Positions 1 to 34,295 of a stretch of 34,295 nt of DNA are shown here, piece after piece (the stretch's first letter is position 1; the number at the start of each line of letters is the position of its first letter). The DNA is from a bacterium (GTDB taxonomy: Bacteria > Patescibacteriota > Minisyncoccia > UBA10092), in the NCBI GenBank assembly GCA_021790275.1, contig JAJYIB010000003.1, positions 1-34,295 of the forward strand. The letters are read 5' to 3'. Made by a program: the position numbers and the translations under genes. The notes under the pieces are model-generated. The model was not told the origin of the DNA and ran no database searches. It saw only the letters and a program-made list of their open reading frames with translations.

Positions 1-61
1 AAAATTGCGAAGAAAACTTTTTTGCGGAACAGCGAGCGAAGCGAGCGGCGGCGGGGCGGAG

Positions 62-103
62 CGTCAGTTTCGTTCAAAGAAGGTTCGCGCATTTTCAAAC
101 AAA
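62..103 (+). repeat. Dispersed intergenic repeat core, copy 1 (element probably spans ~1-110)
   Basis: CGTCAgtttCGTTCAAAgAAGGTTCGcgcatttTCAAACAAA matches the reverse complement of 32872-32913 at 32/42 positions without gaps. Confidence 0.7.
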
Positions 104-128
104 GGGCACTAAAAAACTCCGAGGCGGA

Positions 129-1250
129 TTATCGAATCGATTCATAGCCGCCGGGCAATCCTTTTTTGGAAAGGACTATTTGCCATAATTGCAAGTCTCT
201 CGCCCTAAAGGCGCCCGCGCAAGACAAAAGATAGTATTTCCACATTCTGAAAAATCTTTCGCCGTATTTGTCTTTTAATTTCCCCCAATTAGAATAAAAA
301 TTTTCAAACCACGCCATAAGCGTTTTGTCGTAGTCCGATCCGAAATTGTGCCAGTCTTCCATTATAAACAATCCTTCGATCGCGCGGCCGATTTGTTTTG
401 CGGAGGGAATCATCCCGTTCGGGAAAATATATTTTCCCATCCACGGATCGACGGAAGCTGTGGAGATATTGCCGCCGATGGTGTGCAAAAGAAGCAAGCC
501 GCCGTCTTCAAGGCATTCGTTCGCGATTTTGAAATAATCTCCGAAATTCTTGCGGCCGACGTGCTCGAACATTCCCAAAGAAACTATGCGGTCGAATTGC
601 CCGTTTAAATCGCGGTAATCCTGCAATCGTATTTCGACCGGAAGCCCGCCGCATAATTTCCGGCCCAGTTCCGCCTGTTCTTTCGACACGGTGATGCCGA
701 CAACGGAAACGCCGTAATTTTCGGCCGCAAATTTCGCGAAACTTCCCCAGCCGCAGCCGATGTCCAGAATTTTCATACCCGGCCGCAACTTTAATTTTTT
801 ACAAACCAGATCCAGTTTCGCATCTTGCGCTTCGTCGAGATTTTTCGCATTTTTCCAATAGCCGCAGGTATATACCAACCGCCTGCCGAGCATATTTTGG
901 TAAATGTCATTGCCCAAATCATAGTGCTCTTTGCCGACCCGAAACGCTCTTTTACGCGACTGCAGATTGAAAATTCCGGCCGCCGCGATACGAAAAACCG
1001 TTTTTAAATTTTTCCCGATTTTATTTTCCAACCCGGCGGAAATAACTTTATAAAAAAATTCATCTAATTTTTCCGCATCCCACCAGCCGTCCATATACGC
1101 TTCGCCCAAACCCAGGGAGCCGCGCGCCAAAACGCGATCGAAAACGTTATCGTTTTTCACCATAAAATCCCAAGGCTTGTTCCCGTTTATTGCGACGCCG
1201 GCTTCCGCCAGCAATTTTGCGGCCAAATGTTTTGCGATGTTTCGCGCCAT
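129..1250 (-). CDS. cfa: Cyclopropane-fatty-acyl-phospholipid synthase
   Basis: Motifs GLGEAYMDGWW, HYDLGND, YTCGYW, ILDIGCGWG, SLGMFEHVG, KYIFPNG, RMWKYYL. Start moved to ATG 1250 (MARNIAK, 373 aa) because the longer ORF overlaps the divergent gene. Confidence 0.93.
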   Translation of the reverse strand: MARNIAKHLAAKLLAEAGVAINGNKPWDFMVKNDNVFDRVLARGSLGLGEAYMDGWWDAEKLDEFFYKVISAGLENKIGKNLKTVFRIAAAGIFNLQSRKRAFRVGKEHYDLGNDIYQNMLGRRLVYTCGYWKNAKNLDEAQDAKLDLVCKKLKLRPGMKILDIGCGWGSFAKFAAENYGVSVVGITVSKEQAELGRKLCGGLPVEIRLQDYRDLNGQFDRIVSLGMFEHVGRKNFGDYFKIANECLEDGGLLLLHTIGGNISTASVDPWMGKYIFPNGMIPSAKQIGRAIEGLFIMEDWHNFGSDYDKTLMAWFENFYSNWGKLKDKYGERFFRMWKYYLLSCAGAFRARDLQLWQIVLSKKGLPGGYESIR

Positions 1251-1299
1251 AAAATTATGAAAATCAAGACCGGACGCATTAAACCATAAATTATCCGAT

Positions 1300-1356
1300 T
1301 TGACAAGTTTTTGTTTTCGGAGTAAAATTGGGGAAAATAGTTCTTTTAGAGGGAGG
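1300..1356 (+). promoter_or_regulatory. Sigma-70 promoter, boxA-like motif and SD
   Basis: TTGACA(1300-1305)-17-TAAAAT(1323-1328); AGTTCTTTTAGA 1339-1350; GGAGG 1352-1356. Confidence 0.7.
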
Positions 1357-1358
1357 AT

Positions 1359-1724
1359 ATGGTGAGAAAAAAAATTTTGTTGGCGGAGGATTACGAAGCC
1401 CTGCGCCTGTATTTTGAACATTATTTGACAGAGGCAGGGTTCGAGGTGATTGCCGTAAAAAACGGCCGAGACGCATTACCGCATCTCGGTGGAGTCGATC
1501 TAGTTTTGACCGACTTTAGGATGCCGTTTTTAAACGGCATAGAGTTGGCGGCGAAGGCAAAGCGGCAAAAGCCGCACTTACCGGTGATAGTGATCACCTC
1601 GTCACCGTGGGATGTGCCGAGCGATCATCCGGCCGATCAAGTCGTCGAGAAGACAGTCGGAAAAATGGAGAATCTTCTCGAAGAAATAGTTTATGTTCTC
1701 AAAAGAAAGGAGAAAAAAAAGTGA
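1359..1724 (+). CDS. Single-domain response regulator (CheY-like receiver)
   Basis: ILLAED acidic pocket, DLVLTDFRMP phospho-Asp, NGIEL, VIVITS and conserved K. SD upstream; start is ATG 1359 or GTG 1362. Confidence 0.9.
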   Translation: MVRKKILLAEDYEALRLYFEHYLTEAGFEVIAVKNGRDALPHLGGVDLVLTDFRMPFLNGIELAAKAKRQKPHLPVIVITSSPWDVPSDHPADQVVEKTVGKMENLLEEIVYVLKRKEKKK

Positions 1725-1930
1725 AAAAAATATTTTTTTCTTTGCTGACGGCAGCGTTTTTGGCTGCCGTGATATTTTTCGTGTATCGGGCAACTCGGGA
1801 ATACGCCGAGTTGCCTACGGTGAAATTTTCCGTCAGCCGCAATATCATTGTGGCTGTGGAAAATTTCAAGGGAGAGCCGATGCCGCTCTCCCCTCTGCCG
1901 GAAAAATACGAGAAGGTTTACGTTCAATGA
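1721..1930 (+). CDS. Small membrane-anchored hypothetical protein (69 aa)
   Basis: GTG start overlaps the upstream TGA (GTGA); AAGGAG SD at 1707-1712; N-terminal hydrophobic helix KKIFFSLLTAAFLAAVIFFVY; terminator follows. Confidence 0.7.
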   Translation: MKKIFFSLLTAAFLAAVIFFVYRATREYAELPTVKFSVSRNIIVAVENFKGEPMPLSPLPEKYEKVYVQ

Positions 1931-1948
1931 ACCTTCTCATAAATATCG

Positions 1949-1985
1949 GGCGTCCCGCGTTGCGGGACGCCTATTTTATTTTTTC
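1949..1985 (+). terminator. Intrinsic terminator
   Basis: GGCGTCCCGC-GTT-GCGGGACGCC 10-bp stem followed by a T-rich tract. Confidence 0.8.
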
Positions 1986-2047
1986 ATTATTTTCTCAATA
2001 AAAAAGTTTGTAAAAAGCGGCAAAAAAGTATTAAGATTTAAAAAAAT

Positions 2048-2137
2048 GGAAGCGTGCCAGAGAGGCCGAATGGGCCGCACTCGAAATGCGGTATGCCGGA
2101 AACGGCATCGGAGGTTCGAATCCTCCCGCTTCCGCCA
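2048..2137 (+). tRNA. tRNA-Ser(CGA)
   Basis: Cloverleaf with anticodon stem CCGCA/TGCGG, loop CTCGAAA, long variable arm, GGTTCGAATCC T-arm and encoded CCA. Confidence 0.95.
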
Positions 2138-2200
2138 GTGATTTTAATCAATATTAGCAATAGTTTTTCAGGTCGAGGATAACGGGATTCGAACCAAAGT

Positions 2201-2599
2201 ATGAAAGTAGTAATAGCCGGAAGCGCAAAGCTTCAAAATGAAATAAAAAAGTGGATAGAATATTGGAATAGTAAAAGTGGCTATGCAATCTTAGATTACC
2301 CTAAAGTTATACCCCAAGATAATTTTGAGAAGCTTTATCCGGATGTCCACAGAAACTTTTTCAAAAACATAACCGAAGCAGATATTCTTTTTATCGCCAA
2401 TGATAAAAAGAAAGGCATTGATGGGTACATAGGAGCTGAAACATTTGCCGAATTGGGATTTGGCTTAGCTCAAAAATTAGTCTATGGAAAAAACATAAAA
2501 CTAATACTTGCCAATATGCCACACAAAGAGGTTGCCTGTTATGATGAGATAGTTTTATGGGAGAAACTTGGTTGGATTGATCAGATCTTAAGCCAATAA
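2201..2599 (+). CDS. Hypothetical protein, nucleoside 2-deoxyribosyltransferase-like fold
   Basis: N-terminal KVVIAGS strand, I..ADILFIAN and GYIGAETFAELGFG..GKNI resemble the NDT catalytic-Glu motif. AT-rich relative to flanking genes. Confidence 0.6.
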   Translation: MKVVIAGSAKLQNEIKKWIEYWNSKSGYAILDYPKVIPQDNFEKLYPDVHRNFFKNITEADILFIANDKKKGIDGYIGAETFAELGFGLAQKLVYGKNIKLILANMPHKEVACYDEIVLWEKLGWIDQILSQ

Positions 2600-2799
2600 A
2601 ATGCTATATTGCATATAACCGATTACAACGAATTATAACGGTAAATTTAGAAAACTTTTTTAGCAAATTCGGGGATCTCAAAATACGCAGGATTTTCTTT
2701 GTAGATTTGTCGCAAAATTCTTATAATTTTATCAACGCGATGAAACAAAAACACCCGTACCAGTTCAAACTTCGGGACATCGCCACCGCCATTGATTTT

Positions 2800-4080
2800 T
2801 CACCGGACAATTACCACTTTTGAAATGCTGAAAACGCTGTTCAGCGAATAGCGGGAAGAAAAATTTATGTCATTGCCGTTCGCGATATACGGATCGCGCA
2901 TCAGATAGCGGCTGTTCGCGCCGCTTGTCAGAACGACGAAATGCTTGCCGCCGTAAACATTCATTCCGATAACGACCGGATTGCCGGCCGCGAGGTTGGC
3001 GTCGATAACGGACGCTTTGCGGGCGGCGGTTACGCCGCCCGCGCTGATAGTATACAAAAGATAGGCCGGATAATACGCGGCGAAATTGTCGGGATTGGAG
3101 TTGATGGTCGCCGGCGTTATATCGCGATAGCCGTAATGCGTCATCATCATCGCCATCGAGGCCACAAGACAGCCGTCGCTCGCCAGATTGTAGCGGGTGC
3201 CGTTCAAAGCGTCACTCCCCCATTTCGAATCGCGCTGGTTGTAATAACAGCCCCACGAGTCGCAAACCGTCTGGTTGGAAAGCAAATTCGATCCGCCGGC
3301 ATTTTTGGTAAACTCGGAAAAACTTTTAAGCTGTGCTTCGGCTTCGGCAAGTAATTTTTGATAAACCGATTCTCTGGCGCCGGTTTCGGTAAGCAGGCGG
3401 TTTTTCGATTTAATCGCCGCCGCAAGCGATGTTTGCTGTGCGGCAAGCGATGCCCGCTGCTGAGCAAGTGCCGCCTGTTTTTGGCGCGAAGCGTCCCGCG
3501 AATCGGACAGATCGCTTTTTTGTTTTTGAAGCAATTTCACGCCGTCGCCGATCGCCGCTTCCATTTTGACGTTGGCGCGGTAATCGTTCCATATTCCGCC
3601 GAGGCCGCTCGACGAAAGAATCTGCGCCAACAGCGGCGTGTCGTCGGCTTTTTGCAAATCGCGCAGGTAAGCCCCGAGCGTTTTTTGATTTTCGGAAATT
3701 TTTTGCTCTTTGTTTGAAATTTCGCCGCCCAATTCGCGGATTTGCGCTTGAACAATGCCGATCCGGCGATTCGTAACGCCGATTTGCGCCTTAATGGCGT
3801 CGCGGCGGAGATCGAGCGCGACAAGAGCCGTTTTTAGCGTCCGCTTGTCATTGCCGATTTTTTTAAGCTCCGTTTCGTAAACCGCGATTTTTTTGTTCAG
3901 CGCGTCGATTTGCGGATCCGACGCGTCGATTTGATTTTGATTTGAATCCGAAGCCGATGAAAGATCCGGCGCGGCGGCGGCAACCGCCGCCGCGCCGCAT
4001 CGCGAGACCGCCAAAAAACCGGCGGCAAAAACCGCGGCGGCAAAAAAAATAAAAATTTTATTTTTTAGACGATCGGTCAT
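2800..4080 (-). CDS. Secreted coiled-coil protein with C-terminal peptidase C39-like domain
   Basis: Signal/TM segment, ~200 aa PcsB-like heptad coiled coil, then YYNQRD..W..GCLVASMAM (Cys), KHFVVL (His), MRDP (Asp). Confidence 0.8.
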   Translation of the reverse strand: MTDRLKNKIFIFFAAAVFAAGFLAVSRCGAAAVAAAAPDLSSASDSNQNQIDASDPQIDALNKKIAVYETELKKIGNDKRTLKTALVALDLRRDAIKAQIGVTNRRIGIVQAQIRELGGEISNKEQKISENQKTLGAYLRDLQKADDTPLLAQILSSSGLGGIWNDYRANVKMEAAIGDGVKLLQKQKSDLSDSRDASRQKQAALAQQRASLAAQQTSLAAAIKSKNRLLTETGARESVYQKLLAEAEAQLKSFSEFTKNAGGSNLLSNQTVCDSWGCYYNQRDSKWGSDALNGTRYNLASDGCLVASMAMMMTHYGYRDITPATINSNPDNFAAYYPAYLLYTISAGGVTAARKASVIDANLAAGNPVVIGMNVYGGKHFVVLTSGANSRYLMRDPYIANGNDINFSSRYSLNSVFSISKVVIVR

Positions 4081-4102
4081 TTTTATAATTATAGTATAAA
4101 AT

Positions 4103-4131
4103 AAAAGGCCCCGCGAAGTGAAAAGCGGGGC
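4103..4131 (-). terminator. Intrinsic terminator of the small lipoprotein gene
   Basis: GCCCCGC...GCGGGGC stem (4108-4131) with an A-run on + (U-tract on -). Confidence 0.6.
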
Positions 4132-4146
4132 GAAATCGTTAAAACT

Positions 4147-4386
4147 TTACCGCCGATGATGGCGGTAATAGTACGGCACGTAAGAATATGGATAATAATT
4201 ATAATACGCGCCGTAAGTGGGATAGTATACAACGACGGGCGGAGGCGGTGAAGGTATATAAACCACCGCCGGCTGGCTTACGACTACGACGGGATGAAAT
4301 TCCACCGCCGTCCCATTGGGGAACATCGTCGTACAGCCGGATGATATACAAAACAAAATTGCTATAAACACTAAAAATTTAACCAT
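4147..4386 (-). CDS. Small Pro/Tyr-rich putative lipoprotein (79 aa)
   Basis: Signal peptide ending in lipobox-like SSGC; strong SD AAGGAGGT; own promoter and terminator. Confidence 0.75.
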   Translation of the reverse strand: MVKFLVFIAILFCISSGCTTMFPNGTAVEFHPVVVVSQPAVVYIPSPPPPVVVYYPTYGAYYNYYPYSYVPYYYRHHRR

Positions 4387-4390
4387 TTTA

Positions 4391-4461
4391 ACCTCCTTGT
4401 TATTAAATTTTCAAACAACAAACTTTAAACATATTATACTCCGAAACCGCCAAAAAATCAA
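4391..4461 (-). promoter_or_regulatory. Sigma-70 promoter, boxA-like motif and SD
   Basis: On - strand: TTGATT(4461-4456)-17-TATAAT(4438-4433); TGTTGTTTGAAAA (4420-4408); GGAGGT (4396-4391). Confidence 0.7.
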
Positions 4462-4482
4462 GCCCGAAAATCGCAAAAGATT

Positions 4483-5982
4483 TTATTCGACAAAAACTTT
4501 TTCGCCCGCTTTTTCTTTTACGCGGATCCAAAAAGCCGCGGCGGCGCCCGCCAGAACCAGAATGGAAGCAGTTTTAAAAACGGTGCCGTAAGCGGAAACT
4601 TGCGCTTTGAGAATTATCAGCCCGACAAACTGCCTGTATGTTTCGGGATTTAACAAATTAACGCGGCTGTTTTGGGCGATGCTTAAAACATTGCCGCCTA
4701 TCGTGTTCGTTAAAATTGTTCCGAAAACCGCGATGCCGAAAGCGCCGGCGATGTTTCTCGCGAGAGCGAGAATGGCCGAAGCGCTGCCGATTTCTTCTTT
4801 CGGAATTACCGAAGCGATGATATTGGTCCTTTGCGCCATTCCGAAACCCATACCGAACGCCATTATCGCCAAAGGTATTATTATATTGAGCGGGCCGGAA
4901 CGCGGATCGAGATACGAAAAAACATAAATGCCCAAACCGGCGACGGCCGTACTCGCCGCAATCACATATCGCGGCTCCACTTGGCCGGTCAAGCTTCCGC
5001 CGAGAGGCGAAGCGATCATAAGCGCCGCGGCCATCGGAATGAATAAATAGCCGGTTTGAGTGGCGTTATAACCCAAAAACGTCTGGGCGAAAATCGGAAT
5101 TAAAAAAACGCTTCCCATCATTCCCATAAAGACGACGAAATTATTCCCCAAAACGTTGCTGAAAACTTTTATCTTGAAAAATTGAAGATCCACGATCGGT
5201 TCGGAAGTTTTCTTTTCGATGAGAATAAAAATTAAAGAGAAAAAAATCGTTATGAAATAACATAAAGCGCTCGTCGACGATGTCCAGCCCCAAACCGAGC
5301 CCTGGTCCAAAACCAAAACCAAAGTCGCCAGAGCGACGCCCAAAGTAATCGAACCCCACCAGTCGAAACGGCGGGTTTTTCTTTCGGAAACCGATTCTTT
5401 AACGAAAGTCAGCGCCATAAACAGGCCCAATATGCCGACGGGAATATTAACCAAAAAAATCGAACGCCAGCCGAACGTGTCTATCAAATTGCCGCCGATA
5501 AGGGGGCCGAAAACCGAAGCGGCCGCAAACGACGACGACCATAAACCGAGCGCCTGCGCGCGGTCTTTGCCTTCGTTAAAAGTAACGGCCAAGATCGCCA
5601 TCGCCGTCGGGTAATCGGCCGAGCTGGCGATGGCCTGGATGACTCTGAAAAAAATCATCGAGGTGAGATTCCAGGCGAAGCCGGCCAAAGCCGAACCGAA
5701 AAGAAATCCGACAAATCCGAGAATGTAAACTTTTTTCCGGCCAATGGTGTCGCCAAGCTTGCCCCAGACCGGCACGAAAACCGCATTGGCGAGAATATAG
5801 GCGGTGGCGATCCAGCCGGCGGCCGTTACGGTGATTTTGAAATCATCGATGATTTTCGGCAGGGCGAGATTGACGATCGTCTGATCGAGCCTCCCCAAAA
5901 AAGTCCCCAAAATCACCGTCACCAAAATCCACCAGCGCATCGGATCTTTGCCGCCGGTCGGAAAATTTTCTCTCGTTTCCAT
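4483..5982 (-). CDS. DHA2 family MFS drug:H+ antiporter (EmrB/QacA subfamily)
   Basis: Motif D1 LDQTIVNLALPKI, motif A GKLGDTIGRKK, GWRSIFLVNIPVG, DWWG; ~14 hydrophobic segments. Confidence 0.92.
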   Translation of the reverse strand: METRENFPTGGKDPMRWWILVTVILGTFLGRLDQTIVNLALPKIIDDFKITVTAAGWIATAYILANAVFVPVWGKLGDTIGRKKVYILGFVGFLFGSALAGFAWNLTSMIFFRVIQAIASSADYPTAMAILAVTFNEGKDRAQALGLWSSSFAAASVFGPLIGGNLIDTFGWRSIFLVNIPVGILGLFMALTFVKESVSERKTRRFDWWGSITLGVALATLVLVLDQGSVWGWTSSTSALCYFITIFFSLIFILIEKKTSEPIVDLQFFKIKVFSNVLGNNFVVFMGMMGSVFLIPIFAQTFLGYNATQTGYLFIPMAAALMIASPLGGSLTGQVEPRYVIAASTAVAGLGIYVFSYLDPRSGPLNIIIPLAIMAFGMGFGMAQRTNIIASVIPKEEIGSASAILALARNIAGAFGIAVFGTILTNTIGGNVLSIAQNSRVNLLNPETYRQFVGLIILKAQVSAYGTVFKTASILVLAGAAAAFWIRVKEKAGEKVFVE

Positions 5983-5984
5983 AA

Positions 5985-6698
5985 TTATTTATCAACCCAG
6001 ATTTTCGCCGACATTCCGTTTTTAAGTTCGGGATATCGAGTCGTATCGAATCTCACTTTAACGTCGAACTGATTCGTCTGGCGCTGATCGGAAATATTGA
6101 AAACGACATCGCCTTCCCTTGAAGAAGGACTCACTTCGTCGACGACGCCGAAATATTTTTTGGAGCCGAAAGCGTCGACCGTAAAAACGGCGGTCTGGCC
6201 CACGCGGACGTATTCCAAACCTTTATCTTCTTCGAGATGCCCCACGGCGCGGAGATCGCCGTCATCGATCATCGATACCACCGTTTCGCCGCGGTTGAAC
6301 AGTTTGCCGATGTTGTTATTGACGCCGATAACAGTGCCGCCGGTCTGCGCCTTGATCAGTTCGTTGCCGACGCGCGCGACAACGGTATCGGCGAGAATTT
6401 TGTCCCCTTCTTTGACGAAAACTTCCTGTAAAACGCCGGCGTTTTGCGGCGCCAAATTTATTTTCGGCGCCGAAATTTCCGATTTTTCTATATAAACCCT
6501 GCTCGAAACGTTATTCCAATAAACCAGGCCGGCGGCGGCGATCGCCGCCAAAATAACGAACGCGGCGGCGATGATCCAGACATTGCGAATCAGCCGCGAA
6601 ATTATTTTTTCTTCTTTTTTAACTTCGCGAAGAATCGATTTTTCTTCTTTAAGAATCTCTTTTTCTTCTTCGATTATTTTTTCGTTTTGTTCTTTCAT
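5985..6698 (-). CDS. HlyD-family membrane fusion protein, short form
   Basis: TM anchor, lipoyl-like halves (LQEVFVKEGDKI / IKAQTGGTV), beta-barrel with VRVGQTA and LKNGMSA. Confidence 0.85.
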   Translation of the reverse strand: MKEQNEKIIEEEKEILKEEKSILREVKKEEKIISRLIRNVWIIAAAFVILAAIAAAGLVYWNNVSSRVYIEKSEISAPKINLAPQNAGVLQEVFVKEGDKILADTVVARVGNELIKAQTGGTVIGVNNNIGKLFNRGETVVSMIDDGDLRAVGHLEEDKGLEYVRVGQTAVFTVDAFGSKKYFGVVDEVSPSSREGDVVFNISDQRQTNQFDVKVRFDTTRYPELKNGMSAKIWVDK

Positions 6699-6710
6699 AA
6701 TTTTAAAAAA

Positions 6711-8150
6711 TTACATTCCGCCGAAGCTTATGATTTTTTCTCCGGCCTCAAGCCCCGAAACGACTTCTGTCATCCCGTCGTCGCCCGAAATGCCGACGCC
6801 GATTTTTCTTTCTTCCGGATTACTCCCGCCCGTATCGACGAGAACGAATTTTTCGCCGTTTTTGTTTATTATCGCCCGCGCCGGAATCGCCGCGACATTT
6901 TCCCGCTTCGCCGTGACAATCGACACGTTGGCCGACATTCCGTCTTTAATCCGGCCGTCGGCTTTGTCGAAAATCGCCGTTACTTTGTATGCCGGAACGC
7001 CGTTCGTCATCAGCGCCGCCGGATCGATATTCGCGACTCTGGCGCCAAAAACCGCGCCGCCGTAAGCGTCGAGAGTTATGTCGGCTTCGTCGCCCGATTT
7101 TATCTTGGCGACATCGGCTTCGGAAACATAAGATTCGACTTCGTATTGCGACGAAGAAATCACCGAAACCAAAACGGCGTTCGGCCCGACAATCTGTCCG
7201 GCTTTGGCGTCTTGCCTCGAAACGACGCCGTTTATCGGCGATAAAATCACGTTTTTCTCGAGTTGAGCCTTGATATTCAAAACGGCGGATTTGTAAGCGT
7301 CGACGTTCGATTCCTGCGAAGCGACGGCCGCATTTTGGGAATCGATCGCCTGTTTTTTGTTGGTGATATTGTTGACGGCCGCGTTGATTTCGGCGCTCGC
7401 GGCCGAAACGTAAGTTTTGTCGGCGTTAACCGTCGTCTGCGAAGAATTGTATATTTTATTGACCGCGCTCGTCAGCGATATCAGAAAATTCTGAATTTCG
7501 AAAAGATAATTTTTGGCGTTTTTCAGACTTTGATATTGCCCGTCCGGCGAAAGATTGTTCAATGTATCAAGCTCGCGGCGCCAGTTATCAAGCTCGGTCT
7601 GCGACAAAAGCCGGCCGTTTTGGGAATCGGTCTGCGCCTGCGAATCAATAGTTAAAAAATTCAACAGCGGATGGTTCGATTCGCCGTTCGTGAAAAGATT
7701 GTCCGCCTGATTGTTCACCGCATCATTGGCTTTGGTATAGGCGTCGCTTAAAACATTGGGAATGTCGCCGTAAAGATTGCCGAGATCGATTTTCGATTTA
7801 TCCAGAATCGATTCCTGGGCGGAAAGATCGGCCTGCGATTTGGCAAGCTGGGCGTTCAAATCCGCGCTGTCCAAACCGACAAGCGGCCGGCCGGCCGAAA
7901 CGTAATCGCCGACTTGAACCGAAACGGCGCCGATTTTGCCGCCGTTCTGAAACGCCAAATCGACGCTTTGAACCGGCTTGACGGTTCCGTCGCTTTTTAC
8001 AATTTCCGTTATATCCGATTTTTTAACGACGATGTCGCCGGAAAGTAATTTCGGATCGCTTTTAAAATATATAATGGCGATTGCCGAGGCGGCCAGAACG
8101 GCCAGAGCCGCCGCAATCGAGTAAACATTTTTTTTGGGAAAATTTTTCAT
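6711..8150 (-). CDS. Efflux periplasmic adaptor subunit (MacA/RND-MFP-like) with long helical hairpin
   Basis: TM anchor, VQVGDYVSAG, long helical region, ILSPINGVV, VSEADVAKIKSG, IKDGMSA, VVSGLEAGEKI. Confidence 0.88.
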   Translation of the reverse strand: MKNFPKKNVYSIAAALAVLAASAIAIIYFKSDPKLLSGDIVVKKSDITEIVKSDGTVKPVQSVDLAFQNGGKIGAVSVQVGDYVSAGRPLVGLDSADLNAQLAKSQADLSAQESILDKSKIDLGNLYGDIPNVLSDAYTKANDAVNNQADNLFTNGESNHPLLNFLTIDSQAQTDSQNGRLLSQTELDNWRRELDTLNNLSPDGQYQSLKNAKNYLFEIQNFLISLTSAVNKIYNSSQTTVNADKTYVSAASAEINAAVNNITNKKQAIDSQNAAVASQESNVDAYKSAVLNIKAQLEKNVILSPINGVVSRQDAKAGQIVGPNAVLVSVISSSQYEVESYVSEADVAKIKSGDEADITLDAYGGAVFGARVANIDPAALMTNGVPAYKVTAIFDKADGRIKDGMSANVSIVTAKRENVAAIPARAIINKNGEKFVLVDTGGSNPEERKIGVGISGDDGMTEVVSGLEAGEKIISFGGM

Positions 8151-8155
8151 AAATT

Positions 8156-8566
8156 TTATTTGAGAAGATTTTTTAAAATTCTGGCGAGATTTTTCCGGTC
8201 GTCCGCGCTTAATGTTTCCAAAAGGGCTCTCATCCGCGCCGTTTTTTCTTTAAAGCCGGCCGCAAGCGCTTTTTTACCGCCGATCGTCAGAGACAGGCAC
8301 ACCACGCGGCGATCGCCTTTCGTCGACAGGCGTTTGATTTTACCGGATTTCACAAGCAGTTCGATCAGCGCCGTGGCCGAAGGCGGCGTCACCGCCAGAT
8401 AATCGGCGACGTCCTTCATCGTCGGGTTTTCATTTTCCGCGATATAGCGGAGAGTTTCGAGCTGGAGCAGTGAAAATCCGGATGCCTGGCGATAGCGTTC
8501 GGCAATAAGACGCCGCGTGTTGAAAATAAGGAGAATTAAATCGTTTAGATCGCCGGATTTGGCCAT
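8156..8566 (-). CDS. MarR family transcriptional regulator
   Basis: Winged HTH TMKDVADYLAVTPPSATALIELLVKSG and wing motif DRRVVCLSLT. Confidence 0.92.
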   Translation of the reverse strand: MAKSGDLNDLILLIFNTRRLIAERYRQASGFSLLQLETLRYIAENENPTMKDVADYLAVTPPSATALIELLVKSGKIKRLSTKGDRRVVCLSLTIGGKKALAAGFKEKTARMRALLETLSADDRKNLARILKNLLK

Positions 8567-8570
8567 TTTA

Positions 8571-8627
8571 TTAGATAATTGAATTATTAAACCGCTTAAG
8601 TATATTACGGGCGCGAAAACTTGTCAA
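8571..8627 (-). promoter_or_regulatory. marR operon promoter with putative operator palindromes
   Basis: TTGACA(8627-8622)-17-TATACT(8604-8599) on -; palindromes TTAA-ACCGC-TTAA (8587-8599) and ATAATT-G-AATTAT (8575-8587). Confidence 0.65.
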
Positions 8628-8664
8628 CAGCGGACGAAATAGCTTAAAATTCGACAGACAAACG

Positions 8665-9126
8665 ATGAACGAATTCGAATGGAAAATAGAAGAGCCGAGT
8701 TTTACCCCGAAAAGTTCGGAATGGTTTTGGGCGCTGGGAATCGCGGCGCTGGCGATGATTGTTTTCGCCATAATTCTGAAAAATTATCTTCTGATAATAA
8801 TCGTCGCCCTTTTGGCTTTTATTGTTTATCATGGCCGGAACACGACTTCAGATATGCTGAATGTCGGACTCGGCGACGAAGGACTGCGTATCGGGAAAAA
8901 ACTTTATTCTTACGAAGAACTGGAATCGTTCTGGATTTTTCCCGCCGCGCCCGGGATTCAAAATCCGGAATTGGCTTTGCGGCGCAAAAACCGTTTCGCT
9001 CCGCTTCTGACCGTGCCATTTTACGAAGCCGACGAAGAAAAAATCAAAAGCATAATCGGCGGTCATTTGCCGGAAAAAGAAGAAACGGAATCGCTGGTTG
9101 ACTTATTGAGAAAAAAATGGTTTTGA
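8665..9126 (+). CDS. Conserved CPR-type two-TM membrane protein (DUF5673/PH-like)
   Basis: FEW..EE....KSSEWFW, two TM helices, G..IG.K.Y.YEELESFWI. Confidence 0.7.
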   Translation: MNEFEWKIEEPSFTPKSSEWFWALGIAALAMIVFAIILKNYLLIIIVALLAFIVYHGRNTTSDMLNVGLGDEGLRIGKKLYSYEELESFWIFPAAPGIQNPELALRRKNRFAPLLTVPFYEADEEKIKSIIGGHLPEKEETESLVDLLRKKWF

Positions 9127-9146
9127 GTTAGAATTCGGTCCCGAAT

Positions 9147-9218
9147 CCCCTTGTCGTTCAATGGACAGGACGCGAGATTGCGGATCTCGTAATGCAGGTT
9201 CGATTCCTGCCGAGGGGA
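9147..9218 (+). tRNA. tRNA-Arg(GCG), CCA not encoded
   Basis: Acceptor CCCCTTG/CGAGGGG, anticodon stem CGAGA/TCTCG with loop TTGCGGA, T-arm GCAGG-TTCGATT-CCTGC. Confidence 0.93.
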
Positions 9219-9221
9219 CAT

Positions 9222-11366
9222 ATGCCATCATTTCTCGACGAGCCGATTGGAAACATAAGATATTTTGCACCGGCGGCGGTAAAAAAGCTGGCGAGATTGA
9301 AAATAGCGACCGTGCGCGATCTGCTGTATCATTTTCCTTCGCGCTACGATGATTTTTCCGATTTTATTCCGATCGCCGACGCCAAACCCGATTGCGCGGC
9401 CACTATTAGCGGCGAAATTTTAAGCGCGAAAAATATCCGCACTTTCAAAAAGCGGATGATGATCACCGAAATCGTCGTCGGCGACGAATCCGGAGAAATA
9501 AACGCGGTGTGGTTTAACCAGCCGTATCTTTTGAATCAATTTCAAACGGGCCGGCGGATAAATCTGTCGGGAAAAATCGCGCCGAACAAAAAACGGCTTT
9601 GCTTTTCCAATCCGGCTTATGAAATCGCCGACTCCGGCCGCGGCGGAAGTTTGCGGCAAAAAGAACCGCTTCACACCGGCCGGCTGGTGCCGGTCTATCC
9701 CGAAACTTACGGCCTTACATCCCGCTGGCTGAGATCGATTATCAAACCGCTTTTGAAATTCGCCGGCCGCGCGCCCGATGTCTTGCCGGCCGAATTGAGA
9801 AAAGAAAACAATCTTCCGGATTTTGAAAGCGCGATGGCGCAGATTCATTTTCCCGCAAGCGTCGAAAATGCCGCTTCCGCCAAGCGCCGCTTCGCTTTCG
9901 AAGAGCTTTTTATCCTGCAGATGTTTATGGGATTGAATCGCCTGAAATTTCAACGCCAAACCGCGCCGGCGGTTCCTTTCGACGAAAATGCGGCGAAAAA
10001 ATTCGTCAAAACATTGCCGTTCGAACTGACCGGCGACCAAAAAAAAGCCGCCTGGCAAATTATCGGCGATATGTCGCAAAATCGGCCGATGAACCGCCTG
10101 CTCGAAGGCGATGTCGGCAGCGGCAAAACGATTGTCGCCGCGATGGCGGCGTATCTGGCCGCTTTGAAAAATTTTCAGACGGCGTTTATGGCGCCGACGG
10201 AAATTTTGAGCCGACAGCATTTCGAAAAAATCGCGCCGTTATTCGCAAAATCCGGCATCGCCGCCGGGCTTTTGACTTCTTCCGAATCCAGAATTTTCTC
10301 AAATTCCGGCGAAAAAATTTCGAGAAAAAAATTTTTGGAAAAAGTCGCCGACGGAGAAATAAAAATTTTAATCGGCACTCATGCTTTGGTCCAAAAAAGC
10401 GTAAGATTCAAAAATCTGGCGCTGGCGATCGTCGATGAACAGCACCGTTTCGGCGTAAATCACCGCGCCGCTTTGTTAAAAAACGGAAGCGGCGCTCCGC
10501 CTGGCGGAACGCCGCTCGTCCCCCATCTTTTGTCGATGTCGGCCACCCCGATTCCGAGAACCTTGGGCCTGACAATATGGGGAGATCTCGATTTGTCGCT
10601 TATACAGGAAATGCCGAAAGGAAGAAAAAACATAATCACCAAAATAACGGCGCCGGCCGAAAGAAGCGAGGTTTACGAATTCATCAGGAACGAAATCAAA
10701 AACGGCCGGCAGGCGTTTGTGGTCTGTCCGCTTGTCGAAGTGTCGGAAAAATTGTCGGCAAAATCCGCCGAAGGCCGCGAAATAAAAGCGGCAAAAAAAG
10801 AACAGGCGTTTTTACAAGAAAAAATTTTTCCCGAATTGAAAATCGGATTGCTTCACGGCCGATTGAAGCCGAAAGAAAAAGAAAAAACGATGGCGGAATT
10901 TTTGAACCGGAATCTCGATATTTTGGCGACCACTTCGGTTGTCGAAGTCGGCGTCGATATTCCGAACGCTTCCGTAATGATGATAGAAGGCGCCGACCGG
11001 TTCGGCCTCGCCTCGCTTCATCAATTCCGCGGCCGCGTCGGCCGCGGTAAACACCAGTCGTATTGCTTTTTAATGGCCGATTCGCCGTCGGCGCAAACCA
11101 GCAAAAGATTAAAAGCGCTGGAATCGGCGCAAAACGGCTTCAAGCTGGCTGAACGCGACCTGGAAATTCGCGGCCCGGGCGATTTTACCGGTATTCGCCA
11201 ATCGGGACTCCCCGATTTGGCGATCGCCTCGCTTGCGGATTTGCGGCTTGTCGAAGAAACCCGCGAAGCCGCCCGAAAAATTTTATCCCGCGATCCCAAT
11301 CTGAAAAATTATCCGATTTTGAAATCCCGTCTTGCGGAATTCCGAAACAGAGTTCATTTAGAGTAA
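9222..11366 (+). CDS. recG: ATP-dependent DNA helicase RecG
   Basis: Wedge domain, MNRLLEGDVGSGKT, MAPTEILS, DEQHRFG, MSATPIPRT, QFRGRVGRG, DLEIRGPG. Start moved to ATG 9222 because ATG 9192 lies inside the tRNA. Confidence 0.97.
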   Translation: MPSFLDEPIGNIRYFAPAAVKKLARLKIATVRDLLYHFPSRYDDFSDFIPIADAKPDCAATISGEILSAKNIRTFKKRMMITEIVVGDESGEINAVWFNQPYLLNQFQTGRRINLSGKIAPNKKRLCFSNPAYEIADSGRGGSLRQKEPLHTGRLVPVYPETYGLTSRWLRSIIKPLLKFAGRAPDVLPAELRKENNLPDFESAMAQIHFPASVENAASAKRRFAFEELFILQMFMGLNRLKFQRQTAPAVPFDENAAKKFVKTLPFELTGDQKKAAWQIIGDMSQNRPMNRLLEGDVGSGKTIVAAMAAYLAALKNFQTAFMAPTEILSRQHFEKIAPLFAKSGIAAGLLTSSESRIFSNSGEKISRKKFLEKVADGEIKILIGTHALVQKSVRFKNLALAIVDEQHRFGVNHRAALLKNGSGAPPGGTPLVPHLLSMSATPIPRTLGLTIWGDLDLSLIQEMPKGRKNIITKITAPAERSEVYEFIRNEIKNGRQAFVVCPLVEVSEKLSAKSAEGREIKAAKKEQAFLQEKIFPELKIGLLHGRLKPKEKEKTMAEFLNRNLDILATTSVVEVGVDIPNASVMMIEGADRFGLASLHQFRGRVGRGKHQSYCFLMADSPSAQTSKRLKALESAQNGFKLAERDLEIRGPGDFTGIRQSGLPDLAIASLADLRLVEETREAARKILSRDPNLKNYPILKSRLAEFRNRVHLE

Positions 11367-11389
11367 ATTTAAAAACCTGTGAACAATTA

Positions 11390-11419
11390 TTTACACTTAC
11401 CAATATGTTGTGCTAGTAT
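11390..11419 (+). promoter_or_regulatory. Putative sigma-70 promoter for a small RNA
   Basis: TTTACA(11390-11395)-18-TAGTAT(11414-11419) with extended -10 TG at 11411-11412; no + strand gene follows. Confidence 0.5.
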
Positions 11420-11424
11420 AAAAA

Positions 11425-11481
11425 TGATCGAAAGATCACGAATTCTAGAGCTAGGGGGCCCCTTTACCTGGGGTCCTCTTT
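11425..11481 (+). ncRNA. Putative small RNA convergent with and overlapping the NYN gene 3' end
   Basis: 5' hairpin TGATC-GAAA-GATCA; 3' stem GGGGGCCCC/GGGGTCCTC that pairs fully only on + (two G-U pairs), then TTT. Confidence 0.45.
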
Positions 11482-12222
11482 GCGTTCTAATTCCCTTTTC
11501 CAACATATAAAATCGCGAATTTTTTGAATATCAAAAATCATAAGCCCCTTTTCAACCAGGGTGGATAATTCTTTAGAAACCTTCCGAACGGTTGCAAACA
11601 AAATTACCTTTTTCCCAGCACTCATTAATTTTTCAATCGGATCGGCGAAATCACTATCTCCGCTCCATAGTATAAAAGTTTCTGCGCTATTTCGCTCGCA
11701 ATCAAGAAGCATATCTACGCCTATTTCAACATCAAAATTGCATTTCATATCTTTAATAAAATATTCTCCCTTTTTATTCATATCCTTGAATCTTTCATTT
11801 AAATACTCAATAGTTGTGATTTCATATTTTTTTAAAAGCGCTCGGCGAATAAACTGGCTGATTAATACTGTTGAATCGGGTAAAATACTTGAAACATCAA
11901 TAGAAAGTTCCATAATTTTTACAGGTTTTGTTCTAAGAAAATATTTATTATTCTCTGCTTCCGTTTTTTCTTTCTCTGATCTTTCATCTCCAGCCAAATA
12001 ACCATTATAAAAATTAACTGCCTCAATAGTATCAAAAGAATCCAGAAATTGTTTTAATCTCCTCAGTTCAATATGCCATCCGAGTTTTTCACTCCACGGA
12101 CGCACATTTGCATAATCAATATAAACACGAGTTTTTGCGCTAAGAATGTTATTGAGTTGTTTGATAACCCGCTGCTTATTCTTTGCGATATTTTCAATTT
12201 TCACTGTTTTTGGCGTAAACAT
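11464..12222 (-). CDS. NYN domain protein (LabA/DUF88, PIN-like ribonuclease fold)
   Basis: VYIDYANV, KCNFDVEIGVD and LWSGDSDFADP acidic active-site motifs; AT-rich. Confidence 0.92.
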   Translation of the reverse strand: MFTPKTVKIENIAKNKQRVIKQLNNILSAKTRVYIDYANVRPWSEKLGWHIELRRLKQFLDSFDTIEAVNFYNGYLAGDERSEKEKTEAENNKYFLRTKPVKIMELSIDVSSILPDSTVLISQFIRRALLKKYEITTIEYLNERFKDMNKKGEYFIKDMKCNFDVEIGVDMLLDCERNSAETFILWSGDSDFADPIEKLMSAGKKVILFATVRKVSKELSTLVEKGLMIFDIQKIRDFICWKRELERKEDPR

Positions 12223-12226
12223 ATAA

Positions 12227-12439
12227 TCAACTTATTTTCTGATATCGATAATTATATCGAATATTGTCATTAAGAAATTGTCCATGTGATGATGCGTGTA
12301 AAAATTGCCGATACAAATGTTCTGGCACATTGAAATATTGATATACATCACCAGAAATAAACTCCACTTCCAAAGTATTCAACTGTTGGTCGTATCCAAT
12401 TGAGCGGATATTTGATGACGATACTGATATTCTACGCAT
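12227..12439 (-). CDS. KTSC domain protein
   Basis: VSSSNIRSIGYD...LEVEF..G.VYQYFNVP...Y..F..ASSHGQFLN..IR matches the KTSC consensus. Confidence 0.93.
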   Translation of the reverse strand: MRRISVSSSNIRSIGYDQQLNTLEVEFISGDVYQYFNVPEHLYRQFLHASSHGQFLNDNIRYNYRYQKIS

Positions 12440-12474
12440 AATTATTTTTTGCGTTTTTGGTATTTAAAAAAATA

Positions 12475-13077
12475 TTATTTAATTGACCTGATATATTTAT
12501 CCTTATAATTTTTAATATCTTTATATTCAACCCAAAAATCCGTAGACCCGGTTTGTCTTATTGTACCATTTGCTCCTTTGTAATATTTTTTACCAAATAC
12601 CATTTTTGCTTTCCTATCTGAAAGAATATAACAATTTATTTTACGATTTTTTCACCAAGTCGCAACATCAACAAAAACATAATATAAATTTACGTCAAAA
12701 TCATTTTTTAATGACACTGATTGTTTTAAATTTTTCCCGTTAATTTTTATATCGCAAAAAGTTCTCGCATTTTGCCGCACCCAAACTGGCTTATTATCCT
12801 GAGCTACTGTTGTAGCCTTGGCATGAAAAAACAACACCTTCCCATTAAACTTTAATCCAATATCCCAATTTTTATTAGAATTTCCAGCATATATAATATC
12901 ATTCTCCAATAAAGATGACAGGTCATTCCCATAAGTTGCTAGAAGTTGTTTTAAAACCAACAACTCGCCTATAAATCCCCTATCAAAAGGTTTGTTGCAT
13001 AAATTTCTAAATCTCCAGCAATCATTTAACATTTTATCCGTTAACATTTTCCACTTTTTATATGTTTTTTTGTCCAT
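12475..13077 (-). pseudogene. PD-(D/E)xK restriction-endonuclease-like gene interrupted by one in-frame TGA
   Basis: GFIGELLV..WDI..FFHAKAT motif. After TGA at 12654-12652 the same frame stays open 58 more codons to TAA 12477-12475 (200 aa in total). Confidence 0.6.
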
Positions 13078-13089
13078 AATTTTTATATT

Positions 13090-14646
13090 TCATCTCGATT
13101 TCGGCGTGTTCCAAAAGCCCATATATTTTCCGAGCGCCAGGCGGGTTTGCGCGTCCAAAGCCGGAACGGCGCCGAAAACGACCATATTCACAGGCAGTAA
13201 AATCCATTGCAAAACCATTAAAATATACCTGAGACGCCCTCGATAAAGCGGTTTCGGCGGCAGAAGATAAATCGCCAAAACGGCGGTAAACACCAGCCCG
13301 CCCATCGCCAAAGTCATAATCCAGCGCGTAATGAACGGCAGATTGTAGGAAAGCAGAGTGTCGGAAAATCCGCCGCGACCGATAAGCGTCGGCAGCCAGC
13401 CCAGAAGAAAGATAATCAGCGAATTGGTCGCCAGCGAATGAGCGCCTTCGATCATATTGAATCCCAAACTCCATTTTTTACTCGCCGCTATCCTGCCGTT
13501 TTTCGAAAATCCATAAAGAAAATAGGCGTTGTTTTCGACGCCGTAGGCCCAGCGGCGGATCTGTTTGTATTGGTTTTTCATCGTCCGCCAAAATGTGGCG
13601 GCGACGTTGGCATCCATATAGATCGGGAAAAAAAGAGGCGCGGTGCGCCAGTCGCCGTCGAAATTCAAAAGACACTGCCAAAAAATCCGCGAATCTTCGC
13701 TGACGACATTGGTTTGCCAGAAACCGATTTCGGCAAGCGGCTTGAATCCGATCGATTGAGAAGAAAAAGTGATGAGCCGCTCGGGGCGCGCCTGCTGAAT
13801 CATCTGCCAGAAAGTCGTTGAAAATGCGAAAACTCGCGCGAAAGCCGGCGCCTGCCAGATATTATTCGTGAAAAGAGGAATCGGCTGAAAAGAAGAGCGC
13901 AGAGGGTATTGTGCCGTCAGGTAATAATATGTCAGACAACCGAAAAAATCCCGGTGAACGACGGAATCGACATCGAAACAGGAAACGATTATCCGCTCGT
14001 AAGGAATTTCAAGCGCGTCGATAATTTCGCTTTTCGCTTTTTTGATCGCCCAAGCGTCGTTACTGCCCTTGCCCGCGATTTCTCCCGCGATATCCGCCGG
14101 ATGGACCGAAATCAAAAATTTAAAAAACTTGCCGCCGAATTCGCGATTTATTTTTTCGGCGATATCCAAAGCCGGTTTGCCGCCTCTTGCTTCGACCGCC
14201 AGAACTGCGATTATTTTTTCCAGAGGATAATTCGATGCTATCAAACTTTCAAAACTTGCCCGCACGACTTCGAGCGGCTCTTGATACATCGGCAAAATAA
14301 CAAGATGATAGATATCGCTCCATTTGGCGTTTTTAAGATCCGGCGAAACGGGAACGGCGCGTTCAATTTCGCCGCGCCAGTTTTTTTTAAGATTTTCATT
14401 CATCCGGTTGAAAGCCGACCTCATATGGAGCGATAAAAAAATAGTTTTCAAAAGCCAGTAAACATCGAAAGCGATGATAAAAACGGCCGCCCAAAAAGGC
14501 AAAAATCGAGAAAGCGCGACAACGGCAATAAGAGTCAGCCACGACAAAAACGCCGGCAGAATTTCTAAAAACCGGTAATACCGCCTTCTTTTCGCATCGG
14601 CGATTTCGGAAGCGCGGCCGACGGTCAGATATGAATCGTTTTTCAT
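13090..14646 (-). CDS. Membrane glycosyltransferase family 2 (CPR-type)
   Basis: ILPMYQEP, GKGSN, FDVD (DxD), VSEDS and QIRRW (QxxRW), with N- and C-terminal TM helices. Start moved to ATG 14646. Confidence 0.9.
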   Translation of the reverse strand: MKNDSYLTVGRASEIADAKRRRYYRFLEILPAFLSWLTLIAVVALSRFLPFWAAVFIIAFDVYWLLKTIFLSLHMRSAFNRMNENLKKNWRGEIERAVPVSPDLKNAKWSDIYHLVILPMYQEPLEVVRASFESLIASNYPLEKIIAVLAVEARGGKPALDIAEKINREFGGKFFKFLISVHPADIAGEIAGKGSNDAWAIKKAKSEIIDALEIPYERIIVSCFDVDSVVHRDFFGCLTYYYLTAQYPLRSSFQPIPLFTNNIWQAPAFARVFAFSTTFWQMIQQARPERLITFSSQSIGFKPLAEIGFWQTNVVSEDSRIFWQCLLNFDGDWRTAPLFFPIYMDANVAATFWRTMKNQYKQIRRWAYGVENNAYFLYGFSKNGRIAASKKWSLGFNMIEGAHSLATNSLIIFLLGWLPTLIGRGGFSDTLLSYNLPFITRWIMTLAMGGLVFTAVLAIYLLPPKPLYRGRLRYILMVLQWILLPVNMVVFGAVPALDAQTRLALGKYMGFWNTPKSR

Positions 14647-14688
14647 AAAATCGGCACGAAATCGGTCAAAAGAGTTATAACACGGAAA

Positions 14689-14717
14689 TTGCAAAAAGTT
14701 AAAGAATCCGCTAAAAT
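14689..14717 (+). promoter_or_regulatory. Promoter of the tRNA-Glu-tsaD-valS unit
   Basis: TTGCAA-17-TAAAAT ending 11 nt before the tRNA. Confidence 0.65.
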
Positions 14718-14728
14718 GGCGGAATTGC

Positions 14729-14800
14729 GGCCCTATCGTCTAGTGGTTAGGACAACACGCTTTCAATGTGTAAACGGGGGTTCGATTCCCCCTAGGGCTA
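14729..14800 (+). tRNA. tRNA-Glu(TTC), CCA not encoded
   Basis: Acceptor GGCCCTA/TAGGGCT, anticodon loop CTTTCAA, T-arm GGGGG-TTCGATT-CCCCC. Confidence 0.93.
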
Positions 14801-14801
14801 C

Positions 14802-15866
14802 ATGAGGATTCTCGGCATTGAAACTTCTTGCGATGATACCGCGGCGGCGGTTTTGGAAGCGAAAGGCGGATTTGCAAAGCCGTCTTTTTCGGTTTTGTCG
14901 AATGTGTTGTATTCGCAAACGGCGATCCATAAAAAATTCGGGGGCATCGTGCCGAATCTGGCTTCGCGGGCGCATCTCGCAAAAATCGAGCCGACCGTAA
15001 AAGAAGCCCTGCGCGCGGCAAAAACCGCGCCGGAAAAAATCGACCTTATCGCCGCGACGCGCGGTCCGGGCCTGATGCCGTCACTTTTGATAGGAGTGAA
15101 TTTTGCCCGCGCTCTGTCATACAAATGGCAAAAACCGATAATCGGCATAAACCACATCGAAGGGCATATTTTTTCCAACTGGCTTTCGCCGGCCGGGAAA
15201 TTTTCGATTTCCGATTTTCGATTTCCGGTTTTGGTTCTCGTGGCGAGCGGCGGGCATACGGAACTGGTTTTGATGAAAAATTACGGCAAATACGAAGTTG
15301 TCGGCCGCACTCTGGATGACGCGGCCGGCGAATGCTTCGATAAAACGGCGCGAATTCTGAAACTGGGTTTTCCGGGCGGCCCGGCAATCGCCGAAGCGGC
15401 GAAAAAATCAAAAATCGAAGATCTAAAATCTGAAATTTCCCTGCCACGACCGATGATGAATTCCAAAAATTTCGATTTTTCTTTTTCGGGGCTCAAAACC
15501 GCCGTTTTGTATATGCGCGAAGATTTGATAAAAAAATATGCGGCCGAAAAAATCGTTCCGGCGATGGCGGCCGAAATTCAAGAATCGATCGTCGAGGTTT
15601 TGGTTTTTAAAACAATAAAAGCCGCCGAAAAATTCCGGCCGAAAACCCTGATGATAGCCGGCGGCGTTTCGGCCAACGCGAAATTGCGTGAAAAAATGGC
15701 GGCGGCGGCGGCGCTCGCCGGCATTCCGCTTTCGATTCCCGGCCGCGCCTATTCCACCGACAACGCCGCGATGATCGCCGCCGCCGGATATTTCGATTAT
15801 CTCAAAAAGAAACCGGCCGGCGATTCATGGAAAAAAATTGAAGCGGATGCTAATCTTGGCTTATGA
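14802..15866 (+). CDS. tsaD: tRNA N6-adenosine threonylcarbamoyltransferase
   Basis: ILGIETSCDDT, GGIVPNLASRAH, NHIEGH, SGGHT, DDAAGECFDK, FSFSGLKT, TDNAAMIA. Confidence 0.97.
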   Translation: MRILGIETSCDDTAAAVLEAKGGFAKPSFSVLSNVLYSQTAIHKKFGGIVPNLASRAHLAKIEPTVKEALRAAKTAPEKIDLIAATRGPGLMPSLLIGVNFARALSYKWQKPIIGINHIEGHIFSNWLSPAGKFSISDFRFPVLVLVASGGHTELVLMKNYGKYEVVGRTLDDAAGECFDKTARILKLGFPGGPAIAEAAKKSKIEDLKSEISLPRPMMNSKNFDFSFSGLKTAVLYMREDLIKKYAAEKIVPAMAAEIQESIVEVLVFKTIKAAEKFRPKTLMIAGGVSANAKLREKMAAAAALAGIPLSIPGRAYSTDNAAMIAAAGYFDYLKKKPAGDSWKKIEADANLGL

Positions 15867-18046
15867 ATTCTCAATACGATCCGAAACAAGCAGAAGAAAA
15901 AATTTACCGGCTTTGGGAAAAATCGGGGTTCGCCGATCCCGACAAACTGCCGGGCAAACGGACAAAAAAATTTTCGGCGATGATGGCGCCGCCCAACATC
16001 ACCGGTTCTTTGCATATGGGGCATGCTCTGGAAAACATTTCCGTCGACATCGCGGTGCGGATGAAAAGAATGCAGGGGTTTAAAGCACTCTGGCTCCCCG
16101 GCATCGATCATGCCGGCATCGCCGCCCAAAACGCCGTCGAAAAAAATTTGCGCAAACAGAACATCCGCCGCCAGGATTTGGGCCGCGAAAAATTCGTCGA
16201 AAAAATGTATGAATGGAAAGAAAAATACGGCCACATCATTTTGGATCAATTAAAAAAACTCGGCGCGCTTCCCGACTGGTCGCGCACGCGATTCACTTTG
16301 GATCCAGAATACGCCGAGGCAGTGCGTCATGCGTTCATCCATTATTACGAAAAAGGATGGATATACCGCGGCGAACGGGTTATCAACTGGTGCCCACGAT
16401 GCGAAACCGGAATTTCCGATTTGGAAGTCGAATACAAAGAAGAACCGGCAAAGCTTTATCATATAAAATATCCGCTGGCGGACGGTGGATTTATCATCGT
16501 GGCCACAACACGCCCGGAAACTATGTTCGGCGACACGGCGGTGGCGGTAAATCCCAAAGACGGCCGTTATAAAAAACTGATAGGAAAATTCGCCGCGGTG
16601 CCGATTCAAAACCGCAGAATCCCGATAATCGCCGACCGCGGCGTCGATATGAAATTCGGAACCGGCGCCGTGAAAGTTACGCCGGCGCACGATGTTTCCG
16701 ATTTCGAAATGTCGATTCGTCACAATTTGCCGAGGATAAAAATAATAAACGAAAAAGGAATAATGACGGACGAGTCGGGAGTTTTTTGCGCCGGGTTGAA
16801 AACCGGAGAATGCCGCGGAAAAACCGCCGAAGAACTTCAAAAACTCGGGCTTTTGGAAAAGGCCGAAAATTACATTCACAATGCCGCTTTTTGCGAACGC
16901 TGCGGAACGAAAATCGAGCCGCGGCTTTCCCTGCAATGGTTTTTGAAAATGGCCGAGCTCGCCGAACTGACGATAAAAGCGATTAAAAACAAAAAAACCG
17001 CTCTTTATCCGAAAAAATGGGAAAAACCGGCGCTGGAATGGCTAAAAAACATCCGCGACTGGAACATCTCGCGGCAATTGTGGTGGGGGCATCGCTTGCC
17101 GGTCTGGTTTCACGAACCGAAATGCGAGCCGAAGAAAGACCGTGAAAAAGATGTTGCGAAGTGCAAAGAATTTGTCGTGTCGGAAAAAAAACCGAAATGC
17201 GAATACTGCGATGCGGAATTCATTCGAAGCGACGATGTTTTGGATACCTGGTTTTCATCGGCGCTCTGGCCTTTCGCCACGCTCGGCTGGCCGAAAAAAA
17301 CGACCGACTTGTCCGAATATTATCCGACCGATTATATCACTTCGGCGCGGGAAATCCTCAACCTTTGGATTATCCGAATGATTTTTTCCGGAATGGAATT
17401 TATGGGAAAAACGCCTTTCAAAACGGCTCATATTCACGCCACTATTTTAACCAAAGACGGTAAAAGAATGTCAAAATCTCTCGGCACCGGCATCGACCCG
17501 CTTCTGCTCGTCGAGCGATATGGCGCCGACGCCGTTCGTTTCGGCATCACGTACCAGAATCTCGGCGGCCAGGACATCAGGTTTTCCGAAGACGCGATAA
17601 TCACCGGAAAAAAATTCTGCAACAAGATTTGGAACGCGACGCGTTTTGTAATGATGGCAAATCGGGAAAAAATTTCCGATTTTAACGATAAAAATCCCAA
17701 GCCGAAAACGGCCGCCGATAAAAAAATTCTGATTGCGCTGAAAATGGCAAATAAAAAAACCGAAACCGGAATCGATAAATATGAATTCGGCAAAGTTCTG
17801 CATAGTCTTTACGATTTCTTCTGGCACGACTTCTGCGATCAATATATAGAGGAATCGAAAAAACAATCGGCCGACCCGAAGCTCGCCGAAAACACGAACC
17901 GGATTTTATTTTATGTTTTGACGAATTCCTTAAAACTGCTTCACCCTTTCCTGCCGTTTATCACCGAAGAAATCTGGGACAACCTTAGATCCGCCGGACT
18001 AAAAGCCGGCCCGCTTATCATTGAAAGCTGGCCGCGGCAAGTATGA
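15863..18046 (+). CDS. valS: Valine--tRNA ligase (lacks the C-terminal coiled-coil arm)
   Basis: PPNITGSLHMGH, ATTRPET, GTGAVKVTPAHD, DWNISRQLWWGH, DVLDTWFSS, RMSKS; ATGA overlap with tsaD. Confidence 0.97.
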   Translation: MNSQYDPKQAEEKIYRLWEKSGFADPDKLPGKRTKKFSAMMAPPNITGSLHMGHALENISVDIAVRMKRMQGFKALWLPGIDHAGIAAQNAVEKNLRKQNIRRQDLGREKFVEKMYEWKEKYGHIILDQLKKLGALPDWSRTRFTLDPEYAEAVRHAFIHYYEKGWIYRGERVINWCPRCETGISDLEVEYKEEPAKLYHIKYPLADGGFIIVATTRPETMFGDTAVAVNPKDGRYKKLIGKFAAVPIQNRRIPIIADRGVDMKFGTGAVKVTPAHDVSDFEMSIRHNLPRIKIINEKGIMTDESGVFCAGLKTGECRGKTAEELQKLGLLEKAENYIHNAAFCERCGTKIEPRLSLQWFLKMAELAELTIKAIKNKKTALYPKKWEKPALEWLKNIRDWNISRQLWWGHRLPVWFHEPKCEPKKDREKDVAKCKEFVVSEKKPKCEYCDAEFIRSDDVLDTWFSSALWPFATLGWPKKTTDLSEYYPTDYITSAREILNLWIIRMIFSGMEFMGKTPFKTAHIHATILTKDGKRMSKSLGTGIDPLLLVERYGADAVRFGITYQNLGGQDIRFSEDAIITGKKFCNKIWNATRFVMMANREKISDFNDKNPKPKTAADKKILIALKMANKKTETGIDKYEFGKVLHSLYDFFWHDFCDQYIEESKKQSADPKLAENTNRILFYVLTNSLKLLHPFLPFITEEIWDNLRSAGLKAGPLIIESWPRQV

Positions 18047-18804
18047 TATTCGGCTATAATGCACTGGATTTAACATCGGTTCTGCTGCTCGCTCTCGCGC
18101 CGAGTTTGATTTGGCTGTTTTTTTATCTTAAAGAAGACCCGCATCCCGAACCGCGCTTCTGGCTCGGGACGATGTTCGCGATGGGCATAATTTTGGCGCC
18201 GATCGTCATTTCTTTCGAAATGATTTTCGGAAAAATAATCGGAACTTTCGCCGACGGATCGCTCGCCGCCGGCCTGCTTTTGTTCTGCTTCGCCCCCCTT
18301 GTCGAAGAAACCGCTAAATACGGCACCGTCCATCTGGCGATGAATAAAAATCCGGTAATCGACGAACCGGTCGATCCGATGATTTATGTCATCACCGCCG
18401 CTTTGGGTTTTGCGGCGATAGAAAATGTTTTTGCCGTATTTTCTTTCATTCCCGTCGGCGATCCGGGATACCTTTATGCCGCTTTTAATTTCCTATCGAT
18501 GCGGTTTATAACCGCCGTCGCCTTGCACGGGCTCGCTTCAAGCATTTCCGGCTATTATTTCGCCAAATTTTATTTTTTCGAAAGAAAGGCGCGGCTGATT
18601 TTCAAAGGCGTCATTTTCGCCTCGATTTTCCACGGAGCTTACAATTTCCTGATCGTCAGAAACGGCGCAACACTGCCGACGATTCTGGCCGCCGTTTTGC
18701 TCGGTGGCGGCGCCGCGGCGGCGATTATTATGTTCCACAAGCTCAAATATCCCCAAACTTATCAACAACCCGCGGTTGACGAAACGCGGGCGAAAGAAAT
18801 ATAA
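18043..18804 (+). CDS. prsW: PrsW family intramembrane metalloprotease
   Basis: D..PEP, EETAK, GFAAIEN, HGL and HGAYN motifs; multiple TM helices. Confidence 0.88.
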   Translation: MIFGYNALDLTSVLLLALAPSLIWLFFYLKEDPHPEPRFWLGTMFAMGIILAPIVISFEMIFGKIIGTFADGSLAAGLLLFCFAPLVEETAKYGTVHLAMNKNPVIDEPVDPMIYVITAALGFAAIENVFAVFSFIPVGDPGYLYAAFNFLSMRFITAVALHGLASSISGYYFAKFYFFERKARLIFKGVIFASIFHGAYNFLIVRNGATLPTILAAVLLGGGAAAAIIMFHKLKYPQTYQQPAVDETRAKEI

Positions 18805-19220
18805 TGCAATCGGAAAAGCCGTTAATTTTAAAGTCAAAAATGGAAAAAGAAACAAAAAACATCGAATGGGCGCCGAGCGAAGCCGAAGGCCAGCTTTCGA
18901 TAGACGTTTTTCAGACGCCGGCCGATATCGTGATTAAATCGACCATCGCCGGAGTCAAACCCGAACATTTGGATATCGCCATAACCAACGATATGGTGAC
19001 AATCCGCGGCCGGAGAGAAACCGAAGAAGAACTCACCCGCGACGATTATTTTTATCAGGAATGTTATTGGGGTCCGTTTTCAAGATCGATTATCTTGCCG
19101 GTCGATGTTCAGACCGAAAAATCAATCGCCACTTTAAAAAACGGCGTCCTGACAATCCGCCTGCCGAAATCCGAAAAAATCAAAACCAAAAAAATAGAAA
19201 TCAATCGTCACGAAGAATAA
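18804..19220 (+). CDS. Hsp20/alpha-crystallin small heat-shock protein
   Basis: GQLSIDVFQT, ECYWGPFSRSIILP, A.LKNGVL.I.LPK; alternative start at ATG 18840. Confidence 0.93.
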   Translation: MQSEKPLILKSKMEKETKNIEWAPSEAEGQLSIDVFQTPADIVIKSTIAGVKPEHLDIAITNDMVTIRGRRETEEELTRDDYFYQECYWGPFSRSIILPVDVQTEKSIATLKNGVLTIRLPKSEKIKTKKIEINRHEE

Positions 19221-19274
19221 TCCCGCCGCTTCGGAACGGAATAAAAATAAAAGGACTTGCGACGACGCAGGTCC

Positions 19275-19619
19275 TTATTCGTTTTCACCCTTCCATTTTC
19301 GGTAAGCCCTGTCTATTTCCTCCATATGGGCTTCGTCGGAATTGATATCCGAAGGAAAGATATTTTTCGCGCGGCTTTCGGCTTCCCAGATGATTTTCCG
19401 TTTTGTCTCGTAATCCGGATAATCAATAATATGAACAATCCGATAAAGACATTCTTTGGCGAGATCGGGCGGTATCCATCCGGGATCGTCCAAAACCTCC
19501 AAAATTTCTTCGGCCATTTCCCATTCCTTTAGTCTTTCCGGCTCTCTGCCGTGCACTTTTTCGTAGGCCTCGGCCAGAGGACCGCTTTTTTCAAACAGCT
19601 TGCGCTTCTCGCGCGGCAT
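19275..19619 (-). CDS. Hypothetical highly charged soluble protein (114 aa)
   Basis: Strong SD GGAGGTG inside the murD 3' end, 7 nt before ATG 19619; fills the gap between murD and hsp20. Confidence 0.7.
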   Translation of the reverse strand: MPREKRKLFEKSGPLAEAYEKVHGREPERLKEWEMAEEILEVLDDPGWIPPDLAKECLYRIVHIIDYPDYETKRKIIWEAESRAKNIFPSDINSDEAHMEEIDRAYRKWKGENE

Positions 19620-19625
19620 TCGCAA

Positions 19626-21059
19626 TCACCTCCCTCGTTCGAAATTTTCTTTTATAATTTTATTGAATTTGCGGCCGCGGTCAAATTCATTCTTGAATTT
19701 TCCGAAACTGGCCGCCCCGGGCGAAAAAATTATTTTTTCAAAACATTTTCTGTTTTTAATCGCGCCGATTATTTCGCCAACCGATTCGGACAGCCGCGGC
19801 TTCGATTTGAAATATCTCAATTTTTCCAATTCGGCAACCAGTTTTTCGGTGGCGCTGCCGCCGAGAAGAAACAGATTTTTTCGGGGAACTTCTTTTTTGA
19901 TTTTTCTCGCCAAATTTTTGAAATCAAGCATCTTGTCGGCGCCGCCGCAGATCAAAGCGGTTTTTTTGATATCCGGCTTGAATCCGTCGATTGCCGCGGC
20001 GACTCCCTCCGGACTGGTGGAGGCCGAATCGTTTACAATTTCCAGATTGCCGCTTTTAAAAACGATTTCCTGCCGGAAAGGCACGGCCGGAAGCGACGGA
20101 ATTTTCGCCGCCATTTCCTTCCATTTTTTCCCGTATAAATAGCCGACCAAAAGCGCCGCCAGAAGATTTTGTTTCCGGTGCGGGCTGAAATTTTCGATTT
20201 CGGCCACGAATTTTTTTTGTCCGTTATTTTGAAAAATTATTTTTTGCCCGCCGCAATACAAGCCGTTTTTATTTTTCGGCAATGACTTGAGGGCAATATA
20301 AAATATCGCGCTCTTCGGCTTTCGCTTGAAGAACGGCGCGTTGTTGATATCGTAATTTAAAATGAGAAAATCCTTATCCGTCTGATTGGAAAAGACGCGA
20401 GATTTCGCCAGCGCGTAATTTTTCATATTGCCGTGCCGATTGAGATGATCGACATATAAATTGGTAATCACCGCGATTTTCGGAGCTTTCAGATTTTGAT
20501 TCAATTCCCAATATTCGAGCTGATACGACGGAATTTCCAAAATCAGCGGTTTCCGCGCGCCGCTTTGCGGCGCGCGGAGAATTCTATCCAGTATTTTCAA
20601 AGGAGCCAGTGCCGGAATATTGCCGCCTATGCGCGCGGGTTTTAAAAAATGATGCGTCCAGACGGCGGTGGTGGTTTTCCCTCTGGTGCCGGTGATCGCG
20701 ATATATTCCGTTTCCGGCATAACCTGATTCAAAATTTTCAGCATCAGCGACAAATCGGTTTCAATCGCTTTGCCGTTTTCGCCGGCGAATCGCGCCCATT
20801 TGCTGTTGGCGCTTACGGCCTGATTAAAAACTATAACATCGCTGTTTAAAAAATCCGCTTCACGGTGTTTCCCCAAAACATATTTTATTTTCAATCCTTT
20901 TAATTTTGCCAGACCGGATGTTAATTCTTGAGCGGAATTCAAATCGGTAACCGAAAGTTTCGCCCCGCGTTTTGCCAAAAATGCGGCGGTGGCCGCGCCG
21001 CCGCCCAGCCGGCCAAGCCCGACCAGCAGGATTTTTTTATTTTTGATTAGATTGCGCAT
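19626..21059 (-). CDS. murD: UDP-N-acetylmuramoyl-L-alanine--D-glutamate ligase
   Basis: GLGRLGGG, AITGTRGKTTT, GGNI, LEIPSYQL, ITNLYVDHLNRH, NDSASTSP, ICGGADK, FSPGAASFG.FKNEFDRG. Confidence 0.93.
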   Translation of the reverse strand: MRNLIKNKKILLVGLGRLGGGAATAAFLAKRGAKLSVTDLNSAQELTSGLAKLKGLKIKYVLGKHREADFLNSDVIVFNQAVSANSKWARFAGENGKAIETDLSLMLKILNQVMPETEYIAITGTRGKTTTAVWTHHFLKPARIGGNIPALAPLKILDRILRAPQSGARKPLILEIPSYQLEYWELNQNLKAPKIAVITNLYVDHLNRHGNMKNYALAKSRVFSNQTDKDFLILNYDINNAPFFKRKPKSAIFYIALKSLPKNKNGLYCGGQKIIFQNNGQKKFVAEIENFSPHRKQNLLAALLVGYLYGKKWKEMAAKIPSLPAVPFRQEIVFKSGNLEIVNDSASTSPEGVAAAIDGFKPDIKKTALICGGADKMLDFKNLARKIKKEVPRKNLFLLGGSATEKLVAELEKLRYFKSKPRLSESVGEIIGAIKNRKCFEKIIFSPGAASFGKFKNEFDRGRKFNKIIKENFERGR

Positions 21060-21194
21060 TATTTAGTGAATGGAAACCGTAAATGCCACCTATGCGCTAA
21101 ACTTTATTGCAAAATATGGCTAAAAACAATGATTTTACATATCCACAGACTGATACGGCAAAGGCCGTTCTATATCAGCAAAGTTGAATGCTTG

Positions 21195-21275
21195 TGCGAC
21201 CGGGAGGATTCGAACCTCCACGCCTTGCGGCGCCAGCTCCTAAAGCTGGTGCGTCTGCCGTTTCGCCACGGTCGC
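21195..21275 (-). tRNA. tRNA-Leu(TAG), CCA not encoded
   Basis: Anticodon stem CCAGC/GCTGG with loop TTTAGGA, long variable arm, GGTTCGAATCC. Confidence 0.94.
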
Positions 21276-21319
21276 GTTTGAAAATTATAGCAGATTTTCG
21301 CCCTTGTCTTCGCCTCTCG

Positions 21320-21970
21320 TTATATTTTGCCGGCGCTTTCAAGTTTTGCCTGAATCACGGTGCGCATCGAAGACGAACCGACCGGCCAGCAGGTTATCAA
21401 GGCGATATCCGACTCGCCTTGCGGAATCTGCGCCAGCAATTCGTTGGTTTTGGCCGGCGTTAAAACGTCGTCGGCAAAAACTTTGTAAGCCAATTTTTTA
21501 TTTCCGTAAAAAACATAAACTTCGTCGCCTTTTTCGAGCTTATGCAAAAGCGCGAAAATCGAACCGTAGTCGCCGCGATACCAAATCGCTTTCGAGCTGT
21601 GCCCGAGAATAACCGAACGGCCGTTTTCGCCGAACTGCTGGGAGCCGGGATAAAACGCGACGCCGCTTTCCATCGCCGCCAATATCGTTTTATTGTCCCC
21701 GTCTTTCGGAAAAACGATCGGAGACATCGTGGCGGTTTTGGGAATCGCAAGATAATAGTCGTTTTCGCTTCCGGACGGTTTTTCAACCGCGCCGCTTAAA
21801 CCGAGAATCGGCCAATTTTTCAAATCGGACCCGAAAGGGGAATTGACGACCAAATCATAGCGCAAAATCCGAAAATACGCTCCACCGTTCAAAACCAGAT
21901 AAACCGCGAACGCGGCGGCAAAAAATATCGCGGCGAATATCGCCAATTCTTTTTTAGGATTGATTTTCAT
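21320..21970 (-). CDS. Sortase (class E-like)
   Basis: N-terminal TM, ILGHSS (His), LITCWP (Cys), MR (Arg). Start moved to ATG 21970. Confidence 0.9.
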   Translation of the reverse strand: MKINPKKELAIFAAIFFAAAFAVYLVLNGGAYFRILRYDLVVNSPFGSDLKNWPILGLSGAVEKPSGSENDYYLAIPKTATMSPIVFPKDGDNKTILAAMESGVAFYPGSQQFGENGRSVILGHSSKAIWYRGDYGSIFALLHKLEKGDEVYVFYGNKKLAYKVFADDVLTPAKTNELLAQIPQGESDIALITCWPVGSSSMRTVIQAKLESAGKI

Positions 21971-22970
21971 TCGTTTCCGTATCGGCTTTCGCTTCCGATT
22001 TTTTGATCTTTCCGATTTTTCTTTCAAGAATCGCGCCGTTATAAGCGTCGGCCAGAGCAATTCCGTGTCCGAACCGCGCTTTGAATAACAACAAATAAAT
22101 CGCGGCGGCCAGAATCAGCCCGCCCGGAAAAACCCAAAGCCATAGATCTTCCGGCCCCGTCGCGGCGTTGGCCACCGGAGTTGAAATACTTTTTGCCGGC
22201 GCTTCGGTTGCCGCCTGCGCAACGGGCACGGATGCGGTTTCGTAATTCGGCGCGTAGTAGCTTGCGGCATAAGCCGTTTGATAAGGCACTGTGAAATTAG
22301 GATAATTGGCCGGATTGGGCGCGGCGGTGGCGGCATAAGCGACCGGCGTTTGAGGAACCGTGAAATTATATTTTCCGATATCGGGCGCCTGGTATGCGTA
22401 GCCGTAAGAAGCGGGAGTGAAAGAAAAATTATAATGACCGATATCGGTCGAAGCCGCCGGATTTGTCGCCGGAATAACGGGCGACGGGAAATTGTAATGG
22501 GCGGGATTCGCGTCGGAATACGAATCAGACGGCGCGCCGTAATAAGGAACGTATCCATATCCCGAAACATTGTTCGTGATGGGATAGTTGTAAGTTCCTA
22601 TATAGACCGTCGAAGGATAGCTGTAAGTTCCGATGTCCGCCGAAGCCGGATAGTTATAAGTTCCTATATCGGCCGAGGATGGATTATTGTAAGTTCCGAT
22701 ATCGGCCGTCGTAGGATAATCGTAAGTGCCGACATCCGCCGAGGACGGATAGCTGTAAGTTCCGATGTCCGCCGCAGACGGATAGCTATAAGTGCCGATA
22801 TCGGTCGTAGAAGGATAAGTTCCTGTATCGGCCGAGGACGGATTATCATAAGTCCCGATATCCGCGGTATCCGCGCGAACCATCGGAGTCCAAATATTAA
22901 AAGAAAACAAAAATACCGCCGCCAAAAGCGTCAATGATATTTTCTTCGATGCAAATTTTATATTTTTCAT
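21954..22970 (-). CDS. Secreted Tyr/Pro/Ser/Thr-rich tandem-repeat surface protein, probable sortase substrate
   Basis: Signal peptide; 9 copies of ADIGTYxYPSS; C-terminal NAATGP followed by a TM helix and basic residues; overlaps the sortase start. Confidence 0.8.
   Translation of the reverse strand: MKNIKFASKKISLTLLAAVFLFSFNIWTPMVRADTADIGTYDNPSSADTGTYPSTTDIGTYSYPSAADIGTYSYPSSADVGTYDYPTTADIGTYNNPSSADIGTYNYPASADIGTYSYPSTVYIGTYNYPITNNVSGYGYVPYYGAPSDSYSDANPAHYNFPSPVIPATNPAASTDIGHYNFSFTPASYGYAYQAPDIGKYNFTVPQTPVAYAATAAPNPANYPNFTVPYQTAYAASYYAPNYETASVPVAQAATEAPAKSISTPVANAATGPEDLWLWVFPGGLILAAAIYLLLFKARFGHGIALADAYNGAILERKIGKIKKSEAKADTETNENQS
22575..22865 (-). repeat. Coding tandem repeat, 33-bp (11-aa) unit x9 (one 27-bp unit)
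   Basis: ADIGTYDNPSS, ADTGTYPST, TDIGTYSYPSA, ADIGTYSYPSS, ADVGTYDYPTT, ADIGTYNNPSS, ADIGTYNYPAS, ADIGTYSYPST, VYIGTYNYPIT. Confidence 0.92.
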
Positions 22971-23008
22971 ATTTATTCTCCCCTTCTTTTTTTCCGTTAT
23001 TATAACCG

Positions 23009-23063
23009 AAAAAAAGAAAGAGGCGGAAGATTTCGTCCCGCACTGCGGGACGAAATCTTCCGC
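23009..23063 (-). terminator. Long perfect hairpin / intrinsic terminator
   Basis: 20-bp perfect inverted repeat GCGGAAGATTTCGTCCCGCA-C-TGCGGGACGAAATCTTCCGC (23023-23063) with a U-rich tract on -. Confidence 0.8.
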
Positions 23064-23067
23064 TAAT

Positions 23068-24030
23068 CTACGGCGCCGGATGCTGATATGGGATCATATC
23101 AGCATTACCGACGCTATCCTGCTGCTTGGAGTACGCGACGAAATAAATTCGCGCCTCCTGTATTCCGTCGTTGATCTCGGCTTGCAATACGCCGGGATCG
23201 ACGACGAGCGGCAAACCATCGGGAGGTGAAACCATAATCACCTCCCGCGATTTGACGACAAGCGCCGTTGCCGAATCTATAAAATTCGGATCGAACGCTA
23301 TCGTCGCCTCGCCGCCCTTGCTCACAACCTCAAAGTGAGCGTCGGCGGCGAACGCGCCGGACAAAACGATTTTTTTCCCGTTGACATAAATCGTTTTGCC
23401 GGCAAACCTGTCGGCGCCGCGGCTGACTTCGACATCGAAGCGGACAGTGTCCGGCGCCGGCTTGATCGAACCGTCGGTCAGGCCTTTGCGGATCACCGAC
23501 CCGATGTCGCGGGACCGGCCGGTCAACTTATTCGCTCCGACAACAACGTCGAGGCGAATTTTGAACAGTCCGGCCGGCGGCATCGTTGCCGCGATTCTTT
23601 TTTCCGCCGCAATCTTTGCGATTGCGGCCTTTTTCGCATCGCGCGCCGGCCGGTGGTACGGCTTTTTTGCCGCTTTCGCGCGCCGACGCGAAGCTTTGCG
23701 GATCGTCGCCGATTTTGAGACGGCGATTTTCGCCTCACCGACGTAAATCTCCATCGGCGTGCCGGAAGGCGCGCCGATATTCACGCTGATGCCGTTTTGT
23801 GACGGCGCCGGCGTAACTGCCGGCGACACGGCGGCCGCAGGCGGAATCGGCTTGCGCGCCGCCTGTTCCGCCTTATCTTTTTTCACAACAAAAGATAAAG
23901 CGAAAAACAAAGCGACGGCAATCACAACAATCAATAGCGTTACGCCAACACTCACCACAACGCTACCGATCCAATCATCACTCCCGATGTAGCGAACATC
24001 GCCGCGTCTTCTCCAGGGCCTTTTATCCAT
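23068..24030 (-). CDS. Hypothetical single-pass membrane protein with Pro/Ala and Lys/Arg/Ala-rich linkers
   Basis: 320-aa ORF with one TM, strong SD GGAGGTG, own promoter and terminator. Confidence 0.75.
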   Translation of the reverse strand: MDKRPWRRRGDVRYIGSDDWIGSVVVSVGVTLLIVVIAVALFFALSFVVKKDKAEQAARKPIPPAAAVSPAVTPAPSQNGISVNIGAPSGTPMEIYVGEAKIAVSKSATIRKASRRRAKAAKKPYHRPARDAKKAAIAKIAAEKRIAATMPPAGLFKIRLDVVVGANKLTGRSRDIGSVIRKGLTDGSIKPAPDTVRFDVEVSRGADRFAGKTIYVNGKKIVLSGAFAADAHFEVVSKGGEATIAFDPNFIDSATALVVKSREVIMVSPPDGLPLVVDPGVLQAEINDGIQEARIYFVAYSKQQDSVGNADMIPYQHPAP

Positions 24031-24037
24031 AATAGCC

Positions 24038-24119
24038 CACCTCCAAATAAATTTATAAAGAGCAAAATGCTCTTATGGACTTGCCCCAATATTATACACT
24101 ATATATTTATTTCCGTCAA
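24038..24119 (-). promoter_or_regulatory. Sigma-70 promoter, boxA-like motif and SD
   Basis: TTGACG(24119-24114)-17-TATAAT(24096-24091); TGCTCTTTATAA (24064-24053); GGAGGTG (24044-24038). Confidence 0.75.
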
Positions 24120-24137
24120 ACAAACGCGAAAAGACGC

Positions 24138-24178
24138 AAAAAAACGGGAAAGCCCGCCCCGCAATGCGGGGCGGGCTT
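24138..24178 (-). terminator. Terminator of the pilin operon
   Basis: 14-bp perfect stem AAGCCCGCCCCGCA-A-TGCGGGGCGGGCTT (24150-24178) with a U-run nearby on -. Confidence 0.72.
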
Positions 24179-24203
24179 GAATTTTTTTCGAACACCGAGG
24201 CAA

Positions 24204-24545
24204 TTATCTTCCTTGCAGGAAATTTACGATAAACGGCTCGACGGAATACGTCAAAACCGCGACCACAATGCCGATGATGGCATAAATCAAAACGTTTTTG
24301 GCTTTTTCATGCGCCGCCGAACTTGCTCCCGCGAAAAGAAATAAAATGGCGGAGTAAATAAGCATTATAACAGAAACGATGGCCACGGCCGCCGAAAGAA
24401 ATGTCAAAACATTGCCGAGAATGGTGAGAACTCCGGACGGACTGGTTATAATCGGCCCCTGTAAAATATCAGCCGCCGCCAAAAACGGCAGAAGAGCCGC
24501 CAAGCCGAATATCCCCGCCCCTGTTTTTATAAAATTCTTTTTCAT
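24204..24545 (-). CDS. VirB2/TrbC-like pilin (CPR type)
   Basis: Signal peptide, two hydrophobic helices joined by AGASSAAHEKAKNVL, YAIIGIVV. Confidence 0.85.
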   Translation of the reverse strand: MKKNFIKTGAGIFGLAALLPFLAAADILQGPIITSPSGVLTILGNVLTFLSAAVAIVSVIMLIYSAILFLFAGASSAAHEKAKNVLIYAIIGIVVAVLTYSVEPFIVNFLQGR

Positions 24546-24578
24546 TATAATAATTTTAATTTTAATTATTTACCGATT

Positions 24579-24911
24579 TTAAAAACTGCCGCTTAAAAAT
24601 CCTTTGATAATGCTTGTGATGCCTTTCGCCACCAGTAAAATCACAATTCCGATTATAGCATACCACAAAGTTTTCCGCGCCTGCGTCACTTTATCTTTGT
24701 TGCCGCCGCTTGTCATAAAAATCAGCGCCGACCAGAGAATGATTATCGTCGATATCGTCGCGCCGATTTCCAAAAGCCAGGTGGCTATTTTATCGATCAA
24801 AGTCGGAATATCGCCGGCGCCGATGGGATTAACCAGCTCGACGGCAAGCGCTTTTCCTCCCACCATAAACATTATGGCAAAAACAAGCGAAAAAATCAAG
24901 AATGTTTTCAT
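24579..24911 (-). CDS. VirB2/TrbC-like pilin (CPR type)
   Basis: ALA cleavage site, L.NPIG, FMTSGGN..KV..ARKTLWYAIIG. Start set at ATG 24911. Confidence 0.88.
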   Translation of the reverse strand: MKTFLIFSLVFAIMFMVGGKALAVELVNPIGAGDIPTLIDKIATWLLEIGATISTIIILWSALIFMTSGGNKDKVTQARKTLWYAIIGIVILLVAKGITSIIKGFLSGSF

Positions 24912-24934
24912 AAACAAATTATACCGCAAGCGGT

Positions 24935-25801
24935 TTATTTAGTAAACGTCGTGTCCCAATGATCGCCTTCGCGGGCGAAAATCACGCCGTTCGGCGCTTT
25001 GTATTGAATAGCGCCGTCGCTTCTTACGCCGATATCGGTAAAATTACCGGTAATATAATTATTAAGTGCCGGATTCAGCGCGAAATCCAATTTATAGCCG
25101 CCGGAATGACTGCCGACGCCGCTGCCGGAATGCCCCAATTCCGTACCGCCCGTTATTTCGAGATTGCAATGGCACTGGTTTTTTAATTGAAGCGCTTCCG
25201 CCACCGTTGTTGCCTGAATGCCGCCGACCGACGTGCAACCGCCGGAAACATTTTGAAATCGAGTATCGGCCGGACAAGCGCTTTTATTGACCGAAATGCC
25301 GTTTGTTTGGAAAACGTCTCTCGCGCCTTGTTCCGTCAGCGTTCCTTCCGGACCGGCCGTGCCGCCGGCGCCGCCTCCGCCGAATTGCCCGCCGCCTCCG
25401 CCGGGAAATCGCCCGCCGGCCGCCGGTGCGGCCGGCGGCATCGGAGCCGTGTTGGCCGGAGCGATGCATTCGACTTTATTCCACGGCCATGGAAAAGCGC
25501 TTTTATTCACCGCGAAATTGACAATCGTGTTGAGCACCAGCCAGGAACCGAAAACCCAGAAAACGCCCCAAAGCAGAATTCCCAATCTTTTTTTGGCATC
25601 GGAAATCTTTGTCGGCGACCCGCCGGAAAACATAAACATAAAAGCGATGATTATCGCCATTAAAGTTATCAGAGCGAACGAAGTGTAAATCAGAAAATTC
25701 ACTATATTCTGGATTAAAACGAAAAAATCGCAAACGGTGCAGGGATGAGGCGCATAACTGGTGGCGCAAGGCACAAGGCCTCTCAAAAAATTCAGATTCA
25801 T
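24935..25801 (-). CDS. Pilin fused to a C-terminal M15/LAS-like Zn peptidase domain
   Basis: GLVPC..C..CD pilin N-terminus, FSGGSP.KI..AK, Pro/Gly linker, then ITGGTE.GH, SHSGGYKLD (Hx6D) and EGDHWD. Confidence 0.75.
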   Translation of the reverse strand: MNLNFLRGLVPCATSYAPHPCTVCDFFVLIQNIVNFLIYTSFALITLMAIIIAFMFMFSGGSPTKISDAKKRLGILLWGVFWVFGSWLVLNTIVNFAVNKSAFPWPWNKVECIAPANTAPMPPAAPAAGGRFPGGGGGQFGGGGAGGTAGPEGTLTEQGARDVFQTNGISVNKSACPADTRFQNVSGGCTSVGGIQATTVAEALQLKNQCHCNLEITGGTELGHSGSGVGSHSGGYKLDFALNPALNNYITGNFTDIGVRSDGAIQYKAPNGVIFAREGDHWDTTFTK

Positions 25802-27129
25802 TGGTTTTGATTCTGCATCAATGATGAAACTTTCGCCGCGGCATCGCCGAGCGCGTCGGCCGGCTTCGCGCCGTTTAACGTCACCGCATTTATCATATCC
25901 TGAAATATGCGGTTGATGGCGTCGGGGTCGATTTTATACCAATCCGCGGCCGACAAAACCGAATCGGCGAAAACTCCGAGATCCGGCGACGATTGTTCTT
26001 CCCCCAAAACATCGCGGCGCGAAGCCGGCCGCGCAACTTCTTTTGAAAAATAACTATTCACATCCTTGCCGGTAAGAAAAACCAAGAAATTCCAGGCGGC
26101 GGCGGCATTCGGCGAGGCGGCGGGAACGCTGTAAGCCCAGAAATCGGCATAATTCACCGTTTTCGAAGCGCCGGAAAGCTGGGGAACGGGTGCAATGCCG
26201 ATGCGCAAATTCGGCGCTCTTTGCTTTAATTGATTCAAGTCGGCCGCATATCCGAAAATAACAGCCGTTTGTCCCGAAACGAACGCGTCGGCGGAATCGG
26301 GCAGGCTGTTATTCCAAGAATAAGCGTCGGAATTCGGATTTGAAAAATCGGTGTAAAAGCGCAAAGCCGATTCGCCCGGCTTGTAAACCGAACCGCCGGA
26401 AGTTATCGGCTGATCGAAAGCCGCCGATCTGCCGTCGTCGCTTATCATCTTAGCGCCGGCCTGCATCATCAGCAAACTCGCGATATCGGCGGAGTGTTCG
26501 ACATTATCGGCCGTTCCCAAAGCGGCGCCGGATTTAATCAGATTGCCCGCTTTGTCTTTTGTCGTCAGTTTTTTTACGTCTTTGACAAAATCGTCCCAGT
26601 TGGCGGGCGGCACGGCGATGCCGGCCGCATTGAACAAATCTTTGTTGTAAAACATCGCCAGAGCGTCGGTCCAGACGGGCAGAGCGTAAATTTTGTTCTG
26701 CGAAACGAAATCGGAAACGGCGACATCGGGAAATGTGTCCTGAAAAGTTCTCAAACTCATCAGCGATTCGGGAAGCGGCGAAATTTTATTGCCGTGTTTC
26801 GGAAGCCAGGAAGAACGAAACATTATGATATCCGGCGCCTTGCCCGAAGCCAGCGCGTTTATCAAATCCTGTTCGTAAGTCGCCGGATCTTTCTGGACAT
26901 AATCGAAAGAAACGCTACCGTTGGTTTTTTTGTAAGCGTCGAAAACCGGCTGCCACGCCTGCCGATCGTCATAAAGCCCCCAAAATTCGAGGGTTACTCT
27001 TTTCGTGGCGCCCGGCCGCGCGCCGGGGATGATGCCCAAAAAAACCGAAAACAAAAGCAGAATGATTACGACAACGGCGCCGATCATAATCAGCGTGCCG
27101 CGGGTTATTTGATTGCCTCCTATTTGCAT
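25798..27129 (-). CDS. Extracellular solute-binding protein, sugar-binding family 1
   Basis: TM anchor, TLEFWG, ALASGKAPDI, IYALP, MFYNKDLF..AG...PP.NWDDF, AAWNFL.FL. Confidence 0.9.
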   Translation of the reverse strand: MQIGGNQITRGTLIMIGAVVVIILLLFSVFLGIIPGARPGATKRVTLEFWGLYDDRQAWQPVFDAYKKTNGSVSFDYVQKDPATYEQDLINALASGKAPDIIMFRSSWLPKHGNKISPLPESLMSLRTFQDTFPDVAVSDFVSQNKIYALPVWTDALAMFYNKDLFNAAGIAVPPANWDDFVKDVKKLTTKDKAGNLIKSGAALGTADNVEHSADIASLLMMQAGAKMISDDGRSAAFDQPITSGGSVYKPGESALRFYTDFSNPNSDAYSWNNSLPDSADAFVSGQTAVIFGYAADLNQLKQRAPNLRIGIAPVPQLSGASKTVNYADFWAYSVPAASPNAAAAWNFLVFLTGKDVNSYFSKEVARPASRRDVLGEEQSSPDLGVFADSVLSAADWYKIDPDAINRIFQDMINAVTLNGAKPADALGDAAAKVSSLMQNQNQ

Positions 27130-27132
27130 ATT

Positions 27133-27669
27133 CTAAATTTTTTTAAAAATATAGCCGAAATGATGACTGCCGGCATCAAGCGTTTTCGATTCGCCAAAAC
27201 CGTTTGCGTCGATAAGCGTTTTTAATTCTTCTTCCGAAAGCCGCAAATTTTTTTGAGGGCCGAGTCCGATATACGGTTTCCATTCGATAACGGCCAATTC
27301 GCCGTTCGGCTTTAAAATTCGCCGCGCTTCATTTATCAAGCCGTTCTTGTCTTTCACTTGAAACAAAACATTGGCGATAAACACCAGGTCGCAAATTCCG
27401 TCATCGAGAGTCGAACCGCGCGGACGTTCCAAATCCGATTCTATCGTTTTGATAATGAAAAGCCCGTCGAGGCGGGCGCGCGAACGGACGGCTTCGAGCG
27501 ACTGCGGCAAAATGTCGATGGCGAAAATTTTTCCCGAGGGTCCGGCGCTTTTGGCGAAAGCGACGGAAAAAAAACCGTGCCCCGCGCCGAAATCGGCAAC
27601 AGTCATCCCCGATTTAACGTCAAGCTGGGAAACAACTTTGTCGATATTTATAAATCCCTTTTCTTCCAT
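27133..27669 (-). CDS. Class I SAM-dependent methyltransferase
   Basis: VADFGAGHGFF motif I, FAIDI, RILKPNG. Confidence 0.9.
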   Translation of the reverse strand: MEEKGFINIDKVVSQLDVKSGMTVADFGAGHGFFSVAFAKSAGPSGKIFAIDILPQSLEAVRSRARLDGLFIIKTIESDLERPRGSTLDDGICDLVFIANVLFQVKDKNGLINEARRILKPNGELAVIEWKPYIGLGPQKNLRLSEEELKTLIDANGFGESKTLDAGSHHFGYIFKKI

Positions 27670-27709
27670 CGATCTAATTTTACAATAGAAAATAAAAATA
27701 AACTATCCA

Positions 27710-27753
27710 CAAGAAAATTCCCGCCGCCTCCGCAAAGCGGAGGCGGCGGGAAT
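27710..27753 (-). terminator. Terminator after hppA
   Basis: 17-bp perfect stem ATTCCCGCCGCCTCCGC-AAA-GCGGAGGCGGCGGGAAT (27717-27753). Confidence 0.75.
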
Positions 27754-27776
27754 CCGTCTCATCCCCAACACATTCG

Positions 27777-29816
27777 TTAAATAAACAATGAAGCGAGAGC
27801 GAGCGTCAAAGTCGAAAGTAGTTTTATCAAAACGTGAAGCGAAGGACCGGCTGTGTCTTTGAACGGATCGCCGACGGTATCGCCGGTAACCGCCGCCTGA
27901 TGCGCCGGCGATTTTTTGCCGCCGAGATGCCCCGCTTCGATCCATTTTTTGGCGTTGTCCCAAGCGCCGCCGGCGTTATTCATCAACGTCGCCATCAAAA
28001 TTCCGGCAATGGTGCCGATCATTATCAAGCCGGCTTCCGCTTCCGCCCTCAACAGAATGCCGACGGCAACCGGAACGGCGACGGCCAAAACGCCCGGCAG
28101 AATCATCTGCTTCAAAGCGCCCCGCGTCGTTATATCGACGGCTCTTGAATAATCCGGCTTTTCCGTTCCTTCCATTATTCCCGGATGCTCCTTAAACTGG
28201 CGTCTGACCTCGTTTATAATCGAAAAAGCCGCCTTGCCGACAGCCCGAATCGCCAGAGACGAAAAAACAAAAACCAGCGCCGCGCCGATAAGCGCGCCGA
28301 CAAAAACTTTAATTTTCGCCAAATCGACGATTTGAATATGAACTTCGGTCAGATAAGCCGAAAAAAGCAGAAATGCCGCGAGAGACGCCGAACCGATGGC
28401 ATAGCCCTTCGTCAACGCCTTTGTAGTGTTGCCGGCGGAATCCAATTTATCCATCGTTTCTCTCATCTTGCCGGTTTCGCCCGCCATTTCGGCGATGCCG
28501 GCGCCGTTGTCGACTATCGGACCGAAAGTGTCCATCGCCAGAATATACGCCGCGGTAACAAGCATCCCGATGGTGGCGACCGCCGTGCCGTAAATTCCGC
28601 CGCCCGGAATTCCGGAGAGTAAGCCGATTTTATAAGACCCCAAAAGCGCGGCCGAAATCGCGATAACCGTAAGACCGGTCGATTCCAAACCGACGGAATA
28701 ACCGGTGATAATGTTTGTCGCGTGTCCGGTTTGCGACGCTTCGGCGATTTCTCTCACCGGCCGGAATTTCGCTTCGGTGTAATACTGAGTCAGATAAACA
28801 AAAACGATGCTGGTTAAAATTCCAATGATTCCGTCCCAAAAAAACCACATATTGCCGAGCAGAATTTTGACCGCGAAATAAAACGCGATGGCGGCAATTC
28901 CGGCCGCGACAAAATAACCGCGATTGAGCGCCGTCATCGGATCGGCGTCATTTTTCGCTCTGGCGGAAAAAACGCCGATGATCGAAGCGAGCAGGCCGCA
29001 GGCGCCCAAAACCAAAGGAAAAAGAATGCCGGAAATTCCGAAATAGGGATAAAGAGATGCGCCCAAAATCATCGCGCCGATATTTTCGGCCGCCGTCGAT
29101 TCGAAAATGTCCGCTCCGCGGCCGGCGCAATCGCCGACGTTATCGCCGACCAAGTCGGCGACCACCGCCGGATTTCTCGGATCGTCTTCCGGAATGCCGG
29201 CTTCGATCTTGCCGACCAAATCGGCGCCGACATCGGCCGCTTTGGTATAAATCCCGCCGCCGAGCTGGGAAAAAAGCGCCACCAGCGACGCACCGAAGCC
29301 ATAGCCGACGATAAGCGAAGGAATTTTGGCCGCTTCGTAGCCGAACAATCTGTAAATTTCAAAAAGCCCCGCAATACCCATTAAACTCAATGAAACGATA
29401 ATCAATCCGGAAACCGCTCCGCCCCTTAAAGCGACCGAAAGCGCTTCGCCGAAGCTGTTTTTGGCGGCGGCGGCCGAACGCGAATTGGATCGAACCGCCA
29501 CCGACATCCCGATAATTCCGGAAACCGCCGAAGATGCGGCGCCAAAAACAAACGCCAGCGCCATCTGCCAGCCCAAAACCGGTTTGCCGGAAAAATAATA
29601 AGCCGCCCACAAGCCGGCGGCGGCTATCGCGCCGATAAAGGCGATGGTTTTGTATTGACGGCCGATGAAAGCGGAAGCGCCTTCGCGAATCGCGCCGGAA
29701 ACGCGCTTCATTTCTTCGGTGCCCTGATCTTTTTTAACAAGCCAGAAAATAAAATAAACCGCAACGCCCAGCGCGATCAAAGGAAAAAACAAAGCGATAA
29801 AAATCGGATTTGGCAT
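27777..29816 (-). CDS. hppA: Membrane-bound ion-translocating pyrophosphatase, K+-independent type
   Basis: GGGIYTKAADVGADLVGKIE, EDDPRN, DNVGD, GNTTKA, GDTVGDPFKD. Confidence 0.96.
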   Translation of the reverse strand: MPNPIFIALFFPLIALGVAVYFIFWLVKKDQGTEEMKRVSGAIREGASAFIGRQYKTIAFIGAIAAAGLWAAYYFSGKPVLGWQMALAFVFGAASSAVSGIIGMSVAVRSNSRSAAAAKNSFGEALSVALRGGAVSGLIIVSLSLMGIAGLFEIYRLFGYEAAKIPSLIVGYGFGASLVALFSQLGGGIYTKAADVGADLVGKIEAGIPEDDPRNPAVVADLVGDNVGDCAGRGADIFESTAAENIGAMILGASLYPYFGISGILFPLVLGACGLLASIIGVFSARAKNDADPMTALNRGYFVAAGIAAIAFYFAVKILLGNMWFFWDGIIGILTSIVFVYLTQYYTEAKFRPVREIAEASQTGHATNIITGYSVGLESTGLTVIAISAALLGSYKIGLLSGIPGGGIYGTAVATIGMLVTAAYILAMDTFGPIVDNGAGIAEMAGETGKMRETMDKLDSAGNTTKALTKGYAIGSASLAAFLLFSAYLTEVHIQIVDLAKIKVFVGALIGAALVFVFSSLAIRAVGKAAFSIINEVRRQFKEHPGIMEGTEKPDYSRAVDITTRGALKQMILPGVLAVAVPVAVGILLRAEAEAGLIMIGTIAGILMATLMNNAGGAWDNAKKWIEAGHLGGKKSPAHQAAVTGDTVGDPFKDTAGPSLHVLIKLLSTLTLALASLFI

Positions 29817-29834
29817 ATTTTTAAATTTTATTTT

Positions 29835-31214
29835 TTATGCGTATTCTCTCGGCTTCAATTCTTCGTCTATTTCTTTTTCCGGCGACGGCTCGGTTTCATA
29901 ACCGGCCTGTTGTTCTTCGGACCGGTAAACCCCTTCGGCCTTATCTTCGTCTTCCGCTTCGGCGGCCATTTCTTCTTCCGCCGCCTCGGCCCCTTCTTTG
30001 ATTGCCTTTTTTTCTTCGGCCGATTCTTTTTCGATTTCTTCCGATGATTCGGGTTTGCCCTCCGCCGAAACTTTACCTTCGAGATCGGCAAGATTGGCGC
30101 CCGCGCCGACGATATCGATTTTCCATCCGGTGAGTTTGGCGGCCAGCCGCACGTTTTGGCCGGCCTTGCCGATGGCCAGCGACAGCTGATCTTCCGGAAC
30201 AAAAACTTTCGCCGAATGATGACTCGGTTCCGATTCTATTTTAATGGCTTTCGCCGGCGATATCGAATTGGAAATAAAAACTTCCGGATCTTCCGACCAC
30301 TCGATGATGTCGATTTTCTCGCCGCCGATTTCGGAAATAACGGCGGCGACGCGCGTGCCTTTTTGGCCGACGCACGAACCGATCGGATCAACGCCTTCTT
30401 CATTGGAAGCGACGGCGATTTTTGTCCGGCTGCCGGCTTCGCGCGCAATCGATTTTATTTCCACCGTTCCGGCGCCGATTTCGGGCACCTCAAGCTCGAA
30501 AAGACGCGAAATCATTTTCGGATGCGAACGCGACAAAACGATTCCCGGCCCTCTCGGATCGGAATTGACGGCTAAAATATAAAATTTCATCCGCGAACCG
30601 ACGGGATATCGTTCGCCGAAAACCTGTTCCTCTTTCGGCAAAACCGCAACCGTTCGCCCCAGATCGATAAAGATATTGTACGGCTCGATTCTTTGGATGA
30701 TGCCGCTTATCAATTCGCTTTCTTTGTCTTTATATTCGTTCCAGACCGCTTCCCGCTCCGCTTCGCGGATTCTTTGGATAATTACCTGCTTGGCGGTTTG
30801 GGCGGCGATGCGGCCGAAATCTTCGCGGGCTTCCAGCGGAAATTCCATTTCATCGCCGACGGCAATATCTTTTTTTATCTTTTTCGCGTCATCGATCATT
30901 ATGTGCCGCTCGGCATTGAACTTCACTTTTTTTTCACCTTCTTCGCTCTCGATCGCCGCCGGCGATGCAATTTCTTCTTCCTCGTCTTCCGGCTTAAGCA
31001 TCGATTCGTCGACAACGATTTTCACCTGGAAAAATTCCGCTTCGCCGGTTTTCTGATCGAATTTGGCCCGGACAATCTGGCCTTTTTCTCCATATTCTTT
31101 TTTATAAGCCGCGGCCAAAGCGATTTCCACCGTTTCAAGCACTTTCTCTTTGGGAATGCCTTTTTCTTCGGAAATCTGCCCCAAGGCCGAAGCTAGTTGT
31201 TTTAAATCCATCAT
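29835..31214 (-). CDS. nusA: Transcription termination/antitermination factor NusA with acidic C-terminal tail
   Basis: [23 protein letters not shown]1 and KH domains ([37 protein letters not shown]). Start at ATG 31214 or 31211. Confidence 0.97.
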
Positions 31215-31247
31215 AATTTTTATTAAAATAACCGAAATTTTGGTTTT

Positions 31248-31328
31248 AAAAAGCCCGCGCTCGGCGGACTTCAAAAAACGTTCATTCAATCACGCTTGTA
31301 TTATACGCTTCAAAAACTTCCCCGTCAA
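31248..31328 (-). promoter_or_regulatory. nusA promoter and leader attenuator hairpin
   Basis: TTGACG(31328-31323)-17-TATAAT(31305-31300); leader hairpin AAGTCCGC-CGAGC-GCGGGCTT with a short U-run (31271-31248). Confidence 0.65.
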
Positions 31329-31609
31329 CTTTTCGTTTTTTCCTTCACTTCTTCACCGCCTTTAACCAATTCTTCCGATTGCTCCCCGTCTTCTTTCAAA
31401 AGTAAAGCCTGAAATTCGCCGACGTGGGTTTTTTCTTCTTTCGCCACGTCCAAAAGAATTTTTTTAATGGCCGCGCTATCGGCCATCGTCGCCATCTGTT
31501 CGTATAAATTAACCGCGTCGAGTTCGGCGATTATCCCGGCACGCAAAATTTCTTTATCCAGATCTTCTTTTTTTATTTTTTCCAAATTTACCGGAATTTG
31601 CGACAGCAT
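31325..31609 (-). CDS. Short ferritin-like protein (rubrerythrin/encapsulated-ferritin-like)
   Basis: AELDAVNLYEQ and EEKTH di-iron ligand motifs in a two-helix 94-aa protein. Confidence 0.88.
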   Translation of the reverse strand: MLSQIPVNLEKIKKEDLDKEILRAGIIAELDAVNLYEQMATMADSAAIKKILLDVAKEEKTHVGEFQALLLKEDGEQSEELVKGGEEVKEKTKS

Positions 31610-31690
31610 TTTTTAAATACGATAAATTTTAATCGCTTTGATTATATCAAAAAATAAAAAATAATTCAAAACAATAATATGCGAAAACAA

Positions 31691-31718
31691 ATAAAATCCC
31701 GCGCCGGCCGGCGCGGGA
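31691..31718 (-). terminator. Terminator of the sigma factor gene
   Basis: Perfect 22-bp palindrome TCCCGCGCCGGCCGGCGCGGGA (31697-31718) with a U-run on -. Confidence 0.7.
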
Positions 31719-31738
31719 AAAGCAGTTTTATTTTTTCT

Positions 31739-32725
31739 TCATTTTCCTTCCTTCTTGAATTCAATCCGGTATTCATTACAATAAATACGGATTAATGCTT
31801 TAAGTTTTGTCAAGGCCTTAACCTGCATTTGCCGCACCCGTTCGCGGGTAACGCCCATAATATCTCCGATTGCCTGCAGTGTGAGCGGCTTGCAACCGAT
31901 GCCGAATCTTTTTCTGATAACAAATTCCCATTTCGGATCCAACCGCTTTAACAGAGATGAAATTTTCTTCGCCAATTTCGCCTGGTCCATCGACTCTATA
32001 ATCGACGATTCGGATAAGGCCGAACCGTCGGCCAAAAAATCTTTCAACGAATCGTCGTTATCGCCGTCTCCGACCGGCAATTCCAGCGAAATCGGATTGA
32101 AAGACGCATTCAACAAGCGTGAAATATATTTTTCCGACGTGTTGAAATATTGCGCCGCCTCTTCGATCGACATGCGCTTCTTATCTATTTTGCGGAGCAT
32201 CTCGACAGCATGCACCGGAACGCGTATCGGACGACCCTTTTCGATAATGGCGCGGCCGATGGCTTGTCTTATCCAAACCACCGCATACGTGGAGAAGCGG
32301 AAATCGACATCGATATCGAACTTCTCGATGCAGTGGTACAATCCGAATACTCCCTCCTGTATCAAGTCGTTCATTTCCAAACTGCCGCTTCGGGCTTCGT
32401 ACAAACCCGCAAATTTTACGACCAGACGGATATTCCCCTCCACGATTTCATCGCGCAAAGCGGCGATTTGCTTTTGCGCTTTGGCGGATTTTTTCCGTTC
32501 AAGCGAGCGCATCCGTCTTATTTTTTCAATCGTTTCGTCGCTTCTTAAGTAAGAAATGCGTCTCGCATCTTTAAAAAAATAAGCCAATGCCGACTTGGGA
32601 TCACTTACAGCCGTTTCAACTTCTTCCAATACCGGCGCCGGCTCCGAATCCGGCGCATTGTTTAAATCCGATTCGCCTGCCGCGTCGGATAACTCGAAAA
32701 TATCTTTCTTCCTTTTCATTGTCAT
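31739..32725 (-). CDS. RNA polymerase sigma-70 family factor (RpoD/RpoS-like, probably non-primary)
   Basis: Region 2 NIRLVV, DLIQEG, FSTYAVVWIRQAI; region 3 ISLELPVG; region 4 TLQAIG..GVTRERVRQ. Confidence 0.92.
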   Translation of the reverse strand: MTMKRKKDIFELSDAAGESDLNNAPDSEPAPVLEEVETAVSDPKSALAYFFKDARRISYLRSDETIEKIRRMRSLERKKSAKAQKQIAALRDEIVEGNIRLVVKFAGLYEARSGSLEMNDLIQEGVFGLYHCIEKFDIDVDFRFSTYAVVWIRQAIGRAIIEKGRPIRVPVHAVEMLRKIDKKRMSIEEAAQYFNTSEKYISRLLNASFNPISLELPVGDGDNDDSLKDFLADGSALSESSIIESMDQAKLAKKISSLLKRLDPKWEFVIRKRFGIGCKPLTLQAIGDIMGVTRERVRQMQVKALTKLKALIRIYCNEYRIEFKKEGK

Positions 32726-32727
32726 TG

Positions 32728-32823
32728 CCGCCTCCGTATTATTTTGATTTTAAAGTTCGATGTCTGGCGCGATGCGCACTATGCGCGCATCCGGTTTATA
32801 GCAAAAAAACGCCGCACTGTAAA
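32728..32823 (-). promoter_or_regulatory. Promoter, leader hairpin, boxA-like motif and SD of the sigma gene
   Basis: TTTACA(32823-32818)-17-TATAAA(32800-32795) with extended TG; hairpin GATGCGC..GCGCATC (32771-32791); GAACTTTAAAAT (32758-32747); GGAGG (32735-32731). Confidence 0.6.
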
Positions 32824-32871
32824 GCGAGAAGTTTTGCGCAAAACACCAAGATTAAAGATGATACCGATGCG

Positions 32872-32913
32872 TTTGTTTGACGAAATCCGAACCTTTTTTG
32901 AACGGCATTGACG
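32872..32913 (-). repeat. Dispersed intergenic repeat core, copy 2, 3' of tRNA-Leu(GAG)
   Basis: On -: CGTCAatgcCGTTCAAAaAAGGTTCGgatttcgTCAAACAAA; 32/42 identical to 62-103. Confidence 0.7.
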
Positions 32914-32964
32914 GCGCGCTGTGCGCGGCCGAATCGGTCGACAAAATTTCTGAAAGTTTAATTC

Positions 32965-33050
32965 TGGTGCGCGGGAGAGGATTTGCACCTCCACGCCCTT
33001 GCGGGCACAAGCCCCTCGAACTTGCGTGTCTGCTGTTTCACCACCCGCGC
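32965..33050 (-). tRNA. tRNA-Leu(GAG) with non-canonical C33, A18 and G55
   Basis: Acceptor GCGCGGG/CCCGCGC, A73 and encoded CCA, anticodon loop TCGAGGG, long variable arm, T-loop TGCAAAT. Confidence 0.88.
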
Positions 33051-33071
33051 TCGATATTTATTTTAACACTT

Positions 33072-33512
33072 TTATTTTTCCGAAGAAATTTCTTCCGCCG
33101 ATTCGTTCTCTGTAATCTCGGGAGTTTTGACAGCCGGAGCGGCGACCGGAGCCACGGCTTCGGCAAGCTCCACCCGTTTCATCTTGGCTTGTTTACCGAT
33201 ACGATCGCGAAGATAATAAAGTTTGGCGCGGCGCACTTTCGCCTGCGACAAAATTTCGATTTTTTCTATAGCCGGTGTATGGAACGGAAAAATTCTTTCG
33301 ATACCGACTCCGCCCGAAACTTTGCGAACGGTAAAAGCGCCCGTTTTCCCGCGGCCGTGCTTGACGGCGATAACAATTCCTTCGAATGCCTGCAAGCGCT
33401 CTTTGTCGCCCTCCTTCACTTTTTGCCAGACGCGGATTTTCATCCCCGATCTTATTTCGGGAACGTCTTTTTTGAGATTATTATTGTCGAATGATTTTAT
33501 TTTATCGGTCAT
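33072..33512 (-). CDS. rplS: 50S ribosomal protein L19
   Basis: KEGDKERLQAFEGIVI, FTVRKVSGGVGIERIFP, KVRRAKLYYLR. Start moved to ATG 33512. Confidence 0.97.
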   Translation of the reverse strand: MTDKIKSFDNNNLKKDVPEIRSGMKIRVWQKVKEGDKERLQAFEGIVIAVKHGRGKTGAFTVRKVSGGVGIERIFPFHTPAIEKIEILSQAKVRRAKLYYLRDRIGKQAKMKRVELAEAVAPVAAPAVKTPEITENESAEEISSEK

Positions 33513-33587
33513 AAAAGTTAAAAATTTTCTCTCATAAAAACTGCATAACAAACTATCGGCTCGCAATTCAACTCGGCCATTATGCCA

Positions 33588-34295
33588 CTATTTTTCCAGT
33601 TCCGTCAACACTTTTTTCAAATCTTCCGGCAGGCCGGCTTCAAAAGCGAACGAGCGGCCGCCAAGGGAAAAGACCAGATAAAACGCATGAAGAAACTGAC
33701 GATGCAGACCTTGCGGAGCTTCCCGTCCTTTACCATAAACTTTATCGCCCGCCACCGGATGGCCAAGCGATGCCATCTGCACTCTTATCTGATGCATTCG
33801 GCCGGTTTTCGGAAAAACTTCCATTAAAGAATAGCTTTTGAATTTTTCAACGAGTTTGTATTCGGTAATCGCCAGTTTTCCTTTCATTTCTTTCGATTTT
33901 TGTTTTTCCGGCCGCGCGATGATTCTTTTGCGAAAATCTTTCGGCGATCTGATAATTTCTGAAATTATTTCTCCCGATTCCTTTTTCGGCCGCCCCCAAA
34001 CCAGCGCCAGATATTTTTTGACCACCCGCTTTTCCTGCCATTCTTTTTTTAAATTTTCGAAAGTTTTCTGGTTTTTGGCGACAACCATAAGACCGGATGT
34101 GTCCTTGTCGAGCCGATGCACGATGCCCGGACGAACCGGATCTTCGCCGACGTTTTTTATTTCCGGCCAGCGCGCGACAAGAGCGTTGACCAAAGTGTCG
34201 GCCGGCTCGTTTTCGGAAGGGTGAACCGAAATTCCCGGCTGTTTGTTTAAAACGACAATGTCGGCGTCTTCGTAAACAACGTCGAGCGGGATATT
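33588..34295 (-). CDS. RluA/RluD family pseudouridine synthase (5' part lies outside the window)
   Basis: VVYED..IVVLNKQPG, GIVHRLDKDTSG, TGRMHQIRV, GHPVAGD.VYG, LHA; frame is open to the window edge. Confidence 0.95.
   Translation of the reverse strand, partial: NIPLDVVYEDADIVVLNKQPGISVHPSENEPADTLVNALVARWPEIKNVGEDPVRPGIVHRLDKDTSGLMVVAKNQKTFENLKKEWQEKRVVKKYLALVWGRPKKESGEIISEIIRSPKDFRKRIIARPEKQKSKEMKGKLAITEYKLVEKFKSYSLMEVFPKTGRMHQIRVQMASLGHPVAGDKVYGKGREAPQGLHRQFLHAFYLVFSLGGRSFAFEAGLPEDLKKVLTELEK

Follow-up and report, generated by a model that had tools for sequence, protein, structure and literature searches.

A boxA-like element in the leaders of Shine-Dalgarno-led genes of an SD-poor UBA10092 bacterium

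Do genes that combine a promoter, a boxA-like box, a strong Shine-Dalgarno (SD) sequence and a terminator form an expression class of their own in a genome whose core genes rarely use an SD, and what kind of element is the box? The question is raised by four loci in the stretch analysed here (the window: 34,295 nucleotides of contig JAJYIB010000003.1, from a bacterium of the UBA10092 lineage of Patescibacteriota). The original prediction described this architecture at all four loci, and each element was found where it had been placed, the box being weak in the receiver unit and moderate in the sigma factor unit.

Receiver unit
TTGACA 1300-1305, TAAAAT 1323-1328, plus strand: promoter-like site, 17-nt spacer (sequence reading; promoter scan 11/12 matches)
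1339-1350, plus strand: weak boxA-like box AGTTCTTTTAGA, overlapping the SD GGGAGGA (1351-1357) before ATG 1359 (sequence reading)
1359..1724, plus strand: orphan response-regulator receiver, 121 aa (Pfam Response_reg, E 9e-14)
1721..1930, plus strand: second, small ORF of the unit, 69 aa, starting at GTG behind the SD AAAGGAG and with a hydrophobic segment at its N-terminus (no Pfam match)
1948..1985, plus strand: intrinsic-terminator-like hairpin and T-run, 11 pairs, 9 of them G-C (sequence reading and scan)

Lipoprotein unit
TTGATT 4461-4456, TATAAT 4438-4433, minus strand: promoter-like site, 17-nt spacer (sequence reading; scan 10/12 matches)
4407..4419, minus strand: boxA-like box GTTGTTTGAAAAT, strong at 13.3 bits with the rRNA-derived matrix, 11 nt 3' of the -10 hexamer, its first base 33 nt 5' of the ATG
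4391..4398, minus strand: SD AAGGAGGT (sequence reading)
4147..4386, minus strand: 79-aa ORF, ATG 4386, lipoprotein-like N-terminus (…ISSGC…; no Pfam family above cut-off)
4095..4131, minus strand: hairpin CCCCGC…GCGGGG and T-run (sequence reading)

320-aa membrane protein unit
TTGACG 24119-24114, TATAAT 24096-24091, minus strand: promoter-like site, 17-nt spacer (sequence reading; scan 11/12 matches)
24051..24063, minus strand: boxA-like box GCTCTTTATAAAT, strong at 11.3 bits, starting 33 nt before the ATG
24038..24044, minus strand: SD GGAGGTG (sequence reading)
23068..24030, minus strand: 320-aa membrane protein, ATG 24030 (no Pfam family)
23008..23063, minus strand: long terminator-like hairpin of 19 pairs and T-run

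Sigma factor unit
TTTACA 32823-32818, TATAAA 32800-32795, minus strand: promoter-like site, 17-nt spacer (10/12 matches in our own scan)
32746..32758, minus strand: moderate boxA-like box GAACTTTAAAATC, 8.3 bits, starting 33 nt before the ATG
32731..32735, minus strand: SD GGAGG (sequence reading)
31739..32725, minus strand: extra sigma-70-family factor, 328 aa, ATG 32725 (Pfam regions 2, 3 and 4)
31685..31720, minus strand: terminator-like hairpin and T-run (sequence reading and scan)

The receiver unit is bicistronic, since its terminator comes after the second SD-led ORF (1721-1930), and its box extends past the scored stretch and so has no bit score. The 79-aa lipoprotein ORF was overlooked by our home-made gene caller. 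An independent scan tool lists three of the four promoters and three of the four terminators, omitting the sigma factor promoter because TATAAA breaks its rule of a T at position 6 and the lipoprotein terminator because its 10-nt loop exceeds the limit of 8.

Translation starts, promoters and terminators across the genome

Counted over the whole genome (573 kb) as matches to an SD template at correct spacing, with genes and starts called by a home-made hexamer-model caller rather than a standard annotator, SDs of at least 6 nt precede just 40 of 565 called genes versus 11 of 447 internal-start controls, in keeping with the expectation that SDs are uncommon in core genes. The perfect 8-nt SD is found at 19 genes (n=565) versus one control (n=447), and 4-mer matches lie at background (59/565 genes, 44/447 controls); by these counts SD use is rare but bimodal in length. 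The organism's 16S tail (...CAUCUCCUUUCU) lacks an exact CCUCC, and its CUCCUUU pairs with AAAGGAG. The base 3' of AAGGAG is G at 26 of 34 sites, A at 8 and C or T at none, the choice that a U opposite it in the 16S tail would permit. Across the organism's family the anti-SD region reads CAUCUCCUUU, and the motif is gone in three further sampled genomes of the class.

Comparable cases are SD-poor bacteria in which a minority of genes keep an SD, and Parcubacteria whose anti-SD is modified. According to the portion of Tsurumaki et al. (2022, PMC9297842) considered here, the CCTCCT motif is retained in only 48% of Parcubacteria, and SD helices are suggested not to form in genomes that lack it. 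The present genome differs from the picture in that portion in that a one-base change leaves CUCCUUU, with about 40 genes carrying matching long SDs. As read from the sequence, translation starts appear to fall into two tiers, most genes being SD-less and many of these leaderless-looking, while about 7% have a leader and a long SD that matches the organism's 16S tail in its slightly altered form.

The SD-led minority differs from the remaining genes in hexamer usage, promoter strength, terminators and leader box, which bears out the proposed separate expression class. In a permissive home-made scan, terminator-like sites lie 3' of 20/24 SD-led genes versus 83/189 SD-less ones, and a promoter and terminator occur together at 11/36 versus 20/436 other genes. 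Core genes had been thought to lack the promoter architecture of the units; sigma-70-like promoters are found there too, many placed as for leaderless mRNAs. One SD-less core gene in the window illustrates the layout:

29835..31328, minus strand: nusA (Pfam NusA_N, KH_5), with TTGACG-17 nt-TATAAT ending 10 nt before the first start codon (promoter scan)

Of 229 SD-less genes whose upstream gap is 40 nt or longer, 58 have a -10-like hexamer ending 5-11 nt before the start (equal-width control windows, 22 and 30), and this layout occurs in none of 28 SD-led genes. Placement of the -10 at core genes thus resembles that of leaderless mRNA initiation, a layout that the four units do not have.

Two further aspects of the predicted class did not survive. 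It is not confined to stand-alone units, as a sugar-modification cluster on contig C6 contains six to seven consecutive SD-led genes, and its cargo is not especially regulatory or surface-type, N-terminal hydrophobic segments being found in 11/41 SD-led ORFs versus 141/510 other genes; ribonucleotide reductase and radical-SAM enzymes are among its members. The spacer end TTTCGGAG shared by two units is probably a chance match: the genome holds 45 copies, four of them with a -10-like hexamer adjoining on the 3' side or 2 nt further on.

The box in mRNA and rRNA leaders

Gibbs sampling of 35 SD leaders with no motif supplied returned GTTCTTTGAAAAT, and the de novo matrix scores at least 9 bits at sites in 17 of the 35. 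An independent matrix was built solely from the rRNA leaders of seven relatives, with mild circularity in that those sites were chosen using the SD-leader matrix. At 10 bits or more it detects the box in 8/35 SD leaders versus 0/186 SD-less leaders (Fisher 2e-7), or 6/33 versus 0/186 with the window's loci excluded, and at 9 bits or more in 13/35 versus 8/186. The orientation is strictly sense (13/35 sense, 0/35 antisense), the box conserves a G at its first position and a C at its fourth, and a 10/13 match to the box is reached by 4.5% of dinucleotide-shuffled SD leaders versus 7/28 observed. The box is therefore commoner before SD genes, as the original prediction required. Of 50 intergenic matches of at least 10 bits, 11 have an SD in the next 45 nt, versus 3.5% of intergenic windows. 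Across 151 genomes of the class, which include kin genomes and hence non-independent samples, the combination of the box and a GGAGG within 3-32 nt is matched 90 times, in 47 genomes, and the reversed control 18 times.

The link between box and SD is not an obligatory one. Matches of at least 10 bits to this AT-rich box are not rare, numbering 176 in coding DNA and 39 in intergenic DNA lacking an SD; a good box is present in just 13-17 of the 35 SD leaders, and the window holds a fifth SD-led unit whose leader has none (0.9 bits):

19275..19684, minus strand: TTGACC-16 nt-TAAAAT, then GGGAGGTGA, a 114-aa ORF and a terminator-like site (own scans)

The same element occurs in the organism's rRNA leaders. 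In the 16S leaders of this genome and 8/10 relatives, the best match to the SD-leader matrix falls 3' of the promoter (mononucleotide-shuffle p at most 0.03 in those eight, 0.07 and 0.30 in the other two), and the 16S leader of relative G014 contains the perfect consensus. The 16S and 23S genes lie on separate contigs, each with a promoter-like site, and the 23S leader carries GCACGTTGAAAAT (12.7 bits) 27 nt after its TTGACG…TATAGA promoter. A copy also adjoins the start codon of rpsJ, which encodes S10 (NusE): G[TC]TCTT lies in the short tuf-rpsJ spacer, 3-11 nt 5' of the start, in 10/11 family genomes (G[TC]TCTTT in nine of these, GTTCTTA in G007) and in 3/18 genomes of other families, and no SD is present at the rpsJ box site. 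The description 'boxA-like' was thus right in kind.

Protein-coding leaders conserve the arrangement as well. In 10 family genomes from four genera, ribonucleotide reductase orthologues of 56-67% protein identity retain a promoter-like site and a GGAG-type SD, and nine of the ten have a box of at least 8 bits in otherwise differing leader sequence. Among 11 other family genomes searched, the receiver has a close homologue only in G003 (39% identity), where a TTGACA promoter is followed by GATCTTTTAAAAC and AAGGAG. The G003 homologue of the 320-aa protein likewise retains promoter, box and SD, its box reading TGCTCTTTAAATT despite only 45% protein identity.

Alternative readings and the proposed Nus-type control

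NusB and ribosomal protein S10 (NusE) jointly bind boxA in RNA. NusA (identified by Pfam NusA_N and KH_5), NusB, NusG and S10 are all encoded in the genome, the presence of NusB having been a suggested check. Rho domains were not found in the genome, estimated to be 91% complete, so that the E. coli mechanism may not hold here in its Rho-linked part. On balance we lean towards reading the T-rich/A-rich box as the lineage's boxA in mRNA leaders, marking a putative Nus-type regulon tied to the SD-dependent genes.

The closest precedent is boxA control of the suhB mRNA in E. coli and Salmonella. In the parts of Baniulyte et al. (2017, PMC5725501) drawn on here, the consensus is GYTCTTTAANA, the suhB boxA lies 6 nt from the SD and represses translation, and boxA sites before Nus-factor genes rest on experiment for suhB and on sequence for NusE and NusB. 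Likeness to that system, within those parts, extends to a box of this type less than 50 nt 5' of the start and near the SD, a copy before the S10/NusE gene, further copies in rRNA leaders, and the presence of NusA, NusB, NusG and S10. The same parts give 0-7 perfect boxA sites per gamma-proteobacterial genome, with few targets likely per species; the difference here is a 0.57-Mb CPR genome with at least 13 box-bearing leaders, belonging to the rare SD-led genes of an SD-poor genome in which Rho was not found. As in rRNA antitermination leaders (boxB-boxA-boxC), a sigma-70-like promoter precedes the box and the 16S or 23S gene follows it, but the mRNA copies precede short protein-coding units ending in terminators.

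We consider it unlikely that the box resembles boxA in composition only and works as a generic AU-rich enhancer of translation, or a standby site, that aids S1 and 30S loading beside a strong SD. The order of a T-rich then an A-rich half 10-35 nt 5' of the SD would suit such a site, as would the three-domain S1 protein encoded and the lack of structure in five of six folded leaders (z -1.7 to +0.2). However, the element recurs in both rRNA leaders (16S and 23S) and immediately 5' of the SD-less rpsJ, composition alone leaves the conserved G and C unexplained, and the box exceeds its rate in dinucleotide shuffles.

A similarly low probability attaches to the units being recently acquired foreign DNA that retains its donors' full expression signals, so that the class would reflect origin and not regulation. 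The hexamer coding score is lower in SD-led genes (median 0.25 vs 0.36 per aa, p 1.4e-6), and the C6 sugar and radical-SAM cluster resembles an accessory island. None of 30 relatives has an orthologue of the extra sigma factor, whose best matches there (35-42% identical) are of the roughly 410-aa housekeeping type also encoded in this genome (contig C14), and homologues of the 320-aa protein occur in only 2/11 other family genomes. Against this, the reductase box and SD are kept across the four genera, the box is the lineage's own rRNA-leader element, and the SDs fit the family's altered 16S tail, down to the A that 8/34 sites have at the wobble position. Foreign origin may nevertheless hold for part of the class, alongside the boxA reading.

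Less probable again is a DNA operator or promoter-proximal element for a regulator common to rRNA and SD-led genes. The box does lie near promoters (7-46 nt 3' of the -10 hexamer), and some copies fall within palindromes such as TTTGAA…TTCAAA, but its strict sense orientation (13 vs 0), its variable distance from the -10, its position 3' of the -10 wherever a promoter-like site was read out and the rpsJ copy beside a start codon all argue against it, as does its match to the published RNA consensus in the parts of PMC5725501 cited.

We regard as very improbable that the T-rich half mimics an anti-SD, sequestering the SD in a hairpin by pairing with AAAGGAG. The minimum-energy fold of the 320-aa leader does pair the box CUCU with GGAG (-23.6 kcal/mol, z -2.6), and the receiver box pairs weakly with its SD. 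Over 13 box leaders, however, the box:SD duplex has no energetic advantage (-2.2 vs -1.4 kcal/mol for other windows of the same leader, Wilcoxon p 0.34) and the computed SD unpaired probability is 0.48 with the box and 0.53 without it, which weakly refutes the mimic; the conserved GAAAAT half and the rRNA and rpsJ copies would also be left unexplained.

That the mRNAs are built for the SD-dependent ribosomes of a host cell can practically be dismissed, as it draws only on SD rarity in the organism's own genes and a 16S tail without exact CCUCC, is made unnecessary by the pairing of the organism's own CUCCUUU with AAAGGAG, and sits poorly with the cytoplasmic enzymes in the class, the organism's own rRNA-type box in the leaders and the lack of any indication of an mRNA export route in the data examined. 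The original interpretation stands as to a separate class and the boxA-like kind of its element, and falls as to the stand-alone limit, a core without such promoters, the type of cargo and host ribosomes.

Under the boxA reading, roughly 40-50% of SD leaders carry one boxA on the sense strand, 3' of the -10 hexamer and 10-35 nt 5' of the SD. By analogy with E. coli suhB, we infer both NusB-S10 binding and a direction of control, either repression or anti-termination. NusB-S10 would bind the nascent box and stay on RNA polymerase with NusA and NusG, and the bound complex would restrict access of the 30S subunit to the nearby SD or, at rpsJ, directly to the start codon. The SD-led genes would thereby be expressed in step with ribosome synthesis, as reflected in the free NusB and S10 available.

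The four units and their surroundings

Genome G000, whose contig C12 is the window, comprises 573 kb on 41 contigs with a G+C content of ~47%. Four units had been described in the window as sharing a promoter, a boxA-like leader element (the box), a strong Shine-Dalgarno sequence (SD) and a terminator, and these elements are indeed present at all four loci:

ATG at 1359, + strand: receiver
ATG at 4386, - strand: lipoprotein
ATG at 24030, - strand: 320-aa membrane protein
ATG at 32725, - strand: sigma factor

An independent scan of the window recovered the promoters of three of the four units, the -10 hexamer of the sigma unit (TATAAA) lying outside the scan rule, which requires T at position 6. 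Terminators, formed by a GC-rich hairpin and a T-run just 3' of the stop codon, were also recovered for three units, and the hairpin of the lipoprotein unit has a 10-nt loop that exceeds the scan's loop limit. Pfam assigns the receiver to Response_reg and identifies regions 2, 3 and 4 in the sigma factor, and neither the 79-aa lipoprotein-like ORF nor the 320-aa protein reaches the cut-off of any Pfam family. The receiver unit is bicistronic, its second ORF (69 aa) also being SD-led, that is, preceded by a long SD match. Among 30 relatives no orthologue of the sigma factor closer than the housekeeping sigma was found. The identities originally given to the core genes cfa, marR, rplS, hppA and nusA were borne out.

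The 320-aa unit lies between T4SS-pilin-like genes (24204-24545 and 24579-24929) and genes for a 338-aa protein and a sortase (21320-22060), and positions 21320-24929 may form a surface-structure neighbourhood. Elsewhere in the window, positions 11400-13100 have a G+C content of 0.39 (~0.47 elsewhere) and carry an NYN-domain gene (11464-12222) and family-less ORFs; because the coding model called zero genes here, the segment may be foreign DNA. A tRNA-Arg (9147-9219) overlaps the longest-ORF start of recG (ORF 9192-11366), so that the true recG start must lie further downstream.

Two kinds of translation start

The anti-SD has reportedly been lost in many CPR lineages. Genes of G000 were called with our own hexamer-model caller (565 genes), all possible starts around the 5' end of each ORF were scored as a safeguard against start-choice bias, and internal in-frame starts (n=447) served as SD controls. 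The regions 5' of the starts are A/T-rich, G is not raised, and SD 4-mers stand at background (59/565 genes versus 44/447 controls). SD-template matches of at least 6 nt at the correct spacing are found for 40 of the 565 genes and 11 of the 447 controls, and perfect 8-mer matches for 19 and 1, respectively. SDs are thus scarce in this genome, and the ~7% of genes that bear long ones stand sharply apart. An SD-anchored scan independent of the gene calls yielded 41 SD-led ORFs, 11 of which the caller had missed.

The rRNA loci on which the pairing partner and the box were read are as follows:

C36:4246-6305 (L001): 16S match, spanning 2060 nt against a model of 1533 positions
C5:4402-7411: 23S, on a different contig from 16S and likewise preceded by a promoter-like site and a box of its own

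Because of its 2060-nt span the 16S gene probably holds an insertion; what lies 3' of it is not 23S but a short open stretch and a tRNA-like sequence. The 3' tail of 16S reads ...CAUCUCCUUUCU / ...GGAACAUCUCCUUUCU, differing from the canonical sequence by a single C-to-U change, and the long SDs are complementary to this tail at the right spacing. Across 34 sites the SD consensus is AAAGGAG, followed by G in 26, by A in 8 and never by C or T, as predicted by pairing with the altered tail, and the end of GGAG lies 4-11 nt (mostly 6-9) from the start codon. This complementarity shows an anti-SD that, with one altered base, apparently remains in use in G000. The tail CAUCUCCUUU is shared by all five family genomes with a readable 3' end (relatives' loci L037-L050), is canonical in 4 genomes of other families in the class, and has lost the motif in three (G014, G022 and G018). 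This survey agrees with the anti-SD loss described in the available text of PMC9297842, where the CCTCCT motif is found in only 48% of Parcubacteria. Directly 3' of the 16S tail lies ...CTCCTTTCTAGGGAG..., kept in the family and in the related genome G023, which could fold back on the anti-SD.

Promoter-like sites, defined as two hexamers at 16-18 nt spacing, are enriched over shuffles in both halves of the window (52 versus 21.8 ± 4.8 and 35 versus 19.0 ± 3.8). Genome-wide, sigma-70-like sites, which are consensus matches only (at least 10/12), are ten-fold denser in intergenic than in coding DNA (1.77/kb versus 0.18/kb). They precede many SD-less genes, and thus the proposal that core genes lack the architecture of the four units holds for the SD and the box but not for promoters. 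Of 229 SD-less genes with an upstream gap of at least 40 nt, 58 have a -10-like hexamer whose end is 5-11 nt from the start; equally wide control windows give 22 and 30, and 0 of 28 SD-led genes share this layout. This position suggests that many core-gene transcripts are probably leaderless and that such transcripts are widespread in the genome. In many SD-less genes the hexamer lies 6-9 nt before the start codon, examples in the window being 2800-4080 (-) and 29835-31289 (-). A literature search on leaderless and SD usage in Patescibacteria found no reports.

The SD-led genes differ from the remainder in further respects. A strong promoter-like site lies within 250 nt of 14/27 SD-led versus 48/216 other genes having at least 50 nt upstream (p 0.002), a permissive scan places a terminator-like site at 20/24 versus 83/189, and both features together occur at 11/36 versus 20/436 (odds ratio 9). 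Hexamer coding scores are lower in SD-led genes (median 0.25 versus 0.36 per residue; p 1.4e-6). The class had been pictured as stand-alone units with regulatory or surface-type cargo. Neither limit applies, as a sugar-modification cluster on contig C6 comprises six to seven consecutive SD-led genes, and N-terminal hydrophobic (membrane or secreted) proteins are not enriched (11/41 SD-led versus 141/510 other genes). The set includes a class II-type ribonucleotide reductase, another radical-SAM enzyme and many small proteins without a family. Loci of particular note are:

C6 (L002) 1-9356: glycan/sugar-modification cluster with a long SD at nearly every gene, encoding two radical-SAM/SPASM proteins, E1 alpha and beta, an epimerase, a methyltransferase, a zinc dehydrogenase, and GT2 and GT9 glycosyltransferases
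C23:991-1578 and C38:1576-2160: two paralogous ~195-aa proteins with N-termini MKYGDITFGQMEAI… and MKYANLDLGTIEAI…, both SD-led, with no box
C34:11176-11970: two divergent back-to-back ORFs of 89 and 104 aa without a family, both preceded by a box and an SD of their own

Two smaller sequence elements were also considered. The sequence TTTCGGAG was rejected as a shared promoter-spacer element, having 45 copies genome-wide, mostly in coding DNA. TCGGAG occurs in 5/32 SD leaders and 1/201 SD-less leaders, an enrichment that is unproven as some copies are the SD itself.

A boxA-type element in mRNA and rRNA leaders

A boxA-type 13-mer (at least 10/13 matches) is present in 7 of 28 SD leaders, with the window loci excluded, versus 7 of 201 SD-less leaders and 4.5% of dinucleotide shuffles, so that the boxA-like motif first noticed in the window goes beyond chance in AT-rich DNA. 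Gibbs sampling of 35 SD leaders, with no motif supplied, returned GTTCTTTGAAAAT, with at least 9 bits at 17 of the 35 sites. This sequence agrees at 10 of 11 places with GYTCTTTAANA, the consensus in the available text of PMC5725501, and several copies fit that consensus in full, such as GTTCTTTAAAAAT before the reductase gene of the related genome G009.

The SD-leader matrix detects the same element in 16S leaders (shuffle p <=0.03 in 9 of 11 genomes). A box lies between the promoter and the 16S gene in G000 and in 8 of 10 relatives, and just after the promoter it reads GTTCTTTGAAAAT in G014, GAACTTTGAAAAT in G023 and GTTGTTTTAAAAC in G003. The separate 23S gene has its own promoter-like site (TTGACG…TATAGA), followed 27 nt later by a 12.7-bit box. 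Gibbs sampling on the relatives' rRNA leaders alone returned GC-containing processing-stem motifs and not the box; the independent matrix was therefore seeded with the SD-leader matrix, which picked its sites, all of them from the rRNA leaders of seven relatives. On this rRNA-leader matrix, which also provides the scores of the window loci, at least 10 bits are reached by 8/35 SD leaders versus 0/186 SD-less leaders (Fisher 2e-7), and at least 9 bits by 13/35 versus 8/186. Matches lie in the sense orientation in 13/35 leaders and in the antisense orientation in 0/35. Wherever a promoter-like site was read out, the box, as placed from sequence, is 3' of the -10 hexamer. Within the window the box is strong in the lipoprotein (13.3 bits) and 320-aa (11.3 bits) units and moderate in the sigma unit (8.3 bits), starting 33 nt before the ATG in all three; the receiver box is weak and overlaps the SD.

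The box is conserved at orthologous positions despite sequence drift. Leaders of the reductase orthologues in 10 family genomes, which span four genera at 56-67% protein identity, retain a promoter-like site and an SD of GGAG type; a box of at least 8 bits persists in 9 of the 10, while the remaining leader sequence has diverged. The closest relative, G003, encodes proteins homologous to the 320-aa protein (45% identity along part of the length) and to the receiver (39%); in both leaders a TTGACA-type promoter is accompanied by a box (TGCTCTTTAAATT and GATCTTTTAAAAC, respectively) and an SD. The G000 gene for S10 (NusE), rpsJ, has no SD but carries GTTCTTTAAATAT, which ends 3 nt 5' of the ATG. 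In 10 of 11 family genomes (GTTCTTA in G007) and in three genomes of other families, the start of rpsJ is preceded at 3-11 nt by G[TC]TCTT. Across the class, a box followed by GGAGG within 3-32 nt gives 90 matches in 47 of 151 genomes versus 18 for the reversed control.

Proposed NusB-S10 control and its alternatives

The original prediction had offered two readings of the units, a Nus-factor regulon or mRNAs made for host ribosomes. Only the former, boxA control of mRNAs, is supported by the comparative evidence. G000 encodes NusB, whose presence had been left to be checked, together with NusE (S10), NusG and NusA. In every feature tested (sequence, rRNA leader, sense strand, factor genes, rpsJ copy and conservation) the box behaves as a putative boxA, and it is a candidate site for NusB-S10 binding that would affect expression, either by repression or by antitermination.

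One alternative, that the units are a relic of foreign DNA, fits the low coding scores of SD-led genes and the fact that the sigma factor and the 320-aa protein are poorly conserved, and it may be true for part of the class. However, the reductase leaders are kept family-wide and the box is identical with the lineage's own rRNA box. An AU-rich S1 enhancer would leave the rRNA and rpsJ copies, as well as the conserved G and C, unaccounted for. A DNA operator is disfavoured by the strict strandedness of the box and its variable distance to the -10 hexamer, and only the rarity of SDs in the genome speaks for the host-ribosome reading. Folding did not support an SD-hiding hairpin between box and SD.

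The NusB-S10 reading has precedents. According to the available text of PMC5725501, NusB-NusE binds boxA upstream of 16S and 23S, and in E. coli suhB, where boxA lies 6 nt from the SD, translation is repressed with the whole Nus complex, a repression that withstands box-SD insertions of up to 100 nt. The same text gives 0-7 sites per genome for GYTCTTTAANA within 50 nt of gene starts in gamma-proteobacteria, holds that only few boxA targets are likely in any species, and suggests autoregulation of NusE and NusB like that of SuhB. The present case differs in lineage (CPR, versus gamma-proteobacteria in that text), in set size (at least 13 leaders in 0.57 Mb) and in being confined to the rare SD-led genes of a genome that is poor in SDs and rich in leaderless starts. 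It also differs from suhB in that Rho (two Pfam families, Rho_N and Rho_RNA_bind) was not found in G000, a genome of an estimated 91% completeness, although absence is not proven; the Rho component of suhB control may therefore not apply. A literature search for boxA with CPR, Patescibacteria or Parcubacteria found no link beyond one unrelated survey.

CPR bacteria are uncultured and have few recognisable regulators. We consider it possible, though doubtful, that in this SD-poor, Parcubacteria-type family NusB-S10 acts with boxA as a global switch reserved for the minority of mRNAs that depend on an SD. Housekeeping genes, with leaderless or SD-less starts, would escape the switch, and a boxA-gated SD-led tier (accessory genes, the second sigma factor, ribonucleotide reductase and glycan enzymes) would be coupled to the state of ribosome production. 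Such a cell, in which transcription factors are very few and Rho is undetected, might use the boxA switch as a main regulatory axis.

For annotators, SD-based start prediction can be expected to fail for most genes in G000, which calls for caution, and the boxA-SD signature offers a way to locate small unannotated genes such as the SD-led ORFs missed by the caller. The rule that emerges is that boxA together with a long SD in the leader marks a distinct gene class. Judged from sequence, the reach of boxA over mRNAs would grow from a handful of gamma-proteobacterial targets to a regulon of considerable size in a genome of 0.57 Mb.

Follow-up and report, generated by a model that had tools for sequence, protein, structure and literature searches.

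A predicted small-RNA gene convergent with an NYN-domain nuclease gene: a conserved pair in a mobile cassette and a tentative antisense, antitoxin-like role

In the txpA/RatA and bsrG/SR4 pairs of Bacillus subtilis, the 3′ end of the toxin gene is overlapped by a convergent antisense RNA, which is short and transcribed from a strong promoter. From 5′ to 3′, these RNAs form a hairpin, an unpaired stretch and a terminator hairpin, and the toxin is a small membrane peptide. In SymE/SymR and RalR/RalA of Escherichia coli, an RNA antitoxin controls a nuclease-like toxin; of the two RNAs, SymR overlaps its target at the 5′ end, and RalA is trans-acting. In the type III systems (ToxIN, CptIN and TenpIN), which are linked to phage defence, the RNA consists of tandem repeats, lies on the toxin strand ahead of the toxin gene and is processed by the toxin itself. 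To our knowledge, almost no small RNAs have been characterised in bacteria of the candidate phyla, whose genomes are tiny.

Here, we describe a predicted small RNA that converges on the gene of an NYN-domain protein in one of these bacteria. In the window (the whole stretch of DNA analysed, 34,295 nt), the longest open reading frame of recG (9192–11366, plus strand) converges with that of NYN, leaving a gap of 97 nt, and the RNA gene extends from this gap into the end of NYN (Table 1). The NYN stop codon lies within the loop of the second RNA hairpin and the last NYN codons are in its 3′ arm.

Table 1. Features of the RNA–NYN locus in the window.
Feature	Position	Strand	Remarks
Degenerate 9-mer copy (2 mismatches)	11378–11386	+	From the G001 alignment; upstream of the −35 box
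Sigma-70-type promoter of the small RNA (predicted)	11390–11419	+	−35, 11390–11395; TG, 11411–11412; −10, 11414–11419
Predicted small RNA	11425–11486	+	About 62 nt; 5′ end inferred from the promoter, 3′ end from the U-rich tail
Hairpin 1	11425–11438	+	5 bp, GAAA tetraloop
Single-stranded linker	11439–11452	+	14 nt; four positions invariant across the family
Hairpin 2	11453–11479	+	10 bp including two G·U pairs
U-rich tail	11480–11486	+	Invariant GC dinucleotide
NYN-domain nuclease gene	11464–12222	−	252 aa; PF01936
KTSC-domain gene	12227–12439	−	70 aa; ends 4 nt before NYN begins; third, optional cassette component
KTSC–NYN–RNA cassette	11365–12450		Nucleotide homology with other copies; about 1.05 kb

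By analogy, the arrangement would work most like the convergent type I pairs of Bacillus. It shares with txpA/RatA and bsrG/SR4 a convergent RNA that overlaps the 3′ end of its partner, the same build of the RNA, RNase III encoded in the genome and the character of a small mobile module. Type I toxins are small, usually hydrophobic peptides, whereas the partner here is a 252-aa protein with a soluble-type nuclease fold. The RNA also differs in retaining invariant unpaired bases and a G·U pair over deep divergence, and pairing and toxicity are presumed in our case. In combining an RNA with a nucleic-acid-cutting protein instead of a membrane peptide, the pair resembles SymE/SymR and RalR/RalA, but the NYN fold differs from the folds of those proteins and the RNA is located at the 3′ end. 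As in ToxIN, CptIN and TenpIN, an endoribonuclease (here predicted) is accompanied by a short structured RNA that diverges together with it. However, this RNA is single-copy, convergent and overlapping, and its partner has the NYN fold. The likeness to type III systems raised in a preliminary description of the locus thus breaks down at their defining layout, since the RNA is not on the toxin strand and a repeat search of 10800–13300 returned no tandem array.

The pair itself appears to be undescribed, as had been supposed. Full-text literature searches, which covered main texts, returned no description of an NYN gene paired with a small RNA and no paper on KTSC with NYN. The main text of one preprint (10.64898/2026.10.21.760802) contains no occurrence of NYN, Patescibacteria, antitoxin or LabA. 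Only tRNAs were found in the window at the gathering level of Rfam 15, and the best matches within 11300–11560 (E up to 10) reached 11–20 bits, compared to cut-offs of 36–88 bits.

A promoter scan of the window identified the site upstream of the RNA with 9 of 12 matches, a spacer of 18 nt and a TG before the second hexamer, in agreement with the extended −10 promoter that had been proposed on this strand. By itself this match is weak, since the surrounding AT-rich 2-kb region contains 11 such sites compared to 5.2 ± 2.6 in shuffled sequences. Two hexamers spaced within 16–18 nt and kept in position among relatives (see below) nevertheless make it a predicted sigma-70 promoter. The plus strand of 11420–11485 folds with −26.4 kcal/mol (z −3.26; equalled by none of 200 shuffles), whereas the opposite strand folds less well (−17.1 kcal/mol, z −1.05; 29 of 200 shuffles as good). 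This fold reproduces the GAAA-tetraloop hairpin and the G·U-dependent stem across the NYN stop and last codons that were originally noted. The stem may be closed by two further pairs (G11450–C11483 and C11451–G11482), and the tail could be either a weak terminator tract or part of this closing helix. Three T residues follow the stem in the window, as reported before, and are succeeded by GC; across the family, the 10 nt 3′ of the stem contain 5.4 T on average. A covariance model matches the window at 11408–11486 with 107 bits. From the hairpin 1 region to the end of the model, the family members are 60–71 nt long (mean 62.7), so that the earlier proposal of a short structured RNA holds while its estimated length of ∼55 nt should be raised to about 62 nt. 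Metatranscriptome contig sets (n = 3, from the same study, at 80% likeness) yielded a single 41-nt piece within NYN and none on the RNA, and are uninformative either way. The conservation and compensatory changes in related loci raise the hairpin above chance. Thus, based on comparative sequence evidence, we regard this element as a genuine small-RNA gene with its own sigma-70 promoter and presumed transcript, and as neither a chance hairpin nor the recG terminator alone.

In another genome of the same genus (G001), the NYN homologue (58% identical; PF01936, 56.5 bits) is encoded beside khpA/trmD, not recG. Its RNA has the same promoter, linker and tail, and both hairpins are present with compensatory changes. 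Since the NYN stop codon of this copy falls beyond the stem of hairpin 2, the stem is not maintained by coding. A first covariance model built from these two copies produced nine strong matches in 151 genomes (that of the window included), all nine convergent to an NYN homologue. RNA-first searches of two samples of 151 genomes, each including the genome of the window, gave 14 loci; all adjoin NYN, and three of them keep only a remnant of it. A protein-first search with one genome per species identified 456 confirmed NYN relatives, the best 80 of which (clade A, 55–86% identity) were examined. The RNA is found on the opposite strand at the end of the NYN gene in 78 of these 80 loci, and the other two are cut by the end of the contig inside NYN. 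None of the 78 loci with downstream DNA lacks the RNA, a count that overstates the independent support because the compared loci are kin. Two loci (L112 and L113) have a damaged-looking reading frame, one NYN copy being frameshifted and another containing an in-frame TGA at codon 44; both keep the RNA. In the latter case, either the gene is broken or its genome translates TGA as an amino acid.

The 77 distinct clade A RNAs have 93% of their cells paired, and 14 of 15 pairs change on both sides. None of 500 shuffles matches these values, and partners slid out of register are 33–71% paired. All five modelled pairs of hairpin 1 (the outer and four inner pairs) and nine of the ten pairs of hairpin 2 are changed on both sides, with the four inner pairs of hairpin 1 being 99.7% paired; as the alignments of this clade and of clade B (see below) were fitted to their models, these values are biased towards pairing, although the compensatory changes in clade A are also visible by eye. 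One pair of hairpin 2 is kept as G·U in 68 of the 77 rows (UG in 5 and GC in 3), which fixes the transcribed strand. Invariant positions in the 77 rows comprise four linker columns (78, 84, 85 and 86), one G–C pair of the stem and the GC of the tail (columns 118–119). Every part of the RNA is either conserved or paired, and the alignment of 77 rows contains no variable guide-like segment. The −35 and extended −10 elements keep their position across the 78 upstream regions, with 5 nt between the end of the −10 element and hairpin 1 in 69 of them. Of 74 loci in which the end of the NYN frame could be placed, 47 have it 21–48 nt within the RNA model and 26 no more than 3 nt from the model edge, and in one it stops 32 nt before the model; the genes thus overlap or abut in 73 of 74 cases.

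A second NYN clade (clade B; L003, L004 and L147–L226) consists of proteins of 234–236 aa that are ∼32% identical to the NYN of the window. Its RNA looks different and follows the same plan, with a 9-mer by the −35 box, a promoter, a tetraloop hairpin and a short linker. The 3′ part is a stem closed by G–C pairs across a U-rich internal loop and followed by a U tail. A covariance model of this class places the RNA in all 80 metagenome loci, convergent to NYN in each and always enclosing the end of the NYN frame. All cells of these RNAs are paired, five of six hairpin 1 pairs are changed on both sides, and 62 of 66 rows retain a G·U pair. Judged by eye, the first linker bases 3′ of hairpin 1 are alike in the consensus of both classes. 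The RNA is also present on a 7.1-kb IMG/VR contig (L144) beside an NYN gene whose product is 44% identical. Judging from this copy and the second RNA class, the partnership is old and general for this NYN lineage. The original suggestion that the RNA travels with the NYN gene is therefore borne out by 78 of 78 clade A loci with downstream DNA and by all clade B loci. The comparison proposed at that time, of the DNA downstream of NYN homologues, revealed a conserved opposite-strand promoter and two hairpins, with covariation in both clades.

The NYN protein of the window matches PF01936 with 58 bits (cut-off 24.2), although only residues 152–220 are aligned, to profile positions 71–135. Its AF2 model has a pLDDT of 92.1, and Foldseek ranks VPA0982, a LabA-like NYN protein, first (PDB 2qip; E = 2.4e-07, target-normalised TM 0.75); the NYN domain of MARF1 (5yaa) is also among the matches (TM 0.68). 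Both share the fold, but are only 16% and 11% identical, and the window protein is ∼90 residues longer; compared with the minimal NYN fold of 2qip (162 residues), its model has an insertion and additional helices at the N-terminus. The titles of these two entries mention no RNA partner. Asp164, Glu166 and Asp191 are invariant in 74 NYN sequences, and Asp36, Asp170, Asp174 and Asp189 are at least 90% conserved. Model, structural matches and alignment thus agree on an NYN/PIN-like fold with a conserved acidic cluster, whose residues are presumably catalytic. Where its codons run antisense to the RNA stem, the C-terminal end of the protein is of variable length and modelled with low confidence, and looks like a by-product of the overlap with the RNA gene. 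NCBIfam contains no match for this protein, the best PDB sequence match has E = 0.23, and no match was found in plasmid or phage collections from cultured sources. PADLOC gave no full-length defence match, only partial ones to an NYN model (43.8 bits, residues 164–233) and to HEC-09 (31.3 bits). A CRISPR-associated NYN protein of Bacteroides fragilis is described as a Mn-dependent, sequence-nonspecific ssRNA nuclease that trims crRNA in a type III CRISPR locus (PMC11346440). It likewise is a bacterial NYN protein with a small structured RNA (here predicted), but no CRISPR genes are seen at the window locus.

The KTSC gene (PF13619, 85.6 bits) immediately precedes NYN in 42 of 78 loci of clade A and in none of 80 of clade B. 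Thus, judging from its distribution, KTSC is an optional component of the cassette, while the RNA is an obligate partner of NYN. A model of the KTSC–NYN complex scored 0.79, with 0.01 for the best of three controls; among solved complexes this mark was attained by 58 of 80, and among mismatched pairs by 2 of 110, a calibration that is only rough with self-made alignments. At least 96% of the contacts are shared by the runs, and the pLDDT of the partner is 90 or more. In this model, the C-terminal strand of KTSC is added to NYN residues 93–100, adjoining Asp170. The prediction supports binding of KTSC to NYN, and such a contact, if real, would be the first functional hint for the KTSC domain.

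In blastn comparisons of 10500–13500 with KTSC-bearing copies, homology begins at 11365–11426 and ends at 12441–12459; the RNA–NYN pair without KTSC spans ∼0.85 kb. Carriers are scattered, 8 being found among 150 relatives (E ≤ 3e-4) and 5 among 150 genomes drawn from the whole phylum. Flanking genes vary by locus, and recG adjoins only in this window. Restriction-modification genes are over-represented among the neighbours, with ResIII beyond the RNA in 13 of 69 loci, and Methylase_S (6/66), N6_N4_Mtase (4/66) and N6_Mtase (3/66) upstream, where one gene may match several families; the remaining neighbours are housekeeping genes. Together, the RNA, NYN and optional KTSC appear to constitute a cassette of ∼1 kb that moves between genomes. 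It carries no recombinase of its own, and no direct repeats bracket it within 10800–13300, where the longest direct families (28 nt, 70–75% identity) are not flanking. Two carriers are labelled as belonging outside the candidate phyla, a 3.04-Mb contig assigned to Acidobacteriota (L131) and a 449-kb contig assigned to Chitinophagaceae (L082). These two, with the IMG/VR copy, suggest that the cassette has spread past the candidate phyla, possibly by viruses. Solo copies of the RNA gene beside only the last 27–58 NYN codons (L033, L038 and L141) are apparent deletion remnants of the cassette.

In many related loci, the −35 box of the small-RNA promoter is directly adjoined by a 9-mer, which occurs in both orientations. 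With the copy at L004:1354–1362 as reference (another lies at about 2190–2198 of L003), exact matches were found in 16 of 78 clade A upstream regions (0.2 expected) and matches with at most one mismatch in 29 (1.7 expected); the corresponding values for clade B are 38 and 56 of 64. The 9-mer resembles the consensus of the DnaA box, and may tie transcription of the RNA to the replication initiator. The genome of the window contains 26 exact copies. Four copies, two of them exact, occur within 100 nt on another of its contigs (C2:23695–23795), and this cluster could be a replication origin; no cluster stands out next to dnaA (contig C35 of the same genome).

The geometry of the two genes is the strongest clue to mechanism. 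We favour, at a probability of roughly 0.45, a role of the small RNA as a cis-antisense, antitoxin-like repressor of NYN, in which transcription, pairing, repression and toxicity of NYN are all presumed. The NYN frame runs into, or up to the edge of, the RNA gene with no terminator between them. With the frame reaching the RNA gene and the complement of hairpin 2 lacking a T run after it, the 3′ end of the NYN mRNA should be complementary to the small RNA over its full length. An abundant small RNA would pair with this end, and the duplex would be cut or destabilised, e.g. by RNase III, which is encoded in this genome. The level of the nuclease would thereby stay low as long as the cassette is present and transcribed. 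The overlap has been kept over deep divergence, which argues for antisense action, as a partner that was merely co-inherited could sit anywhere nearby. Promoter, 5′ hairpin, open stretch, 3′ hairpin and convergence are, by analogy, the build of cis-antisense regulators. Loss also appears to be one-sided, with three of the 14 RNA loci keeping only an NYN remnant and none of the 78 NYN loci lacking the RNA, which fits an antidote that cannot be lost first, although the orphans number only three. Trans pairing with the NYN translation start was rejected, as the RNA has no excess complementarity to it (0 of 70 loci in the best 5% of windows, mean z +1.31). Antisense action is thus left with a 3′-end mechanism, usually a weaker way of silencing a gene. 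KTSC, which is predicted to bind NYN beside its acidic cluster, could be the real inhibitor where it is present.

Pairing alone does not explain the invariant linker bases, the invariant G–C pair and the kept G·U, because a cis-antisense RNA stays complementary to its target despite mutation. These positions, together with the tail GC, exceed the needs of pairing and would fit recognition by a protein. The RNA may accordingly bind the NYN protein directly (with KTSC where present). Bound in this way, much as type III antitoxins or nuclease cofactors are, it could inhibit the enzyme, serve as a scaffold, mimic its substrate or confer specificity as a subunit, and the overlap would be secondary. 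Retention of the G·U in both clades, the similar first linker bases of the two RNA classes, the joint divergence of RNA class and NYN clade, and the additional elements of the NYN fold are all consistent with such a ribonucleoprotein. It leaves unexplained why the convergent, overlapping geometry is retained in all 154 loci in which the end of the NYN frame could be placed, however, and an RNA devoid of a guide-like segment fits it less well. We consider it the main rival, at a lower probability than antisense repression. Antisense pairing and protein binding are not mutually exclusive. A bolder version, which we judge more doubtful still, is a nuclease module gated by the RNA, in which the RNA is an NYN-binding inhibitor or specificity subunit and its promoter is wired to the replication initiator via the DnaA-box-like site, the nuclease being released when replication or the cassette is disturbed (e.g. 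by a phage or by loss of the element). If true, this would be an RNA–protein system for addiction or defence, distinct from types I and III and spread through ultra-small bacteria and beyond.

Two readings dispense with a functional RNA. The hairpins and 9-mer could be DNA signals for movement or replication, comparable to a folded attC-type site or an initiator-binding site, with the RNA incidental. The element does lie at one end of the homology block common to the copies, a DnaA-box-like 9-mer abuts it in both orientations, and a cassette that lacks a recombinase is found at many insertion sites, often inside restriction-modification operons. A complete promoter held in position in 78 loci is not expected of such a site, and the conserved wobble pair and tetraloops are features of RNA. 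As flanking direct repeats are missing in this window, and the neighbour scans gave no array or integrase context, this explanation seems very improbable. Even less credible is that the stem is just a terminator shared by recG and NYN and the promoter a chance match, despite the convergent genes, the GC-rich stem with T residues after it, and the abundance of promoter-like matches in this AT-rich region. The stem is not merely the recG terminator, since recG adjoins in this window only and the element follows NYN elsewhere (e.g. beside khpA/trmD in G001); the case in which the preliminary description would have been abandoned, a recG terminator devoid of conservation, did not materialise. In addition, hairpin 1, the linker and the promoter are conserved with the stem, which on the NYN strand has mismatches and no T run after it, and the terminator scan does not list the site. 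Antisense repression is the preferred reading, with part of the probability assigned to none of these explanations.

Strong covariation, a defined promoter and a fixed protein partner characterise this structured RNA family, which is found in hundreds of genomes and metagenome contigs and is absent from Rfam. That the pair travels as a small mobile unit through hundreds of ultra-small bacteria suggests a hitherto undescribed module in which an RNA controls a nuclease. Should the RNA restrain the enzyme, it would add either a widely mobile RNA antitoxin that overlaps the 3′ end of a nuclease toxin gene or a new RNA–protein module. It would also help to explain how a cassette lacking a recombinase persists inside restriction-modification operons.

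Just past the cassette, two minus-strand open reading frames (12652–13077, 141 aa; 13090–14694, 534 aa) belong to no Pfam, NCBIfam or PADLOC family. On the other side, a tRNA (59.1 bits) at 9147–9218 overlaps the first codons of the longest recG frame, and the true start of recG is therefore probably further downstream than 9192.
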